From assembly GCA_964035545.1 (NCBI GenBank), contig OZ037767.1, forward strand, positions 22,398,628 to 22,462,627: a stretch of 64,000 bases of DNA, in the 5' to 3' direction. The notes below the pieces were generated by a model. That model saw only the letters and a program-made list of their open reading frames with translations, ran no database searches and was not told the DNA's origin. Each line of letters opens with the position of its first letter. Position 1 is the stretch's first letter. The translations under genes were made by a program, and so were the position numbers. Positions 1 through 64,000 of the stretch are shown in pieces. Origin of the DNA: Bugula neritina. Its lineage: Eukaryota; Animalia; Bryozoa.

Positions 1-280
1 GTGTATGTACTCATGTGTATTGTGTATGTACTCATGAGTATTGTGTATGTACTCATGTGTATTGTGTATGTACTCATGTGTATTGTGTATGTACTCATGT
101 GTATTGTGTATGTACTCATGTGTATTGTGTATGTACTCATGTGTATTGTGTATGTACTCATGTGTATTGTGTATGTACTCATGTTTATTGTGTATGTACT
201 CATGTGTATTGTGTATGTACTCATGTTTATTGTGTATGTACTCATGTGCATTATGTATGTACTCATGTTTATTGTGTATT
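1..280. repeat. 21-bp minisatellite (GTGTATGTACTCATGTGTATT)n, ~13 copies, runs off window start
   Basis: Directly visible 21-bp period; explains the three overlapping ORFs at 1-412. Confidence 0.95.
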
Positions 281-620
281 GACCTCAGGCGTTTAAACTG
301 CCATACCAAGACTGTGCAGGTACTTGTTTCCCAGTTTCTCTTTGTTAATAGTGCAGCTTTAGTTCCTAATGGTTATCAGCTTTATAGTGACTGCAGTAAC
401 TTGTTTTGCTAATTCCGCAAGGCTGCTTGGCCTTGAAGTGAGCCTGAAGAAAACTACAACCCAGCGTTCTCATCCGGCCTCAGCTGAACTAGATCACTAA
501 CCAAATTTCTCTATCGACAACACAAGGCTAAATTCAGTTTATTGCTTTAAATATCTTAGAAGCATAAGTTTTTCTAATGCCCAGACAAAAAGAGATCTAT
601 AGATAATACTAGACTTATAG
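281..620 (+). mobile_element. Degenerate RTE-clade (BovB-like) non-LTR retrotransposon reverse transcriptase fragment
   Basis: Translates across a frameshift and a stop as LRRLNCHTKTVQVLVSQFLFVNSAALV ... CFANSARLLGLEVSLKKT ... FSIDNTRLNSVYCFKYLRSISFSNA. This follows the RTE RT pattern LRRLxAxTK..LLFADDAALV..FGLxISLKKT..FKYLGS; catalytic ADD has decayed to VNS. Confidence 0.8.
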
Positions 621-3600
621 CTGCCTGTGCCTGAAATAATATTCAAAAATATGGGTAAAGTACCTTTAGATAGCTCTTTTTTAATTGCGCCACTTGGTAG
701 GCAGTTCTATCTATAACAATGTGTTGGGATTTATTTCAAAACAGAAAATTACTGCTGTTAAAAAACAATAAAAAGGAAAAATCCAACACAGACTCATCAC
801 GTCAAAGTATTGAATGTCGCTGTATGCACTTATCCTGCAATGGATTAATCATAACTGATTATAAAAACTGGTGTGCACTTTTGTTTTTAATTTACTTTTT
901 ATTCAATATGTGTGCATATTTTGTTTATGCAACTTGTTTTCTCTTTTTTTCTGGTGTAGATCTTAAATGTACGTTTTCAAATTTATTTTTGGTCGCAAAG
1001 TTTTGCCTTTTGTTTTCATGCCGTGTGGGTGTGCACATGTGTGTGCTCATGTGTGTGCACATGTGTGCATGTATGCATGTAGCATTTTAGGAGCTCTTTT
1101 TCATAATTGATATTCACATATACTTTCCAGTGATTTTAGTGATAAAATTGTAACTCATTTGCTTGTAAATTTCATTGATATTTTCTAGGTACTACCTCAC
1201 TATATATAATGATATCTAATTAGGTATTATTGCTATTTATAAAATTTGGTAGAAACCCACCAAAAATAAATGTCTTTGCACTGGTATGCAATTAAATAAT
1301 TGTAAAAATGTTATTATTTTAATTCAAGATAATTGCATACTTAAGCCAAACTTTCGAAGCTCTATATTTTTTATTAGTTCTAAAAAACAAGCTTATGGTG
1401 AACATTGACAAAGACACATTGAGATCTGTACATTCCACAAGAACAATGGAGCCAATAAAAACATTTAAACAAAATAAAATGCAATCGTTTTTAGCTCCAA
1501 CACTAGCTGAATGTGTCTTCTTTTTGATCAAAAAGCTAGCATTTCACTTTGCGATAAATGATTTGTCTAATAACTTTTATTCTATTAATAAGTTGCAAGA
1601 AAATCTATGAAAACAGATTATGAGACATCAATAACTGCTAAATACTTCCACATTATATCAAATCAAACTGTGTGCCTCAAAACCTGTGATATTTTTCAAA
1701 TGTCAAGACATTTATGGCACTAACTTAAACCTATAAACTAAATTTAAGAAACATCAATTTCTTTTCAGCTAAAACCCAAGCTACACTTTATTTTTATAGA
1801 GCTCAAAAATCTAACATCCAAAAATAGCAAGTAATTACAACTGTCTCACATCTTGAAATCCTAGATCTATGAAAATTATCCCTTTAATGTATTTGAAGAA
1901 TCTTTTCAAGAGTTGGGCTAAAAGGAAACAGAAATTGTATAAACAAGATTATTATAAAATTGATACCAAACTGAGTAAAGTTAACAAGTTCAATCATCAT
2001 GTGCAGGTCTTAAAAAATGCATACTAGGCTTATAGCTAGTTTAAAATTTTTAAAAGTGGAATATTACTTTCGTTCTTCTAGCATTAAGAAATCCACATTA
2101 TTACAGAGCTAAGTTTCACGTTTTGCAATACATTTAAATAAAATAATATCTGGTTTAATTCAGACACATTCAAATATTATATTAGATTTATATTGCCATA
2201 AGTTAAGGAAACATAATTTCAGTCAAGTATTTAGTTATTTTATATGCCATGGCAACTACTTCTCATTTACCTCAAACGTATGCCAAACTAAGTTTAATAA
2301 AATATAGAATTCCATAATAACTGGCAGATTTATCGTAATTTGTAGTCAAATAAATTACAGTTTTTTTTTCAAATTAAAACAGGTGGGAAATTTTAGTAGC
2401 ATAAACACAATTTTTAAATGTGCAAAAAAACCTAATTTTAATATATTTTGTGAATAATATGATGGAATATGACTGAATCATTGACATTAGCAATCAATTC
2501 TATGCGAAACTAAATGATATACTGTATTTCTCTTTTTCCTAATCTATACATGATCAGTGGTAAGGTGAAATGGTAAACAGATTTATAGTTGTAAAATAAC
2601 ATGCTTTAGATTTCTTGTTTCTATTTGAAATGTGAGAATACAGTGCTATGTGAAAATCATGTTCTAATCATTATTAGAAGATATTTTAAATTAATATACG
2701 TATACATAAATTATTCATGAATGCAGTTTATTAACAAACTTCAACATTTTGGTAATTTTGCAAATTTTGCAAATATTTTAGCTATACCACAAAGAAGAAT
2801 AAAAAAAGGTTAGTTGAAAAGTGAACTTTATTTACTTGCAGCATTATTTCAGTATCATTGAATTCTTAAAACTGCTATTTTAGGTAAAAAGGTAAAAATA
2901 AAAATATTTGTCACACCTATATATTATGTAAAAATCCTGTTTTCTAAACCCATTTTACACTATTAATTATTGAATAAATAAATTATCTAATATATTGAAT
3001 CTAGCAACAGTATTTAGAAAGAGCTTCAGCTATTTGAAATAACTCACAGCAGACAGATATAGTTTGGGACTGGCAAGTAACGCAGGTTTCTATATTACTC
3101 ATTGTCTACCTGCTCTTTCACAGCTTTTCATTTAATGTGTTTCATTTACCACATCAAGAGGAAATGTCATAAATGTAGCTGGTGTTATGTGAGTTTATGA
3201 GGGTACTTATTTATTTTAAACTTATGATCTTGGTATATGAAAATCTGTTATAAACAGGGAAATTAAGATTCTCTAACCTTCCTTAATTGTGATACTATAA
3301 TAAAACTTAAATTCAATAACTCAATTACTTTAATGCTATTATTCTCACTATATAGTATGTGATCATACATATTACATTACCTAATTTAAAAGTTATAGCA
3401 TTTATGGTTAATATTATAATACTCAAACTATACTTTCAAGAATACGTGCTATAATGTTTACACATAAATGCTTATCATAACAATTACTAAGTTTTCGATA
3501 AATGATGTTTTAAGAGCTTGTTGTTGCTGGCCAATTACCGGCACTATTGATGCAATCAGACAGAAGTTGAAATTTCTAGATGGTAATTAGTGATATATAA

Positions 3601-6012
3601 TATGCCACAATAATATTATTCTTGATTGATTCTTTATATATATACAAGGGGAGCTTTGCACTTCAGAGCACAAAAGAATGATATAAATAATAACTAGACA
3701 GTTTTATCGAATGCAAACAAAGCAGAGCATAATATATATTTACTATAAATGCCAGCTAGATACAATCATATCACCAATAAACTTTAACTCTGTACAAATA
3801 ATGTAAGTTTTGTGATGAATAAGGTTATAATTTTTAACCTAAAGATATGTTAAAAAAAGTTTGGCTTCATGACGGAATCCAGTTGGTTAATTTTGGCTTG
3901 TCTACATATATTTAGATTTGTTTATAGTCAACATTACAATCTCATGGCAGCTTTTAAGTCTCAGAATTGCTGTATAGATTTCTTCGATTTTGCCTTCATA
4001 TAATAAACAAATTAAATAAGGTTTTGCAAATCAATTTATATTAACTACTAAGAATTTTACATAACTTTTAAATAGTCAAACCTTATAGTTATTATTTGAG
4101 CTAAATACAGTTGCTTTAAAAAGTTTTGTTTTGTCAAATTGAAATGTGTATCGTATCTAGCCAACACAGAGTTTTGGCTTTAGGGTCAAATTCCAATCCT
4201 AAATATACTTTAAAAACATTTTCTTATTCATAAGAAAAGTTATATTATTGACAACGGCAGTATTTCATCTGCTGCTGCAAAATTTTAAATCAGCCTATTT
4301 CTCTCTCCTGTGGTTAATAGATTCTGAGTGCAAAGTGTTTGAAGCCAATAAAAAGGCTCTTTTCAAAGCAGCAGTCTAAGATTTGACACAACAGTTATTC
4401 ATACTTCACAGGGAGCATTAATCCAGGAGTGACTACAATAAATAACAATGCATAATGTTATATTATTCTCTTCGTTTCAATAGTATCTGCTGTTCCCATA
4501 AATTACAGCAAATATGCACCGGCTGTCTCTTTCAGCACAGGATATGCCAATTATAGAAAAGTTAAAATAAGTTCATACGAAGCATGAAACATCCACCAAG
4601 TTCTTTAAGAGTGTCCCCATTTCTCACTTTAAATAGTCTGTAAACTGTGCATTTTAGCTTCAAAGAATGCTTCTTAGATTTCGATAAGATCATTACCGAA
4701 ATCAGTTGATTTATGTTTGCTGTTTGAAAATGTTGAACTATATAAGTAAAGAAGCAGCAAAAATGATTCCTGTGTGGTTATTCATCTGCAAAAGGTTGCT
4801 GCGAGATAAGCTAAGTATAATAAGTAAGTTGTCTATATTTATTTATTTTTATTTTCATTGTAGAAAGGTTCGTCCTTATACATATCTAATAAAAATTATG
4901 TTTGTGGGTGCTATTCATTGAAGCATTATTATTTTGAAAAAACCCATAACCGCCAGTGTCACCATATAAAGATTTTTAGGAACAGTTTTTAGTGAAGCAT
5001 GCAGTAATAAAAAATTAGAAATAGAGTACACATGGTGCTTACTCTCCCTCCAATTTGGAAGTGATCTAGAGAATATTTGCTAAATGTGCTTATGACAAAA
5101 ACAAACTTTGTGGTATTGACATCAGATTCTTCTACGGCAATATTGTAAAGAAAGCCATTTTTTAGCAGAGGAAGTACATTTTTTATAATTGTTTATGCAA
5201 GATCAGTTAGTAATTATATAGCACTTATAGCTTATTGATATATGAACAAAGCTAAAAATTTAACTATTATCCTTAAATGCATCATCACAATTGTGGTCAG
5301 CATTGTATTCATTGTACCTGATGGAAACTGCGCATAGATACATTTATTATATTATTGTCTTACATGCAATACTTTTACAGCAGACATGTTTTTTTTTTAA
5401 AAAAGTGATAAGCAGCATTAAAGGAAATTTATAGTTTCTATTCTATATTGTCAAATATAAAGTAACGTTGTTATCCAAAAATTATAATAATTTAAACCAA
5501 ATATGCAAATTATATTAAAAACGCAGGTTAGCAATGACTGACAGAGTTCAGGGTTAGCTTGAACAATTTTCGGTTATAAAAATAATTTTCTTTAATCTTG
5601 CATTTCATAGAAATAAATTAGTCGTTTGAGCTATAAATTTAATAAAAAGTTTTAAACAGAAAAGCTCTAGGTTTGCTGTTTAATAATTATCTGGTTTAAT
5701 TCAGTACAAGTAGTAGTAACACTAACGCTGTTAATTATTGCTACCTTTCAAAAGCACTGAGTAGCGATCTTTACCAGAGTATGAGTAAATACTAGTGGCA
5801 TTACAGTGTAAAGCTACTGTGGAAGGACAACTCCAAAGCATTTTGTTTGTTGGCAACTTTAAATATTTACAATTTTATTTAAAATGACTTTATGACCATT
5901 TTTGCTAGAACTATATATGATAAAAGCACCAAATTGATAAAAGTAATTAATATATTAGTTTAAAACCATCAGATAAGTTCTACATTTATGTACATACAAG
6001 TGCTGTTGGCTT

Positions 6013-6019
6013 TATAAAA
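6013..6019 (+). promoter_or_regulatory. TATA box candidate of gene A
   Basis: TATAAAA 44 bp before ATG 6057; AT-rich background lowers specificity. Confidence 0.45.
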
Positions 6020-6056
6020 AGTCATGATATTATTTGTGTGTAGAAAAAGAATAAAA

Positions 6057-8591
6057 ATGAGGTTTTCTCGAGCTATCCTGTGTAGCTGTCTAGTATTACT
6101 CTTGATTCTTTACTGCATTGAGAGTAAAAGTGGCGGATACAGAAGAGGCAGAAAGGGGAGAAGCAGATATGGAATTTCAAGGTAAAAGCTTATATGGGGC
6201 TTAATTATTTATTTGAGTCTGATTTATTTACATAATATAATAACATAAACCGTCAAACAAATATTATTTTGCCTTCTATTACAAACAAAAATTAAAAAAT
6301 CAGCCATGGTATACTGGTTAGATTCTGATCTAGTATGACATAGGTCATAGGGTTGAGTGTTGGTCATTGGTGATATTAAGAAATTAGTAATCAATGCTAG
6401 CTATCCTTTTGGAGAAGCCATCAAACTATTTTTCCAGCATGGTAAAGGCACAAATTTCAGCTCACTTCAAAACCCTCGTCATGAGGGTTTCCCACGAAGA
6501 TGGAGACTTTAAATCAAAGTGAAATTTTCAATTACTGAAACTCTTAGTAAAAGTTTGTTAGCATACTTTAGTGTAAGAGTTACAACATTGAGCTATGATG
6601 AAAGGAATTTGATCTAAAATGATATACCAATGATAGCCTATAAAGGCATTGAAATTTTTCATTAGCAAAAACAGCTTTAAGGAACACAACTCCCCCTCCC
6701 CCAGGCCCAACCCCCATTAAATTTATAGAGTGTCAAAATTACACAACTATATATTATATACTGAGAATAATCAATATTATGAATCATTTGGTAATGAGTC
6801 ATGTTAAGATTTTAAAGAGTTTTTCAATCTTTATTATTATATATAACTCAAGTTCTGATAACTTTTAAGAATAGGGTGTGTCATGTATATAATACTATTT
6901 ACCTACATGTATACCTACATGCATATTATATTTACATGTATGCCTACATACACTATGTATAACAACACGTACCAATTTCAAAATCACCTGTATAATAGTG
7001 CACTTATTGTTCAGTGTTCTTAAACATACCAAGAGTTTTAATTACCTTCTCATTTCTTTGAGCTGTCTGTAACCAGAAAAAGTTTTTTTATAAAACGTTT
7101 ATGCAGAAATCATACTTGATGAATATTATAAGGATTTTTATAACTTGCTATTTTTAGTTATTTTGTATATTTAAATAAACTATGATCAAGTTCAAATAGA
7201 AAACAATTAGAATTATCTTAGGCCACGTATAATAATTGATAATAATTTCTCCAACATATTTACAGTAGGCCTATAACTCAAAGCTTTTTACGGGATACTA
7301 TGCTTGCACTTTTAACAATACGTGCAATATTTTTCTTGAATAAACAAAGTTGTTGTTACTACGGTCAACCATGGTTTTTTAAATGTGTGATCTGTGCACA
7401 TAATTTTAGCTGAGTATCTTTTAGTAACTATACTACTGGCACAATTGGGGTGAAATAAATATTAACAAATTGCTAAAGCAGTACTAACATGATAATATAA
7501 ACTTACATTATCACATTTTATTAATATAAAAGTAAAATTACAAGTTTAAATATTCATGTTGGGCAACATACCCTGATATTATCTTAATATTATCAAAAAC
7601 ATGAAGCAAAACTTTTTATAGTAAAATTGAGAGTTATCTTTCCACAACACACACTAGCTTTATAAAAGTCTAGTGTTGTATAGCTAAATAACTTGAGTTA
7701 ATGATTTTTTTCGCAGAATGCTATAAAATTCTTTTCATTGTACGAGATATTTTTGTGCTGAACCAAATTTACAGAAACTTTGTTTTTATGATTTGTAGAC
7801 CAAAAGCTAATGGTGGTAGATATGTTGGCAGCCGTACACCCCACCCTTCTCCATCTAACGGCAGGTATTCTGTGCCACGTAGAAACAACAGAAGGGCACG
7901 TGGTTCACAGAGGAGAAACAGAAATAGAAACATCATCAGAAGCAAAATACCAAAAGCTGAGTCAGCAGTTGAAAAAGTAAAAGTTGCTGCATTACCAGCT
8001 CAACCTAAAAGCTCCAGAAAACGTTCTGGGGGATTGTTGGGGCATTTCTTTAACCGATTCAATGTCAAGGATTTAGTAGATGCAATTGGATCACTTGAGA
8101 AATCTGGTAGTGGATCAAAAGACAAGTCTTCAGATAAGAGTAGGTCTCATGAAAAGATCTACTTTGATTATTATGACCCACACGGTTTTTATAGCCACAA
8201 CTCTTACGGATCTCACGCGTCTTATGAGTTCTCTCACCACCATTCCTACAGAGCAAGCAAATCATCTGAAAAATCATCTAAAAGTTCATCTAAGGGGTCA
8301 TCCAAGGGGTCATCCGAAGGGTCATCCAAGGGGTCATCTGAAGGGTCGTCTAAAGGGTCATCCGAGGGGTCATCTAAGGATTCGTCTTCATCTGGTCACA
8401 AGCATGTCTATTACCCTAAGAAACCTGTTCACCTGCCTTACTCTGTTATTGAGCCACATAAAACTCAGTCACTTTCACATTTGCCATTGGGTTATGGTGG
8501 ATATGATAATAGGTTTGTAACTCCTGGTTTTCCACCGAAATCATTTAATTCTAATTTTGGTTTGAGTAAAAGCATCTTTGTAAAACACTAG
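6057..8591 (+). CDS. Gene A: secreted Arg/Ser/His/Tyr-rich low-complexity protein (~305 aa), 2 exons
   Basis: Exon 1 6057-6181 MRFSRAILCSCLVLLLILYCIESKSGGYRRGRKGRSRYGIS(R) with signal peptide and donor AG|gtaaaa. Exon 2 7799-8591 after tttgtag; the phase-2 join is in frame with ORF 7701-8591. Blocks: Arg-rich, GGLLGHFFNR, His/Tyr-rich, SS[KE]G repeats. Confidence 0.85.
6301..6360 (+). mobile_element. Degenerate tRNA-derived SINE head
   Basis: cagccatggtatactggttaga...ggtcatagggttgag resembles the 5' part (A/B boxes) of the SINE copies at 17336-17497 and 57225-57392. Confidence 0.4.
8286..8381 (+). repeat. Coding 12-bp tandem repeat, 8 x SS[KE]G, in gene A
   Basis: SSKG SSKG SSEG SSKG SSEG SSKG SSEG SSKD, with synonymous variation at third positions. 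Confidence 0.9.
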
Positions 8592-11500
8592 GCTAAAGTA
8601 TAGTACTGTAGTGAAAATCCTGTCGTTGTTTAGCATACAAACACTAAGTTATCATATAATAGTTTTTATTAACAATTATGGTTAGTTAACTTTAATTAAA
8701 CAATTAATTGCAACGTTTTATTCTGTTGGAATTTTATTCATTTTAAAATACCTTTTGATTATTGCTGTTGATAATGTTTTTTATTCATTATTAAATGTTA
8801 TTGTTGTTATATGTCATTTTCATATTAATTTGCATATGCCAAAATAATACTTGTAACCCATTCTCAACTGTTACCACAACTGTTCATCAAATTGAATATA
8901 GATGCACTATAACTATTTGTAAAGGGTCAAAGAAATTGAAGGAATTTAGCTGTATGCTACTAATATACAATATAATTATATAAGAAACACTATTTACATA
9001 ATAAATACTATGTTTTAACATAAACCAGTGCTACATTATATTACATACATGATTTTACATTATAGCAGATACATAAAATAATAAACTTAAACAATAACAA
9101 AGTATGACGCATAAGAAGAAATAAAACTTATATTGTGTTGAGCTGGTTGATAAGATTAGCTTAATATAAGAGCATTAACACTAATCTAGTGTAACTTTGT
9201 CTTACTCTGTCTAGTATCTTACCAGCTACGAATACTCAATTTCAATTCTTTGCCGGCAACGCCTTAATCTTAGAGTGGCAAGCTATAGAGTTGAAGTAGT
9301 GTAGACATAGCCATTACAAAAATATAAATGATGCTGTTAACTAGACCGGGAATTAGAGCCAACACCTTAGTGGCATCATAGACTAATATTACACAGATTT
9401 TAGTTGTTTTTATATAATACAATGCAGAACTCTGAGCTTATATTTGGTCTATTGTGTGTTATAGCCACCAAGAATAGAAACAAAATCATGCATCCATGTA
9501 TAGAATAAACTTGCTATGCAATATGTTTAATAGTGAATTGTCATAAAAAAACATAAAACCATTTAATAAAGCTAACAGGAAATTATAAAACTTATCATGC
9601 TGTTTATTAAATTTTATTATAAAACTATAAACGTTCACTTGTGTGAGTATGCAAAACTAGAAAACTCAACAGCTATCAAAAATTGAAACAGCCTTTTGTT
9701 TGAGAGTTAAATATTATCATATTATCATAAGATAATTATTCAAATATGTTGTTGTATTATTGTAAAGAGAGATTTAACATTCTTGTGATTAGGATACTTA
9801 ATAAGTACCGTATCATCAAGAAAATTTTATTAAAATTGAATTTTTTGGAATTTTGAAGATATCTGCAGTCGGGCAAAAAGTTTCAACTAAAAATTGCATG
9901 TTATTATGCAGTGATTGTATTATATAGAAAGCTAATGCACATTAGTATAGTTTGTATGAAATGTAATAGAAGCATTGCTACCCAGAGTGGATATGTGTTA
10001 TGATAAGGACATCTCAGCTCAAAATCCAATCACGCTTTTAAAGTCTTGCATCCTTGGCTTTATTGAGAATAACAATATTTAAATAAGGGTTAGGTAATTT
10101 GAGCTTATGAAATGACGCAGCAATAAAATAACATCGTCAGTACATTTTCTATATAATAACTTCTTTCAGGATATTGCAAAAGCTTACTGTATTTAAGCTT
10201 TCGTATCGCCAACAAGGCAATCGTAATAAGAATTTACATTAAGTCTTTCGATTTATTAACTGGAATATATTAATTTCCAAACTATTCAGCGTTTTCAATC
10301 ACTGAACCAATAATCCTTTTATACAAGCACCTATGAATACTATAACTTTGTTTTAAATTTTCCATAGAAAGTGGATTTAGCTAAATTTGAGCTACTTAGT
10401 GTATCTAGTATCTACATCTAATTGAGCAGTTAGTACAGATTCAGAACTTTAGCTAGTACATAAAAATCTCTATTTATGACTCACAGATGTCACTTCGTAC
10501 TAAAACTAAAATATATTAGCAATCTTAAGCCTCAGAATCTGTAAAGGTTGTTTTTCTAACCAGCATGTCTGGAACTTAATTTAGCACCTAAATTGGCATT
10601 TTTAATCTTCAGCAACGACATTCAAACCGACATAAAATAAATTTCCCTAAGGATTTCCTTAAGACTTGGCTAATGGGGTTGGAAGCACTGGCTTGCCTAG
10701 TCATATTGAATGGTAAGCTAAACTGGTATATATTTACTGGTCATAGCTGCTTCCTTCTACTCACCATTTAATTGATTAGTTAATAAATAAGCTCAACAGC
10801 TGCTGTCAAAAGCTTGCTTTGATGAAACCTTGTTTAGTGCAGCTTATTGTTAATAAATTATCTTGACTGATTGCTAAACCTTTTCATCAACTTCTTACTT
10901 TCTGTTTAACAAATTTCATTATCTTCATAAATATTACCTGAACTATGCATGATGCAACACATATTCTTTCACCTTTGGTTGATACAGCTGGAGAAGTTTA
11001 AACTCGGCATAGAATGCCCGTGCACTGTATAAACTTGAAGAAAACTCAGCATTTTATACTTTATTTTAATAATAGCTCAGCATAATGTTACATATAAAGC
11101 TAGACTCCATATTCAAAGTATAACAAAGTTTTGGAACTGCAATAACTTTTGTAACGCCAGCATAGCTCTTTTGCAACACATCCCGTTGTTGGGTAATGAG
11201 TCCATAAACTACCTATAATTAATTTGTTAACCTTATTGTCATCAATTGTTTACCTTATTCGTTATCCGTAGAATCAGTGTCTTGTTATGAACTGTGCTAT
11301 GTCAGCAAACACAGCATGCAAACTAATCAACTTAGCTGCAAATACTTGTTGCCCCACGTTTTATTTTGTTCTAGACTCGGCATAACCATGGTTGGTCAAG
11401 TGCTAGAGCCATGACTGGTGCAGCTACTGTGTAGAGCCAATCAGGTAATACAATAGCTAAGGGGTAATTCTTAATAACATCTTTTGCATATGGATATGAA

Positions 11501-12391
11501 ATTCTGATGATTTTAAAATAACTTTGACATGTTATACATTTTTACATGCGTACTTTTACCAGAATATTGTTTCACTCAATTGGTTTGGTAGAACTTGGAA
11601 TTAATCAGAAACCCGCCACCAGCGTCAGACTACAGTGGTGAAAGGTGGCAAAAGGTGACCATTACTGCATTCATTATAGTTGTCACGGTGCTATTTATGG
11701 CATCAGTTGAAACCTATACCGCTCTAAGTACCAACAAGCTACAACTTTATTAACCTGTTAGCTTCATTCTTCTGTCCATTAGCCAAACCCATAAAACCCA
11801 TAACTTTTATCTCATACAAATTTACGTCTATGCCATCTTCATTATACAAGATAATCCCACATGAGCTCACCATATCAATGCTATAGTATAATCTATGTAA
11901 CTGTTGGGATGCTAAGCAATAGGGTAATAGCTTGATGTTTAGCACCTGGTAATCCAACTTTGCTCATTTTTAAGTACAGCTATGATGGCTAAGTAACAAC
12001 CACAAAATGAATAGTATAATATCTCAATTCTCAGTATTATATATCTTATTTTAATCAAGAGTTGAGTGGTTTTAGGCATCTTATGTTTTCAATTTACCAA
12101 ATGTTTTAAATACTCAACTACACTTATAAAGAGAAGTAAGTGAATCTATTTTTTAGAATTTAGATATAATAATTGTGATTATCATAGCAAAAATTTATAT
12201 GCAATCATACTTAGAAATAAAATAACAAATATATATTATTTTATTGTCTTTTGCAGAATTTATTCACAATTTAATTGAGATTTTTATTAAAAGCAACTTG
12301 CAGCACAAATTTTTCATAGCAAAAACTGAAATATATGCAAAGCTCTGAGAATAATGGATAATATACATATACATACATGTGAGCTCGTGTG

Positions 12392-12746
<355 letters not shown>

Positions 12747-13294
12747 ATATGTAAATGTATATATTGCATTAAAGTTATTATTGTTACAAATATTTTTTCA
12801 AGTTTATAGTGTTTTTGTTCATACTGTAAGTGTAATCTAACTATAAGTGGTAAAATATATGCACATCCAGGTACTTTTGTCTTTATAATAAATAAGATGC
12901 TGCCACTATTTAAATATGTCTGATCTAAGACTTGAGCTGCTGAAAAAACTTATATAGACGCGTTGATTCATAGTGGTAATAAAAAGAGGTAATTTTAAGC
13001 TGAAGTATCACATGAGAACATATTTTATAAAGATTACCTTAAATTGTGAGATTATTAGAGCATTATAAAAGTTATATTATTTATTAATCCTTTTTCTAGG
13101 AGATTAGCTAGTCAATATGGAGTAATAACAGGCTCCTCAATGCACACTAACACCCTGCTGATCTCTACAGATATAATACGACTTCAAAAACTGTCAGAAA
13201 TTGATCTCTAAGCACAATAATTTTTTATTTGTGTGAACTTGGTTTTCTTTTACATCATAAAAGGCTTACACTAATCTCAACACTAATCTGCAGA

Positions 13295-13301
13295 TATAAA
13301 A
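13295..13301 (+). promoter_or_regulatory. TATA box candidate of gene B
   Basis: TATAAAA 60 bp upstream of ATG 13355. Confidence 0.5.
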
Positions 13302-13354
13302 CCTTAGGATAGGTGAGTCAGGTTCTTACTGGATCCAGAACAGCCGTTGCAAAC

Positions 13355-15125
13355 ATGTTGCTCTTCAAAGCTCAGCTGATAATGGCATGCTGTTTAGTCA
13401 GCGTAACTTCCAAATACCTTTCTAGAACTAAAAGAAGTTTTGACAGCAATTTGGGCGATGAGTTCTTTAAAGTAGGATTCGCGAATGGTGATGACATGTT
13501 TATAGATGCATTTGGTGAAAGTAATTTTCCAAGGTAACTGGGTACATTCTCTATCTATCTATACATGCTAAACAGAACAAGTGGTTGTAACTTTTAAATG
13601 CAAGACTTTTAGATTACGATCAACAGTTATAGAATATAATAATTTTATTAACATACCATTTGTCAAAGAACTGATTGATATTATAATTGACATATGAATT
13701 TGTATTTGAAGCTTGTCTTATAAAATAATTAGAAAAGGTTTGCTGAAATCTAATTGTAAACAAAAGATGCAAAATGATTGATTGGAATATGTCTTTAGCG
13801 TGTCACTAACCCTTTTTGCAGGTTGCTAAATGATCAATATAATTTGTGCTTTAAAAATCAGTTACAGTTCTGGGTTTGGATTTGCTAACAATGTGAAGGC
13901 TACTACACCTGTCGCAGCAACAATGGCAGAGGTGACTGACTACGCCACCACGAGACGTCCTCAACGACCTGCTGCCGATTATGGTTCAGAAGGTGGTGCC
14001 AGGCAGCGAGCTACAAACCCTCCTGTTACAGTCTACGCAGATCCTACGGCATACCCAGAAATCAGAACAGAATATCAAAGAACAACAGTTGCTGCTCCCG
14101 GTGAAAACCAGTATCCCTCAGAAGGTGGTGCCAGGCAGCGAGCTACAAACCCTCCTGTTACAGTCTACGCAGATCCTACGGCATATCCAGAAATTAGAAC
14201 AGAGTATCAAAGAACAACAGTTGCTGTTCCCGGTGAAAACCAGTATGCACGTGTTACCTCAGCTATGACATGGGGTGACAATTACAAAGCTCCAGCTAAC
14301 CACCAAGGAAACACTCACAGACCAGTAGCTGGACCATCATACAAGCAGCCATCTGCAAGACCAGCAACTAACTACGACAACAACCGTTATGTACAACCAC
14401 ATCAATCTAGAGGTACTCGACCGCCAGGTGTCAAACCCAACTTTCGACCACCACATGTGCAGCCACGATTTAGGCCAGCAGGAGTTGAACCAAACTACCG
14501 ACCAACTTCTGCAAGACCAGCCCCATACAATCCAGCCCCATATAACCCAGCCCCATCTAGACCAGCCCCATATAACCCAGCCCCATCTAGACCAGCTCCA
14601 TCTAGACCAGCCCCATATAACCCAGCCCCATCTAGACCAGCCCCATATAACCCAGCCCCATCTAGACCAGCCCCATACAATCCAGCCCCATCTAGACCAG
14701 CCCCATCTAGACCAGCCCCATATAACCCAGCCCCATCTAGACCAGCCCCATACAATCCAGGTTCAGCAAGACCAGCCCCATACAACCCAGCTCCATCTAA
14801 ACCAGACCCATACAACCCAGCTCCATCTAGACCAGCCCCATACAACCCAGCTCCATCTAGACCAGCCCCATACAACCCAGCCCCATCTAGACCAGCTCCT
14901 GTTCAACCAAGACCAGCTCCTGTTCAACCAAAACCTGCTCCTGTACCCGTACCACGTGTACCAGCTCCTGTACCAGTGCCACGTGTACCTGCTCCTGCAC
15001 CTGTACCACGTGTACCAGCTCCTGTACCTGCTCCTTCTCCAGATTCAGATTTTACGTCATCAACTTCTTCCTCCACCACATGGCCAACTAGTAGTAGCAG
15101 TTCCACAACAACAGAAAGTAGCTAG
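13355..15125 (+). CDS. Gene B: secreted Pro/Ala/Tyr/Arg-rich repetitive protein (~478 aa), 2 exons
   Basis: Exon 1 13355-13533 MLLFKAQLIMACCLVSVTSKYLSRTKRSFDSNLGDEFF... (signal peptide, furin-type RTKR, donor AG|gtaact). Exon 2 starts at 13868 (ttacag; alternative in-frame acceptor gives 13862) and runs to TAG 15123-15125; phase 2, in frame with ORF 13830-15125. AATAAA at 15299. Confidence 0.88.
13986..14246 (+). repeat. Coding tandem duplication, 2 x 132 bp (44 aa), in gene B
   Basis: SEGGARQRATNPPVTVYADPTAYPEIRTEYQRTTVA[AV]PGENQY twice; differences mostly synonymous. Confidence 0.95.
14517..14891 (+). repeat. Coding 15-bp repeat array, 25 pentapeptides (PAPYN / PAPSR and variants), in gene B
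   Basis: ccagccccata[ct]aa[ct] and ccagc[ct]ccatctaga units, counted from the translation. Confidence 0.95.
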
Positions 15126-16616
15126 ACAATATTCAACTCGAGTACTTGAAGTGAAGCAGATGCTCTTACATTTATTATCAAATTGCTTGGGTGCTGACTA
15201 CTTCTTATCAATATATATATTCACTGAATGATATTAATTTATCACCATCATTTTTTATTTAATTATTTTTCTCAAGGCAAATTTGTTGTGTAAATGGCAA
15301 TAAAGATTAGAATGGCTGAAAAACAAAGAGCCTTCCCTAAAAGTATATTTTATAAAACAATAAAAAGCATCTACAGAGCTTTAGTTGATTATTGTGCCTG
15401 TATTTTCATGTAGTGAATTACTATTATTCTGACTCAGCCATTAAACTTTATAATTCAGTTTTAGATTATATTATGATGTATGCTAAACTCTCAGAGATCA
15501 ATCGAGTTGAAGTGCCATGTGTTAAGAGGTGACTTAAATCTAAGCCATGCAATAAATTATTCTTAACATCTTAAGTTAATGCCGATTAATTCATTTTTAT
15601 TACTGCTAATAGGCTTTTCTCTAAGTTAGCTCTTTCATTAATTGATAGATGCTACTTTGAACGCACAAGTACCAGGAATGACACTAATAAGCAATACAAG
15701 TTTCAACTACAATAGTTACAATATTTTTATTCTGGTAACAAATAGTGAAATCAAAAAATATCATATAGTACATAATATAATTGCATATATAAAACTACAG
15801 CGTTTCGATTTGTTGCACATATGAGTAAATTTTTAGCCATCTAAATAAGATTAATGGCTAATTTGGGCAATATGTCCACCTATGGTAATGATCTTTGCTC
15901 TTGGAATTCTCTGTAACTGAAAGCATATACATTGCATAACAAATTGAATTACAAGTTTAGGTGCCACAATAATACAATATGTTAACCCAACTGTTGTAAT
16001 TACCAGTGCGTCAAGGGTTATATTCTCTGTGTAACTTTTGTTAAAAATACTAAATTACAATAAATATATACAATTACTACTAACATGATAATTTAAAAAA
16101 GAAAATTACATATACATATGGTTTTTATTATGAAAGTCTTTGAAAATTTTTTTAGCAAACTCTAATTTTTGTTTATAGTTTGAAATGGGATTTTTTTATT
16201 AGCACTTTGATGTTAAACCACTAAGACTGATTAATTGAAATAAAACCATTTTTAATCCGAAATAATTTTAACACTTTGTTTAAATCTTTAATTAATTTTG
16301 CAAAAGTGGGCACATTTTATTTCTATGACCCATTCACACTGCATACATGACAAAAAATATTCATGCTCAAGCTTTCCACCAGATCTAGCCAATCAGCAGA
16401 TAGCTTACATCCTAATGACCAAGAATGTTGTAGAGTGCATTATAACTTCAACATAATTGCAAGAAAGAAGTAAATATTTACCTCAGTTATATAGCACAAT
16501 ATCTGCTAATTGGTGTAGGCAACTCATCAAATAATAAAAATTCCGAATAATACAGTATATGATTTAAATATTAGTATTATGAAACTCAATAAACTAATCA
16601 ATTATTCAGAAATCTA

Positions 16617-16698
16617 TAGAAGCAGCACCGAGTTGGAGATGACTGAGTATACTATTTGTATACAGATTGTTGTCAAAACCCCAAACCCCTGCACTCCG
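16617..16698 (+). mobile_element. Partial copy of the ~138-bp TA-ended MITE family
   Basis: tagaagcagcaccgagttggagatgactgagtatactatttgta... aligns with the left end of 24999-25136. Confidence 0.65.
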
Positions 16699-17335
16699 TG
16701 ACCATCAATTCTATGTGGTTTCAAGCGATTTTCGTAATCGTAGTTTCTGTAACATTAGAGCCTCAGTTACCAAAAATAATTTTTGGTAATTTTATGAGGG
16801 CTATCATATGTCCCACCCTACAAAAAATTAGTACTATAAATGTAGTTAGATCCACATATTATATGTAGAAAGCACAATTCCAAATAACAAATGTAGGTAA
16901 TTCCATAGTGCATGTTATTTAAATGTATGTAGAGGCAGACATACTGTATTATGGTTTAATATCATTATATTATATTACGTTATAAGGAAATATGATGAAT
17001 CATAATATAGTCTGCTAAGCAGATGTTAATTAGGTTTATGTTCAAATTATCACTTTTACTGCAAGGTGATATGAGTCAGTAAGCTAATACTCTGGCAACC
17101 AATTGCATACTATATCAGACTATAAACTTGAAAGGGGTGACGAAATAGTAATACAATTCCAGTTACACACTATGTCTTGTCTATAGATATATAATTCATT
17201 ATAGGTATGGCTAGCAAGGGATAGACTCAAGTTCCTACAGCTAGAAATAGTAAAATGAAAAATTAACATTGTTGCAATATATCAGACTGTGAACTTGAAA
17301 AAAACTCATGCAAGTTTATAGTCATCATTCCTGTG

Positions 17336-17497
17336 AGAAAGTGTTTTTAAGCTAGTTAAGGATATATTTATGTGTGGTACAGAAGCAATTATGATTCGAT
17401 GTTTTTCATAACATAACCAAGGGCCTTTATCAGGCTCGAACTCGTGACTGTGTTTACTAAGCCAAACACTCTAGCCCCTATGCCCCATGGCTGCTCC
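17336..17497 (-). mobile_element. tRNA-derived SINE
   Basis: Minus strand GGAGCAGCCATGGGGCATAGGGGCTAGAG (A box-like) ... GAGTTCGAGCC (B box); body homologous to 57225-57392 (shared cagaagcaattatga). Confidence 0.75.
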
Positions 17498-18968
17498 AGT
17501 AAGGCAATTCCACCTATACACTATGGCTTTTTTGTTGTTATGTAACTATTTACAGTATATAGTAAGCTAAGAATGAACTCAAGCCCCTACAGCTGGAAGT
17601 AGTAAAATGAAGAACCAATCACACATTACTATAGCTTAGAGTTGATTAATTGAAACACATTATTTTTATACATAGATAAAATATAAAATATAATATATAT
17701 ATTATATATATATATTTTATGCATTGATATATTATATATATATTTTACCAACTAACTCATCGATAGTAAGTTTAAAATGCTTGATGTCCTAAAATAAACT
17801 AAATCAAAATATATAAAAGCTCAAAAAAGAATAGCGCTTATAATCTATTTAATAAAGCAAAATAAGAAAAAAATTCTATAAACTAAGAATTACCCAGAAC
17901 AGCTTCTCACATATAATCAAATGATATAAAAGCAGGTTTCATTATAGCATGAAGAAAATTATGGAAACATTTCATCCATCATTACAAGAATCTTATTCTC
18001 ACTTCACAGCGGCAAGGTATGAGCAGTCTGCCTGTGCTGAGACATGCTCGCATATTAGTTTACGCAACAGACTTAGCTTATAACATAAGAATAGAAAATA
18101 CACCCCAGCAAGGTGTATTATAACATGGGCTGCCCACTATTCACAAGCATGATTACAATATACACAGCCAAAATCTACTACATAGTCTAAAAGTTTACAT
18201 TTGTGTGTTTTGTCCCATAATTTCTTTCTAAATATTAGTATGATATATTTTAACTTTAACTGAATAAAAACATATAACCAAGGATGAATGGTGTATATAA
18301 TTTAGATGCATATAATTCTTATTAATTTTCATTAAGAGGTTTTTGTCAACTATGCGTCATTGGTATTTTTAATATCAAATCAACAATAAGTTTTTGATTC
18401 AAAGAATAAAAAGATCAAAAAATGTCGCCTTTTTTAAGACTATAGCTTGACTAAAGATCATTCGTTATTAATGTCTGTGAGCATAAAACATTAGGTTGTA
18501 AGTTAGCATCAACCTAATTATCACTTATTTGTAATAACAAGACTTTCAAGCAGCACCAGATACTGTGCAGACTCTATTGAAACATATACCATATAATATT
18601 AACAAATCATACCAATCTGTGTTACCATACATAATACTATAACAGCATGACAATTTTTGTTACCACATAATATACAATACCATGACACACTGGGTTACCA
18701 CATACTACTATAACACCATGACAGTCTGTGTTACTACATAATACTACAGCACCAAGACAAACTGCGTTACTTATCATGGTATTGCTATGCGTGAAACTTT
18801 GTTACTATGCATAATCATAATACAATATTATACTTTAGAGTAAAACTTATACAGTATCATAATAGATGTTGCTCTATGGTTTACATGGAAGAAGACAGTG
18901 TTTGAAATACAAGTAATGCATGCCATACATTCAGTAGCTCTTTATAATTTATTGATGGTTGTTTTGCA

Positions 18969-19410
18969 GCGTGTGTGCAGCGTGTGTGCTGTGTGCGTGC
19001 TGTGTGCGTGCAGCGTGCGTGCTGTGTGCGTGCTGTGTGCGTGCTGTGTGCGTGCTGTGTGCGTGCTGTGTGCGTGCTGTGTGCGTGCTGTGTGCGTGGT
19101 GCTGTGTGCGTGCTGTGTGCGTGCTGTGTGCGTGGTGCTGTGTGCGTGCTGTGTGCGTGCTGTGTGCGTGCTGTGTGCGTGCTGTGTGCGTGTTGTATGC
19201 GTGCTGTGTGCGTGCTGTGTGCGTGCTGTGTGCGTGCTGTGTGCGTGCTGTGTGCGTGCTGTGTGCGTGCTGTGTGCGTGCTGTGTGCGTGCTGTGTGCG
19301 TGCTGTGTGCGTGCTGTGTGCGTGCTGTGTGCGTGCTGTGTGCGTGCTGTGTCCGTGCTGTGTGCGTGCTGTGTGCGTGCTGTGTGCGTGCTGTGTGCGT
19401 GCTGTGTGTG
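18969..19410. repeat. 11-bp minisatellite (GCTGTGTGCGT)n, ~40 copies
   Basis: Directly visible; source of the Cys/Val/Ala-rich ORFs in three frames. Confidence 0.95.
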
Positions 19411-22400
19411 TGTCGTATGGGATTTGTGTGTTATTTTATCATAATGCTGGTTTTAAATAGAAAGCAATAATTCTTCAGATATATAACTTTAATTATTAGG
19501 GTTAAGGAAACTTGTCTGTTGATTAAATACGGTATTTACATATTTTTTGTCAATTATAATAATTATTGAAATAGGAAATTGGCTGAACTAGCAGACTGAC
19601 ACGTGCCTCACGTCAGTAAAAAGTTATTGCTATGGCAACTAATGTTTGGTGCTTGTCTTACCAACTATCAAAGCATACACAAGAGCTGCTAACCTATCCC
19701 AGACTAAATGATTTATGAAAGAGATTAGTTTGGCAATCACCTCCTTTTATTAAAAATAACTGTCATAAATTATAAAATAATCCTTTGAGATTAGTCTAGT
19801 GACAGGAAATAACTTAATAGGCTTAGGGTAATCATCGGTAAAAAGCAAAGAAGTTACCATACTGCATTTATAAACTGATTTATGAACTGAATCATAGTTT
19901 ATGTTCTGCTAGATTAAAAAAGAAAGTTTTTGTCAAGTATAGCCATTTGCAAAGGCCCTTGTGATATCCTTTTATAATTAAAACGAGCAGTGTATAATGA
20001 GCTGAAAACACATGCAGTACATTCAATGTAACTAGTAAAACACCAGTTGTAAGTTTTTAGCAGAAAAGGTGCATTTGATGTTTCAGGTGATATGCATAAA
20101 TCTGGAGTTTATAAAAAATGCTTTGTCAAAAGTGTTTAAAATTATTCTGTTATCTTTGATTTTATTAAGCATTTGGTTTCTGCCTCATTATGTGACAAAT
20201 AGATGTGTTTTAACTAGTTTATGAGACATATATAAGACTATAAGAAATAACATAGACAAAGAAATATGCTGATTACAAATATAATGCAACTAACAATCTT
20301 TCATTCATATAAGATATTACAACTACAATTTGATAACATAAAAATATAAATTGCTATCAACTTGCATTACAGTAGCAATGAAGTAACAATTAATTGATAT
20401 CATAATAACAGCAGCAGACAAATTTTTAGATTTTAAACACGTATTTTAAGAAACATTTGTTTTTATAAACATGAGTAAACATAATGTTGGGTCACTAATT
20501 TTAATTCACTGTAGCTACTACTAAGCAAACAGGGTGTTGTGTGTATTACAATGTAAAGTTCACATACAAATTAACTAAAAATAAATACAGTTAAGCTGAC
20601 TAGTTTAAATTCTGCTCAATAATACGCTGCAGCCAACTAGTTGCTTTGAGACTAGTAACAATACAATAGTTGTCCATTCAATTGTCTATATTCATCAAAA
20701 AACAAAATTACACTTTTATGAACCATAATATTATAATTATAGTGAAGGTGTTCGAATGCCAGGTAGCCAGTAGCTTAAGCACACACACATACACCAACTA
20801 TTGGAAGTCTTCCAAAGCGAATATTAACAAAATATGTGATCTGCTACTATTTAGGAATTTAAGGTCATTCCAGTTTGACTTAAAGAGTTCTGTGCTATTA
20901 CCTGATTGAAGATATTCATGGTTGATTAATAATGTCAAATATAGGGGTGTTAGTGCACTTGAGGCTAATGTGATTTGAAGATTACTATGCAGTAGCTCTT
21001 TTCATCTTTAAAAATATATTCTAAAGCTGAAATGAAGTATGCTTTAATAGAAAGAGCAGAATGCCATTAGTAGCGTTAAGCTTCTGGTCACATGTTTTGA
21101 CAGAACAAACCTGAGATATGATGTTAAGGAATAAATTCAGTTAAAATTTCTGTTTTCTAAAAATTTTAAATTTATCTAATCAGCTCTATAAAAGTATAAA
21201 AAGAATAAAAATGTTGCTGTAATGTGAGAGGGTGCTTTAGTGAGCTGAGGTATCACTCGCAGCAAAAACGTATAATTATTCAAAAAATTGCATAATTCTG
21301 TGAGAAAACTAAAATTCTAATAAAAGCATTTTTAATTGATTTTTCCATTGATATAAAATCATTGTGATATTACTTGCTGCCATTAAAAAATTTTCCCCAG
21401 CCTAATTAAATCATTTTGTGAAATTGCAATATATAAAGCTTTATTCAGTGGCCATTTAAAATTGGTAATGGTTTTCGCTCTTGAATTCCATACAGATGAG
21501 AACTTCATAATTTGTAGATATATAAACTCATATTTTGAGTTTTAAACTTTTTAACACACTTTAAATGATGTTTTTATGACCAAATACCTTATCGGTTATA
21601 TTGAGTTTATCTGCTGTTAATGACTTATAAAATAACCTTATAAGGCAAAAAAACGTTATACATAACTGCATTTGCCTGTCAAACTATTTTAAAAAGTCAA
21701 CAAGTTGTCAACATATTTTACTTAGAAATAAAATTCATGAAAATCTAGATATTCAACTGACTTTGTTGCAAACAAGTTTTTGGTATACGTAGTTCAACAT
21801 TTGTGCTAGTACTAAAGTGGAATGCAAGCAGGCAATTAAACTTTGCTAATGTGATAGATATATGATCAGAAGTTGCAGCATTATAATAGCATATATATTT
21901 AGATATTGAAAATCTCAAGTATAGTTTCTCTATTTACATTTCAATTTCTTTTGTCAGCACACTTTCATTTTTTCAAAATTATGTCAGTAAACAATGATTT
22001 GATGTAATTTTTACTAAAAACTAGAACTTTACCTTTCAAGAGTAAACACTATACTAAGAACTTTTAAAGAAATACTTTGAGGCAAAGAATTTGGTAACGT
22101 GAGTTTCTTTATCAAGTTACGGTATATGGCTTCACCATCACACTTGTGTAAATTGGTTACTGAAAAAGTAGGTGTGTTTAAAAATTTTCATTTCAACTAA
22201 CAGCAAGAACTCAAACAGGAAGCAACTATGTGAAATGAGCTGTAAAATAAATATCAAATTGATTAACCACTTTAGAAAGATTTATTTAAGGTAATCCTAT
22301 TGGATTACCAGCACTCGCATAACTCAGTTAATTAGAAATTGGAGTACGTCTGAAAGTAGTTTGAGTTTTACAGTAGGCTTTAACAGTTAGCTAGGGAACA

Positions 22401-22674
22401 CACTGCAACATCTACCAAAATAATGAAATTGAAGGTTAGGATCTTAGGTCTAATGTCACAAGATTATATCTTCAAGTTTTTAAGATGCCGAAGTGTGTAT
22501 TAAAGATGCCAACTTTTAAGCCTGATATATTACCTGGCATGGACAAAATGTGACAAATATAGAAGCTAACATCCATCACCAAAGAGATATATACATATGT
22601 GCATATCCCTCTAGTCAAGTTACTTGTACTTTGGGTCTCCGAGATTCTACAAGTCTTTTTTTACAAACTCAAAG

Positions 22675-25600
22675 ATGAAAGGAAAGTGTCTTCTTGCGCT
22701 GCTTTGCCTCACAGTCTTTCTAATAGCTAGTGTTCTCAGCTATGGTAACTATGGTAGTGGCAGCAGTAGAGGTTATGCTGCCAGCCAATACAAACCTCGG
22801 TATGGTGGTAACCGGCCTCGGTATGGTGGTAACCAGCCTCGAAGAGGTTATGGAGGAAGAAGAGCAAGAGCAGGAAGGAAAGGTTATAGAGCTCATGGTC
22901 GCGGCGGCGGAAGAAGAGGCAGAAAGAGAGCACAACGCGCCCCCACTCATACACATCCACCTCCCGTGAGACCAGCACCAGCTACTAGACCACCTGTAGC
23001 TCCGAGTCCTCCTGTTCATCATCCAGCACCTCATGGAGGACACAGAACTCAAGGATACTACCCAGGAGGTGGCAGTTTAGTCGGCGGTTTATTAGGCGGA
23101 CTGAATCTAGGAAACTTCTTCAACCGTGGTGTGCTCAACGCTTTGATATTGTCCAAACTGGGTGGATTAGGAGGACTTGGTAAAGGGGTAGATGTGATTG
23201 AGTAAGTAAAACTATATTGATATTTTACACATACCTGCATGCCAATGTGGTTCTTTTCAGGTACTATTAATTTTTTAAGCATTGCACTGGTTTTGTTTAT
23301 TATTATTTCACATTGAACATGACGTAATATTAATAATCTACTTGTACTGTATTTAAAATATTTGAAAACTTGACTTTAGCTGTAAGCCATAACAAGCATA
23401 GTTAACCATTCTACACTTTGATAAAACTATTTCACACTCTTACACAGCAGTTCTCAAGTCATTTTTTATATACATATAAATCTTCAATATTTAAAATTAA
23501 AGAGATGTTTCATATAAATATTCAATTTCATTGCCACAACACTGGTTTATGCGCTCTTTATTTAGGCATAAAAATTAAAGATTACATAAAGATTACATTT
23601 TTCTTTAAGTCAATATGTTAGTATAAATCCTTCAGAATTTAAAAGCGTTGCTAAAGCCTTACTATTCTGTTTTGTAAAAGTATAATACATTGAAAAGTAT
23701 TTTTGTCAATAATTTTAATATAATTGTCACTTGTTTTAATTACATTCTTGTTGCTTATTATGAGCTAAAGTACTAAGTGAAGTACATGCTATCTAGTCAT
23801 TTAACAACTTGCACTTAATCAACAAAGCTGCTTATCAAACTTTACATAAAGTAATTTTAATTACATAAAAATAAAGTTATACTCTCAGCTATAATACAGA
23901 TAGCAAATTTTTATTTTTTCTATAAATATTCCCAGCTCAAACTTCAGTCAAAAAAATATATTTTACGATTGCTAAAATGGTTCGTCTCATTTTGAAAGGT
24001 ACCAGTACTATCGTTCTTTTTAATAATGTGTGGCAGCTCATCATTTTTAGCCTCCAAGACTTCTTTTCCTGATAAGATGCTTTGTTCTGCATGAAATAAC
24101 TTTTATTTGAGTATCAAACTTACAAATCTTTTTGCATTTAAAGGATTGCTCTATCTTGTCTAATAAATGGCCATTTAGGTCAAACACACATAATATTGTG
24201 TTTTTCTAAGCATGCATTGACAAAAAGCATTTGACCAAAGGTAGAAAAAGTTAGTTGAAGTTGAGGGTGTAGATTGATAACAGCCAAAACGCCGAATTTG
24301 AAATGAGCTGGGAACTGTGACGTAACAGCGCCAGCATTCCTGCTGGTCACGTGATTATACAAATGAATAACTATAAAAATATGACTGTGAGATGTGATCT
24401 TTCAGCTCGTAATTTGTATATTCATAGAAGTGCAAATGTGAATTATCTCAATCTATAGTTTTTTGACATGTTAAATAACATGTATGTGATAACATTAGGC
24501 GATATTTTGCTTGTAAGCATAGAAAAAAGCATTGCAAAAACATGCATTCTTTAGGATGAATGCCTGCGATAGGTCTAAACTAGGTCAGATTGTGCAATAT
24601 TACGGGCGCACCAAAGCTGACCTATATAGCGCACTGTAACTGCTTGAGCGTTATTGGTTGATGTTGCGCTCAGCAACCTTGAATACTAGCGTTATAGTTA
24701 GCACGCGCAGCATAGTTACTGGCGTTCACACGTCACGTATTAGGCTATTCTTTTTCATGGCTGAAAATTTTACCTCCCTCAAAATTGGAATTTTGAAAAG
24801 CTGTTTTCTAGGCATCTATCCCTTTGCAAAGTCACAATTGTTTGCATACACATTAGATTATAGTTCATAATTATAATGTAATTGTAATAAACTAAGATAG
24901 AGCAATCCTTTAAGTCCAGGTATTTAATTCAGCCATTTCTGGAATGAAACAGTTATGCTCTAGTGGTCAGAGTGCAGGCCTAGTAAAGCAAATATTTCTA
25001 GAAGCAGCACCAAGTTGAGGGTGATTGAGTACAGTATTTGTACATGTGTTTTTGTCAGAATTCCAGACCACCAACTCTAAACTCAAGACCTCATTGCCCA
25101 CAGTATTCACTGACTACCAATTAGGTGCTGCTTCTATTGATTTTCTAGCAGACACTATTCATGAGCTCGAGTTCATATTTTAAGTGGTTTCAAGAAGAGC
25201 ATTTAAACATAATAGATCCCTCTTTAAAAGTCTTGAAATCATGTTGCCAGCATAGTGAGAGGCACAGCTTATAGCTTGCTCAAAACTCAGTGAAATCGAG
25301 AATTTTCACTAGAAACAGATTTTAAACTAACGTCAGTTTATGGTGACCAATTACAATAAACATGTCTTATTTTATTTGTAGAAGTCATTGATTTGAAATA
25401 ATAATATAACAGCAGCCTTTTTTTTATTAAGAGTAAAACTTGTAAATAATATTCAGGAAAAAAAATTGGATTATTCAGGCTTTCACAGTTTAAAGTAATA
25501 AACAGAACAGCTGCTAAACTGTTGCAAATAAATTGAGGGCACTAGGAGATTCATGTACTTCTAGAAGGATTAGGGTATCCAGGAGTCAATGCAATGTTTG

Positions 25601-27281
25601 AGTCGGTAAATTCTTGGCCACAAGCATAAAATTAAACAGCTTAGGATGATTAATTTCTTCCTTAAAAAACTATTTTAAATATATAATCCCACCTGCATAG
25701 GTATAAACAAAAATGTGTTTTATAATCCTATTTTAACCAATCAAACCCATCCAAAAACTGAAATGTTATTTTATTAAGCAATTAACTGCGTACCATTAAT
25801 ATGTTATTTGGTTGCTCCATTTCTACGTCTGACTAAGAATAACCAAAATGCTGTCAAAAGATATGCTTTCTGCTGTATTCAACTCCATACAATTTTTAAA
25901 CTGGTCTTTGCTTTTTGTCTATAGTTTTAAATACGGTAATGGTCTGGTGGTGTGGCTCGAAAAAGTTTTAGTTTTCATCACCAAAGTTTAAACTGTAACT
26001 GTTGTACTGGTAGTAGAGTATAGTACTGTGACACTGGCAGTATAGTACTGTGACACTGATAGTATAGTACTGTGACACTAGTAGTATAGTATTGTGACAC
26101 TAGTAGTATAGTTCTGTGACACTAGTATTATAGTACTGTGACACTAATAGTATAGTACTGTGACACTAGTAGTATAGTACTGTGACACTAGTAGTATAGT
26201 ACTGTGACACTATAGTAGTATAGTACTGTGACACTAGTAGTATAGTACTGTGACACTAGTAGTATATGTACTGTGACACTAGTAGTATAGTACTGTGACA
26301 CTATAGTAGTATATGTACTGTGACACTGGTAGTATAGCACTGTGACACTAGTAGTATAGTTCTGTGACACTAGTAGTATAGTACTGTGACACTATAGTAG
26401 TATAGTACTGTGACACTATAGTAGTATAGTACTGTGACACTGGTAGTATAGTACTGTGACACTGGTAGTATAGTACTGTGACACTAGTAGTATAGTACTG
26501 TGACACTAGTAGTATAGTACTGTGACACTAGTAGTATAGTACTGTGACACTAGTAGTATAGTACCGTGACACTATAATAGTATAGTACTTATAGCTTATT
26601 ACTGGCACATTTAGCACACTTATAGCTTGGTTTTTGACATAGCCAGCATACATTTGCTGTATTTCAATCTATTTTAAGCCATTGCAGTTCTCATATATCT
26701 TAGTTTTAAAGCTGCAGGACTGTCCATTTAGTTCTGGGCTTACTATATATACTAGCGTTGGTATTGGTAGTAAAATTCCAAGATTTAGAGGCCAACTCTT
26801 TAACTGCATTCCCATTGCTTTGAATTGATCTGTACAGTTGTTTGTGCAGATAGATTTCTGGTTGCAGTCTGCATTAACTTATGGTTATGGCTTCATTCGA
26901 TGCAACTGTTTTTAAACATCAAATAAACAAATGCATTAGATAATGCGAAGCAATAGAAATGCCCTCTATCTCTATCTATGTTATAGTATAACAGTGTGTA
27001 GCTGAGTTCTCTATGTTCATAGAGAAGTTGTTGATGTCACCTCAGACATAGGACTAGGAGGAGGACTAGACGTTGGTGGTGTCACAGCTACAATTGATCC
27101 TCTGCTAGATGGTCTCGGTGTAAGTGTCACTGCTGTAACAGATGTTGGTCTAGATGGAGGTTTGGGAGGAGGTCTAGACTCCGTCACAGCAGTTGATGTA
27201 ACTGGCGTTGCTGGAACTGAGACTACTACTATTTCTTCTTCTTCTTCTTCCACGTCATCAACCATTTCTCCAGTTTTGTAG
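22675..27281 (+). CDS. Gene C: secreted Gly/Arg/Tyr-rich protein with acidic Gly/Val/Asp C-terminal block (~261 aa), 2 exons
   Basis: Exon 1 22675-23201 MKGKCLLALLCLTVFLIASVLS|YGNYGSG...GVDVI(E), donor GA|gtaagt. Exon 2 27023-27281 after ttcatag reads EVVDVTSDIGLGGGLDVGGVTATIDPLLDGLGVSVTAVTDVGLDGGLGGGLDSVTAVDVTGVAGTETTTISSSSSSTSSTISPVL*; phase 2 and compositionally continuous. AATAAA at 27463. Confidence 0.85.
24138..24913 (+). mobile_element. Non-autonomous DNA transposon (Kolobok/T2-MITE-like), copy 1, in gene C intron
   Basis: TTAA at both ends, TIR AGGATTGCTCTATCTT...AAGATAGAGCAATCCT; near-identical inverted copy at 61360-62136. TTAA TSD with AGG..CCT termini matches Kolobok/T2-type rather than piggyBac (CC..GG). 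Confidence 0.9.
24999..25136 (+). mobile_element. 138-bp MITE with TA ends
   Basis: Perfect inverted ends TAGAAGCAGCACC / GGTGCTGCTTCTA; related copies at 16617 and 38490. Confidence 0.8.
26012..26588. repeat. 22-bp minisatellite (AGTATAGTACTGTGACACTAGT)n, ~26 copies
   Basis: Directly visible, with 24-bp variants; lies in the gene C intron. Confidence 0.95.
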
Positions 27282-28420
27282 ACCATGCTTCAAACAGATG
27301 TGCTAAGTATGTACCTTCGTTTTGTATAATGTTACTTTTCCAATTGAATAATGCTGTATATTTCACAAGTACTGTTGAGTTTTACTTCCACCCATTTATT
27401 GAATACTATTTTTGTTTGTTGTAATGCACAAGGATACCAGTGTGGCATTGTTCAGTTTTTGAAATAAAAGGTATCATTAGGGGGAATACATATATTTCAC
27501 AGGTATAATGGCGAGATAACGTTTGTACTTTGTAGGCATGGTGTACATGGCTAGTAGTTTGGATTTTGGAAACACACTAACATAAACTTAGTGTAAAATA
27601 TTGTGCATGTCTATGATGGTTGTATATTACAGCTTTCAAACAGCAATCATTTTTAAAACATTTCTACTATATTTACATTTTAATCAAGGAATTTCATTTT
27701 TTCAATTGTTACTAAATTAAGCATCTTGCTACAAAGACTGCATATAAAACGTTTCACTTTGGTATAGCCTACTATATTGCAATTTTTATAATTTAGAAAA
27801 ACTCAGTGAAATGATTTTTATTTTAAGTATTATATATGAAATGCTTTTGTGAATTTATGAGAAACTTCCTATAAAACATATTATTAGTAATTATTTCAGC
27901 CCTAAGATTGTCAAGGGATAAGTATTATTTGGAGAAGTTAAATGTTTTGCTGCCGAGTATAAACAGTTAATTTAAAAATGAGAGCATAGAATGTAATATT
28001 ATAGCCCAAGTCTTATTATAACGCTCATAATACTAAGACTTGTACAATTCCGAGTTCTCAGAATTAGAAGTTAACTTTTGTATACAGATCTATGAAATGC
28101 TAATTTTCAAAGTATTTAACTTACATTGGTTGCCATGGTAACCATTGTAGGAGCCTAACTGTATAATTTTGTTGTTTTCAGTTGTTACAAAGAACGGAGA
28201 TACCAACTACCAAGGAGTCTGTTATGCATCCAAAAGTTGAAGTTTAAACAGTTTTTGTTATTAATTTAGTTACTTTGTAGCATGTTGTGTGTTAGTTATT
28301 AAAGGTTTTTATGGTAGTTGTATAAAATATGTTAGTGTGTAGCTGCTTAATGGATTATATTTGTATAATAAATATCGATTTAAAGTTGGGATTACTGGGG
28401 ACTTTCATAGCATCTTTCAG

Positions 28421-28595
28421 GTTGCATTCAGCATTACTGGAGACTTGAGTTAAAGTTACTAGTACTAGTACTAGCACTAGTACTAGTACTAATACCAGCA
28501 CTAGTACTAGTATTAGTACTAGTACTGGTACTAGTAGCAATAGCAGTACTGGTAGTGGAGCTGGTAATAGTACCAATGCTGGAGCTAGGTATTGA
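28421..28595 (+). pseudogene. Possible relic Ser/Thr-rich terminal exon
   Basis: After ctttcag (28420), the phase-2 frame reads LHSALLET*VKVTSTSTSTSTSTNTSTSTSISTSTGTSSNSSTGSGAGNSTNAGARY*; AATAAA at 28652. Could equally be a simple (ACTAGT)n repeat. Confidence 0.35.
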
Positions 28596-29603
28596 TATTG
28601 CAGGATGCATGCAATATAGCCGCTAGCCATGACTTCATTCCAACATTGCTGAATAAAACGCACAAGTTGATATGGCAACTAATAGCACTTACAGCAAACT
28701 TGTACTTTATACGCTAGGTTTAACTATATATATGATACTAAACTATTTATTCAGCAACTAAAGTCGATGTAATGATGAAATTTAATGCAAGACTTTAAAG
28801 TACAAATGAAGCAATTTATATAATGGTTGGTGTGCACTACAAAAATGAAAATTGAAGTAATTCTAGTATTCAGTAGATGCTATAAAATTCAAATAACACC
28901 CGTTACTAAAATAATTAATAATGTTGAACCACAGCTGTATAATACTGGTACTACCATGTTACTAATTGCATATAATTATTCGTATTTAGTTATCTTGGTT
29001 GAAGGAATTGTGAAGATTAGTGCATTTCAAGTAAATTGGGTTTTGAGTCGCAGATTAAGGGAACACAAAGTTACCTAATCAATAGTGATTTCTAAAGTTG
29101 TCTTTGTTGTATAGAGTGTAATAGATTCTATTAAATTAAATTAGAATAACAAAGGGTTGAGATTTATAAGGTAAAAATAGTACAAGTTGCTTATTACTGT
29201 ACAGCTCATTCACCCTCTACAAAGGATTGTCACATCTGCATTGTGTTTACTAACTATTAAATTACTTTCATAGTTGAAAAATATAATTGCTAGCTCAATA
29301 GTTTTCATCATTTTTAATTAAACTGCACAACTTTCAAGCATATATAAGCATGATTTTCACTGCAACTACTCAATAACATGTGGTTATTACATTATAATAA
29401 TTTTAGGTATTCGAAATTATAACTATTGCAAAACTTAATAATATAATCAACGATAAACTAATAACAGTTTTTGTATTTGTTCTGTAGCATTGACAAGTTA
29501 GATAACTATCAACTGAAAGAAAGGTTTTTAAAGTAAAATATTCTAGAAAACAAAAATTGTCCTCTCATTTTTTCGAGAAAATTTACCTTTCAATAATACA
29601 ATT

Positions 29604-29885
29604 CAGTTCTTGCATTTTGAGTCTCTAAAAATCTACAGGTAGTTTTTTTATGAACTGCAAAACTAAATTCATTTCCTTGCGTCAAGTTACCTTACGAAAT
29701 GCAGTGTTTCTAATTGGTAATACGTTTTCAGCTATGAGAAATGACATATGGTGACAGCAGTGAGAATTATGCTGCCATGACGTTACCTATCACTTGTTGT
29801 GGCTATTCATCCTGAGCAGGTTATGGGGGCAGCAATGAAGATAAATAGAATGAGAAGCTATAAAGTTTATAGTTGAAGCAGAGGA
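29604..29885 (+). pseudogene. Decayed paralogue of gene C 5'UTR and exon 1
   Basis: Colinear nucleotide similarity to ~22617-22910: ttttgagtctctaaaaatctacagg vs ctttgggtctccgagattctacaag; cagtgtttctaat vs cagtctttctaat; gttttcagctatg vs gttctcagctatg; ttatgctgcca identical; aggttatgggggcag vs aggttatggaggaag. ATG lost, indels present. Confidence 0.75.
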
Positions 29886-30336
29886 TTTTGAGAATACCTG
29901 CAGGAAATGCTTACTTGTTATATAATATAGTTTCTCAGCCCATAGAGTTTATCAGTCATCAATATAAAGCATTTTTATTTTACTTATATTATGTGCAAAA
30001 TATTCAGAAGAACCAAACTCTTTAATTTATTTAGAACTTCATCAACAACTGAGAAATAAAATAAAAAACAACAAAAGAATATCATACATTTTACATACAC
30101 ATGCTAGTTACAATTATTAGCCCTAACTTTTGTTTCAAAGTTAGCAATATAATTGACCATGACCAAAATGCCATAGAGATCATTCCTATCACCATGACCA
30201 TAAGTTTTTCTTTTTTTAAAAGTTTGCATTACAGATGTGTGCTCATGTATATATCAATTTAAAGTAAATCTAGAACCTTATCATTCTTTAGTCAAGATAA
30301 CATTCTCTGCTTTTGCAGACTAATAGTATACAACAA

Positions 30337-30884
30337 TAGGTGTCATCCCAGATAGGCACTTCCCAGTTAGACCCTAGGTTTAATTCCCACTTAGATGCTT
30401 CCCACATGGACTGTTTCACAGTTACACAATATTTATTTATTTTGGCACAATATATATTTTATGGGCAACTTACTTGAATATTATTGAAATATAGGCCTAT
30501 GTATATTTAAATGAACTTGGATCAATTGTTTGTTATCTAGCACATGAACAAATTCCTGAGATCTGCATTAACTTATTAACTTTGCATATTCTATACTTCT
30601 TGCTGTTTGAAAAAATATTTCTATAATAAGTATTCATTAAAAATAATGTTTATACTTAATTTATTACTGTTTTTTACCCCACTCAATCTGTGAAAAGTGG
30701 ACTATTATTCCAAATATTTTATACTAGCTATTATAGCTATTAGCATATTAGCTATTTAGCAATTAATACAACAGTTATATAGGTATATACATAATTATGG
30801 TACCAAAATAAAAATAGCGTGGAACTGGGAAGCGTCCAAGTGGGAAGCGGCTAACTGGGAGGTGTCTATCTGGGATGAAACCTA
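30337..30884. mobile_element. ~550-bp MITE with TA ends and subterminal TTCCCA repeats
   Basis: Left taggtgtcatcccagataggcacttcccagttag is inverted at right ctaactgggaggtgtctatctgggatgaaaccta. Confidence 0.75.
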
Positions 30885-31637
30885 GCAGTATTCTAATAAT
30901 AATTAGAACAATTTAATTTATACATCAACATAAAATTCTGCATTCAAATTTCTGTTTAAATATTTTTGTATTGGAAAAATATTTACATAAACAATTAGCT
31001 TCATTTTATTGCTGTATAATAGTCAGCTTTTTATCAAAATCAAGTTATTTAAAATAATTTGAAACATTCAAAATTGGCAAGGATTTTGAGAAAAACATGA
31101 AATTATTTCACTTATAGAAAGTTACATAGTTTTTTCTAGAAAATGGCACATAAGTAATTCAAACTCAAGCCTCAAGTGGAATGTGAAAGCCCTATATTGT
31201 GATAATCTCACAATATAGCTTGCTGGTGACTCATACTAAGTTAGAATTAATCATTCAAAAGAACAGTAGATTCACACTTAGCATTATGCAATAATTCTGT
31301 ACAGGTGTTACTCTAAACTTTAGTTGCTGTAATTTGGTTTCGAGTGCACAGCTAAATCTCTTAGCAGCAGTTTTCAGTATTGCTAAGCCAAATAGTTGGT
31401 AATACAGAAACTATTAGTTAACAAAGCCAACCCCAAACCCCTACCCCTTCCTTCAAAGTCTGTTGCAGTAGCTAACTATAGCTAACAATGCCAACACAGG
31501 AGACCAGTGACAAAATTAAAATAATACAATAATGGCAGCATTAGCATAGAAGGCTGAAAACATAAAATATAGATGACCATAAAGTTACATTTGAAACAAT
31601 CAAACTTCTCAAGTTAAAATAAGTCAAATGTTATGAA

Positions 31638-31802
<165 letters not shown>

Positions 31803-34800
31803 TATCATTGAGCAAAAGATTTCATTTAGAGAAAAGTATTGTTACAAAGTTTGCTAAAAATATCTTACATTATTGTTTTTCTTTCATTATATTGAAAAGC
31901 ATAGCTATACAAGTTGCAAAGTATAACACAATACTTGTTTGGATATCTTCTATTATCTTTTAAAGTCAAGCAAATTATATTCAGAGTTATGGCCTCCACA
32001 ATAAAGCATTTGTGCAACTATAGCTTCTAGAGTTACACTACCCTGTGAGCGAACAATGAGCTTATGGAGCAATTTTGTTGGTTTTTCGAAAATTTGAAAA
32101 CAAAAGTTATTAATCTAGAGTCTAGACTATAGACTAGTACTTTATGTCATTGCTTTGAGCACAAAACTTGTAGGAAAGAGTGGGGCTATCTGAGCCAGGG
32201 GCTAGTTGAATCTACAGGGCGCTGCGCCAAACAATTTACATGCAAAAAATGGGCTTTATCTTAGTGAGTAAACTGTTTCTGCATTCAGTTTTAATGGGCA
32301 GACAGCAATATAATATATGGCTGGCTTTTATGAAGCTGGTCTCTAGATTAGCAAAGAATTTCTCCAAAACCTATGTTCAAAAACACAATTTTTGGTTCAA
32401 CTATAAGCTCACCACCCCCAGCTAGCCTAATTAACTTCATATTGCCAGCTGTCCATGGTAAATGGAAATGCTTCATAATAGTTTTATTGGCAAATAGTTG
32501 CGTACATTAGAAAATGGGCTATACACAAACATCATTATTACATCATTATTACATCATTATATACTCATGTGGAGGCTTATGCTAAATGTTAAGAAAAATA
32601 TTTACAAGTTAATTAAATTGAAACCAATTTCTTGCTTATTTTGGTATCAGCCACTCTAAAGCCAGATATTGTGCACAGTATATAAACTGAATGCATTTTG
32701 GATTACATCAACTATACATAATTTTTTTGAACAATTTATCAGCTATACCAGCACTTATTGTTTTAAGTAACTAGCCCAAACATATTTCAATTAAACAAAA
32801 ATTTGTTTTCAACTTATTGAAACTGGTCAAGCAATAAAATTGAAATAATTTTGATAGTTAATTTAAGCTGGGGCTGGTAATTCACGTTTCTTGACACACA
32901 TTACTGCATCTACGTGCCCTTAAAACTTTAAATGTAGCCTATGCATGACCCAACAATTAAGTGAATGGGCTATTGAATTTAAATGGGATAAAGTATCAAG
33001 GTGTGTCTGCAGCCTTTCTGATCCACCTCTCTACTCTAGCTTTAAGTAATATTTATGTGACAGTATAATCCTAAGTATCTCAGCTCTAATCCTTAAGAAC
33101 TTCTTAGTTAATAGTTTACCTTCACAGAATATGGTGGGTTTAGGCTAATACCAAGTCCTCAAAAACTGTGAATGGTTCAGGACCTGCAGATGTTTGAAAC
33201 ACTACAGCTGCGTTTAAAGCACTATATATGTATGTATACTCTCCTTTTTGACCTCATCAGGTAATCCAATTATTGGCCACCAAATCATCACAAGTTACTA
33301 TTCTCTTTAACTCAGTCATATAACTGCCCCCCCCCCCCCCCCCTAATCAAATCACAGTCTTCAAACTTGCAAGCCAGCTATAACGAATACCACAGCAATA
33401 CTGAGGAAACAGTTTCTAAAGAGTCCTAAAAAGCTACTTTAAGAGATTTCTGTAATTATTTAAAGTAGGTAACTTTTAAAAAAATTGGGCTGTTTTAGCA
33501 AAAATCACTGATATTTTTTAATTTAATTCATTTTACATTAGTGCAAAAATTTAAAATTAATCAAAATTAAACATCCAGTATAATATTGAAAAATGAGTAT
33601 AAACATAATTATTTTTATATAACAATTTGAGGTCGAAGGAAACAAATAGAGCCTAGCTGTTAGTATGCAAGCATTTTGATTTTTCAGTCAGAGAAAATAA
33701 ATTTACATCGGTCTGGCCACAACAATTAATGATTTCATTTAGTATATTATAAAATGAAGATTACCATGATAAAACAAAGTATCAATGTCAGGTACAAGTA
33801 ACTCTATAGCGATATGGTGACAGCCAGTGTAAGAGTAGAGCCACCCAGCACTCGAATAGCTTATCTGCAGCTTACTTAGATTACACTGCAAGACCCTAGC
33901 CTTAGGCTAATGGTCCAACTAATCCACTGATCACATATTTTGCACTGCCAACTTGAAACAAGCACTCGGCCAAACAAAGCTTATCCCAAAAGCAGATACT
34001 ACGTATCTTTTAAAATGAGAACAGTAAAAATGTAATATAAACTAAATTATGACTACTTATTTATCTGTTAATTTTTACAAAAATGTAAAAAGCTTCTACT
34101 GTGATATTACTTAGCAATAGAGTGTAAGGCTTTGGGAACCGCTATTATGTAGTAATTAAACTATATTTTTACACTCCAATTGGGGTTGAAACATATAAAC
34201 ATGAAAGTGCTTGACAAACATACTAAAATTACTTTCCTAACATGTTTAGGTAAAAATCAATTTTAGTGCTACTGCATATAACTTGCAGTGCCTAAAGTTA
34301 TCAGCCTTAATTATTTGTTTATAGAAATTTAAATTAAATTTTAGGTGGCAAAGGAAAATCTCAATATTTGAAAGAAATGTGGGTTATTTCGTTTCATTTC
34401 CCCACAACTCTTATACTAACTTTAATGAACTATTATAGCTAAAAATATTTAGTGCATTGTTTATTTTCAAACAAGTTTATTATAAATCTTCAATTTTAGA
34501 TAATAATAAATAGCTGCAAACGCATGAAGTAATTTAAACTTTCTTTTGCAATGCATTTTCCCGCTTTACCATGCATGACATCGGGATGAACTTTTATATA
34601 AGCTATAAGATAATAGAAGAAAAACTCTACATATGAGTATAATTTTATTATGCTAAGTAGTGTGTAGCAATTTTACAGCTAATACTGCTGCTTACAGTTG
34701 TAGGATGGTCTAAGTACTGCTATATAGTAGCTTTACTATTGTTATCAGTTGCTTGCAATTTAATGTTATGTTTACTGCTTTTGTAAACAAAAAATAATCA

Positions 34801-35196
34801 ATAATGTTAGAAATGTAAGAAATCGAAGAAAAGCAAGTAACTGTTATATATAAATGGTAATTAGTTTACTAAATCAATGCTCAGTCTAAATATAATCACG
34901 GCATTTGCTTTTATCATCAAGAGCTGTTTTCTTTTCAGATATAACTTGTTGGAATCTATTGGCAAAGAGTTGTACAGCTGTGATGCAAAGCTATCAGGTA
35001 ACTCACACAAAAAGACATTACATAACATTGTAACCTTTGCACTAAACAATCATTGTGTAATTAGTGCAAAATTGCTAAATTTCTGTTAGCTTATTATTTA
35101 AAGGTAATTGATGTCTATTTGGCCTATCTCCCATTATTGTAACCAGGTTTAAACAATTATAAATAGAACTAGATGTAGCATTGAGTTAAGCCAGCA

Positions 35197-35508
35197 GCTC
35201 CTGTGGTGCAATATCTGCAATTGGTAAGTGCGTGCTTGCTTGCAAGCCGGAGATCTGTGGTTTGAATCCCAGTGAGAGCAAAATTATTTTGTGAGCTATT
35301 TCAGCCTTAAGTGAAGTGTAGTAGAACTTCGAGAGGGTAAAGTGTCCAGGGGAGCCTGAATACTGAAGGAGTAGTAGATAGGCCAATGGAGTTCAGAAAA
35401 CTGGGTGAGATGTAGTGTTGTGTTCACCCAGTGGTCCCCGTGGTGTAATGGTTAGCATACTTGCTTGCAAGCTGAAGGTCTCGGATTCGAATTTCAGTGA
35501 GGGCAAAA
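35197..35508 (+). mobile_element. Two tandem tRNA-like SINE heads / pseudo-tRNAs (~35197-35283 and ~35434-35508)
   Basis: Both have gtggtg[ct]aa..tggt[at]ag (A box), cttgcttgcaagc, a B box-like g[gt]tt[tc]gaat and cagtgag[ag]gcaaaa; stems are imperfect. Confidence 0.6.
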
Positions 35509-36528
35509 CTATTTTACAGTAGACTTCACAAAAATATGCCTCGTTTGCTTTAGGATGACAAGCAAAATATGTTGCTGATTTGAATATGCTAGACAATGAT
35601 TAGATATAAAAAAAAGGTAGTTTTTTAAGAATAATGCCACATCTAAAAGAAGTTGAATGTTAATAATATATTATTAAAGCTAGAGCTGCATATTATCATA
35701 TGCTATGTATTAAGTATGTATTGGGCTAAACTCTACAGCCTACTATATCACATATTGTTATTATGGTACACCTTGATGTGGCTCTGTCTTGTTTTAGCAG
35801 TCTGTGTAAATTATAATAATATTTTATAACTTATTTCCGTTGCTACAGGTAGTGTAGGCTATTTGTATTCTGATACATTTGATCTAAAATTATTAACCTT
35901 TCAGGAGACAGTAAAAAACATGATACGTTGGCAATAACCAAACTCAGCATCTGTAGTTGTATAGCTCACTTATTGTATTTTGATTTATTTGACGAAATCA
36001 TTTTTCTAAAAACGTAGTTGGACTATGATAATATAAAGTGTGTTAAGTGTGATACAAGTAAAGGCATGTATTAAACGTAATGCAAAAATTGGTTTTGTTG
36101 AAGCAAAAAATTTAAATGGCAGCAGCTATGAATACTAAAAGTATAAGTTACTTTGTAATTGCATGATGCAAAGTTAAAGCCTTAATAAAACATCTAGTTG
36201 AAGATAAAGCTGATCTTGATTAATGGTGCAAGTCCGATCTAATGCGTAACAGATCTTTTAGAATGCCAGTGCTGTTGCGAGAAAATAAATTATTGAAGCC
36301 AACCTTAAGCATTCATAAATCTATATTATTAATCTTTGCGTATGTATTAAGAATACCATTGGATTATCTCCTATTTGAAATATCTAAAAGGACTAAAATA
36401 ATCAAGAAAAGATTATGCTGATTACTAGATGACGAAAGCAGCTGTCACTGGAAATCATTGGGGATGGCGGAGGGTCTTTTCAAACCATTACAGAGCATTA
36501 AGGTTAGATAAGCCACTAAATCTGTTGG

Positions 36529-36535
36529 TATAAAA
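36529..36535 (+). promoter_or_regulatory. TATA box of gene D
   Basis: ggTATAAAAgggg with Inr-like tcagatt ~29 bp downstream; non-coding first exon ends 36616 (|gtaagt), acceptor tttgtag at 36760. Confidence 0.7.
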
Positions 36536-36768
36536 GGGGAAACAGATTGGCCTGAAATCAGATTTAGCTGAAACAGTGACAAGTTTGGACTCTTTGTCTA
36601 GTCATTGTCATATAAAGTAAGTAAAATTTGGTAATGACAAGTATTTTAGTGTTGTACAGTTACTTTTACTTGATTGTGTATATTTAGGCATAATTATTTA
36701 GGTTTGGTGCACATGTAAGAACTGAATGTGGAGCATCATAATGTAATCAACTGTTTGTAGATCTCAAC

Positions 36769-37503
36769 ATGAAGACCTCCGTGCTGGTACTGCCACTTCT
36801 TGTGGGAGTAACAATGTTCTCTGGCTCCGAGGGTTTCCTCGGTAGTCTTTTTAACTTAGGTGGTGGGAATGGAAAAATGAGCACTGGTGGGCTTCCAGGC
36901 GACCTACTCAATAATTTTCTTCGTGGACCTACCAACCCTCCACTTCCTCCACCTACTAGGCCACGCCCAGTACCAACTCCAGCTCCTCTACCACCAGCAC
37001 CTGTAATGCGTCCTACTAGAGGAGGGGGAGGATTCAATCGGAGAAGACCTCAACGGCCCCAGGGTAGAATGTCCAGAGGAGGAAACAAAGGACACCATGG
37101 AAGTCGCTATGGAAATGGCTACAACAACCACGGTAATCAACACTACAGACCAGTTGCAAAGAAACCATCCTACCCTACCTACCACAAACCAGGACATAAT
37201 TCTTATAATGACTGCTATAACTGCAAGTAAGTAAAAAAAGATTATTATTTTTCTTATCAAGCATATAACTAATTGACTGCCAATATTTAAAACAACATTT
37301 AAATTATTATTAAACCAATCTATGTAAATTGTAGGACTACACCAAAGGCAGTCCCTGTAACACCAGCACCAACAACGGCAGAAACAGCAGGACCAACCAC
37401 TACCAGTTCATCTTCTACCAGTACTAGCACTACTACTACATCAACCACATCTACTACTTCTACTTCCACTACTACTGGTGCTCCAATTATAATACAGGGG
37501 TAA
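36769..37503 (+). CDS. Gene D: secreted Gly/Pro/Arg/Asn/Tyr-rich protein with Thr/Ser tail (~208 aa), 2 coding exons
   Basis: Exon 36769-37226 MKTSVLVLPLLVGVTMFSGSEG|FLGSLFNLGG...YNDCYNC(K), donor AA|gtaagt. Exon 37335-37503 after ttgtag reads TTPKAVPVTPAPTTAETAGPTTTSSSSTSTSTTTTSTTSTTSTSTTTGAPIIIQG*; phase 2. AATAAA at 37828. Confidence 0.88.
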
Positions 37504-38489
37504 TCAGCAAGCCAATCAGGTGTACTGTAACATTTAGTTGTTACTGCTTTCATCAGCCTGCGCATGTACTCATTAAAATATTTGTAAAGATTATCTTGTT
37601 AGCATAGACAGGGGACAGCCTTAGTTAAGAAGTTCACTAATGGCAGCTTCAATCTACCTAACCTTTTAATCTGTACATCAAACATATTTCTGTGTGTCAA
37701 TTATTAATTTATACAAATTAATATGACAGTGACATATTTTAAAAATTATAATTTTTTTATTGGTTTGGTTTGAAATGAAGTATACATCAAATAATTATTT
37801 ATATATTTACCATTTTTTAATTTTAACAATAAAATGTTAAAAAAAACTTTTTTATACCATTAAAATTCTTTAGAACTCTGGTAGTGGCTTTTTACATTAT
37901 CCAGACAAACTTATTAGTAAGAGACACAGCTCAGTTTTCATTAGCAAGATAGCAAAACAATCGCAGTTAAAAGTATTTCAGGGAGAGGCTTAAATGTTGT
38001 AAAAAAATCACTGGGCATTCAATTAAATCAAAATCAGCATTTTAATCTACAGTCAAAAGAAATTGACCAGTATGACCAGTGGACATCTTGATTCTTTGCT
38101 TACAACAGCAACGTAACAAAGCCTAAATTACATTCATTGCTTACAAAACCATAGCTACAACATATTTTTCAATAATATAAAGGCATAGCAACTGCAGTAT
38201 TTCAATACATATTTCATAATAATATTATAGCGGAAAGAGCAGGTTAAGCTTATAGTAGCTTAGCTGGGCTAAAACATCAAGCATTATTCTAGAGGAAAAA
38301 TATCAACTTTTGAAAATTTATGAACATACTGCATGCTAAACGTAGCAGCCTCTAATAGCAAGCTAGCGTGTTTTCAACAGTTTTGATGTCTATGAAGTAT
38401 AATAATTGACAAATAGCCATATATGAATATAGCCCTTACAACTTGTACATGGTTCATTCTTATATCAATAAGATTGTTTAGAATGGTTC

Positions 38490-38628
38490 TATAAGCAGCT
38501 CCAAGATGGAGGTTAATGGGTGCAGTAGTTTAAGGTTCTCAAGTTGGAGTGTAAATTGGATCCTCAACTCCAAACTCAAGAATCTCAAACTAGCGCACTT
38601 AATTACCCCCAACTCGAAGCCGCTTATA
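38490..38628 (+). mobile_element. Diverged copy of the ~138-bp MITE
   Basis: Ends tataagcagctcc / gaagccgcttata; almost the same length, and internal caactc[ct]aaactcaaga shared with 24999-25136. Confidence 0.65.
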
Positions 38629-39031
38629 GAATGATTGAGTTTTTATGAAAAGCCTTTAAATCACCCTTATTTTATCTAAACGCCACATTAATATTGCTTT
38701 TGCTAATAAGCCTGGCCAGTAAATGTCTTGTCAAACTAGCTACGAACTAAGCTATTTTCTAAGATGTATATTTACTTTATTTTAAAGCCTGGCATAAAAA
38801 TGTGCCACGGATTATCATAAGACAGCTGGCTTAAGTACCAATCTTTATTTTCGCTAGCTTTTAATGTAAAAAATGCAAGTGCTACATTAACTAGAATCAG
38901 TTTACTCTGCTAACTACAAAAATATACCAAGCTTTAGCAAAAGTTAGGCATAATTGTAAAAAAGTAGACTTGATAAAAACAGTGTTTTAAAAAAAGCTCA
39001 TTATTTCATTATAACTTTCTTAGCAGATAGC

Positions 39032-41950
39032 TCAAAAAGCTTCTAACTCTCCCTTTTCACCGATTGTATTTGTATTAGAGTTAGCAGCGCTGTCAACAGT
39101 ATCCATGGCAACACTGTCAACAGTAGTCATTGCAACACTGTCATCAGTAGTATTTATGGTGTCAGTATTAGTTATAATCATACTATCAGTGTTGGAAATA
39201 GTGTTAGTGGTAGTTTTCAAAGTGCCAGTCTTTGTGACAGTCCCGCCCTGTGACCCATCCATTTCCCTGTACAATTGGCCAAGATTGTCCGCATCCAGTG
39301 TCACTATTGTACAGAACCCATCTATAGATGACACAATCAAATACCTCCCATCTTTAGACCTGAACCATAAATATATAATGAACTAAAAAACTGGTCAAAA
39401 TGAAAAAAATATTTCTGCTCACAGCACTGGAGGCTGAATAAATGAGCCATGTGGAGCACAATCTGAAAAACCCCTCACTTACTGCCTGCATATGTTTTTT
39501 CCTTGGTTGGTTCATATATGAAAGATGAATTTTTATAATTTAAGAGCTACGAAAACAAAAAAAACTTTAAAAAGTATGAACATGCACCATAACCTCTCAG
39601 CAAAGAGTTGAAATATTTGTTTATATTTTGTATTTGCAACACCTCTTTAGTTTTACGCACAGAAACAGATATATTGGCAGCTAAAATTCTATAAATGGGT
39701 GCACTAAATAAAGTGACCCAAATATAGCTCACCAGGCAATGTCTGTGAGCTGTTCGTAATGAATGGAGTTGATACAAGCAAAAGGGGCACGTTGTTGAGT
39801 GTCATAGAGTAAGATGTTATCTAGCGTAGCCACAGCGTACAGCATACGGTAAGGGAGTCTACAAACAGCACCCAATAGTCTGCTATACACAAAAATATAA
39901 CCATCAAGGGCATCTTTAAAATATTATATGAATTCAGTAAAAACAGTACTTTTGAGCAAAATAAGCTTTTCTAAAATGTTTTCGCAATTCATCATGCAAG
40001 GAGCAAATTGATTGGATTCATCATGTAAAGGAAAACTTGATTAGGCAAACCTGAAGAGAGAAGTAGAGCTTTCCCTTAATTTGAATATTTGAGGACAGAA
40101 TCGAACAGCAATGGCAGGAGACTTCCCCGTTGGAAGGCAGAGAACTGGACTGAAAATGTAGACAGTTATAAGGACTGTTATTAGACTACAATCAATAGCT
40201 AGCTACAGCTCCACTTACAACCACACAGTGTGGAGCATCTCACCTGTCAACAACCTGGAAGATAATCTCAAAAACAAGTAAACAATAAAACATAACTGGA
40301 TAAATCTTGTAAATTCATAGCAGCAAGCAAAGATAAAACCACCAACAACTTTTCATTAACAGATTGTAAATAGGTGAAAATTTGCATTAGTTTGAAAAAT
40401 AAACTTAAAAGAACATAAACTGCATTAATAATCAATTCATCAGCATTTCTGCTCTATGGAATATTTTAGGTTTTCAACAGCTAACAGCTTTTAATGAGCC
40501 AGTGCATTTTTACATTAAATAGAAGCAAGAACAAAAACCAGAGGCTACAGGGCTGGCTGGCTAAAGGGCGTGGTGGAAGACATAGATGACCCGGTTGTTA
40601 GCTGTACCTGCTGCTACAACCTGAGATGGCTCCAACTGGTATTTAACTGCACCACTAATTCCTCCTAATCCAACAATATTTTATTTAATCTTCTAGATTT
40701 TAGATTGATCTCCTATTCCATTAATGTGTACATTAATCCTAACATTATCCTCTGGGTGTACTGAGAAATTTCTTTTATTTTTTACTCCTAGTAATTTTAT
40801 GCTGTCTAGTGGGGCAGAGAAAAAGCTCATATATCTTTCTACAGTAATTTGTCTCTATTCCATTAAAAGAAAATAGTTTTCATGGAAAGCAGATATAATT
40901 CAAGCAGAAGATCTTAGTACAGCATATCCATTCTGGTTAAAACATTTTATTAAACAGCCCTTGCTTTTGGTAAAATAATGCTTGCTATACATTATTTCTA
41001 AATTAGAAATGCTTTAAAGTCTTTACCTGTATAGCAACACTAGAACTAAAGTTTAATCATTTTCTTTACATTAGATCCATAACCAAGTATAACATGGAAC
41101 TGTGCAAGGCTGTAACATCAACCAATACTTTCATTCTTAAATTAAGGAGTTGTCTTCACTAATTGCTAAACTAGATGTTAGAGAGCAACACAAATCCCAG
41201 ATTCTACTATGGGTGTGAAGGAGATTCTAATTTAGGTTACTGCATGTTAAGATACACTCTCCTAAAATTGAAATTCTATGTTTAATTTTGTGTGCTTACG
41301 CAGATTCCATAAGGAATTGTCAAACCAATGACATCATTCTAGCTCTGCAGTTCGAGCTTTAACTATTTTTATTTTTTAACATAAACAAACAATGTCTATA
41401 ATGTCTGAGATCGGCAGAACTGATAAACATATGGTAAACAATGTGTTTTCATTCCCACAGCACTTTTAAATAAATACTTGGACCAAACCATTTTCTGAGC
41501 CAGAAGCATTACAACTTCAATTGCAAAGCTCCTTAATAACCTGCTATATTGAAGAGTCCCTCACAAGGTACATTATTTAATTATTCCCAGAACTGTTGAA
41601 TATCTGCTACATACAACTTCAGGGTAGTATGCCCAAACATATTGGTTCTATAATAGATTTTGTTCATACACATCTCCAGTGTCTGAGGCACTATAGAACT
41701 GATACTTATTAATACTGATTTTCATTCCTAGCTATTCATTGCTCTTGCAGCACTCAGATTCATCATTAAATTGGCTTAAATGTTTAAAACACAGGCTATA
41801 CATGCTGGGAAATGAGAAAAATGAAACTACCCCCCCCCCCCTCCTATAAGTGTTAAGAGTCAGTTGACAATAATTAGTATCAGTTCTATAAAATAATAAC
41901 CTCATCAGCAAGTGAGCATTATCCCGAACTAACTCAAGACATATATATAC

Positions 41951-42010
<60 letters not shown>

Positions 42011-45000
42011 ATATATATTATATTATATATATAGATAGGACATATTACCCTGAAGTTGTATTTAGCCAATAGCCAAGATAAATTGTGTGAATTTGATACT
42101 GCATAAACGTTAGTTAGGGATTTTTCTCACCAGGGTAATATCAACACAAAGCAAAACTACTGCAATACCAAGGCTGCAAGCATAGTTGGATTAAGGCAAT
42201 GATATTTCTTCTTAAACATATAAAAAGCTATTAGTCATTGTATAACATTACTACAAATATATAGTGTAACTAGGTTATTAGCACGTCTTATTAACACCCA
42301 TCAACAGAGAGGAAATGAAAAGAGCCGAGTGTCAGATAGGAACCATAGATGATGAGAAATGGAGTAGATGTAGCGGAAGTAGTATTTAGCTGACTGGTGA
42401 AGTGAATTAATAGATAAAGAGGATTAAGAATCAAGGAGTTAATGAGATTAAACACCATCATGTGACTCCACTATGTATAAGGGTAACGTCAGGGGATTTA
42501 TAAAATACATATATCATTCTGCTAGTAATATAATCAGGCTTATCCCATTACAATGATCTTAAGATGCTAGGTTGTTATGATGAGATATGATAAATGTACT
42601 AGCAGTGAATGGTACGTGACTGGGGAAGGGGAAATAATAACAGCTCAGGTCACACAGCTAGTCGGGTGAAAAGATGTCTGTCAAACTCAAACCTAAACAT
42701 TACAAACCCAACCAGTTTATTTTTACAAATTTGAAAAGAATTTAAAACAGCAATAATACCTGGCCCATTGTAAAAGCCAGAATTTCAACAATGGACAATA
42801 TTGTTTGGTGTCAATGGGTGCGAAATTTGACTTGTAGAAATTAAAAATAACTCACTGAGACAGTGGTGGAGCTAAAATGATAATAGGGGGAGGTGGGGGG
42901 GAGGCAAAATCCCCAGTTATTAATAGTACCTATGTCATGAAGAACATTGAAATATGAAACTGAATATAAGAATCAGTCATAATTTGTAAAGAGCAGACTG
43001 GCTGTTGCGGCAGCTAAGCATTTATCTATGACACTTCTACCAAACTCTACAAAAACATTAAGTACTCCAATACACACACAAAAACATGGAAAATACTATC
43101 ACAATGCCTTAAATAGCTGAAAATTTCTCAGAGTTGAAGCACACTTACTTCTCCAAATTATTGTGCTGAAAAATATACACAACGTTTATTTGCACCATCT
43201 GTTCATCTGAGACAGGGTTTCCCCCTACACTAATACCGGTGTCTTCAGTCTCCAGCTCATGACAACCACAAGGGTAGGCAATCAGCTTGCCATCTGGGGA
43301 GAACCCAGGCCTTCTAAAGAAAGTGCTGCAATGAAAACAACATACAGTTGAAACCAAAACACAAAAACATTCCCAGTGGTGAGGTGAGCATCCATCTTGC
43401 CTTCTTCCATCAGGTGGTTATGTTTCACTTAATGAGTCATAGTTTATACAACACATTAACATGGAATTAGTAGATTATTTATTATTAATATATGAACATA
43501 GCATACTAGATAATTGAAATGTTTCCAGTAAACTAGATGGAATAATTAAAGAAATTATCAAGAGAAATACAGGGAGTTATAAAAGACTAAGAAAGTTGAA
43601 TGCTTTGAATGAGAAAAGTATTTCCTAAAGCAAATTATATTATTCCAATAAATGTATTGACTGATCAAGTAAAGGATGCGTATTAGGAGTTATCTACTAC
43701 TGAACAATATTTGATAGTATAGCAGGAGTTTACTTGGCCGCCAGCTAACAAACTTCAGATATCATAAAGGTGGTTTATAGGTTCATACATTACCAGGTTA
43801 TTGAAAAAATATGCAGGTATTATTTTAACCAAACTATTAGACCCAGTAGTTATTATAATAGAGTATTGACAGTACAGTTACTAGCACCAAACTGCTACAT
43901 TTAATATAAACTGCAAAGAGCAGTTTGTACATAGTCACTAGTCACAATATAGAAAAAGTGATGACTATAATATAATAGTGGTTATCAGAGTTATCTCCTC
44001 TATGTATACACTGTAACCTCATTTTCACAGACTACAAAGGGCAAAGTAAATCTCCTGAATACTACATCTAAAAAGATCAACAGGACCAAACTTTTACACC
44101 ATGAAAATGAATGATAATAGATTTCTATATCACTTACTCCACCATGCTGGTGTCCAAAAACATACGAATGTTTTTTGAAGCCGCATCGTCTCTATTGACT
44201 TTACCTAGACTATTTTTAACACGAGATATCCTGTGAAAAAGGTCATACTTTTTAGTGTTATAAACTATGGCCGACCTGAAATATAAACCAGCATCAGGAT
44301 TACTAACAAAAACAAGCCACTATATATGGCAAAATTTACCTAATGAGCAAGGCAACTAAAGCATAGTGTAGTTGCAGACAATATTTTTAACCAAACATAT
44401 AATTTTGCGATTATTCAAAACATTAGTTTAAGGCCCTTAATTTATTAATTAAGGCCTTAAATAAATAAAAAAGACTCAAAATAAAGAGAACTTGAAGCAG
44501 AAAGGAATTATTGTGTTAAAATTTTAACCATGTAGAAATTGGACAATTATTTAAAATCATGTGCTTTATAAATCATTTCCCAGCCTATTCATCAAAACTT
44601 CAGATGATCATATCTGTAGAAAGACAGAACCTTGCATTTTCAGTTACACATAGTAATATTAGGTAGTTGTCCTCTTTGTAGCAACAGCATATTATGGGTG
44701 CGTAACTCCAAGTTACTAGTTTACTAAGGCAAGGTTGGTCAGCAATATTTAAAGGCTTTGAAATCTTTTCTAAACTGGTAGACTGAGATCATACCTGTCG
44801 CTGCTGACTGTAGTAATATATTTATTGGAAGGATCCCACGCTACACCTTGGACATAGCCCTTGTGATGCTGAAGAATGGCTGCTTTTCTGGTAGTGTTGG
44901 TGTCCCACACATAGCTAGCATTGTCCATAGTACCTGAGACTATGAACTTAGCGTCTGGAGACCAGGCTATGTCGTATACTTCAGACCCATGACCTCTGTT

Positions 45001-47261
45001 GAAGTATTCGAAGATTTAACAAGTGAAGGGCGTCAATATATTACACTGTAGAGCTCAGTGTAGATTTATAAAGTATACACCAGTGACTGTAGATTTATGG
45101 AGTATAGAGCAGTGACTGTAGATTTATAGAGTATAGAGCAGTGACTGTATATTTATAGAGTATACAGTACTGACTGTAGATTTATAGAGTATAAAGTAGT
45201 GACTGAAGATTCATAGAGTATAGAGCAGTGACTGTAGATTTATAGAGTATAAACTAATGACTGCATATGTATATTAAAAAATATAGGGCTGTTACCAAGG
45301 AGTGACATAATGTACGTGGATACAAACCATAGACCAAACAGTTGCATATATAGATTGCATATACGAATTAGGCCCAAGCCTTTTACCGAACTTAGAACCG
45401 AAAGTTGCCGAATAGCAATATTAAACTAAAGTAGAGGGTTTACCTAAGTTGTTTCACGACGTTCCATGTTTCCCTGTTTTCCCGCTGCCTTTCACCATCA
45501 TTTAGCGAATCAGAAGCAGCGAAGATGTCCGGAATGTCAGATTCAGATTCCAGCTTCCAGATAAACAGACACCGATCTAGTTGATAGTAGGTAACATACA
45601 TTACAAGCAAGTTGTCATATACTATCTGCTACACCACTTGTTACTTGACAGGAAGTACACGATATGTGATAGTAAGTACATGCTACTCTATAGTAAGTAC
45701 ATCCTGATTAATAGTAAGTATATGCTATGTGATAGTAAGTGTATGATATGTGATAGTAAGTGTATGATATGTGATGGTAAGTACATGTTATATAATAGTT
45801 AGTATATGATATGTGATAGTAAGTGTATGATATGTGATGGTAAGTACATGTTATGTAATAGTTAGTATATGCTATGTGATAGTAGGTGTATGATATGTGA
45901 TAGTAAGTGTATGATATGTGATGGTAAGTACATGTTATATAATAGTTAGTATATGATATGTGATAGTAAACTGTACATGTTATTTAATACCATCAGACGC
46001 AGTTGCCAACAAGTCATCAGAAGGATGGAATCTGACAGCGTTGACAGCGCAGTCGTGCCGACTCAACTCTGACAAGTGCTGCACATAACCAACACCTTCA
46101 TCGTCTTCTTTTAACTCCCACACCTGCAGGTAAACTCCACGTAATAAACTCAATACGTATGGCATCACTTATACTCTAACTACCAAGCTCAACAGACATA
46201 AAACATAACATCTATTCAATAAAAATACACCAAACGCTCACAACTCCTTGGACCTGAATCTTAATAAATTAGTGTTATGTAGCCTAATAAACACTAACAA
46301 ATAATGTCTTAATTGCAAAATATAGAGGTGCTGTGCTCTGTAACCATAAATGTAACCTCTGCAAGAGGTGACAACTCAAGAAATGCCCGTTGCACTCAAC
46401 ACTCCACACTAGCAGATGTAATCACCTGTACTTTAGAGTCGGCTCCACCTGTAGCAGCTCTGACTGGGCCGGAGACGGAGTTCAGCTGTATATCAACAGT
46501 AAGCACAGTGCCCGTTGGTCCGTGCCAGTTGATCATCTGCGTGTTTACATGTCGTATCACATCGTCCCGTCCAAACACGCCACATGCTGAGATACAGAAA
46601 TAGTCGTACGAATGGGAGAATGTGAGAACTAGCTTTGTAGAAATTGGCTGTTGGACACCGTGAAAGGCGATATGCAACATTAATACTGGAACTCAAACAG
46701 TCATTGCAATTAATGTGACAGCAATGTTCAGCCTTAGTATTTCAACTCACTCTTTGGCCAGTAGCAAAATAAACCAAGTCAATCTTAGCTACAAGTTACA
46801 ATACATTTCTTGGCGATGATTGGACTTGTCTGAGTTTCATTCAAGAGGCAAATGCACCAACAATTTCCAAACTTAAAAATATATCTAAATACTCAAGAAA
46901 TGCAGTTAATAGTAAAAAATAAAGCTGATATAATATTTTAATGTTTCAGAGCAGTGAATGAGTAAAAAGTCAGTTTACCTATAATATTTGGGAATAAATT
47001 CCAATGTTTACTTTTGAAAATGAAAAACTAGTAGGGCTATTCAATTTCACTTAGGATATTTATGCTTCATAATATAAGGAATAGAAATTTTAAATAAATA
47101 AAAACTCTATTTTCACTTATTTAAGTTCCTAATCCTTATATATTGATTATTCATCATGATGATTGGATTTGACTACAACTCACGCCAATAATTTCAATTC
47201 AGTTTGAGTTTATTACCTAATCACACTAACAGTACTTACATTTTCTATTGTCTTCAGTCAT
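39032..47261 (-). CDS. CHAF1B: Chromatin assembly factor 1 subunit B (CAF-1 p60 / Cac2), WD40 repeat protein, ~505 aa
   Basis: Exons (minus): 47261-47240, 46586-46426, 46123-45991, 45576-45444, 44995-44795, 44275-44138, 43325-43149, 40149-40051, 39858-39733, 39359-39032; all GT-AG with consistent phases. Motifs INWH, LSRHDCAVNAVRFHP, LRGHGSEVYDIAWSPD, HKGYVQGVAWDP, TFFRRPGFSPDG, AVRFCP, LPYRMLYAVAT, IHYEQLTDIAWSKDG, SSIDGFCT. First exon is the least certain. Confidence 0.93.
41606..42066. mobile_element. Probable MITE with ~29-bp imperfect TIRs, containing an (AT)n tract
   Basis: gctacatacaacttcagggtagtatgccc is inverted by ggacatattaccctgaagttgtatttagc. Confidence 0.55.
45045..45264. repeat. 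29-bp minisatellite (AGTGACTGTAGATTTATAGAGTATAGAGC)n, ~7 copies, CHAF1B intron
   Basis: Directly visible. Confidence 0.9.
45652..45969. repeat. 21-bp minisatellite (GATATGTGATAGTAAGTGTAT)n, CHAF1B intron
   Basis: Directly visible, with recurring variant units. Confidence 0.9.
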
Positions 47262-48124
47262 GTTGATGCAATGCACTTTCTCGCTACTTCAAATTTATAT
47301 ATACGGCTTAAACTGGGACTGCAAGATAAAGAGCAGTTTTAAATCTAAAACCTAATACGAAAAGCAAAATTGAAGTTGAAAAAATTAATAAAAAATGTTC
47401 AGTTTCAGTAAAAGTGTATTTACTATTAGTATTGAGTGAAATACCAAATAAAAAAATAAGATAAAAAAATCCTATTAGCCTACTATTAGTATTACTATTA
47501 GCGGAATAGTTGATTATCATTATGATTATACGCAGTATAATAATTATTAAGTATTAACTCATATTCGGTATTATTATCTGAAGGACAGGCTTGTGTACAA
47601 TCCGATTTTTGAAGCTACTATTCATAACTCAGCCTCAGGTATTCTCAACACATCTGTGATCTGTCACTGTCACATGACATGACCAATCGCATTTTCATTT
47701 TGATTCAGTTTCACTAAGACTAAGAGTAAGAGACAGAGTTTTAGTGAGTCTAATGAGGTACTCCTAAAAGACTAAGATAGCTGTAAGTGGTAAGTATTAG
47801 TATAACTATAAGACTAACTCTAAGGGTAACTGTAACTATTCCTGAGTCTAATAGTAATACTGGTAGTGAGTTAGACTTAGAGCGAGAGTGCAACTGAGAG
47901 TCAGAGTGTAAGTGCTCGATTACGATTCAAGTTAAACTATTAGATTTAGTATTAGTATTACTAATTGCGATTGCAAAATCTAAATATTGAATTTCAATTT
48001 GATCATTTGAAATGCATCTATCATAACCATCTAATTCTACCATCTGTGTCTAACTCTAATACTGTAGTAAAATGAAAATGTCAACAGCGTTATATTTGCA
48101 TACGTACCCGTGGGTAGTTAATAA

Positions 48125-48142
48125 TTCCCGCGGCCGCCCAAT
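48125..48142. promoter_or_regulatory. E2F-like site next to a CCAAT box between divergent CHAF1B and SRRM1
   Basis: TTCCCGCGGCCGCCCAAT, a rare GC-rich patch in the intergenic region; E2F/NF-Y control is typical of S-phase genes. Confidence 0.45.
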
Positions 48143-48892
48143 GGTTGTTACCCTTTATGTAAACACTATTCTATTTAAGATATACACGTTAATTATTTAC
48201 AAAATAAAAAAACTAAAAAATTTTATTTGTAAGTAATTTTATTATTAAGTCTTGCTTTTGTTAAATTTTATTATTATCTACTTTCTTTTAAGACTATATT
48301 CAACCATTGATCATCAGTTTTAAGAGTTATTTTTCCTTTGTGTGTATCGCTAATCCCCCATTTTGATTTGTATAACTGAAATGCGAAAGCCGATACCATT
48401 GGCATTACTTGTTGCTTAATAATCATGATTATCATGTTTTAGAACATTAAGTGATAAAGGGATAATCATAGTAATAATACTGATAGTTGTTGTTAAACTT
48501 AAACTAAATACTGATAGTCATACTCATAGTGATCACTGTAAAGTGTGATGTAGTGTAAATCGTATAACCATAAATTTAAAATATTATTATAATTTTAAAT
48601 AATATTATTAATATAATATAAATATTATAAATCCTAAAATAAAAATTAAATCATAATGATAAATGAAATCATGTAAGTAGTAACTAGGTTAGAAGACTAA
48701 GTTTTTTTTTAATAAGTATGACGTATAACTATAATCATAATGATAATGATAATTATTAATTATTAACGAATAAAATTAAATCGTAACACTAACAGTAACA
48801 CTAACAGTAAAACTAAATGTAAAACTAATACAGTAAATGTAATAGTAATATAAATCATACTCATGCTCATACTGATAGTGATATATTATTCT

Positions 48893-49280
48893 TATATATA
48901 TTAGTTTTCATCTACACACTGTGACTGTTTTAAGGTTGGATGCTTAAACAATTTTGTTTTATAATGAATTTTGTGTGAGTATGTGCTGAAATGATATGGG
49001 ATTTCAGATCGCTTGTAAATGATGTTCCCAGTCGGCTTTAACTTTACCGCTACTATAAGAATTAGCTACTATAAGAATTAGCTACTATCACTATGAGAAT
49101 TAGCTATAATTAATACAAGTTTTATAGTAGCGGTAAAGTTAAAGCCGACTGGGAACGTCATTTCCAAGCGATCTGAAATCCCATATCATTTCAGCACATA
49201 CTCACACAAAATTCATTATAAAACAAAATTGTTTAGGCATCCAACTTTAAAACAGTGTGTAGATGAAAACTAATATATAT
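48893..49280. repeat. Long inverted repeat (foldback), ~165-bp arms, ~63-bp spacer
   Basis: 48893-49058 is the reverse complement of 49122-49280 with few mismatches and one short indel; spacer has gctactataagaatta repeats. Confidence 0.92.
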
Positions 49281-49625
49281 ATAAAAATATTTTAACACTG
49301 CATAAGAGAAGTGTGCCAGGGGTTCTTTAAGTTTGACTCAAACCTTACTCCTTAGTACTAATAGTGATGTCACTGATAGTAATTATTAGTCATACTATTA
49401 GTAAAACTATTAGTATTAGTATTACTTTTAATGTTACACTTACTATTACTATATTAGACTTTAGTAATACTAATATTATAAGTTGCTGTTATTAATTGTT
49501 TATTATTATAATTATTAAACTTAGTATATGAATCATTTTTATTTACTTTAACTTAATAAATAGTCTTTGACATACTTCGTTTATATAGTATTGAAACATT
49601 CATATATATCTTAGTTATCATCTTT

Positions 49626-49745
49626 AAACTGTTTGAAGGTTGTATGCTCAAACAACTTTGTTTTATAATAAATTCCGAACAAAAATGTCTTGAATTAATT
49701 TGAGATTTCTGATCGCCTGCTGGTGGCATTTCCAGTCGGCTCTAA
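49626..49745 (+). repeat. Diverged solo copy of the foldback arm
   Basis: actgtttgaaggttgtatgctcaaacaactttgttttataat...gatttctgatcgc...ccagtcggct aligns with 48924-49040. Confidence 0.7.
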
Positions 49746-50584
49746 AAATAGAAACTATTGCTGACTTTCATTGCTTAGCTACTGAAGCGCTCAACTTAAT
49801 CACCAATCAATAAAATGTAAACTTTGAACAAAACAGCCTTTAGCAATAACCATACAGTTTTGGGCTCAATACACTGTTAATTTTAGCATGTATATTTATT
49901 AGAATGAGATGTTTTACTAATTTCCATGGGTTTAAATAGTTCTGAGTGAAATTCTCTATGCCACTTCAAAGAAGTGTTTCATATGTTGGTTAGATGAGCT
50001 TACACTAGTGGAAAGCCAATCACCAGATCTGCCTCACTGAAATAGAATGCATTAATATGAATAACTTATATAAATCATTTAAATTAATGTGAATCATTTA
50101 CTTTTTATCTCTTTCAGGTGTAACTTTGCACTTGCCATAAGCCCTAAAGCCTATTTATATCCTATTCTGATGTAGTGTTTGAGCACGTGACAACAACAGT
50201 TGTACGGAATCAAATCATGGTTTTTCTCCCTAATATATATACCTTTTGCAATTTATGCAAATTTGTTTCATCTTTTCACAATATTTTGATACTTCTAACT
50301 TGTAACCAAGTTATACTTGCTAAAAGTTATAAGACCCATAAATGTACTTATGTTCTATTGGAAATTAATTGTTTCTCTATACAGCATGTAGTGCGGTTGG
50401 GTAAGTTCTTTTGAACTGTTGAAGGCAACGTTGTTTTAATAGAAGTATGGATATATTTGTTCAATTTAGTTTCATCGTAAAACTTTTTTGTAATACCTTT
50501 AGTGAAAGTTCGCTGTTGCTTGACTTAACTTGGTCAGTTAAGGCTGTCAGTTAACTTCCTTGGACTTGTTTAACTAAATTAATC

Positions 50585-53500
50585 ATGGGAGATGCCGGAT
50601 TCTTTAAGGTAAGTCTAATGTAATTTTGTTGTTTAATTATGTAATATAGTAATTAACTCTAGTGACTAGTTTTGTAATTAATTTTTCAAATACATGGGCT
50701 TGGCTCTAGCTTTGGTTGAAAGTAGTTAAATAGTGATTGAATACATCTTAGCTTAGCTTTGCTTTTGAAATTAAATCAAAGATGCTTTTTTTTCTTTTTG
50801 GGGGGGAGGGGAGGGCGAACCTCTACAGCATCATTTAGTGATTAAAAATTTGGTCTCCATTCTGTAGGGAACAAGTGCTGACCAAGATACTCGATTTGCT
50901 GATAAGAAGAAAAAGCTGATCAAACAGATGAAATTTGAAGAGGTCATTGATAAGAAGGTTATGCATAAAAATGATACTACACTTTTTTATTTCAGAATTT
51001 TTTAGATATTTTAAGAATTTTCTCAAAGCTGTGAGAGAGTTTCTGTTTAGTAACATGCTGTTTGGCTGTAGGTGCAAAACTACCAAAAAAATTACTAAAA
51101 GATGCAATTTATCTTTATTAATAAAACTAAACTAGCAATCTAGCTACACTGTTCAGTCTACCCATTAACTGGTTACATAACTGAGTTACTGATTCAACTT
51201 GCACAGCTGCTGCCCATGCCGTTGTTGGACAGGCACACGGGGTTTACTGTTGTCATGCTAACATTGACCACTTGTCTATGCAGGTGGATATGTCTAAAGT
51301 GCAACTAGACACTCTAAAGCCCTGGATTACTCAGAGAATAACGGAAATTCTAGGCTTTGATGACGATGTAGTGATAGAATTCATATTCAATCAGCTGGAA
51401 GCAAGGGTATGTCTACTTATAGTGTCGCTTGTGTTGATTGGTCAGGTTGCTGTGTTGCCATGCTACTGTTTATATTTAGTAGGTACCAACGCGACGACCT
51501 CTTCCCTCGAGTTGCCTGTTTGTAGAACGAGTTGATGTTAGATTCACATGATTTGTGTTCTGTCTAGCCTTACAAATGTGCATTTAACATGACCTTGACA
51601 ATGATATGAGTAGCTACATGCTTTAATAATCGGTGTGTACTGTTTTTGTGTCTTTTTCTGACGATTATGAATTTTCCATCAAATAGATAAACTTGAGCAG
51701 AATGTTATGAAGGCATTGTGGGTTCGGTCTACATCATCCTCTTCATTCATCATTACATTGCATTGCTAGGGATATTACCTGCGCGCTACACGGCACACAC
51801 TTTCTCTCAGACTAACAATTTACAAGAATATATATTTGTAACGGGTATGTATAGTAAAACATGTGTCTGTTTCATATCTTGCATATTGCATTGCCTAAGT
51901 TTAACTATGAATAAACTCAGCTTTTCCTGAGATTTCCTTAGGGTTAAGCTGTTTGTTGAACCTTGATAAAGTACAATGCTGCTGAATTATCAATGCTCCT
52001 TTTTACTTGCTTAGCAAATAAATTGTTGGTAGATGTTTAGTAACTAGTCTGCTATTACTACATGTTTTTGTTTTCAATGAGCCGCTATGTTGTATTTTAT
52101 GTGAGGTTCATAGGTTAATTATGATAGACACAGATTTCTAAAGACTTGCAACCTACTACAGCACTGTCAACTGCAAGCAGCCGCACCCTGCTAGTCCAAG
52201 AACTACAGCTTATAGCCCGAGTGTGTCATGGCAGACAAATAGAAACCCTGCTTTCTTGTTTGCTTCACACAGCTATTTTATTGTCGTTAAATTAACGCTG
52301 TGTTTTAGATTAGAAACTTTTCAGTGTATTTTATAGTATTCCATTCTCGACTAGTGCAAAACCGAAGCAAAATTTTAGTTACGTGTGACAAATTGCCCAT
52401 TATTTTCCACCCTTGTTAGTTTTGATCGAACAAAATCTCTGGATTAATATTCAATGTAATAGTTTTTGTATTTCATTTTGTGCTTGCCTTGTAACAGTTG
52501 TCCTTTTGTACAGGTGACTGTTCAGTCGAATCTGGAAGAGAACACAACTTCACATCTTCTAACTCACCTTGACCTTGCTCAGCACCTAGCCTTAGCTAGC
52601 CAGACACCGTCTGGAGATTTGTAGGTCAGGAGTTGAAGGAACTAGATTCGCCAGAATACATCTTTATAACTGCTGAACCTTTTTAGTTTGAATTTAAATT
52701 GCATTGGATAGGTTTTCATATATTTAGAGTATATCAGCGTGTCACTTGTGGAATTTGAATGAAATAATTTTATGCTTTGAACTTTCCGATTTTGGCATTC
52801 ACCTGTTTTCTGAGGTTGACTGGTGTTTTGTTGTAGCACCCGGACCCCAAGGACATGCAGATTAATCTTACTGGATTTCTGAATGGAAAGAACGCCCGCC
52901 TGTTTATGGGAGAACTTTGGGGCCATCTTATTTCTGCACAGGAAAATGAGATGGGAGTTCCACAAGCATTTATTGAAGCGAAGAAAGCAGAGATCAAAGC
53001 TCGAGAAGTAAGTATTGTTGGCTGCTATTTTCAGGTTTTGTAATATTCATAATACTTTATTCTAAATATACACCACGTTGCTTGTACTACTATGGCCTGT
53101 TTCGCTGCCTTTATGGCGTATTTGGTTTCTCTTTGTCTAGGAGGAAAAGCAGAAACTTGAGGAAGCTGTACGTGAGTCGGAGAGAGCTATTGTTGAAACT
53201 CTCAACAATCAGCGTAAAGAGTCCGAGAAGAGGTTAGCACTTATTGATTGCTGCCGGCCTGGTCAGCTGTCACTCTTCTAGCATCTTCTAATACATTCTC
53301 ATATGACTAACTGTCTACTAAGTCATTTCGGATCGGCACATGTTATAAGTAGTGATACTGTAAAGAATATACTGTTGTGATTTGCCATTGTGTGTAGTAA
53401 AGTACACTTATTGTCTATGTGTTCTGTGCAACTTAAACTTATTATTTTTTTCTTCTATCTGGTTTATATACTTGGTAAATGTATACTTGTGACTCGCGTA

Positions 53501-56500
53501 CACCTATTGTACAGACAAAATATACACTTTCCAGTACTAGATTTGTGTTATCTAACTAGTATACTTAGGTATAGCAAGTAACAGTTCTCACAGAGTATAT
53601 TATGTGCATGTGTATGTGTGCGGCCATTCTAGAAGGCGATCTCGATCCCGGAGCCCGAGGAGGAGACGAGATGACAAGCCGAGAGCTGAGAAAAGACGTT
53701 CTCGATCTCCCAAACCTGAGAGAAAGTCCGAGGCTGAACCTGCTGTGGTCAATGGAACAGAACAGGCTAAGAAAACGCAAGTTTCTATTATCTATTTAGA
53801 AGTTTAGCTCGCAAATAATTTTTCTGTTTTATAAAACCTCAATAATTTTTTCATTTTTTGCTGCATATACAATATCCTATTGAGTTTTGTAATGATTTTC
53901 GTTACTTTTACTTGCTGTACAAGATATTGATGCATGAGTTGTATTTTATTTTGACCAAAGTTTTCTGGAAATCCCAGTGCCACTTCATTTGAAGGTTGGC
54001 ATAGTGTGTGCCTAATACATCGTCATTACCAGAACAATCTATGTTTAGCAATACATACAGAGCTCAGATATAAAAACAAAAGTTTTAACATTTCTCACAC
54101 CTTATTAATGTTTATCCTTATTGTTTTAGAAAGCTCCTAACTTTAACGATTAGCTGTTTTTTGCTGTTTTTAGTGTTGAAAATGGTAAGAGTGAGAATGC
54201 TGATACAGCTGCAGCTGCCGAGGATAAGGAGGAGAAACCTGCCGCTGACAAGGGTGACGTGAAAGAGGAAGCATCTTCAGACACGGAGGGCAAAGTGGGA
54301 AAGAAGACAAATTCACCGGCTGCCGAGAGTAAGCGGCGGTACAGAAACCGGCGGGATAGTCGCAGCTCTGATGACGGTGAAGGCGGCAGGAAAAGGTATT
54401 TTAGTAGTTGCAATATCCTTTATCGCATTCGATTTCTAATAAAGCAGGGCTTGCCTACTCATAAGTAACTGTGTCTTTACAAACCATGTGAAGGTGTGAC
54501 ACCTTGATATTTTCTGATTGCAAGGTTTCTCTAGTTGATAGATTTCTTTCAGTCATTCACTGGTTTCAGGATATATTTAAGCTGTACTTTGCACTAGACA
54601 ATTTGAACATCTCATTGACAATGCAGTTCTGCTGTTGTACTTGATTTAGAAACCAGGAAATTTACTGGTTTGAATTTGCTGATGTGTGTGGATATTTGGT
54701 GTGAGTGTTTTGCATGAGTTCGACTCAACGCCATGAAAGCAATACATCGTTTAACATATGAAGTATGCAATCCTAGGTCTCGAAGCCCTGCCAGACGCAG
54801 CCGCTCACGGGGTGACAGGAGGTCCAGATCTCGTGGAAATCGGAGGTCCAGATCACGGTCTAAGGAGAGACGCAGGTCCCGCTCTCGTGATCGGCGCAGA
54901 TCTCATTCCAGGGAGCGGAGGAGATCTCATTCCCGAGGAGGGAGAAGGTTAGTGCACTTCTACTCGTTAGGAATAATAACTCAGTCGGTTGATGTGTTGC
55001 TGTTGACTTTTGTCCTTCTGCAGGTCTCGGTCTCCTTTTTACGGTCGACGACCTCCAGCCCGTAGACCCATGTACAGGAGCCCCCCTAGAATGAGACGTT
55101 ACTCCCCGCCCCGTCCTGTCAGGAGAAGGACACCACCTCCACCAAGGAGGAGGTCCTCTCCCCCACCGAGAGAGCCCCGACCCCTCACCCCTCTCTCTCA
55201 GGTTAGAGCAAAGGCTAAGGCTGAGGAGAGATCTGTTTCCAGCTCTTCTTCGTCGCGATCTGACTCTGAAGAAAGGCGTCCACCGGAGCGCAAAAGGTGA
55301 CCTGTTTGGCTGAGTTAATTAAGCTGTATTGGGGCAAGAGTTTTGTTTGAAATTTTCTTGCTCATGTCTTGGAAAAATAATTCAGCTCAATTTGTTTTCA
55401 AAGAGCAAATCTACCAACCTTTGCAATGACTTATATGGCATTTGTTTATACAATAGGCAATTGGCTGTATCTTGGAAGTTAGGCATGAGGTATTTCTACT
55501 TAATGCATTTCTATCCAATCAGATTGTGTTTTAATTTATCCTCTTCTGTGCAATAGAAACTGATTGGATGTTTTTTTTGGGTCATCTTTTTAGACAGGCT
55601 TCAAATAGTCCTGGTAGAAGGCGGGACCGTTCTTCACCAACTATAACCAGGAAGATTTCAGTCAAGCAGAGAAGACCAAAGAGTGAGAGTGGCTCTCCTG
55701 ACCGCCCGCAAAGAAGGAGAAGACAATCTAGTGCTTCTCCCAAGTCAAAGAGAGTAGTCTCTTCTAGCAGGTGAAAGTCTTTTTATACTGAAAGTTTTTA
55801 AATTGCTCTGATTTGTTGTCAATTCTCAGTTTACTTGTTTAAGGAAGCAATAATTGGTTATATTTATTTTGTTACGGATGCATTTTTATCGTTGATGTGC
55901 CCATGTTTACCCAATCAATCACAGTGCAATTAAGATTTGTATTAAAAAGTAAATGTTGATATGTTAGTAGTATATATTAACCATTATTTCCTTTACTTGT
56001 GGATCAAGTCTATGCAGCTCATCATTGTCATGAGTCTATGTTATACTGTTCTCCTTCACTGTCAGGTCTCCAGAGGTAAATCGAGTGAAAAAGCAAGTAG
56101 TAAGAAAGAGAAAGCCGAGTTCTTCCGGAAGTGCTAGCAGCCGCAGTCCATCCCCTCAATCTATTAAGAAGATGAAGAAGGTACAGCAAAGGCGTAGCAG
56201 ATCTCCTTCGGTTGAGAAGCCATTGTCAAGGAGTAAAAAGCCTGGAGATAGCAGAAGACGTTCTTCTCCAGAAAACAGCCCTCCTAAGAGTAGGAAGAAA
56301 CCTGTAAATACAAGCCCACCTCCTAGAAAAAGGCGAGGCTCCCCGAGCCCACCTCCTAGAAAGAGGCGGGATTCACCAAGCCCACCACCCAGAAAGAGCC
56401 GGGGCTCCCCAAGCCCACCTCCTAGAAAGAGACGGGATTCACCAAGCCCACCACCCAGAAAAAGGCGGGACTCTCTGAGCCCACCACCCAGAAAGAGGCG

Positions 56501-59092
56501 GGACTCTAGCAGTCCAGTTCCTGAAAGGAGTCATGGCTCAGCTAGCCCCTCATCCAGAAAAGATCGAAAACATGTTCTGCATAGATTGTCGAGTCCTCAC
56601 AGAGAAAGACAGATCAAGAGATCTCGTAGTCCAACTCGCAAACAAGCACCACCCCCACGTGACAGATCACTTAGTTGGTAGGTGAAATCTATAGTTTCAA
56701 GGTCAAGTGAATGTGAACATATTAATACCTGCATTTATACGGTAGTTTGTCGACATTGATTTCACAAGGTATAGGAATCTCAAACAAAATCTAATTGTAG
56801 GTCTCCTGATAACAGGAAGTCCTCTCCAAGCATTTCCCCTAAAAGACGTGTGAAAAAGCAAAGTTCTAGCGCTTCACCGCAACGACGCAGACCACAAAGT
56901 CGTAAAAGTGCTAGTGCATCGCCACAGCGGCGCACAGACAGTTCTGGGAAGCGAAACAAATCTCCTGTGACTCGTTCTAGTAAGTACATGTGTATCCTTA
57001 ACAAGTTTCTTTATCTTTTTTGCTTTTGATTGCAAAGCTTTTCTATGTACTACATCTCCTACTTGGGTATTACTTAGAGTCAATAATTCAAAAGAGTGAA
57101 AGATATCTTGAATAATCATCTGATGTGTTTTATGTGTAACATGTTGCTATGTGATATTCACGTCATGTAATACTTATAAACTCCTGTAGGTTTAGTCAAT
57201 ATCTCTGTAAAAACCCCTGATGGAATAGGTTTTTTAAAGCGAGCTAAGGAGTTATAGTTATTCATATGTGTCACAGAAGCAATTATGACTACATGCTCTT
57301 CCTAACATCACTAATGACCTTTACTGGGGTTCGAACCCATGACTTCGTGTTTACTGAGCCAGCGCTCGAGCCCCTAGATCACGGCTGCTTCCACATCATG
57401 TAATAGTTACTCGTTTGATATGCTACTGTGTACCAGAGCAAGTATTTTTTCTGTAATAGTTTCTATAATAACATAGTAGGATTTTCTTCTCTTACAGTTT
57501 CCCCTGTCAGCAGGAAAAAGGTGGAAAAAGCTGAGTCATCTAAATCTAGTAGAGCAGACAAATCCGAAAACAAGCAAAGGTGAGAATGGTGAACGTCTTC
57601 AATGTTCTGCACTGTTTGTTTTTATCACTCAGAAATGTATACAGGAAGTTAGACTACAGTAGCATCTCCATACCCTGGTCTACTGCAGTCTGACCAGTTA
57701 GCATAGCTTTATTTCAATTCCTAAATATTGCCATCACTATATTATGTCCCTGCAGTTGCCACAGTATTAATAACTACATTATGTAATCATAGAATGTTAA
57801 TGGTGTACTAGCATGCTGGCGAAAGGCACCATATATCACCTATAAACAATATATTAAATTTTAACGTTTTGTTATGGATTTTTCTATGAAGACGAAATAT
57901 GATCTCTTTTTCAGAATTGATTCGCCATTTTTCTACATTTAATATATCTAGTAACAATAAGTGGTGTAATTATGTTTTTGTCTAGAAAAAAGATGCCATT
58001 TACTGGAATTACTTATTTTCTCCCTCTTCCTCTCTTTGCTGCTAAAGATATTATTTGGTGTAATAATTATATATTAATACGTAACTATGACTGGCAGAAA
58101 TCCAAAACGGAGTCATGGTTGCAAATTTTCTAACCTTGTGAGGAAAATTTAAATGGCAGAATTGCATTTGAGTTCTTGGTTAAGCACATCCATCAGTACC
58201 AATAGAGTAATATTCAATCTTGTGCTTGCTGTAGAGGTAAGAGCAACAGTCCAGCTGCTGCTCCAAAACCTGCTGCCAAGACATCCTCTAAGGCTAAAGT
58301 AGCTACAGACAGCGAAGTGAGTTCATTTCCCTTTTCTCAGTGTCATGTGACTAGTCAGTCACTGCTTTGTTTCCATGGATACCCTTACCGATTAATTTGT
58401 GCTCGCATTTCCTTCAACTTATGGTTGTGGTTTCTTTCGATGTAATTATTTTCATGAATGAAAAATCCATATGAATAATGCAAATGATGGAAACACAGTG
58501 AGTAGGGGTTCTGTTGTGGTGAAATGTGTGTAACAGACTCAGCAATGTGATGGCTAATACATGTAGCACTCAGGTATATGCTGCTTAGTATTATGTCCTG
58601 CTCTTCATCGTATAATCTACTTCAGGCTGCCGTATCAGCTGATGAGAAGAAAAAGAAATCTAAAAAGCAGAAGAAAGAGAAGAAGTCTAAGAAATCAAAG
58701 TCAAAGAGCAAGAATAAAGGGGCAGGGGTGCGTAACTCTCAGTTTCTCCAAACTACTGTGAAGTAAATTTATATTGGCTATATGAAGACACGCAAGTTCT
58801 GTATATTGTTATAGTTGAGGTCAATTTCTTTGGCAGTTATTATATTGTTTGATCCTTGTATTTGCCAAGATTGGGTTCAGCTTAACAGGTAGAGTCACAG
58901 GAACATTCTATCCCAACATCTTGCACACTTGAAAGATGAATTCATAGGTCTGAGGGCAAGCCTGCCGTGATATTATCAAGTATCGCTGTCTTTTTGCAGT
59001 CTGACAGCGAGATTGACGACGAGCTGGAGCAGAGTCTGAGGAGGAAAGCTCTAGAGTCAATGAATAGCAGAAAGAGAAACTCTTCGGAGTAG
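50585..59092 (+). CDS. SRRM1: Serine/arginine repetitive matrix protein 1 (SRm160), PWI domain plus RS/SP-rich region
   Basis: Exons 50585-50608, 50868-50957, 51284-51406, 52837-53007, 53141-53232, 53633-53776, 54174-54395, 54777-54947, 55024-55296, 55594-55770, 56066-56677, 56801-56979, 57498-57579, 58235-58316, 58626-58727, 59000-59092. MGDAGFFKGTSADQDTRFADK, LKPWITQRITEILGFDDDVVIEFIFNQLE, PDPKDMQINLTGFLNGKNARLFMGELW and C-terminal LEQSLRRKALESM are diagnostic. Confidence 0.96.
56313..56510 (+). repeat. Coding 33-bp repeat, 6 x SPPPRKRR[GD]SP, in SRRM1
   Basis: Seen in translation and DNA. Confidence 0.9.
57225..57392 (-). mobile_element. tRNA-derived SINE in SRRM1 intron
   Basis: Minus GGAAGCAGCCGTGATCTAGGGGCTCGAGCG...GGGTTCGAACCCC (B box); homologous to 17336-17497. 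Confidence 0.78.
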
Positions 59093-60466
59093 ATGAACTC
59101 AGTACCTCACTCTCTGACAATAACTACATCACCAGTCACAGTAGTGTCCAGTGATTGATGTTACTTGAAGTACATGTTTGGCTGATGAATTTTGTACATA
59201 TTTGTGAGCAATAATAATGTGAATATTATAATAAGTGGTATTCTACTGCTGTTTTATAGTGGAAATTAAATATATCTGTGAGAAAAATTGAAATAATTAT
59301 GTTATACAGGGTTAATGTTATCAGCATTGATACTAGCATGTACTGGGGGCATTACCTTTGCACCAGTATAATTGTCAATCTGAAGACTTAGATAAACTGT
59401 GTATTTGGTAAACACTAGTGCGATACAAACTGCATGGCAAGTAAATTGGAATCAACTGGTACCTGCTTTATAATTTGGCTTAAGTATATAAAAAAGCACG
59501 TTTTGTTATCTGAAAACAAGAGAGGACAACTGATGTACACTTCAGCGAAATGCAGGCATTGTAGTTTTTATATATATGCAAATTTATCATAAATAAGTAC
59601 TATGTAAAATCTACTGACATGTGTATTTATGTATAGAACAGCTTTACAAAGGTGCCAATTTATACTCCAACAACAAAGAATAGGCGAAATAGCCCTTGTG
59701 CAGATTATGAACAGTGGTAAGAGTCAACTGAACGACATAATCAGAACCCTTCAAGCTTTAAGTTAGTAATAATTTAACAGTTATGAAAAAAAGGTATCTT
59801 GCACAACTATTAGTAGATTTATTTATATGAATTGTCAAAAAAAACCATAAAAATGATTGAAAAAACAATATTTTTAACAAATTTAATAAAGCGAAATGTA
59901 AAATGTGTGAGCAAGAACAATTCTTGGTGCATAAACATATAATTTACTAACACTACTGCATTGCAGCACTTGAAAGTACCTACCACAAACGATGGAAGAC
60001 CATTAAAAGAGATTTTAATATTTTGAAGCATTGTTGATGCTATGCTTCAACAAGAACTTCAAAGAGGGCTTTTGATCACAAGAGAAACTTTAACATGGAT
60101 ATTAAAATTGAAAACAAGAGGTCTATCTAAGGCAGAGTTGTAACTAATCTTAGTTGCCTTGTGGACTAGATAACTGTGTTTAGCAAGGTAACCAAAAACA
60201 TGTCGGCCTATCAAATTTTAGAATAAAAATGTGTGACAGTGCAACATATTATCTTTGGCAAATGATACACAAGTCTAAAATGGTTTAAAAACTCTACGTA
60301 AAATAGAAGTAAACATCATGTTTATGACAAACTGTAAAACAGATATCATCACATGGATTATGTATGTTATAAACTGCTAAGTCGTATTTCGGTCACTGCA
60401 ACTTAATTGTCGCTACCTCAGTACACCCATATGTCTGAGTTGCTTTAGAACAACCAGGACTTGTAT

Positions 60467-62747
60467 CTATAGGTCTAGATAAACCATCACCTCATTGGCC
60501 AGAGCGCAAGCATATATCCGCAGAGTGTAGTACAGAGTAATGAAATCAGTAGTCCCAAAGAGAGTGTCTGCCAAAGCAAAGCCTAGTGTAGAGGGAATGA
60601 AGCCTCGGCCGTACTCCACCATGTAAGTTCCCGCTGACCACTGCACGGCGGCAGCATCTCCCCAGCTGTGCACTATGGTATCACCTAGAAAGACAGGCAG
60701 CACACTAGATGTAACAGGTACATGGGCACAGGTTGTGAAGAGTTAGCGTTACATGGGCACAGGTTGTGAAGAGTTAGCACTACATGGGCACAGGTTGTGA
60801 AGAGTTAGTACTACATGGGCACAGGTTGTGAAGAGTTAGTAATACATGGGCACAGGTTGTGAAGGGTTAGCGTTACATGGGCACAGGTTGTGAAGAGTTA
60901 GCACTACATGGGCACAGGTTGTGAAGAGTTAGTACTACATGGGCACAGGTTGTGAAGAGTTAGTAATACATGGGCACAGGTTGTGAAGAGTTAGTACTAC
61001 ATGGGCACAGGTTGTGAAGAGTTAGCGTTACATGGGCACAGGTTGTGAAGAGTTAGTAATACATGGGTTGTGGTTGATGTTTGAATTATCAACTAGCAAT
61101 GGAGGTTAGTGTTTGAATATTTGAAGCAGCAATTTAATAGTATGCACAAATAAAATCTTTTAAAAAAATATTTCTATACCATGAGATACTATTTTCTAGT
61201 ACACAATTTTAAGGAATGACAAAGACTTCATACTAGAAACATGAAAACAAATTATTTAAGGATTACGTAACAAAAGCATAGTAACTTTTTTAGTTAACCC
61301 AGTCCCTATACTAATTATATAATATACCACACATTCAATTAATTTTATCTGACCTCTAGTTAAAGGATTGCTCAATCTTAGTTTATTACAATCACATTAT
61401 AATTATGAACTATAATCTAATGTGTATGCAAACAATTATGGCTTTGTAAAGGGATATGTCCCTAGAAAACAGCTTTTCAAAATTCCAATTTTGAGGGAGG
61501 TAAAATTTTCAGCCATGAAAAAGAATAGCCTAATACGTGACGTGTGAACGCCAGTAACTATGCTGCACGTGCTAACTATAACGCTAGTATTCAAGGTTGC
61601 TGAGCACAACATCAACCAATAACGCTCAAGCAGTTACAGTGCGCTATATAGGTCAGCTTTGGTGTGCCCGTAATATTGCACAACCTGACCTAGTTTAGAT
61701 CGATCGCAGGCATTCATCCTAAAGAATGCATGTTTTTGCAATGCTTTTTTCTAATGTTTACAAGCAAAATATGGCCTAATGTTATCACATACATGTTATT
61801 TAAAATGTCAAAAAACTATAGATTGAGATAGTTCACATTTGCACTTCTATAAATATACAAATTACGAGCTGAAAGATTACATCTCACAGTCATATTTCTA
61901 TAGTTATTCATTTGTATAGTCACGTGACCAGCAGGAATGCTGGCGCTGTTACGTCACATTTCCCAGCTCATTTCAAAATCGGCGTTTTGGCTGTTACCAA
62001 TCTACACCCTCAACTTCAACTAACTTTTTCTACCTTCGGTCAAATGCTTTTTGTCAATGCATGCTTAGAAAAACACAATATTATGTGTGTTTGACCTAAA
62101 TAGCCATTTATTAGACAAGATAGAGCAATCCTTTAAATCAACACATACAACAGAAATTAAGATATAAATGAATGTTTTTACCAGCTTTGTATACTCTGTT
62201 GCCAAGGTCCCCTTCACTCCATTGTGTATATGACCCTGAGATCATAGTGTCTGTGATATTAGCCCAGTACCTGCCTACCAATACAGACAAAGAATCCTTA
62301 GACTACAGCTAAAGTGGCATGCATGTCTAGTAGCAGCAGTAGTAGCAGCAGTAGCAGTAGTGGTAGTAGTAGTAATAGTATTAGTAGTAGTAATAATAGT
62401 AGTGGTAGTAGCAGTAGTAACACTAGTAGTAGTAGCAGCAGTAGTAGCAACAGCAGCAGCAGTAGCAGTAGTAGCAGTAGTAGTAGCAGTAGTAGTAATG
62501 CTAAAGCCATATTCATAAACTTATGGTTACTAAATACCGGAATGGCCGCTGGTGTCAATGGCTGTGCCAAAGAACAATATATATTCTGTTAGAGATGCAT
62601 GCAGAATGTACATGTGACCCATCCATCCTCCACAATTGACAAATATCCACTGAGTGTCTTGAGGAGGGATAATGTGATTCTTATACTTCTTTCTTAGCTG
62701 TTTTTCTATGTTAGCAAATGCTGCCTGAACATTGCTGCCATCGCCAA
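60467..62747 (-). CDS. SIGMAR1: Sigma non-opioid intracellular receptor 1 (ERG2/sigma-1 family), 5'-partial, last three exons
   Basis: Exons 62747-62538, 62274-62182, 60684-60467: [35 protein letters not shown]|[13 protein letters not shown]..|[41 protein letters not shown]. The first (transmembrane) exon was not found in the window. Confidence 0.95.
60719..61067. repeat. 31-bp minisatellite (TACATGGGCACAGGTTGTGAAGAGTTAGnnn)n, 11 copies, SIGMAR1 intron
   Basis: Directly visible. Confidence 0.95.
61360..62136 (-). mobile_element. Kolobok/T2-MITE-like element, copy 2 (inverted relative to copy 1), SIGMAR1 intron
   Basis: TTAA ends, same TIR, full-length reverse-complement match to 24138-24913 with scattered substitutions. 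Confidence 0.9.
62328..62497. repeat. (AGT/AGC)n trinucleotide repeat in SIGMAR1 intron
   Basis: Directly visible; lies between exon boundaries 62274 and 62538. Confidence 0.92.
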
Positions 62748-63379
62748 CTAAAAACGTAAACAGTAAAAACTTAACAAGCAAAGAATGCTACTTATAAGGA
62801 ATATAACACTAGTACACCATGCCTTTAAAGTATCATCTACTCTAAAAAAAAGTAATAGCAAAATAATATTATGCTTTTATAGTGTTAGAAAAATGCTTCA
62901 ACCATTAATACTGGCTTGTATGAAGTGTAGACAAAAAGAGAGAAAAATATCTAAATAAAGAGTTGTGAAGTGTATGGTAGTGAGTATTCTACTAGTGTAC
63001 TTTAAACTGGAAACATGTCTGGGAATACAATAAAACATCTCTCTGAGTAAAGCACACTACAGATTATCTTTAAAAAAATAAAAAGAACAATGATGTTATT
63101 CTCACAATATGAGTATCTGTATTAACCTACCAATATCAAGTATTAATTATACGTTCCAGAAAAAACCGAGCACGCTATCACATTAATGATAAAAGATAAG
63201 CATCGCTATCACATTAATGATAAAAGATAAGCATCGTAGTCATTATCACAGATAATGATTAGCTTACGTTTAAACTTTAAGTAAAGCTAAATGGCAATAA
63301 TAATGCTAATAACAATCTAGAGTCCTATACCGATAGGTGATGTTATACTATAACTAAATATATATTATATAGTTTAAAT

Positions 63380-63686
63380 GATTTTAGGTAAAAATGGCAC
63401 TAGTAAAAATGGCACAGGTAATAATAGCGCAGGTAATAAGGGCACAAATAGAAAAGTAGGAAAAAATGGCATATTTTCAATATTAGGGTTTGAGGTTGGG
63501 GTAGGGGGTTTAGATTGGGGATTTAGGTTAGGGGATCCGGTTTGTGTTTGGAATTGGGGTTTAAGGGTTGGGGGTTTGGGTTTGAGGTTTGGGAAAATTT
63601 AACATCAGTGTGCCGTTTTTCCTAATTTTCCATTTGTGCTCTTATTACCGGTGTCATTATTACCTGTGACATTTTTACCTAAAATC
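63380..63686. mobile_element. ~307-bp MITE-like element with long imperfect TIRs and G-rich core
   Basis: gattttaggtaaaaatggcac... is inverted by ...gtgacatttttacctaaaatc; 15-bp subrepeats ggtaa[at]aatggcac; centre rich in GGGG/GGGTTT runs. Confidence 0.75.
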
Positions 63687-63905
63687 GAAATGGACGGCAC
63701 CCTTAATATCTAGTTCTACAACCAAGTCTAATGAGTAATGCTACACAGTAAGTAATGACTATCACTATGAGCTATGCATACAGTAAGTGACTTACTGTAG
63801 GTGTAGCTCATAGTCATAGTCATCACTCACTTACTGATACTCATAGTCAATGTCATACTGATAGTGATTACTGATTACCACTACTCTATCACCAGTTCAG
63901 TACAA

Positions 63906-63954
63906 GATGAACTTGAAGATGAACTTGAAGATGAACTTGAAGATGAACTTGAAG
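63906..63954. repeat. 12-bp tandem repeat (GATGAACTTGAA)x4
   Basis: Directly visible. Confidence 0.85.
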
Positions 63955-64000
63955 ACACAATGAATGGTGATATTGAATGTGATTGATGAAATTATACAAA

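Follow-up and report, generated by a model that had tools for sequence, protein, structure and literature searches.

Among the described systems closest to the locus reported here are three kinds. Mussel foot proteins (mfp-1, mfp-3, mfp-5) are basic, disordered, Cys-poor secreted proteins in which Tyr, the precursor of DOPA, amounts to roughly 10–28 mol%, and they operate together with tyrosinases. The cement of the sandcastle worm Phragmatopoma is a multi-protein, low-complexity secreted set (Pc1–Pc5) with Gly/Tyr/basic and Ser-rich blocks, which combines oppositely charged partners, namely, the polyphosphoserine protein Pc3 and the basic Pc proteins. In the laccase-tanned insect cuticle, finally, laccase-2 is paired with His-rich cuticular proteins. 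For bryozoans, our literature searches returned no molecular description of cuticle or adhesive proteins.

Here, we describe four genes, denoted A–D, of the bryozoan Bugula neritina, for which the Darwin Tree of Life assembly comprises 216.00 Mb in nine chromosomes (PMC11480708). They are located in a window of 64,000 nucleotides (assembly GCA_964035545.1, contig OZ037767.1, positions 22,398,628 to 22,462,627), to which all window coordinates below refer. Like mussel foot proteins, the products of A–D are basic, disordered, poor in Cys and of the secreted type; the PAPYN-PAPSR array of B, a 5-/10-residue Pro/Tyr/basic repeat, is comparable in design to the decapeptide repeat of mfp-1, and C starts with a Gly/Tyr/Arg polycation resembling the cationic, Tyr/Gly-rich mfp-3 and mfp-5. 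However, no sequence homology to mussel foot proteins was detected when 5.8 billion and 1.84 billion proteins were searched, the Tyr content of 4–6 mol% is well below that of the DOPA-rich foot proteins, Arg takes the place of Lys as the basic residue, and the oxidases encoded beside A–D are of the laccase type rather than tyrosinases. With Pc1–Pc5, the four proteins share the organization into a multi-protein, low-complexity secreted set with Gly/Tyr/basic and Ser-rich blocks but show no homology to them, and, unlike the Phragmatopoma cement, A–D are all polycations. The cluster thus lacks a built-in polyanion partner and is not a self-contained coacervate kit, which weakens the coacervate analogy; Ser blocks, if phosphorylated, would be the only possible source of the anion.

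As in the laccase-tanned insect cuticle, laccase-type oxidases adjoin structural-type proteins bearing His and Tyr, and by analogy a sclerotization-like mechanism is plausible for A–D and the oxidases. Unlike in the insect system, the link between the oxidases and A–D is one of physical adjacency only, and a Pfam search of A–D found no chitin-binding R&R, Tweedle, CPAP or other cuticular-protein domain. The succession of a signal peptide and a Gly/Tyr/Arg-rich region in C is also reminiscent of plant-type glycine-rich proteins (PF07172, GRP), but membership of C exon 1 in this family was rejected, given that the match (17.2 bits, E = 0.008, against a cut-off of 30 bits) reflects compositional resemblance only.

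Gene models and predicted proteins

The initial annotation had placed four plus-strand genes at 6057–37503, and the reading frames and GT-AG sites showed its starts and stops to be right for all four (Table 1). Each gene contains a single GT-AG coding intron, in phase 2 in all four cases, which splits a codon after its second base (AG/A, AG/T, GA/A and AA/G, with the slash marking the splice point), and a TATA-like sequence lies 45–90 bases upstream of each ATG. In a sibling lineage (see below), A, B and D retain their splice sites, with the acceptor of D conserved in sequence L015. Because the open frames are long for DNA of 32% GC, conserved, spliced and syntenic, the four genes are real rather than products of chance.

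Table 1. Exons of genes A–D and the 3'UTR intron of gene C, in window coordinates; the slash marks the splice point.
Feature	Position	Strand	Content
Gene A exon 1	6057-6181	+	Predicted signal peptide and start of Arg/Gly/Tyr block; donor AG/GTAAAA, phase 2
Gene A exon 2	7799-8591	+	Arg-rich block, predicted helices, His/Tyr block, (SSKGSS)n array, Tyr/Pro tail, stop
Gene B exon 1	13355-13533	+	Predicted signal peptide, KYLSRTKR site, then fast-evolving acidic stretch
Gene B exon 2	13868-15125	+	Two 44-aa units, PAPYN/PAPSR, PAPVQ and VPVPR arrays, Ser/Thr tail
Gene C exon 1	22675-23201	+	Predicted signal peptide, Arg/Gly/Tyr polycation, His/Pro block, Gly/Leu-rich predicted helix
Gene C exon 2	27023-27281	+	Acidic Asp/Gly/Val/Thr block, Ser/Thr tail, stop
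Gene C 3'UTR intron	27307-28181	+	mRNA runs to 27306, further exon starts at 28182
Gene D exon 1	36769-37226	+	Predicted signal peptide, Gly/Leu stretch, Pro-rich block, Arg/Gly/His/Tyr block ending in CYNC
Gene D exon 2	37335-37503	+	Thr/Ser/Pro mucin-like tail, stop

A spliced orthologous mRNA was found for gene C only, in the form of a 940-nt Logan contig (L001) of run SRR4020085, which derives from the sibling lineage and contains an uninterrupted orthologous ORF of C from start codon to stop. The 5' end of the contig lies ~20 nt downstream of a TATATA sequence, and its junctions connect window position 23201 to ~27023 and 27306 to 28182, the latter corresponding to a second intron, in the 3'UTR. 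Gene C therefore has two coding exons, and a many-exon model was rejected; the cationic, Pro/His and Gly/Leu blocks are confined to the first exon, and the acidic block and the Ser/Thr tail to the second. RNA-seq of ovicell tissue, with rRNA and polyA depleted from the RNA, has been described without an accession link to SRR4020085 (Miller et al., 2016; PMC5041132). The sole run matching the locus itself lacks a record as RNA and contains 98% of the sampled words, intronic and intergenic ones included, and is thus a DNA run.

The encoded proteins (208–478 aa) are predicted to be of the secreted type, strongly basic, nearly Cys-free and intrinsically disordered. Signal peptides, which had been proposed for all four, were recognized on each with our own heuristic rather than with SignalP: the N-termini display an n-region containing K/R, followed by a hydrophobic core (10-residue Kyte–Doolittle mean of 2.8–3.3) and by cleavage sites that fit the (-3,-1) pattern of small residues. 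The predicted mature forms of A, B, C and D comprise 282, 459, 239 and 186 aa, have pI values of 10.9, 10.3, 10.8 and 11.4, with net charges of +13 to +37 at pH 7.5, and contain 0, 0, 0 and 2 Cys residues, respectively. Tyr accounts for 5.7, 6.1, 4.2 and 3.8 mol% of the mature proteins, in the same order, His for ~3–5% of A, C and D, and Ser for 21% of A. The modest Tyr and His contents are among the observations that speak against the matrix or adhesive role proposed below.

The block organization attributed to these proteins was borne out residue by residue, with Arg/Gly/Tyr, Pro-rich, His/Tyr and Ser/Thr blocks. A carries a tandem (SSKGSS)n array at 8274–8379; B contains two copies of a 132-nt unit (44 aa) at 13986–14246 and PAPYN/PAPSR repeats at 14514–14896, in addition to PAPVQ and VPVPR arrays; and Ser/Thr tails of 25–50 residues form the C-termini of B, C and D. 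The predicted signal peptide of B is directly followed by KYLSRTKR, with a furin-type R-x-K-R site, which is identical in the sibling lineage, the following 30 residues being different.

That A–D are devoid of recognizable folded domains, as had been suggested, is supported by the Pfam search, which yielded no family at cut-off for their exons (matches with E ≤ 1 were sub-threshold and compositional), and by the AlphaFold2 models of single sequences, in which C exon 1 and A exon 2 reached mean pLDDT values of 59 and 50, respectively. Besides the signal helix, helices were predicted for residues 136–162 of C and for residues 32–48, 79–84 and 89–102 of A exon 2. The C helix and the latter two helices of A fall in GGLLG..FFNR regions: in A, residues 79–102 of exon 2 correspond to window positions ~8034–8105 and overlap the GGLLGHFFNR motif (8028–8057), and in C, the Gly/Leu-rich predicted helix (23080–23160) lies within a segment showing 100% conservation with the sibling lineage. 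The C helix shows GxxxG spacing and a low hydrophobic moment (0.30).

Relatedness, lineage restriction and selection

The motif common to A and C was the sole scoring match in BLASTP comparisons among the four proteins (E = 0.019). When Smith–Waterman alignments were compared with local-composition shuffles, only the C–D pair rose marginally above them (z = 2.2, 8/300), without reaching significance once all nine tests are considered. A motif proposed for D was rejected, given its lack of conservation in the sibling lineage. At the level of sequence, A–D are not demonstrably paralogous, and likeness beyond composition was not detected. Searches of the whole genome uncovered no paralogues of A, C and D, each of which matches itself only; B matches more than 100 unrelated Pro-rich places. 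The upstream (promoter) regions of A–D share no words above control, an observation that, along with the cationic nature of all four proteins, counts against a matrix role.

Homologues were sought with single exons, not joined spliced proteins, as queries. The searches of the protein sets mentioned above were word-indexed for C exon 1, D exon 1 and A exon 2, the last of which was also run exhaustively with HMMER; they gave nothing beyond Bugula orthologues or Ser-repeat noise. ESM Atlas look-ups produced Bugula sequences or noise only, and a JGI metagenome scan for A yielded no match. A–D thus appear to be restricted to Bugula, and the prediction that homology-based annotation would miss them holds for Pfam, the protein sets and the ESM Atlas.

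Within Bugula, A exon 2 is 84% identical to its orthologue, 'hypothetical protein EB796_020313 [Bugula neritina]', from a 2020 draft genome, and the identity over A exon 1 is 82.5% at the amino acid level. A 20.6-kb piece of the same draft is collinear with window positions 296–17623 at 74–89% DNA identity, and genes C and D have matches at ~80–93% in contigs of runs SRR4020080-85 and of JGI sample 3300003318. The names of the JGI contigs carry the accession of the B. neritina mitogenome, AY690838. The related sequences therefore stem from a sibling lineage within the B. neritina species complex (dS ~0.13–0.29). The genes are kept in synteny in this lineage, and B has three 44-aa units there versus two in the window.

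Rates of evolution differ among the genes. For A exon 2, the dN/dS ratio amounts to 0.29 over the full length and to 0.17 within the first 150 codons; it is 0.10 in the non-repeat part of B and 0.51 in C exon 1, values that are indicative of purifying selection on A, B and C. For D exon 1, the ratio is 0.80, and the dN of D (0.17) is higher than the 0.07–0.08 by which the non-coding DNA on its flanks has diverged, suggesting that D evolves at a near-neutral or faster rate.

Oxidase neighbours and the candidate role of the locus

No non-repetitive, coding-looking open frames of at least 55 aa were found between A–D, in agreement with the initial annotation, which saw no other convincing intact gene there, although small multi-exon genes may be present. 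The cluster indeed ends tail-to-tail with CHAF1B, the minus-strand exons of which (39035–46168) match PF24105 (5e-28), and a plus-strand gene for a PWI-domain, RS-rich protein is likewise located downstream. On the other side, directly upstream of A, the whole-genome search revealed seven laccase-like multicopper-oxidase genes (C3:22.32-22.395 Mb), the nearest of which is head-to-head with A, ~9.5 kb away. Cu-oxidase domains were confirmed in this array, with five genes read in the 60 kb before the window. The array represents 7 of the ~11 laccase-like genes of the genome and is the largest such block, the others being located at C3:17.82 Mb (one gene) and C5:7.13-7.18 Mb (three genes); a twelfth match corresponds to an intronless copy on an unplaced contig.

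The position of A–D next to the largest block of laccase-type oxidases makes a role in cuticle or glue plausible and lends circumstantial support to an oxidatively cured material. The function proposed here for A–D derives from composition and neighbourhood, and we consider the chances to be about even that they contribute to a structural or adhesive matrix outside the cell, which the adjacent oxidases might cure. In such a scenario, A–D would be exported into an extracellular material, be it the cuticle of the zooid, the attachment pad of the larva or ancestrula or the matrix of the brood chamber, where the Arg/Gly/Tyr and His/Tyr blocks might provide cohesion and cross-linking sites, the Pro-rich arrays could serve as extended spacers, and the Ser/Thr tails may be O-glycosylated. 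Curing would probably be oxidative, carried out by the laccase-like multicopper oxidases of the seven-gene upstream array. The original suggestion of an adhesive, cuticle or matrix locus is hence sustained in part: the genes are of the secreted type, low in complexity and lineage-restricted, C is spliced and oxidases are close by, but all four proteins are cationic, Tyr does not exceed the 4–6 mol% range and there is no shared upstream motif. The co-expressed multi-component secretion kit of the original suggestion is best regarded as a hypothesis, C being the one gene with a spliced transcript.

More tentative, and in our view rather unlikely, is the proposition that the seven oxidase genes and the four disordered-protein genes constitute a single ~115 kb enzyme-plus-substrate locus for oxidative curing, either in cuticle tanning or in larval glue. 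The enzyme–substrate link comes down to one adjacency, because no low-complexity neighbours similar to A–D are present at the C5:7.13-7.18 Mb and C3:17.82 Mb oxidase loci among the matches listed. If true, the ~115 kb locus would represent an independently evolved, laccase-based counterpart of the mussel tyrosinase-plus-foot-protein system and would give the first molecular access to the cuticle or adhesive of bryozoans. B. neritina is a major fouling organism, and A–D and the adjacent laccase-type oxidases are concrete cuticle or adhesive candidates.

The same absence of comparable neighbours at the other oxidase loci, among the matches listed, would also fit a reading in which A–D are four functionally unrelated orphan genes that originated or diverged in place, within a repeat-rich interval containing few genes. 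The oxidases would then be coincidental, and the likeness of the four proteins would reflect no more than the composition common to secreted, disordered proteins of recent origin. The lack of order-specific similarity beyond local composition, the lack of common upstream words and the widely different rates (dN/dS from 0.10 to 0.80) all speak in favour of this explanation. Nevertheless, four consecutive co-oriented genes display the same unusual set of features, that is, a signal peptide, a pI above 10, almost no Cys and one phase-2 intron, with Ser/Thr tails on three of them, and A, B and C appear to be under purifying selection, which renders unrelated orphans a doubtful explanation.

The strong positive charge, the numerous di- or polybasic sites and the conserved R-x-K-R site of B would also fit precursors of host-defence (antimicrobial) peptides, from which proteolysis would release an amphipathic helix rich in Gly/Leu together with a cationic peptide rich in Gly/Arg/Tyr or Pro/Arg. 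Under this scheme, the acidic exon 2 of C, paired with a cationic exon, would encode a neutralizing pro-piece. Further points in its favour are the location of the Gly/Leu-rich helix of C, with its GxxxG spacing, in a fully conserved stretch and the fast evolution of D, a frequent trait of immune effectors. However, the proteins are long, and antimicrobial precursors seldom carry mucin-like Ser/Thr tails or extended Pro/Tyr tandem arrays such as those found here. The C helix also has a low hydrophobic moment, and no match to a known antimicrobial family was obtained with Pfam or the ESM Atlas, so that a defence function strikes us as distinctly improbable. Least convincing, and very unlikely, is a function as organic-matrix proteins of the lightly calcified zooid skeleton, in which the Asp-rich exon of C and, if phosphorylated, the Ser-rich array of A would bind calcium carbonate: the acidic Asp/Gly block of C exon 2, the 21% Ser of A and the disordered, repetitive, secreted character typical of biomineral matrices are in its favour, but the net charge is strongly positive in every one of the four proteins, Pfam matched no known matrix-protein family or domain, and B. 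neritina is only weakly calcified.

A minor observation concerns the A orthologue in the 2020 draft assembly, where a 13-nt insertion within a 12-nt repeat, either real or an assembly error, shifts the frame. Like the near-neutral or faster evolution of D, this insertion speaks against a matrix role. It also accounts for the truncated, 188-aa annotation of the orthologue, illustrating how orphan genes for disordered proteins escape or break automated annotation.

Sequence divergence and repeat differences in genes A, B and D

The coding sequence of gene D (window 36769-37226) displays a dN of 0.17, exceeding K in both the upstream region (0.08) and the intron (0.07), and the changes cluster immediately downstream of the signal peptide. 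Gene B differs in its repeats: the 132-nt (44-aa) unit is present in two copies in this genome (window 13986-14246) versus three in the sibling lineage (L007:16466-16844, a piece of the B. neritina draft assembly GCA_010799875.2), and the PAPYN/PAPSR array is likewise of unequal length between the two. In the same draft, the gene B orthologue (483 aa) carries a frame-shift within the Pro-rich array. As assembled there, the orthologue of gene A (L007:10012-10825) contains a 13-nt insertion within its 12-nt SSKGSS repeat, which shifts the reading frame, so that the NCBI protein EB796_020313 is only a 188-aa fragment, the start of which falls inside exon 2.

A pentapeptide repeat on another sequence of the assembly

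The best non-self match of the gene B repeat is an open frame of tandem K-P-S-T-Y pentapeptides on C1. This frame looks like a protein built in the Tyr/Lys/Pro repeat style of mfp-1.

Genomic surroundings

The seven-gene array upstream of the window holds the majority of the laccase-like multicopper-oxidase genes in the Bugula neritina genome. In the copy closest to the window, the type-1 copper motif reads HRH in place of the expected HCH (WLAHRHQ). A LINE-type open frame sits within the array, flanked by two oxidase genes. Downstream of genes A-D, the PWI-domain gene is an SRRM1-like splicing-factor gene, and tandem repeats lie both between and within the genes of the cluster.

Features in and around the window and on C1
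Feature	Location	Strand	Remarks
Laccase-like multicopper-oxidase array, 7 genes	G000:C3:22319747-22394738 (loci L008-L014)	3 on +, 4 on -	4-79 kb upstream of window
LINE-type element, 821-aa open frame	about 22.8-25.2 kb upstream of window, in L013	-	endonuclease/reverse-transcriptase-like sequence
(GT)179 microsatellite	window 12387-12744		between genes A and B
11-nt satellite, 40 copies	window 18971-19412		between genes B and C
22-nt tandem array, 25 copies	window 26017-26589		within gene C intron
PWI-domain exon, then Arg/Ser- and Pro-rich exons	window 51185-56681	+	Pfam match (PF01480, 9e-13)
33-nt repeat in Arg/Ser- and Pro-rich exons of PWI-domain gene	window 56311-56506	+	
K-P-S-T-Y open frame, ~33 copies	L016:4791-5306 = G000:C1:34065590-34066105	+
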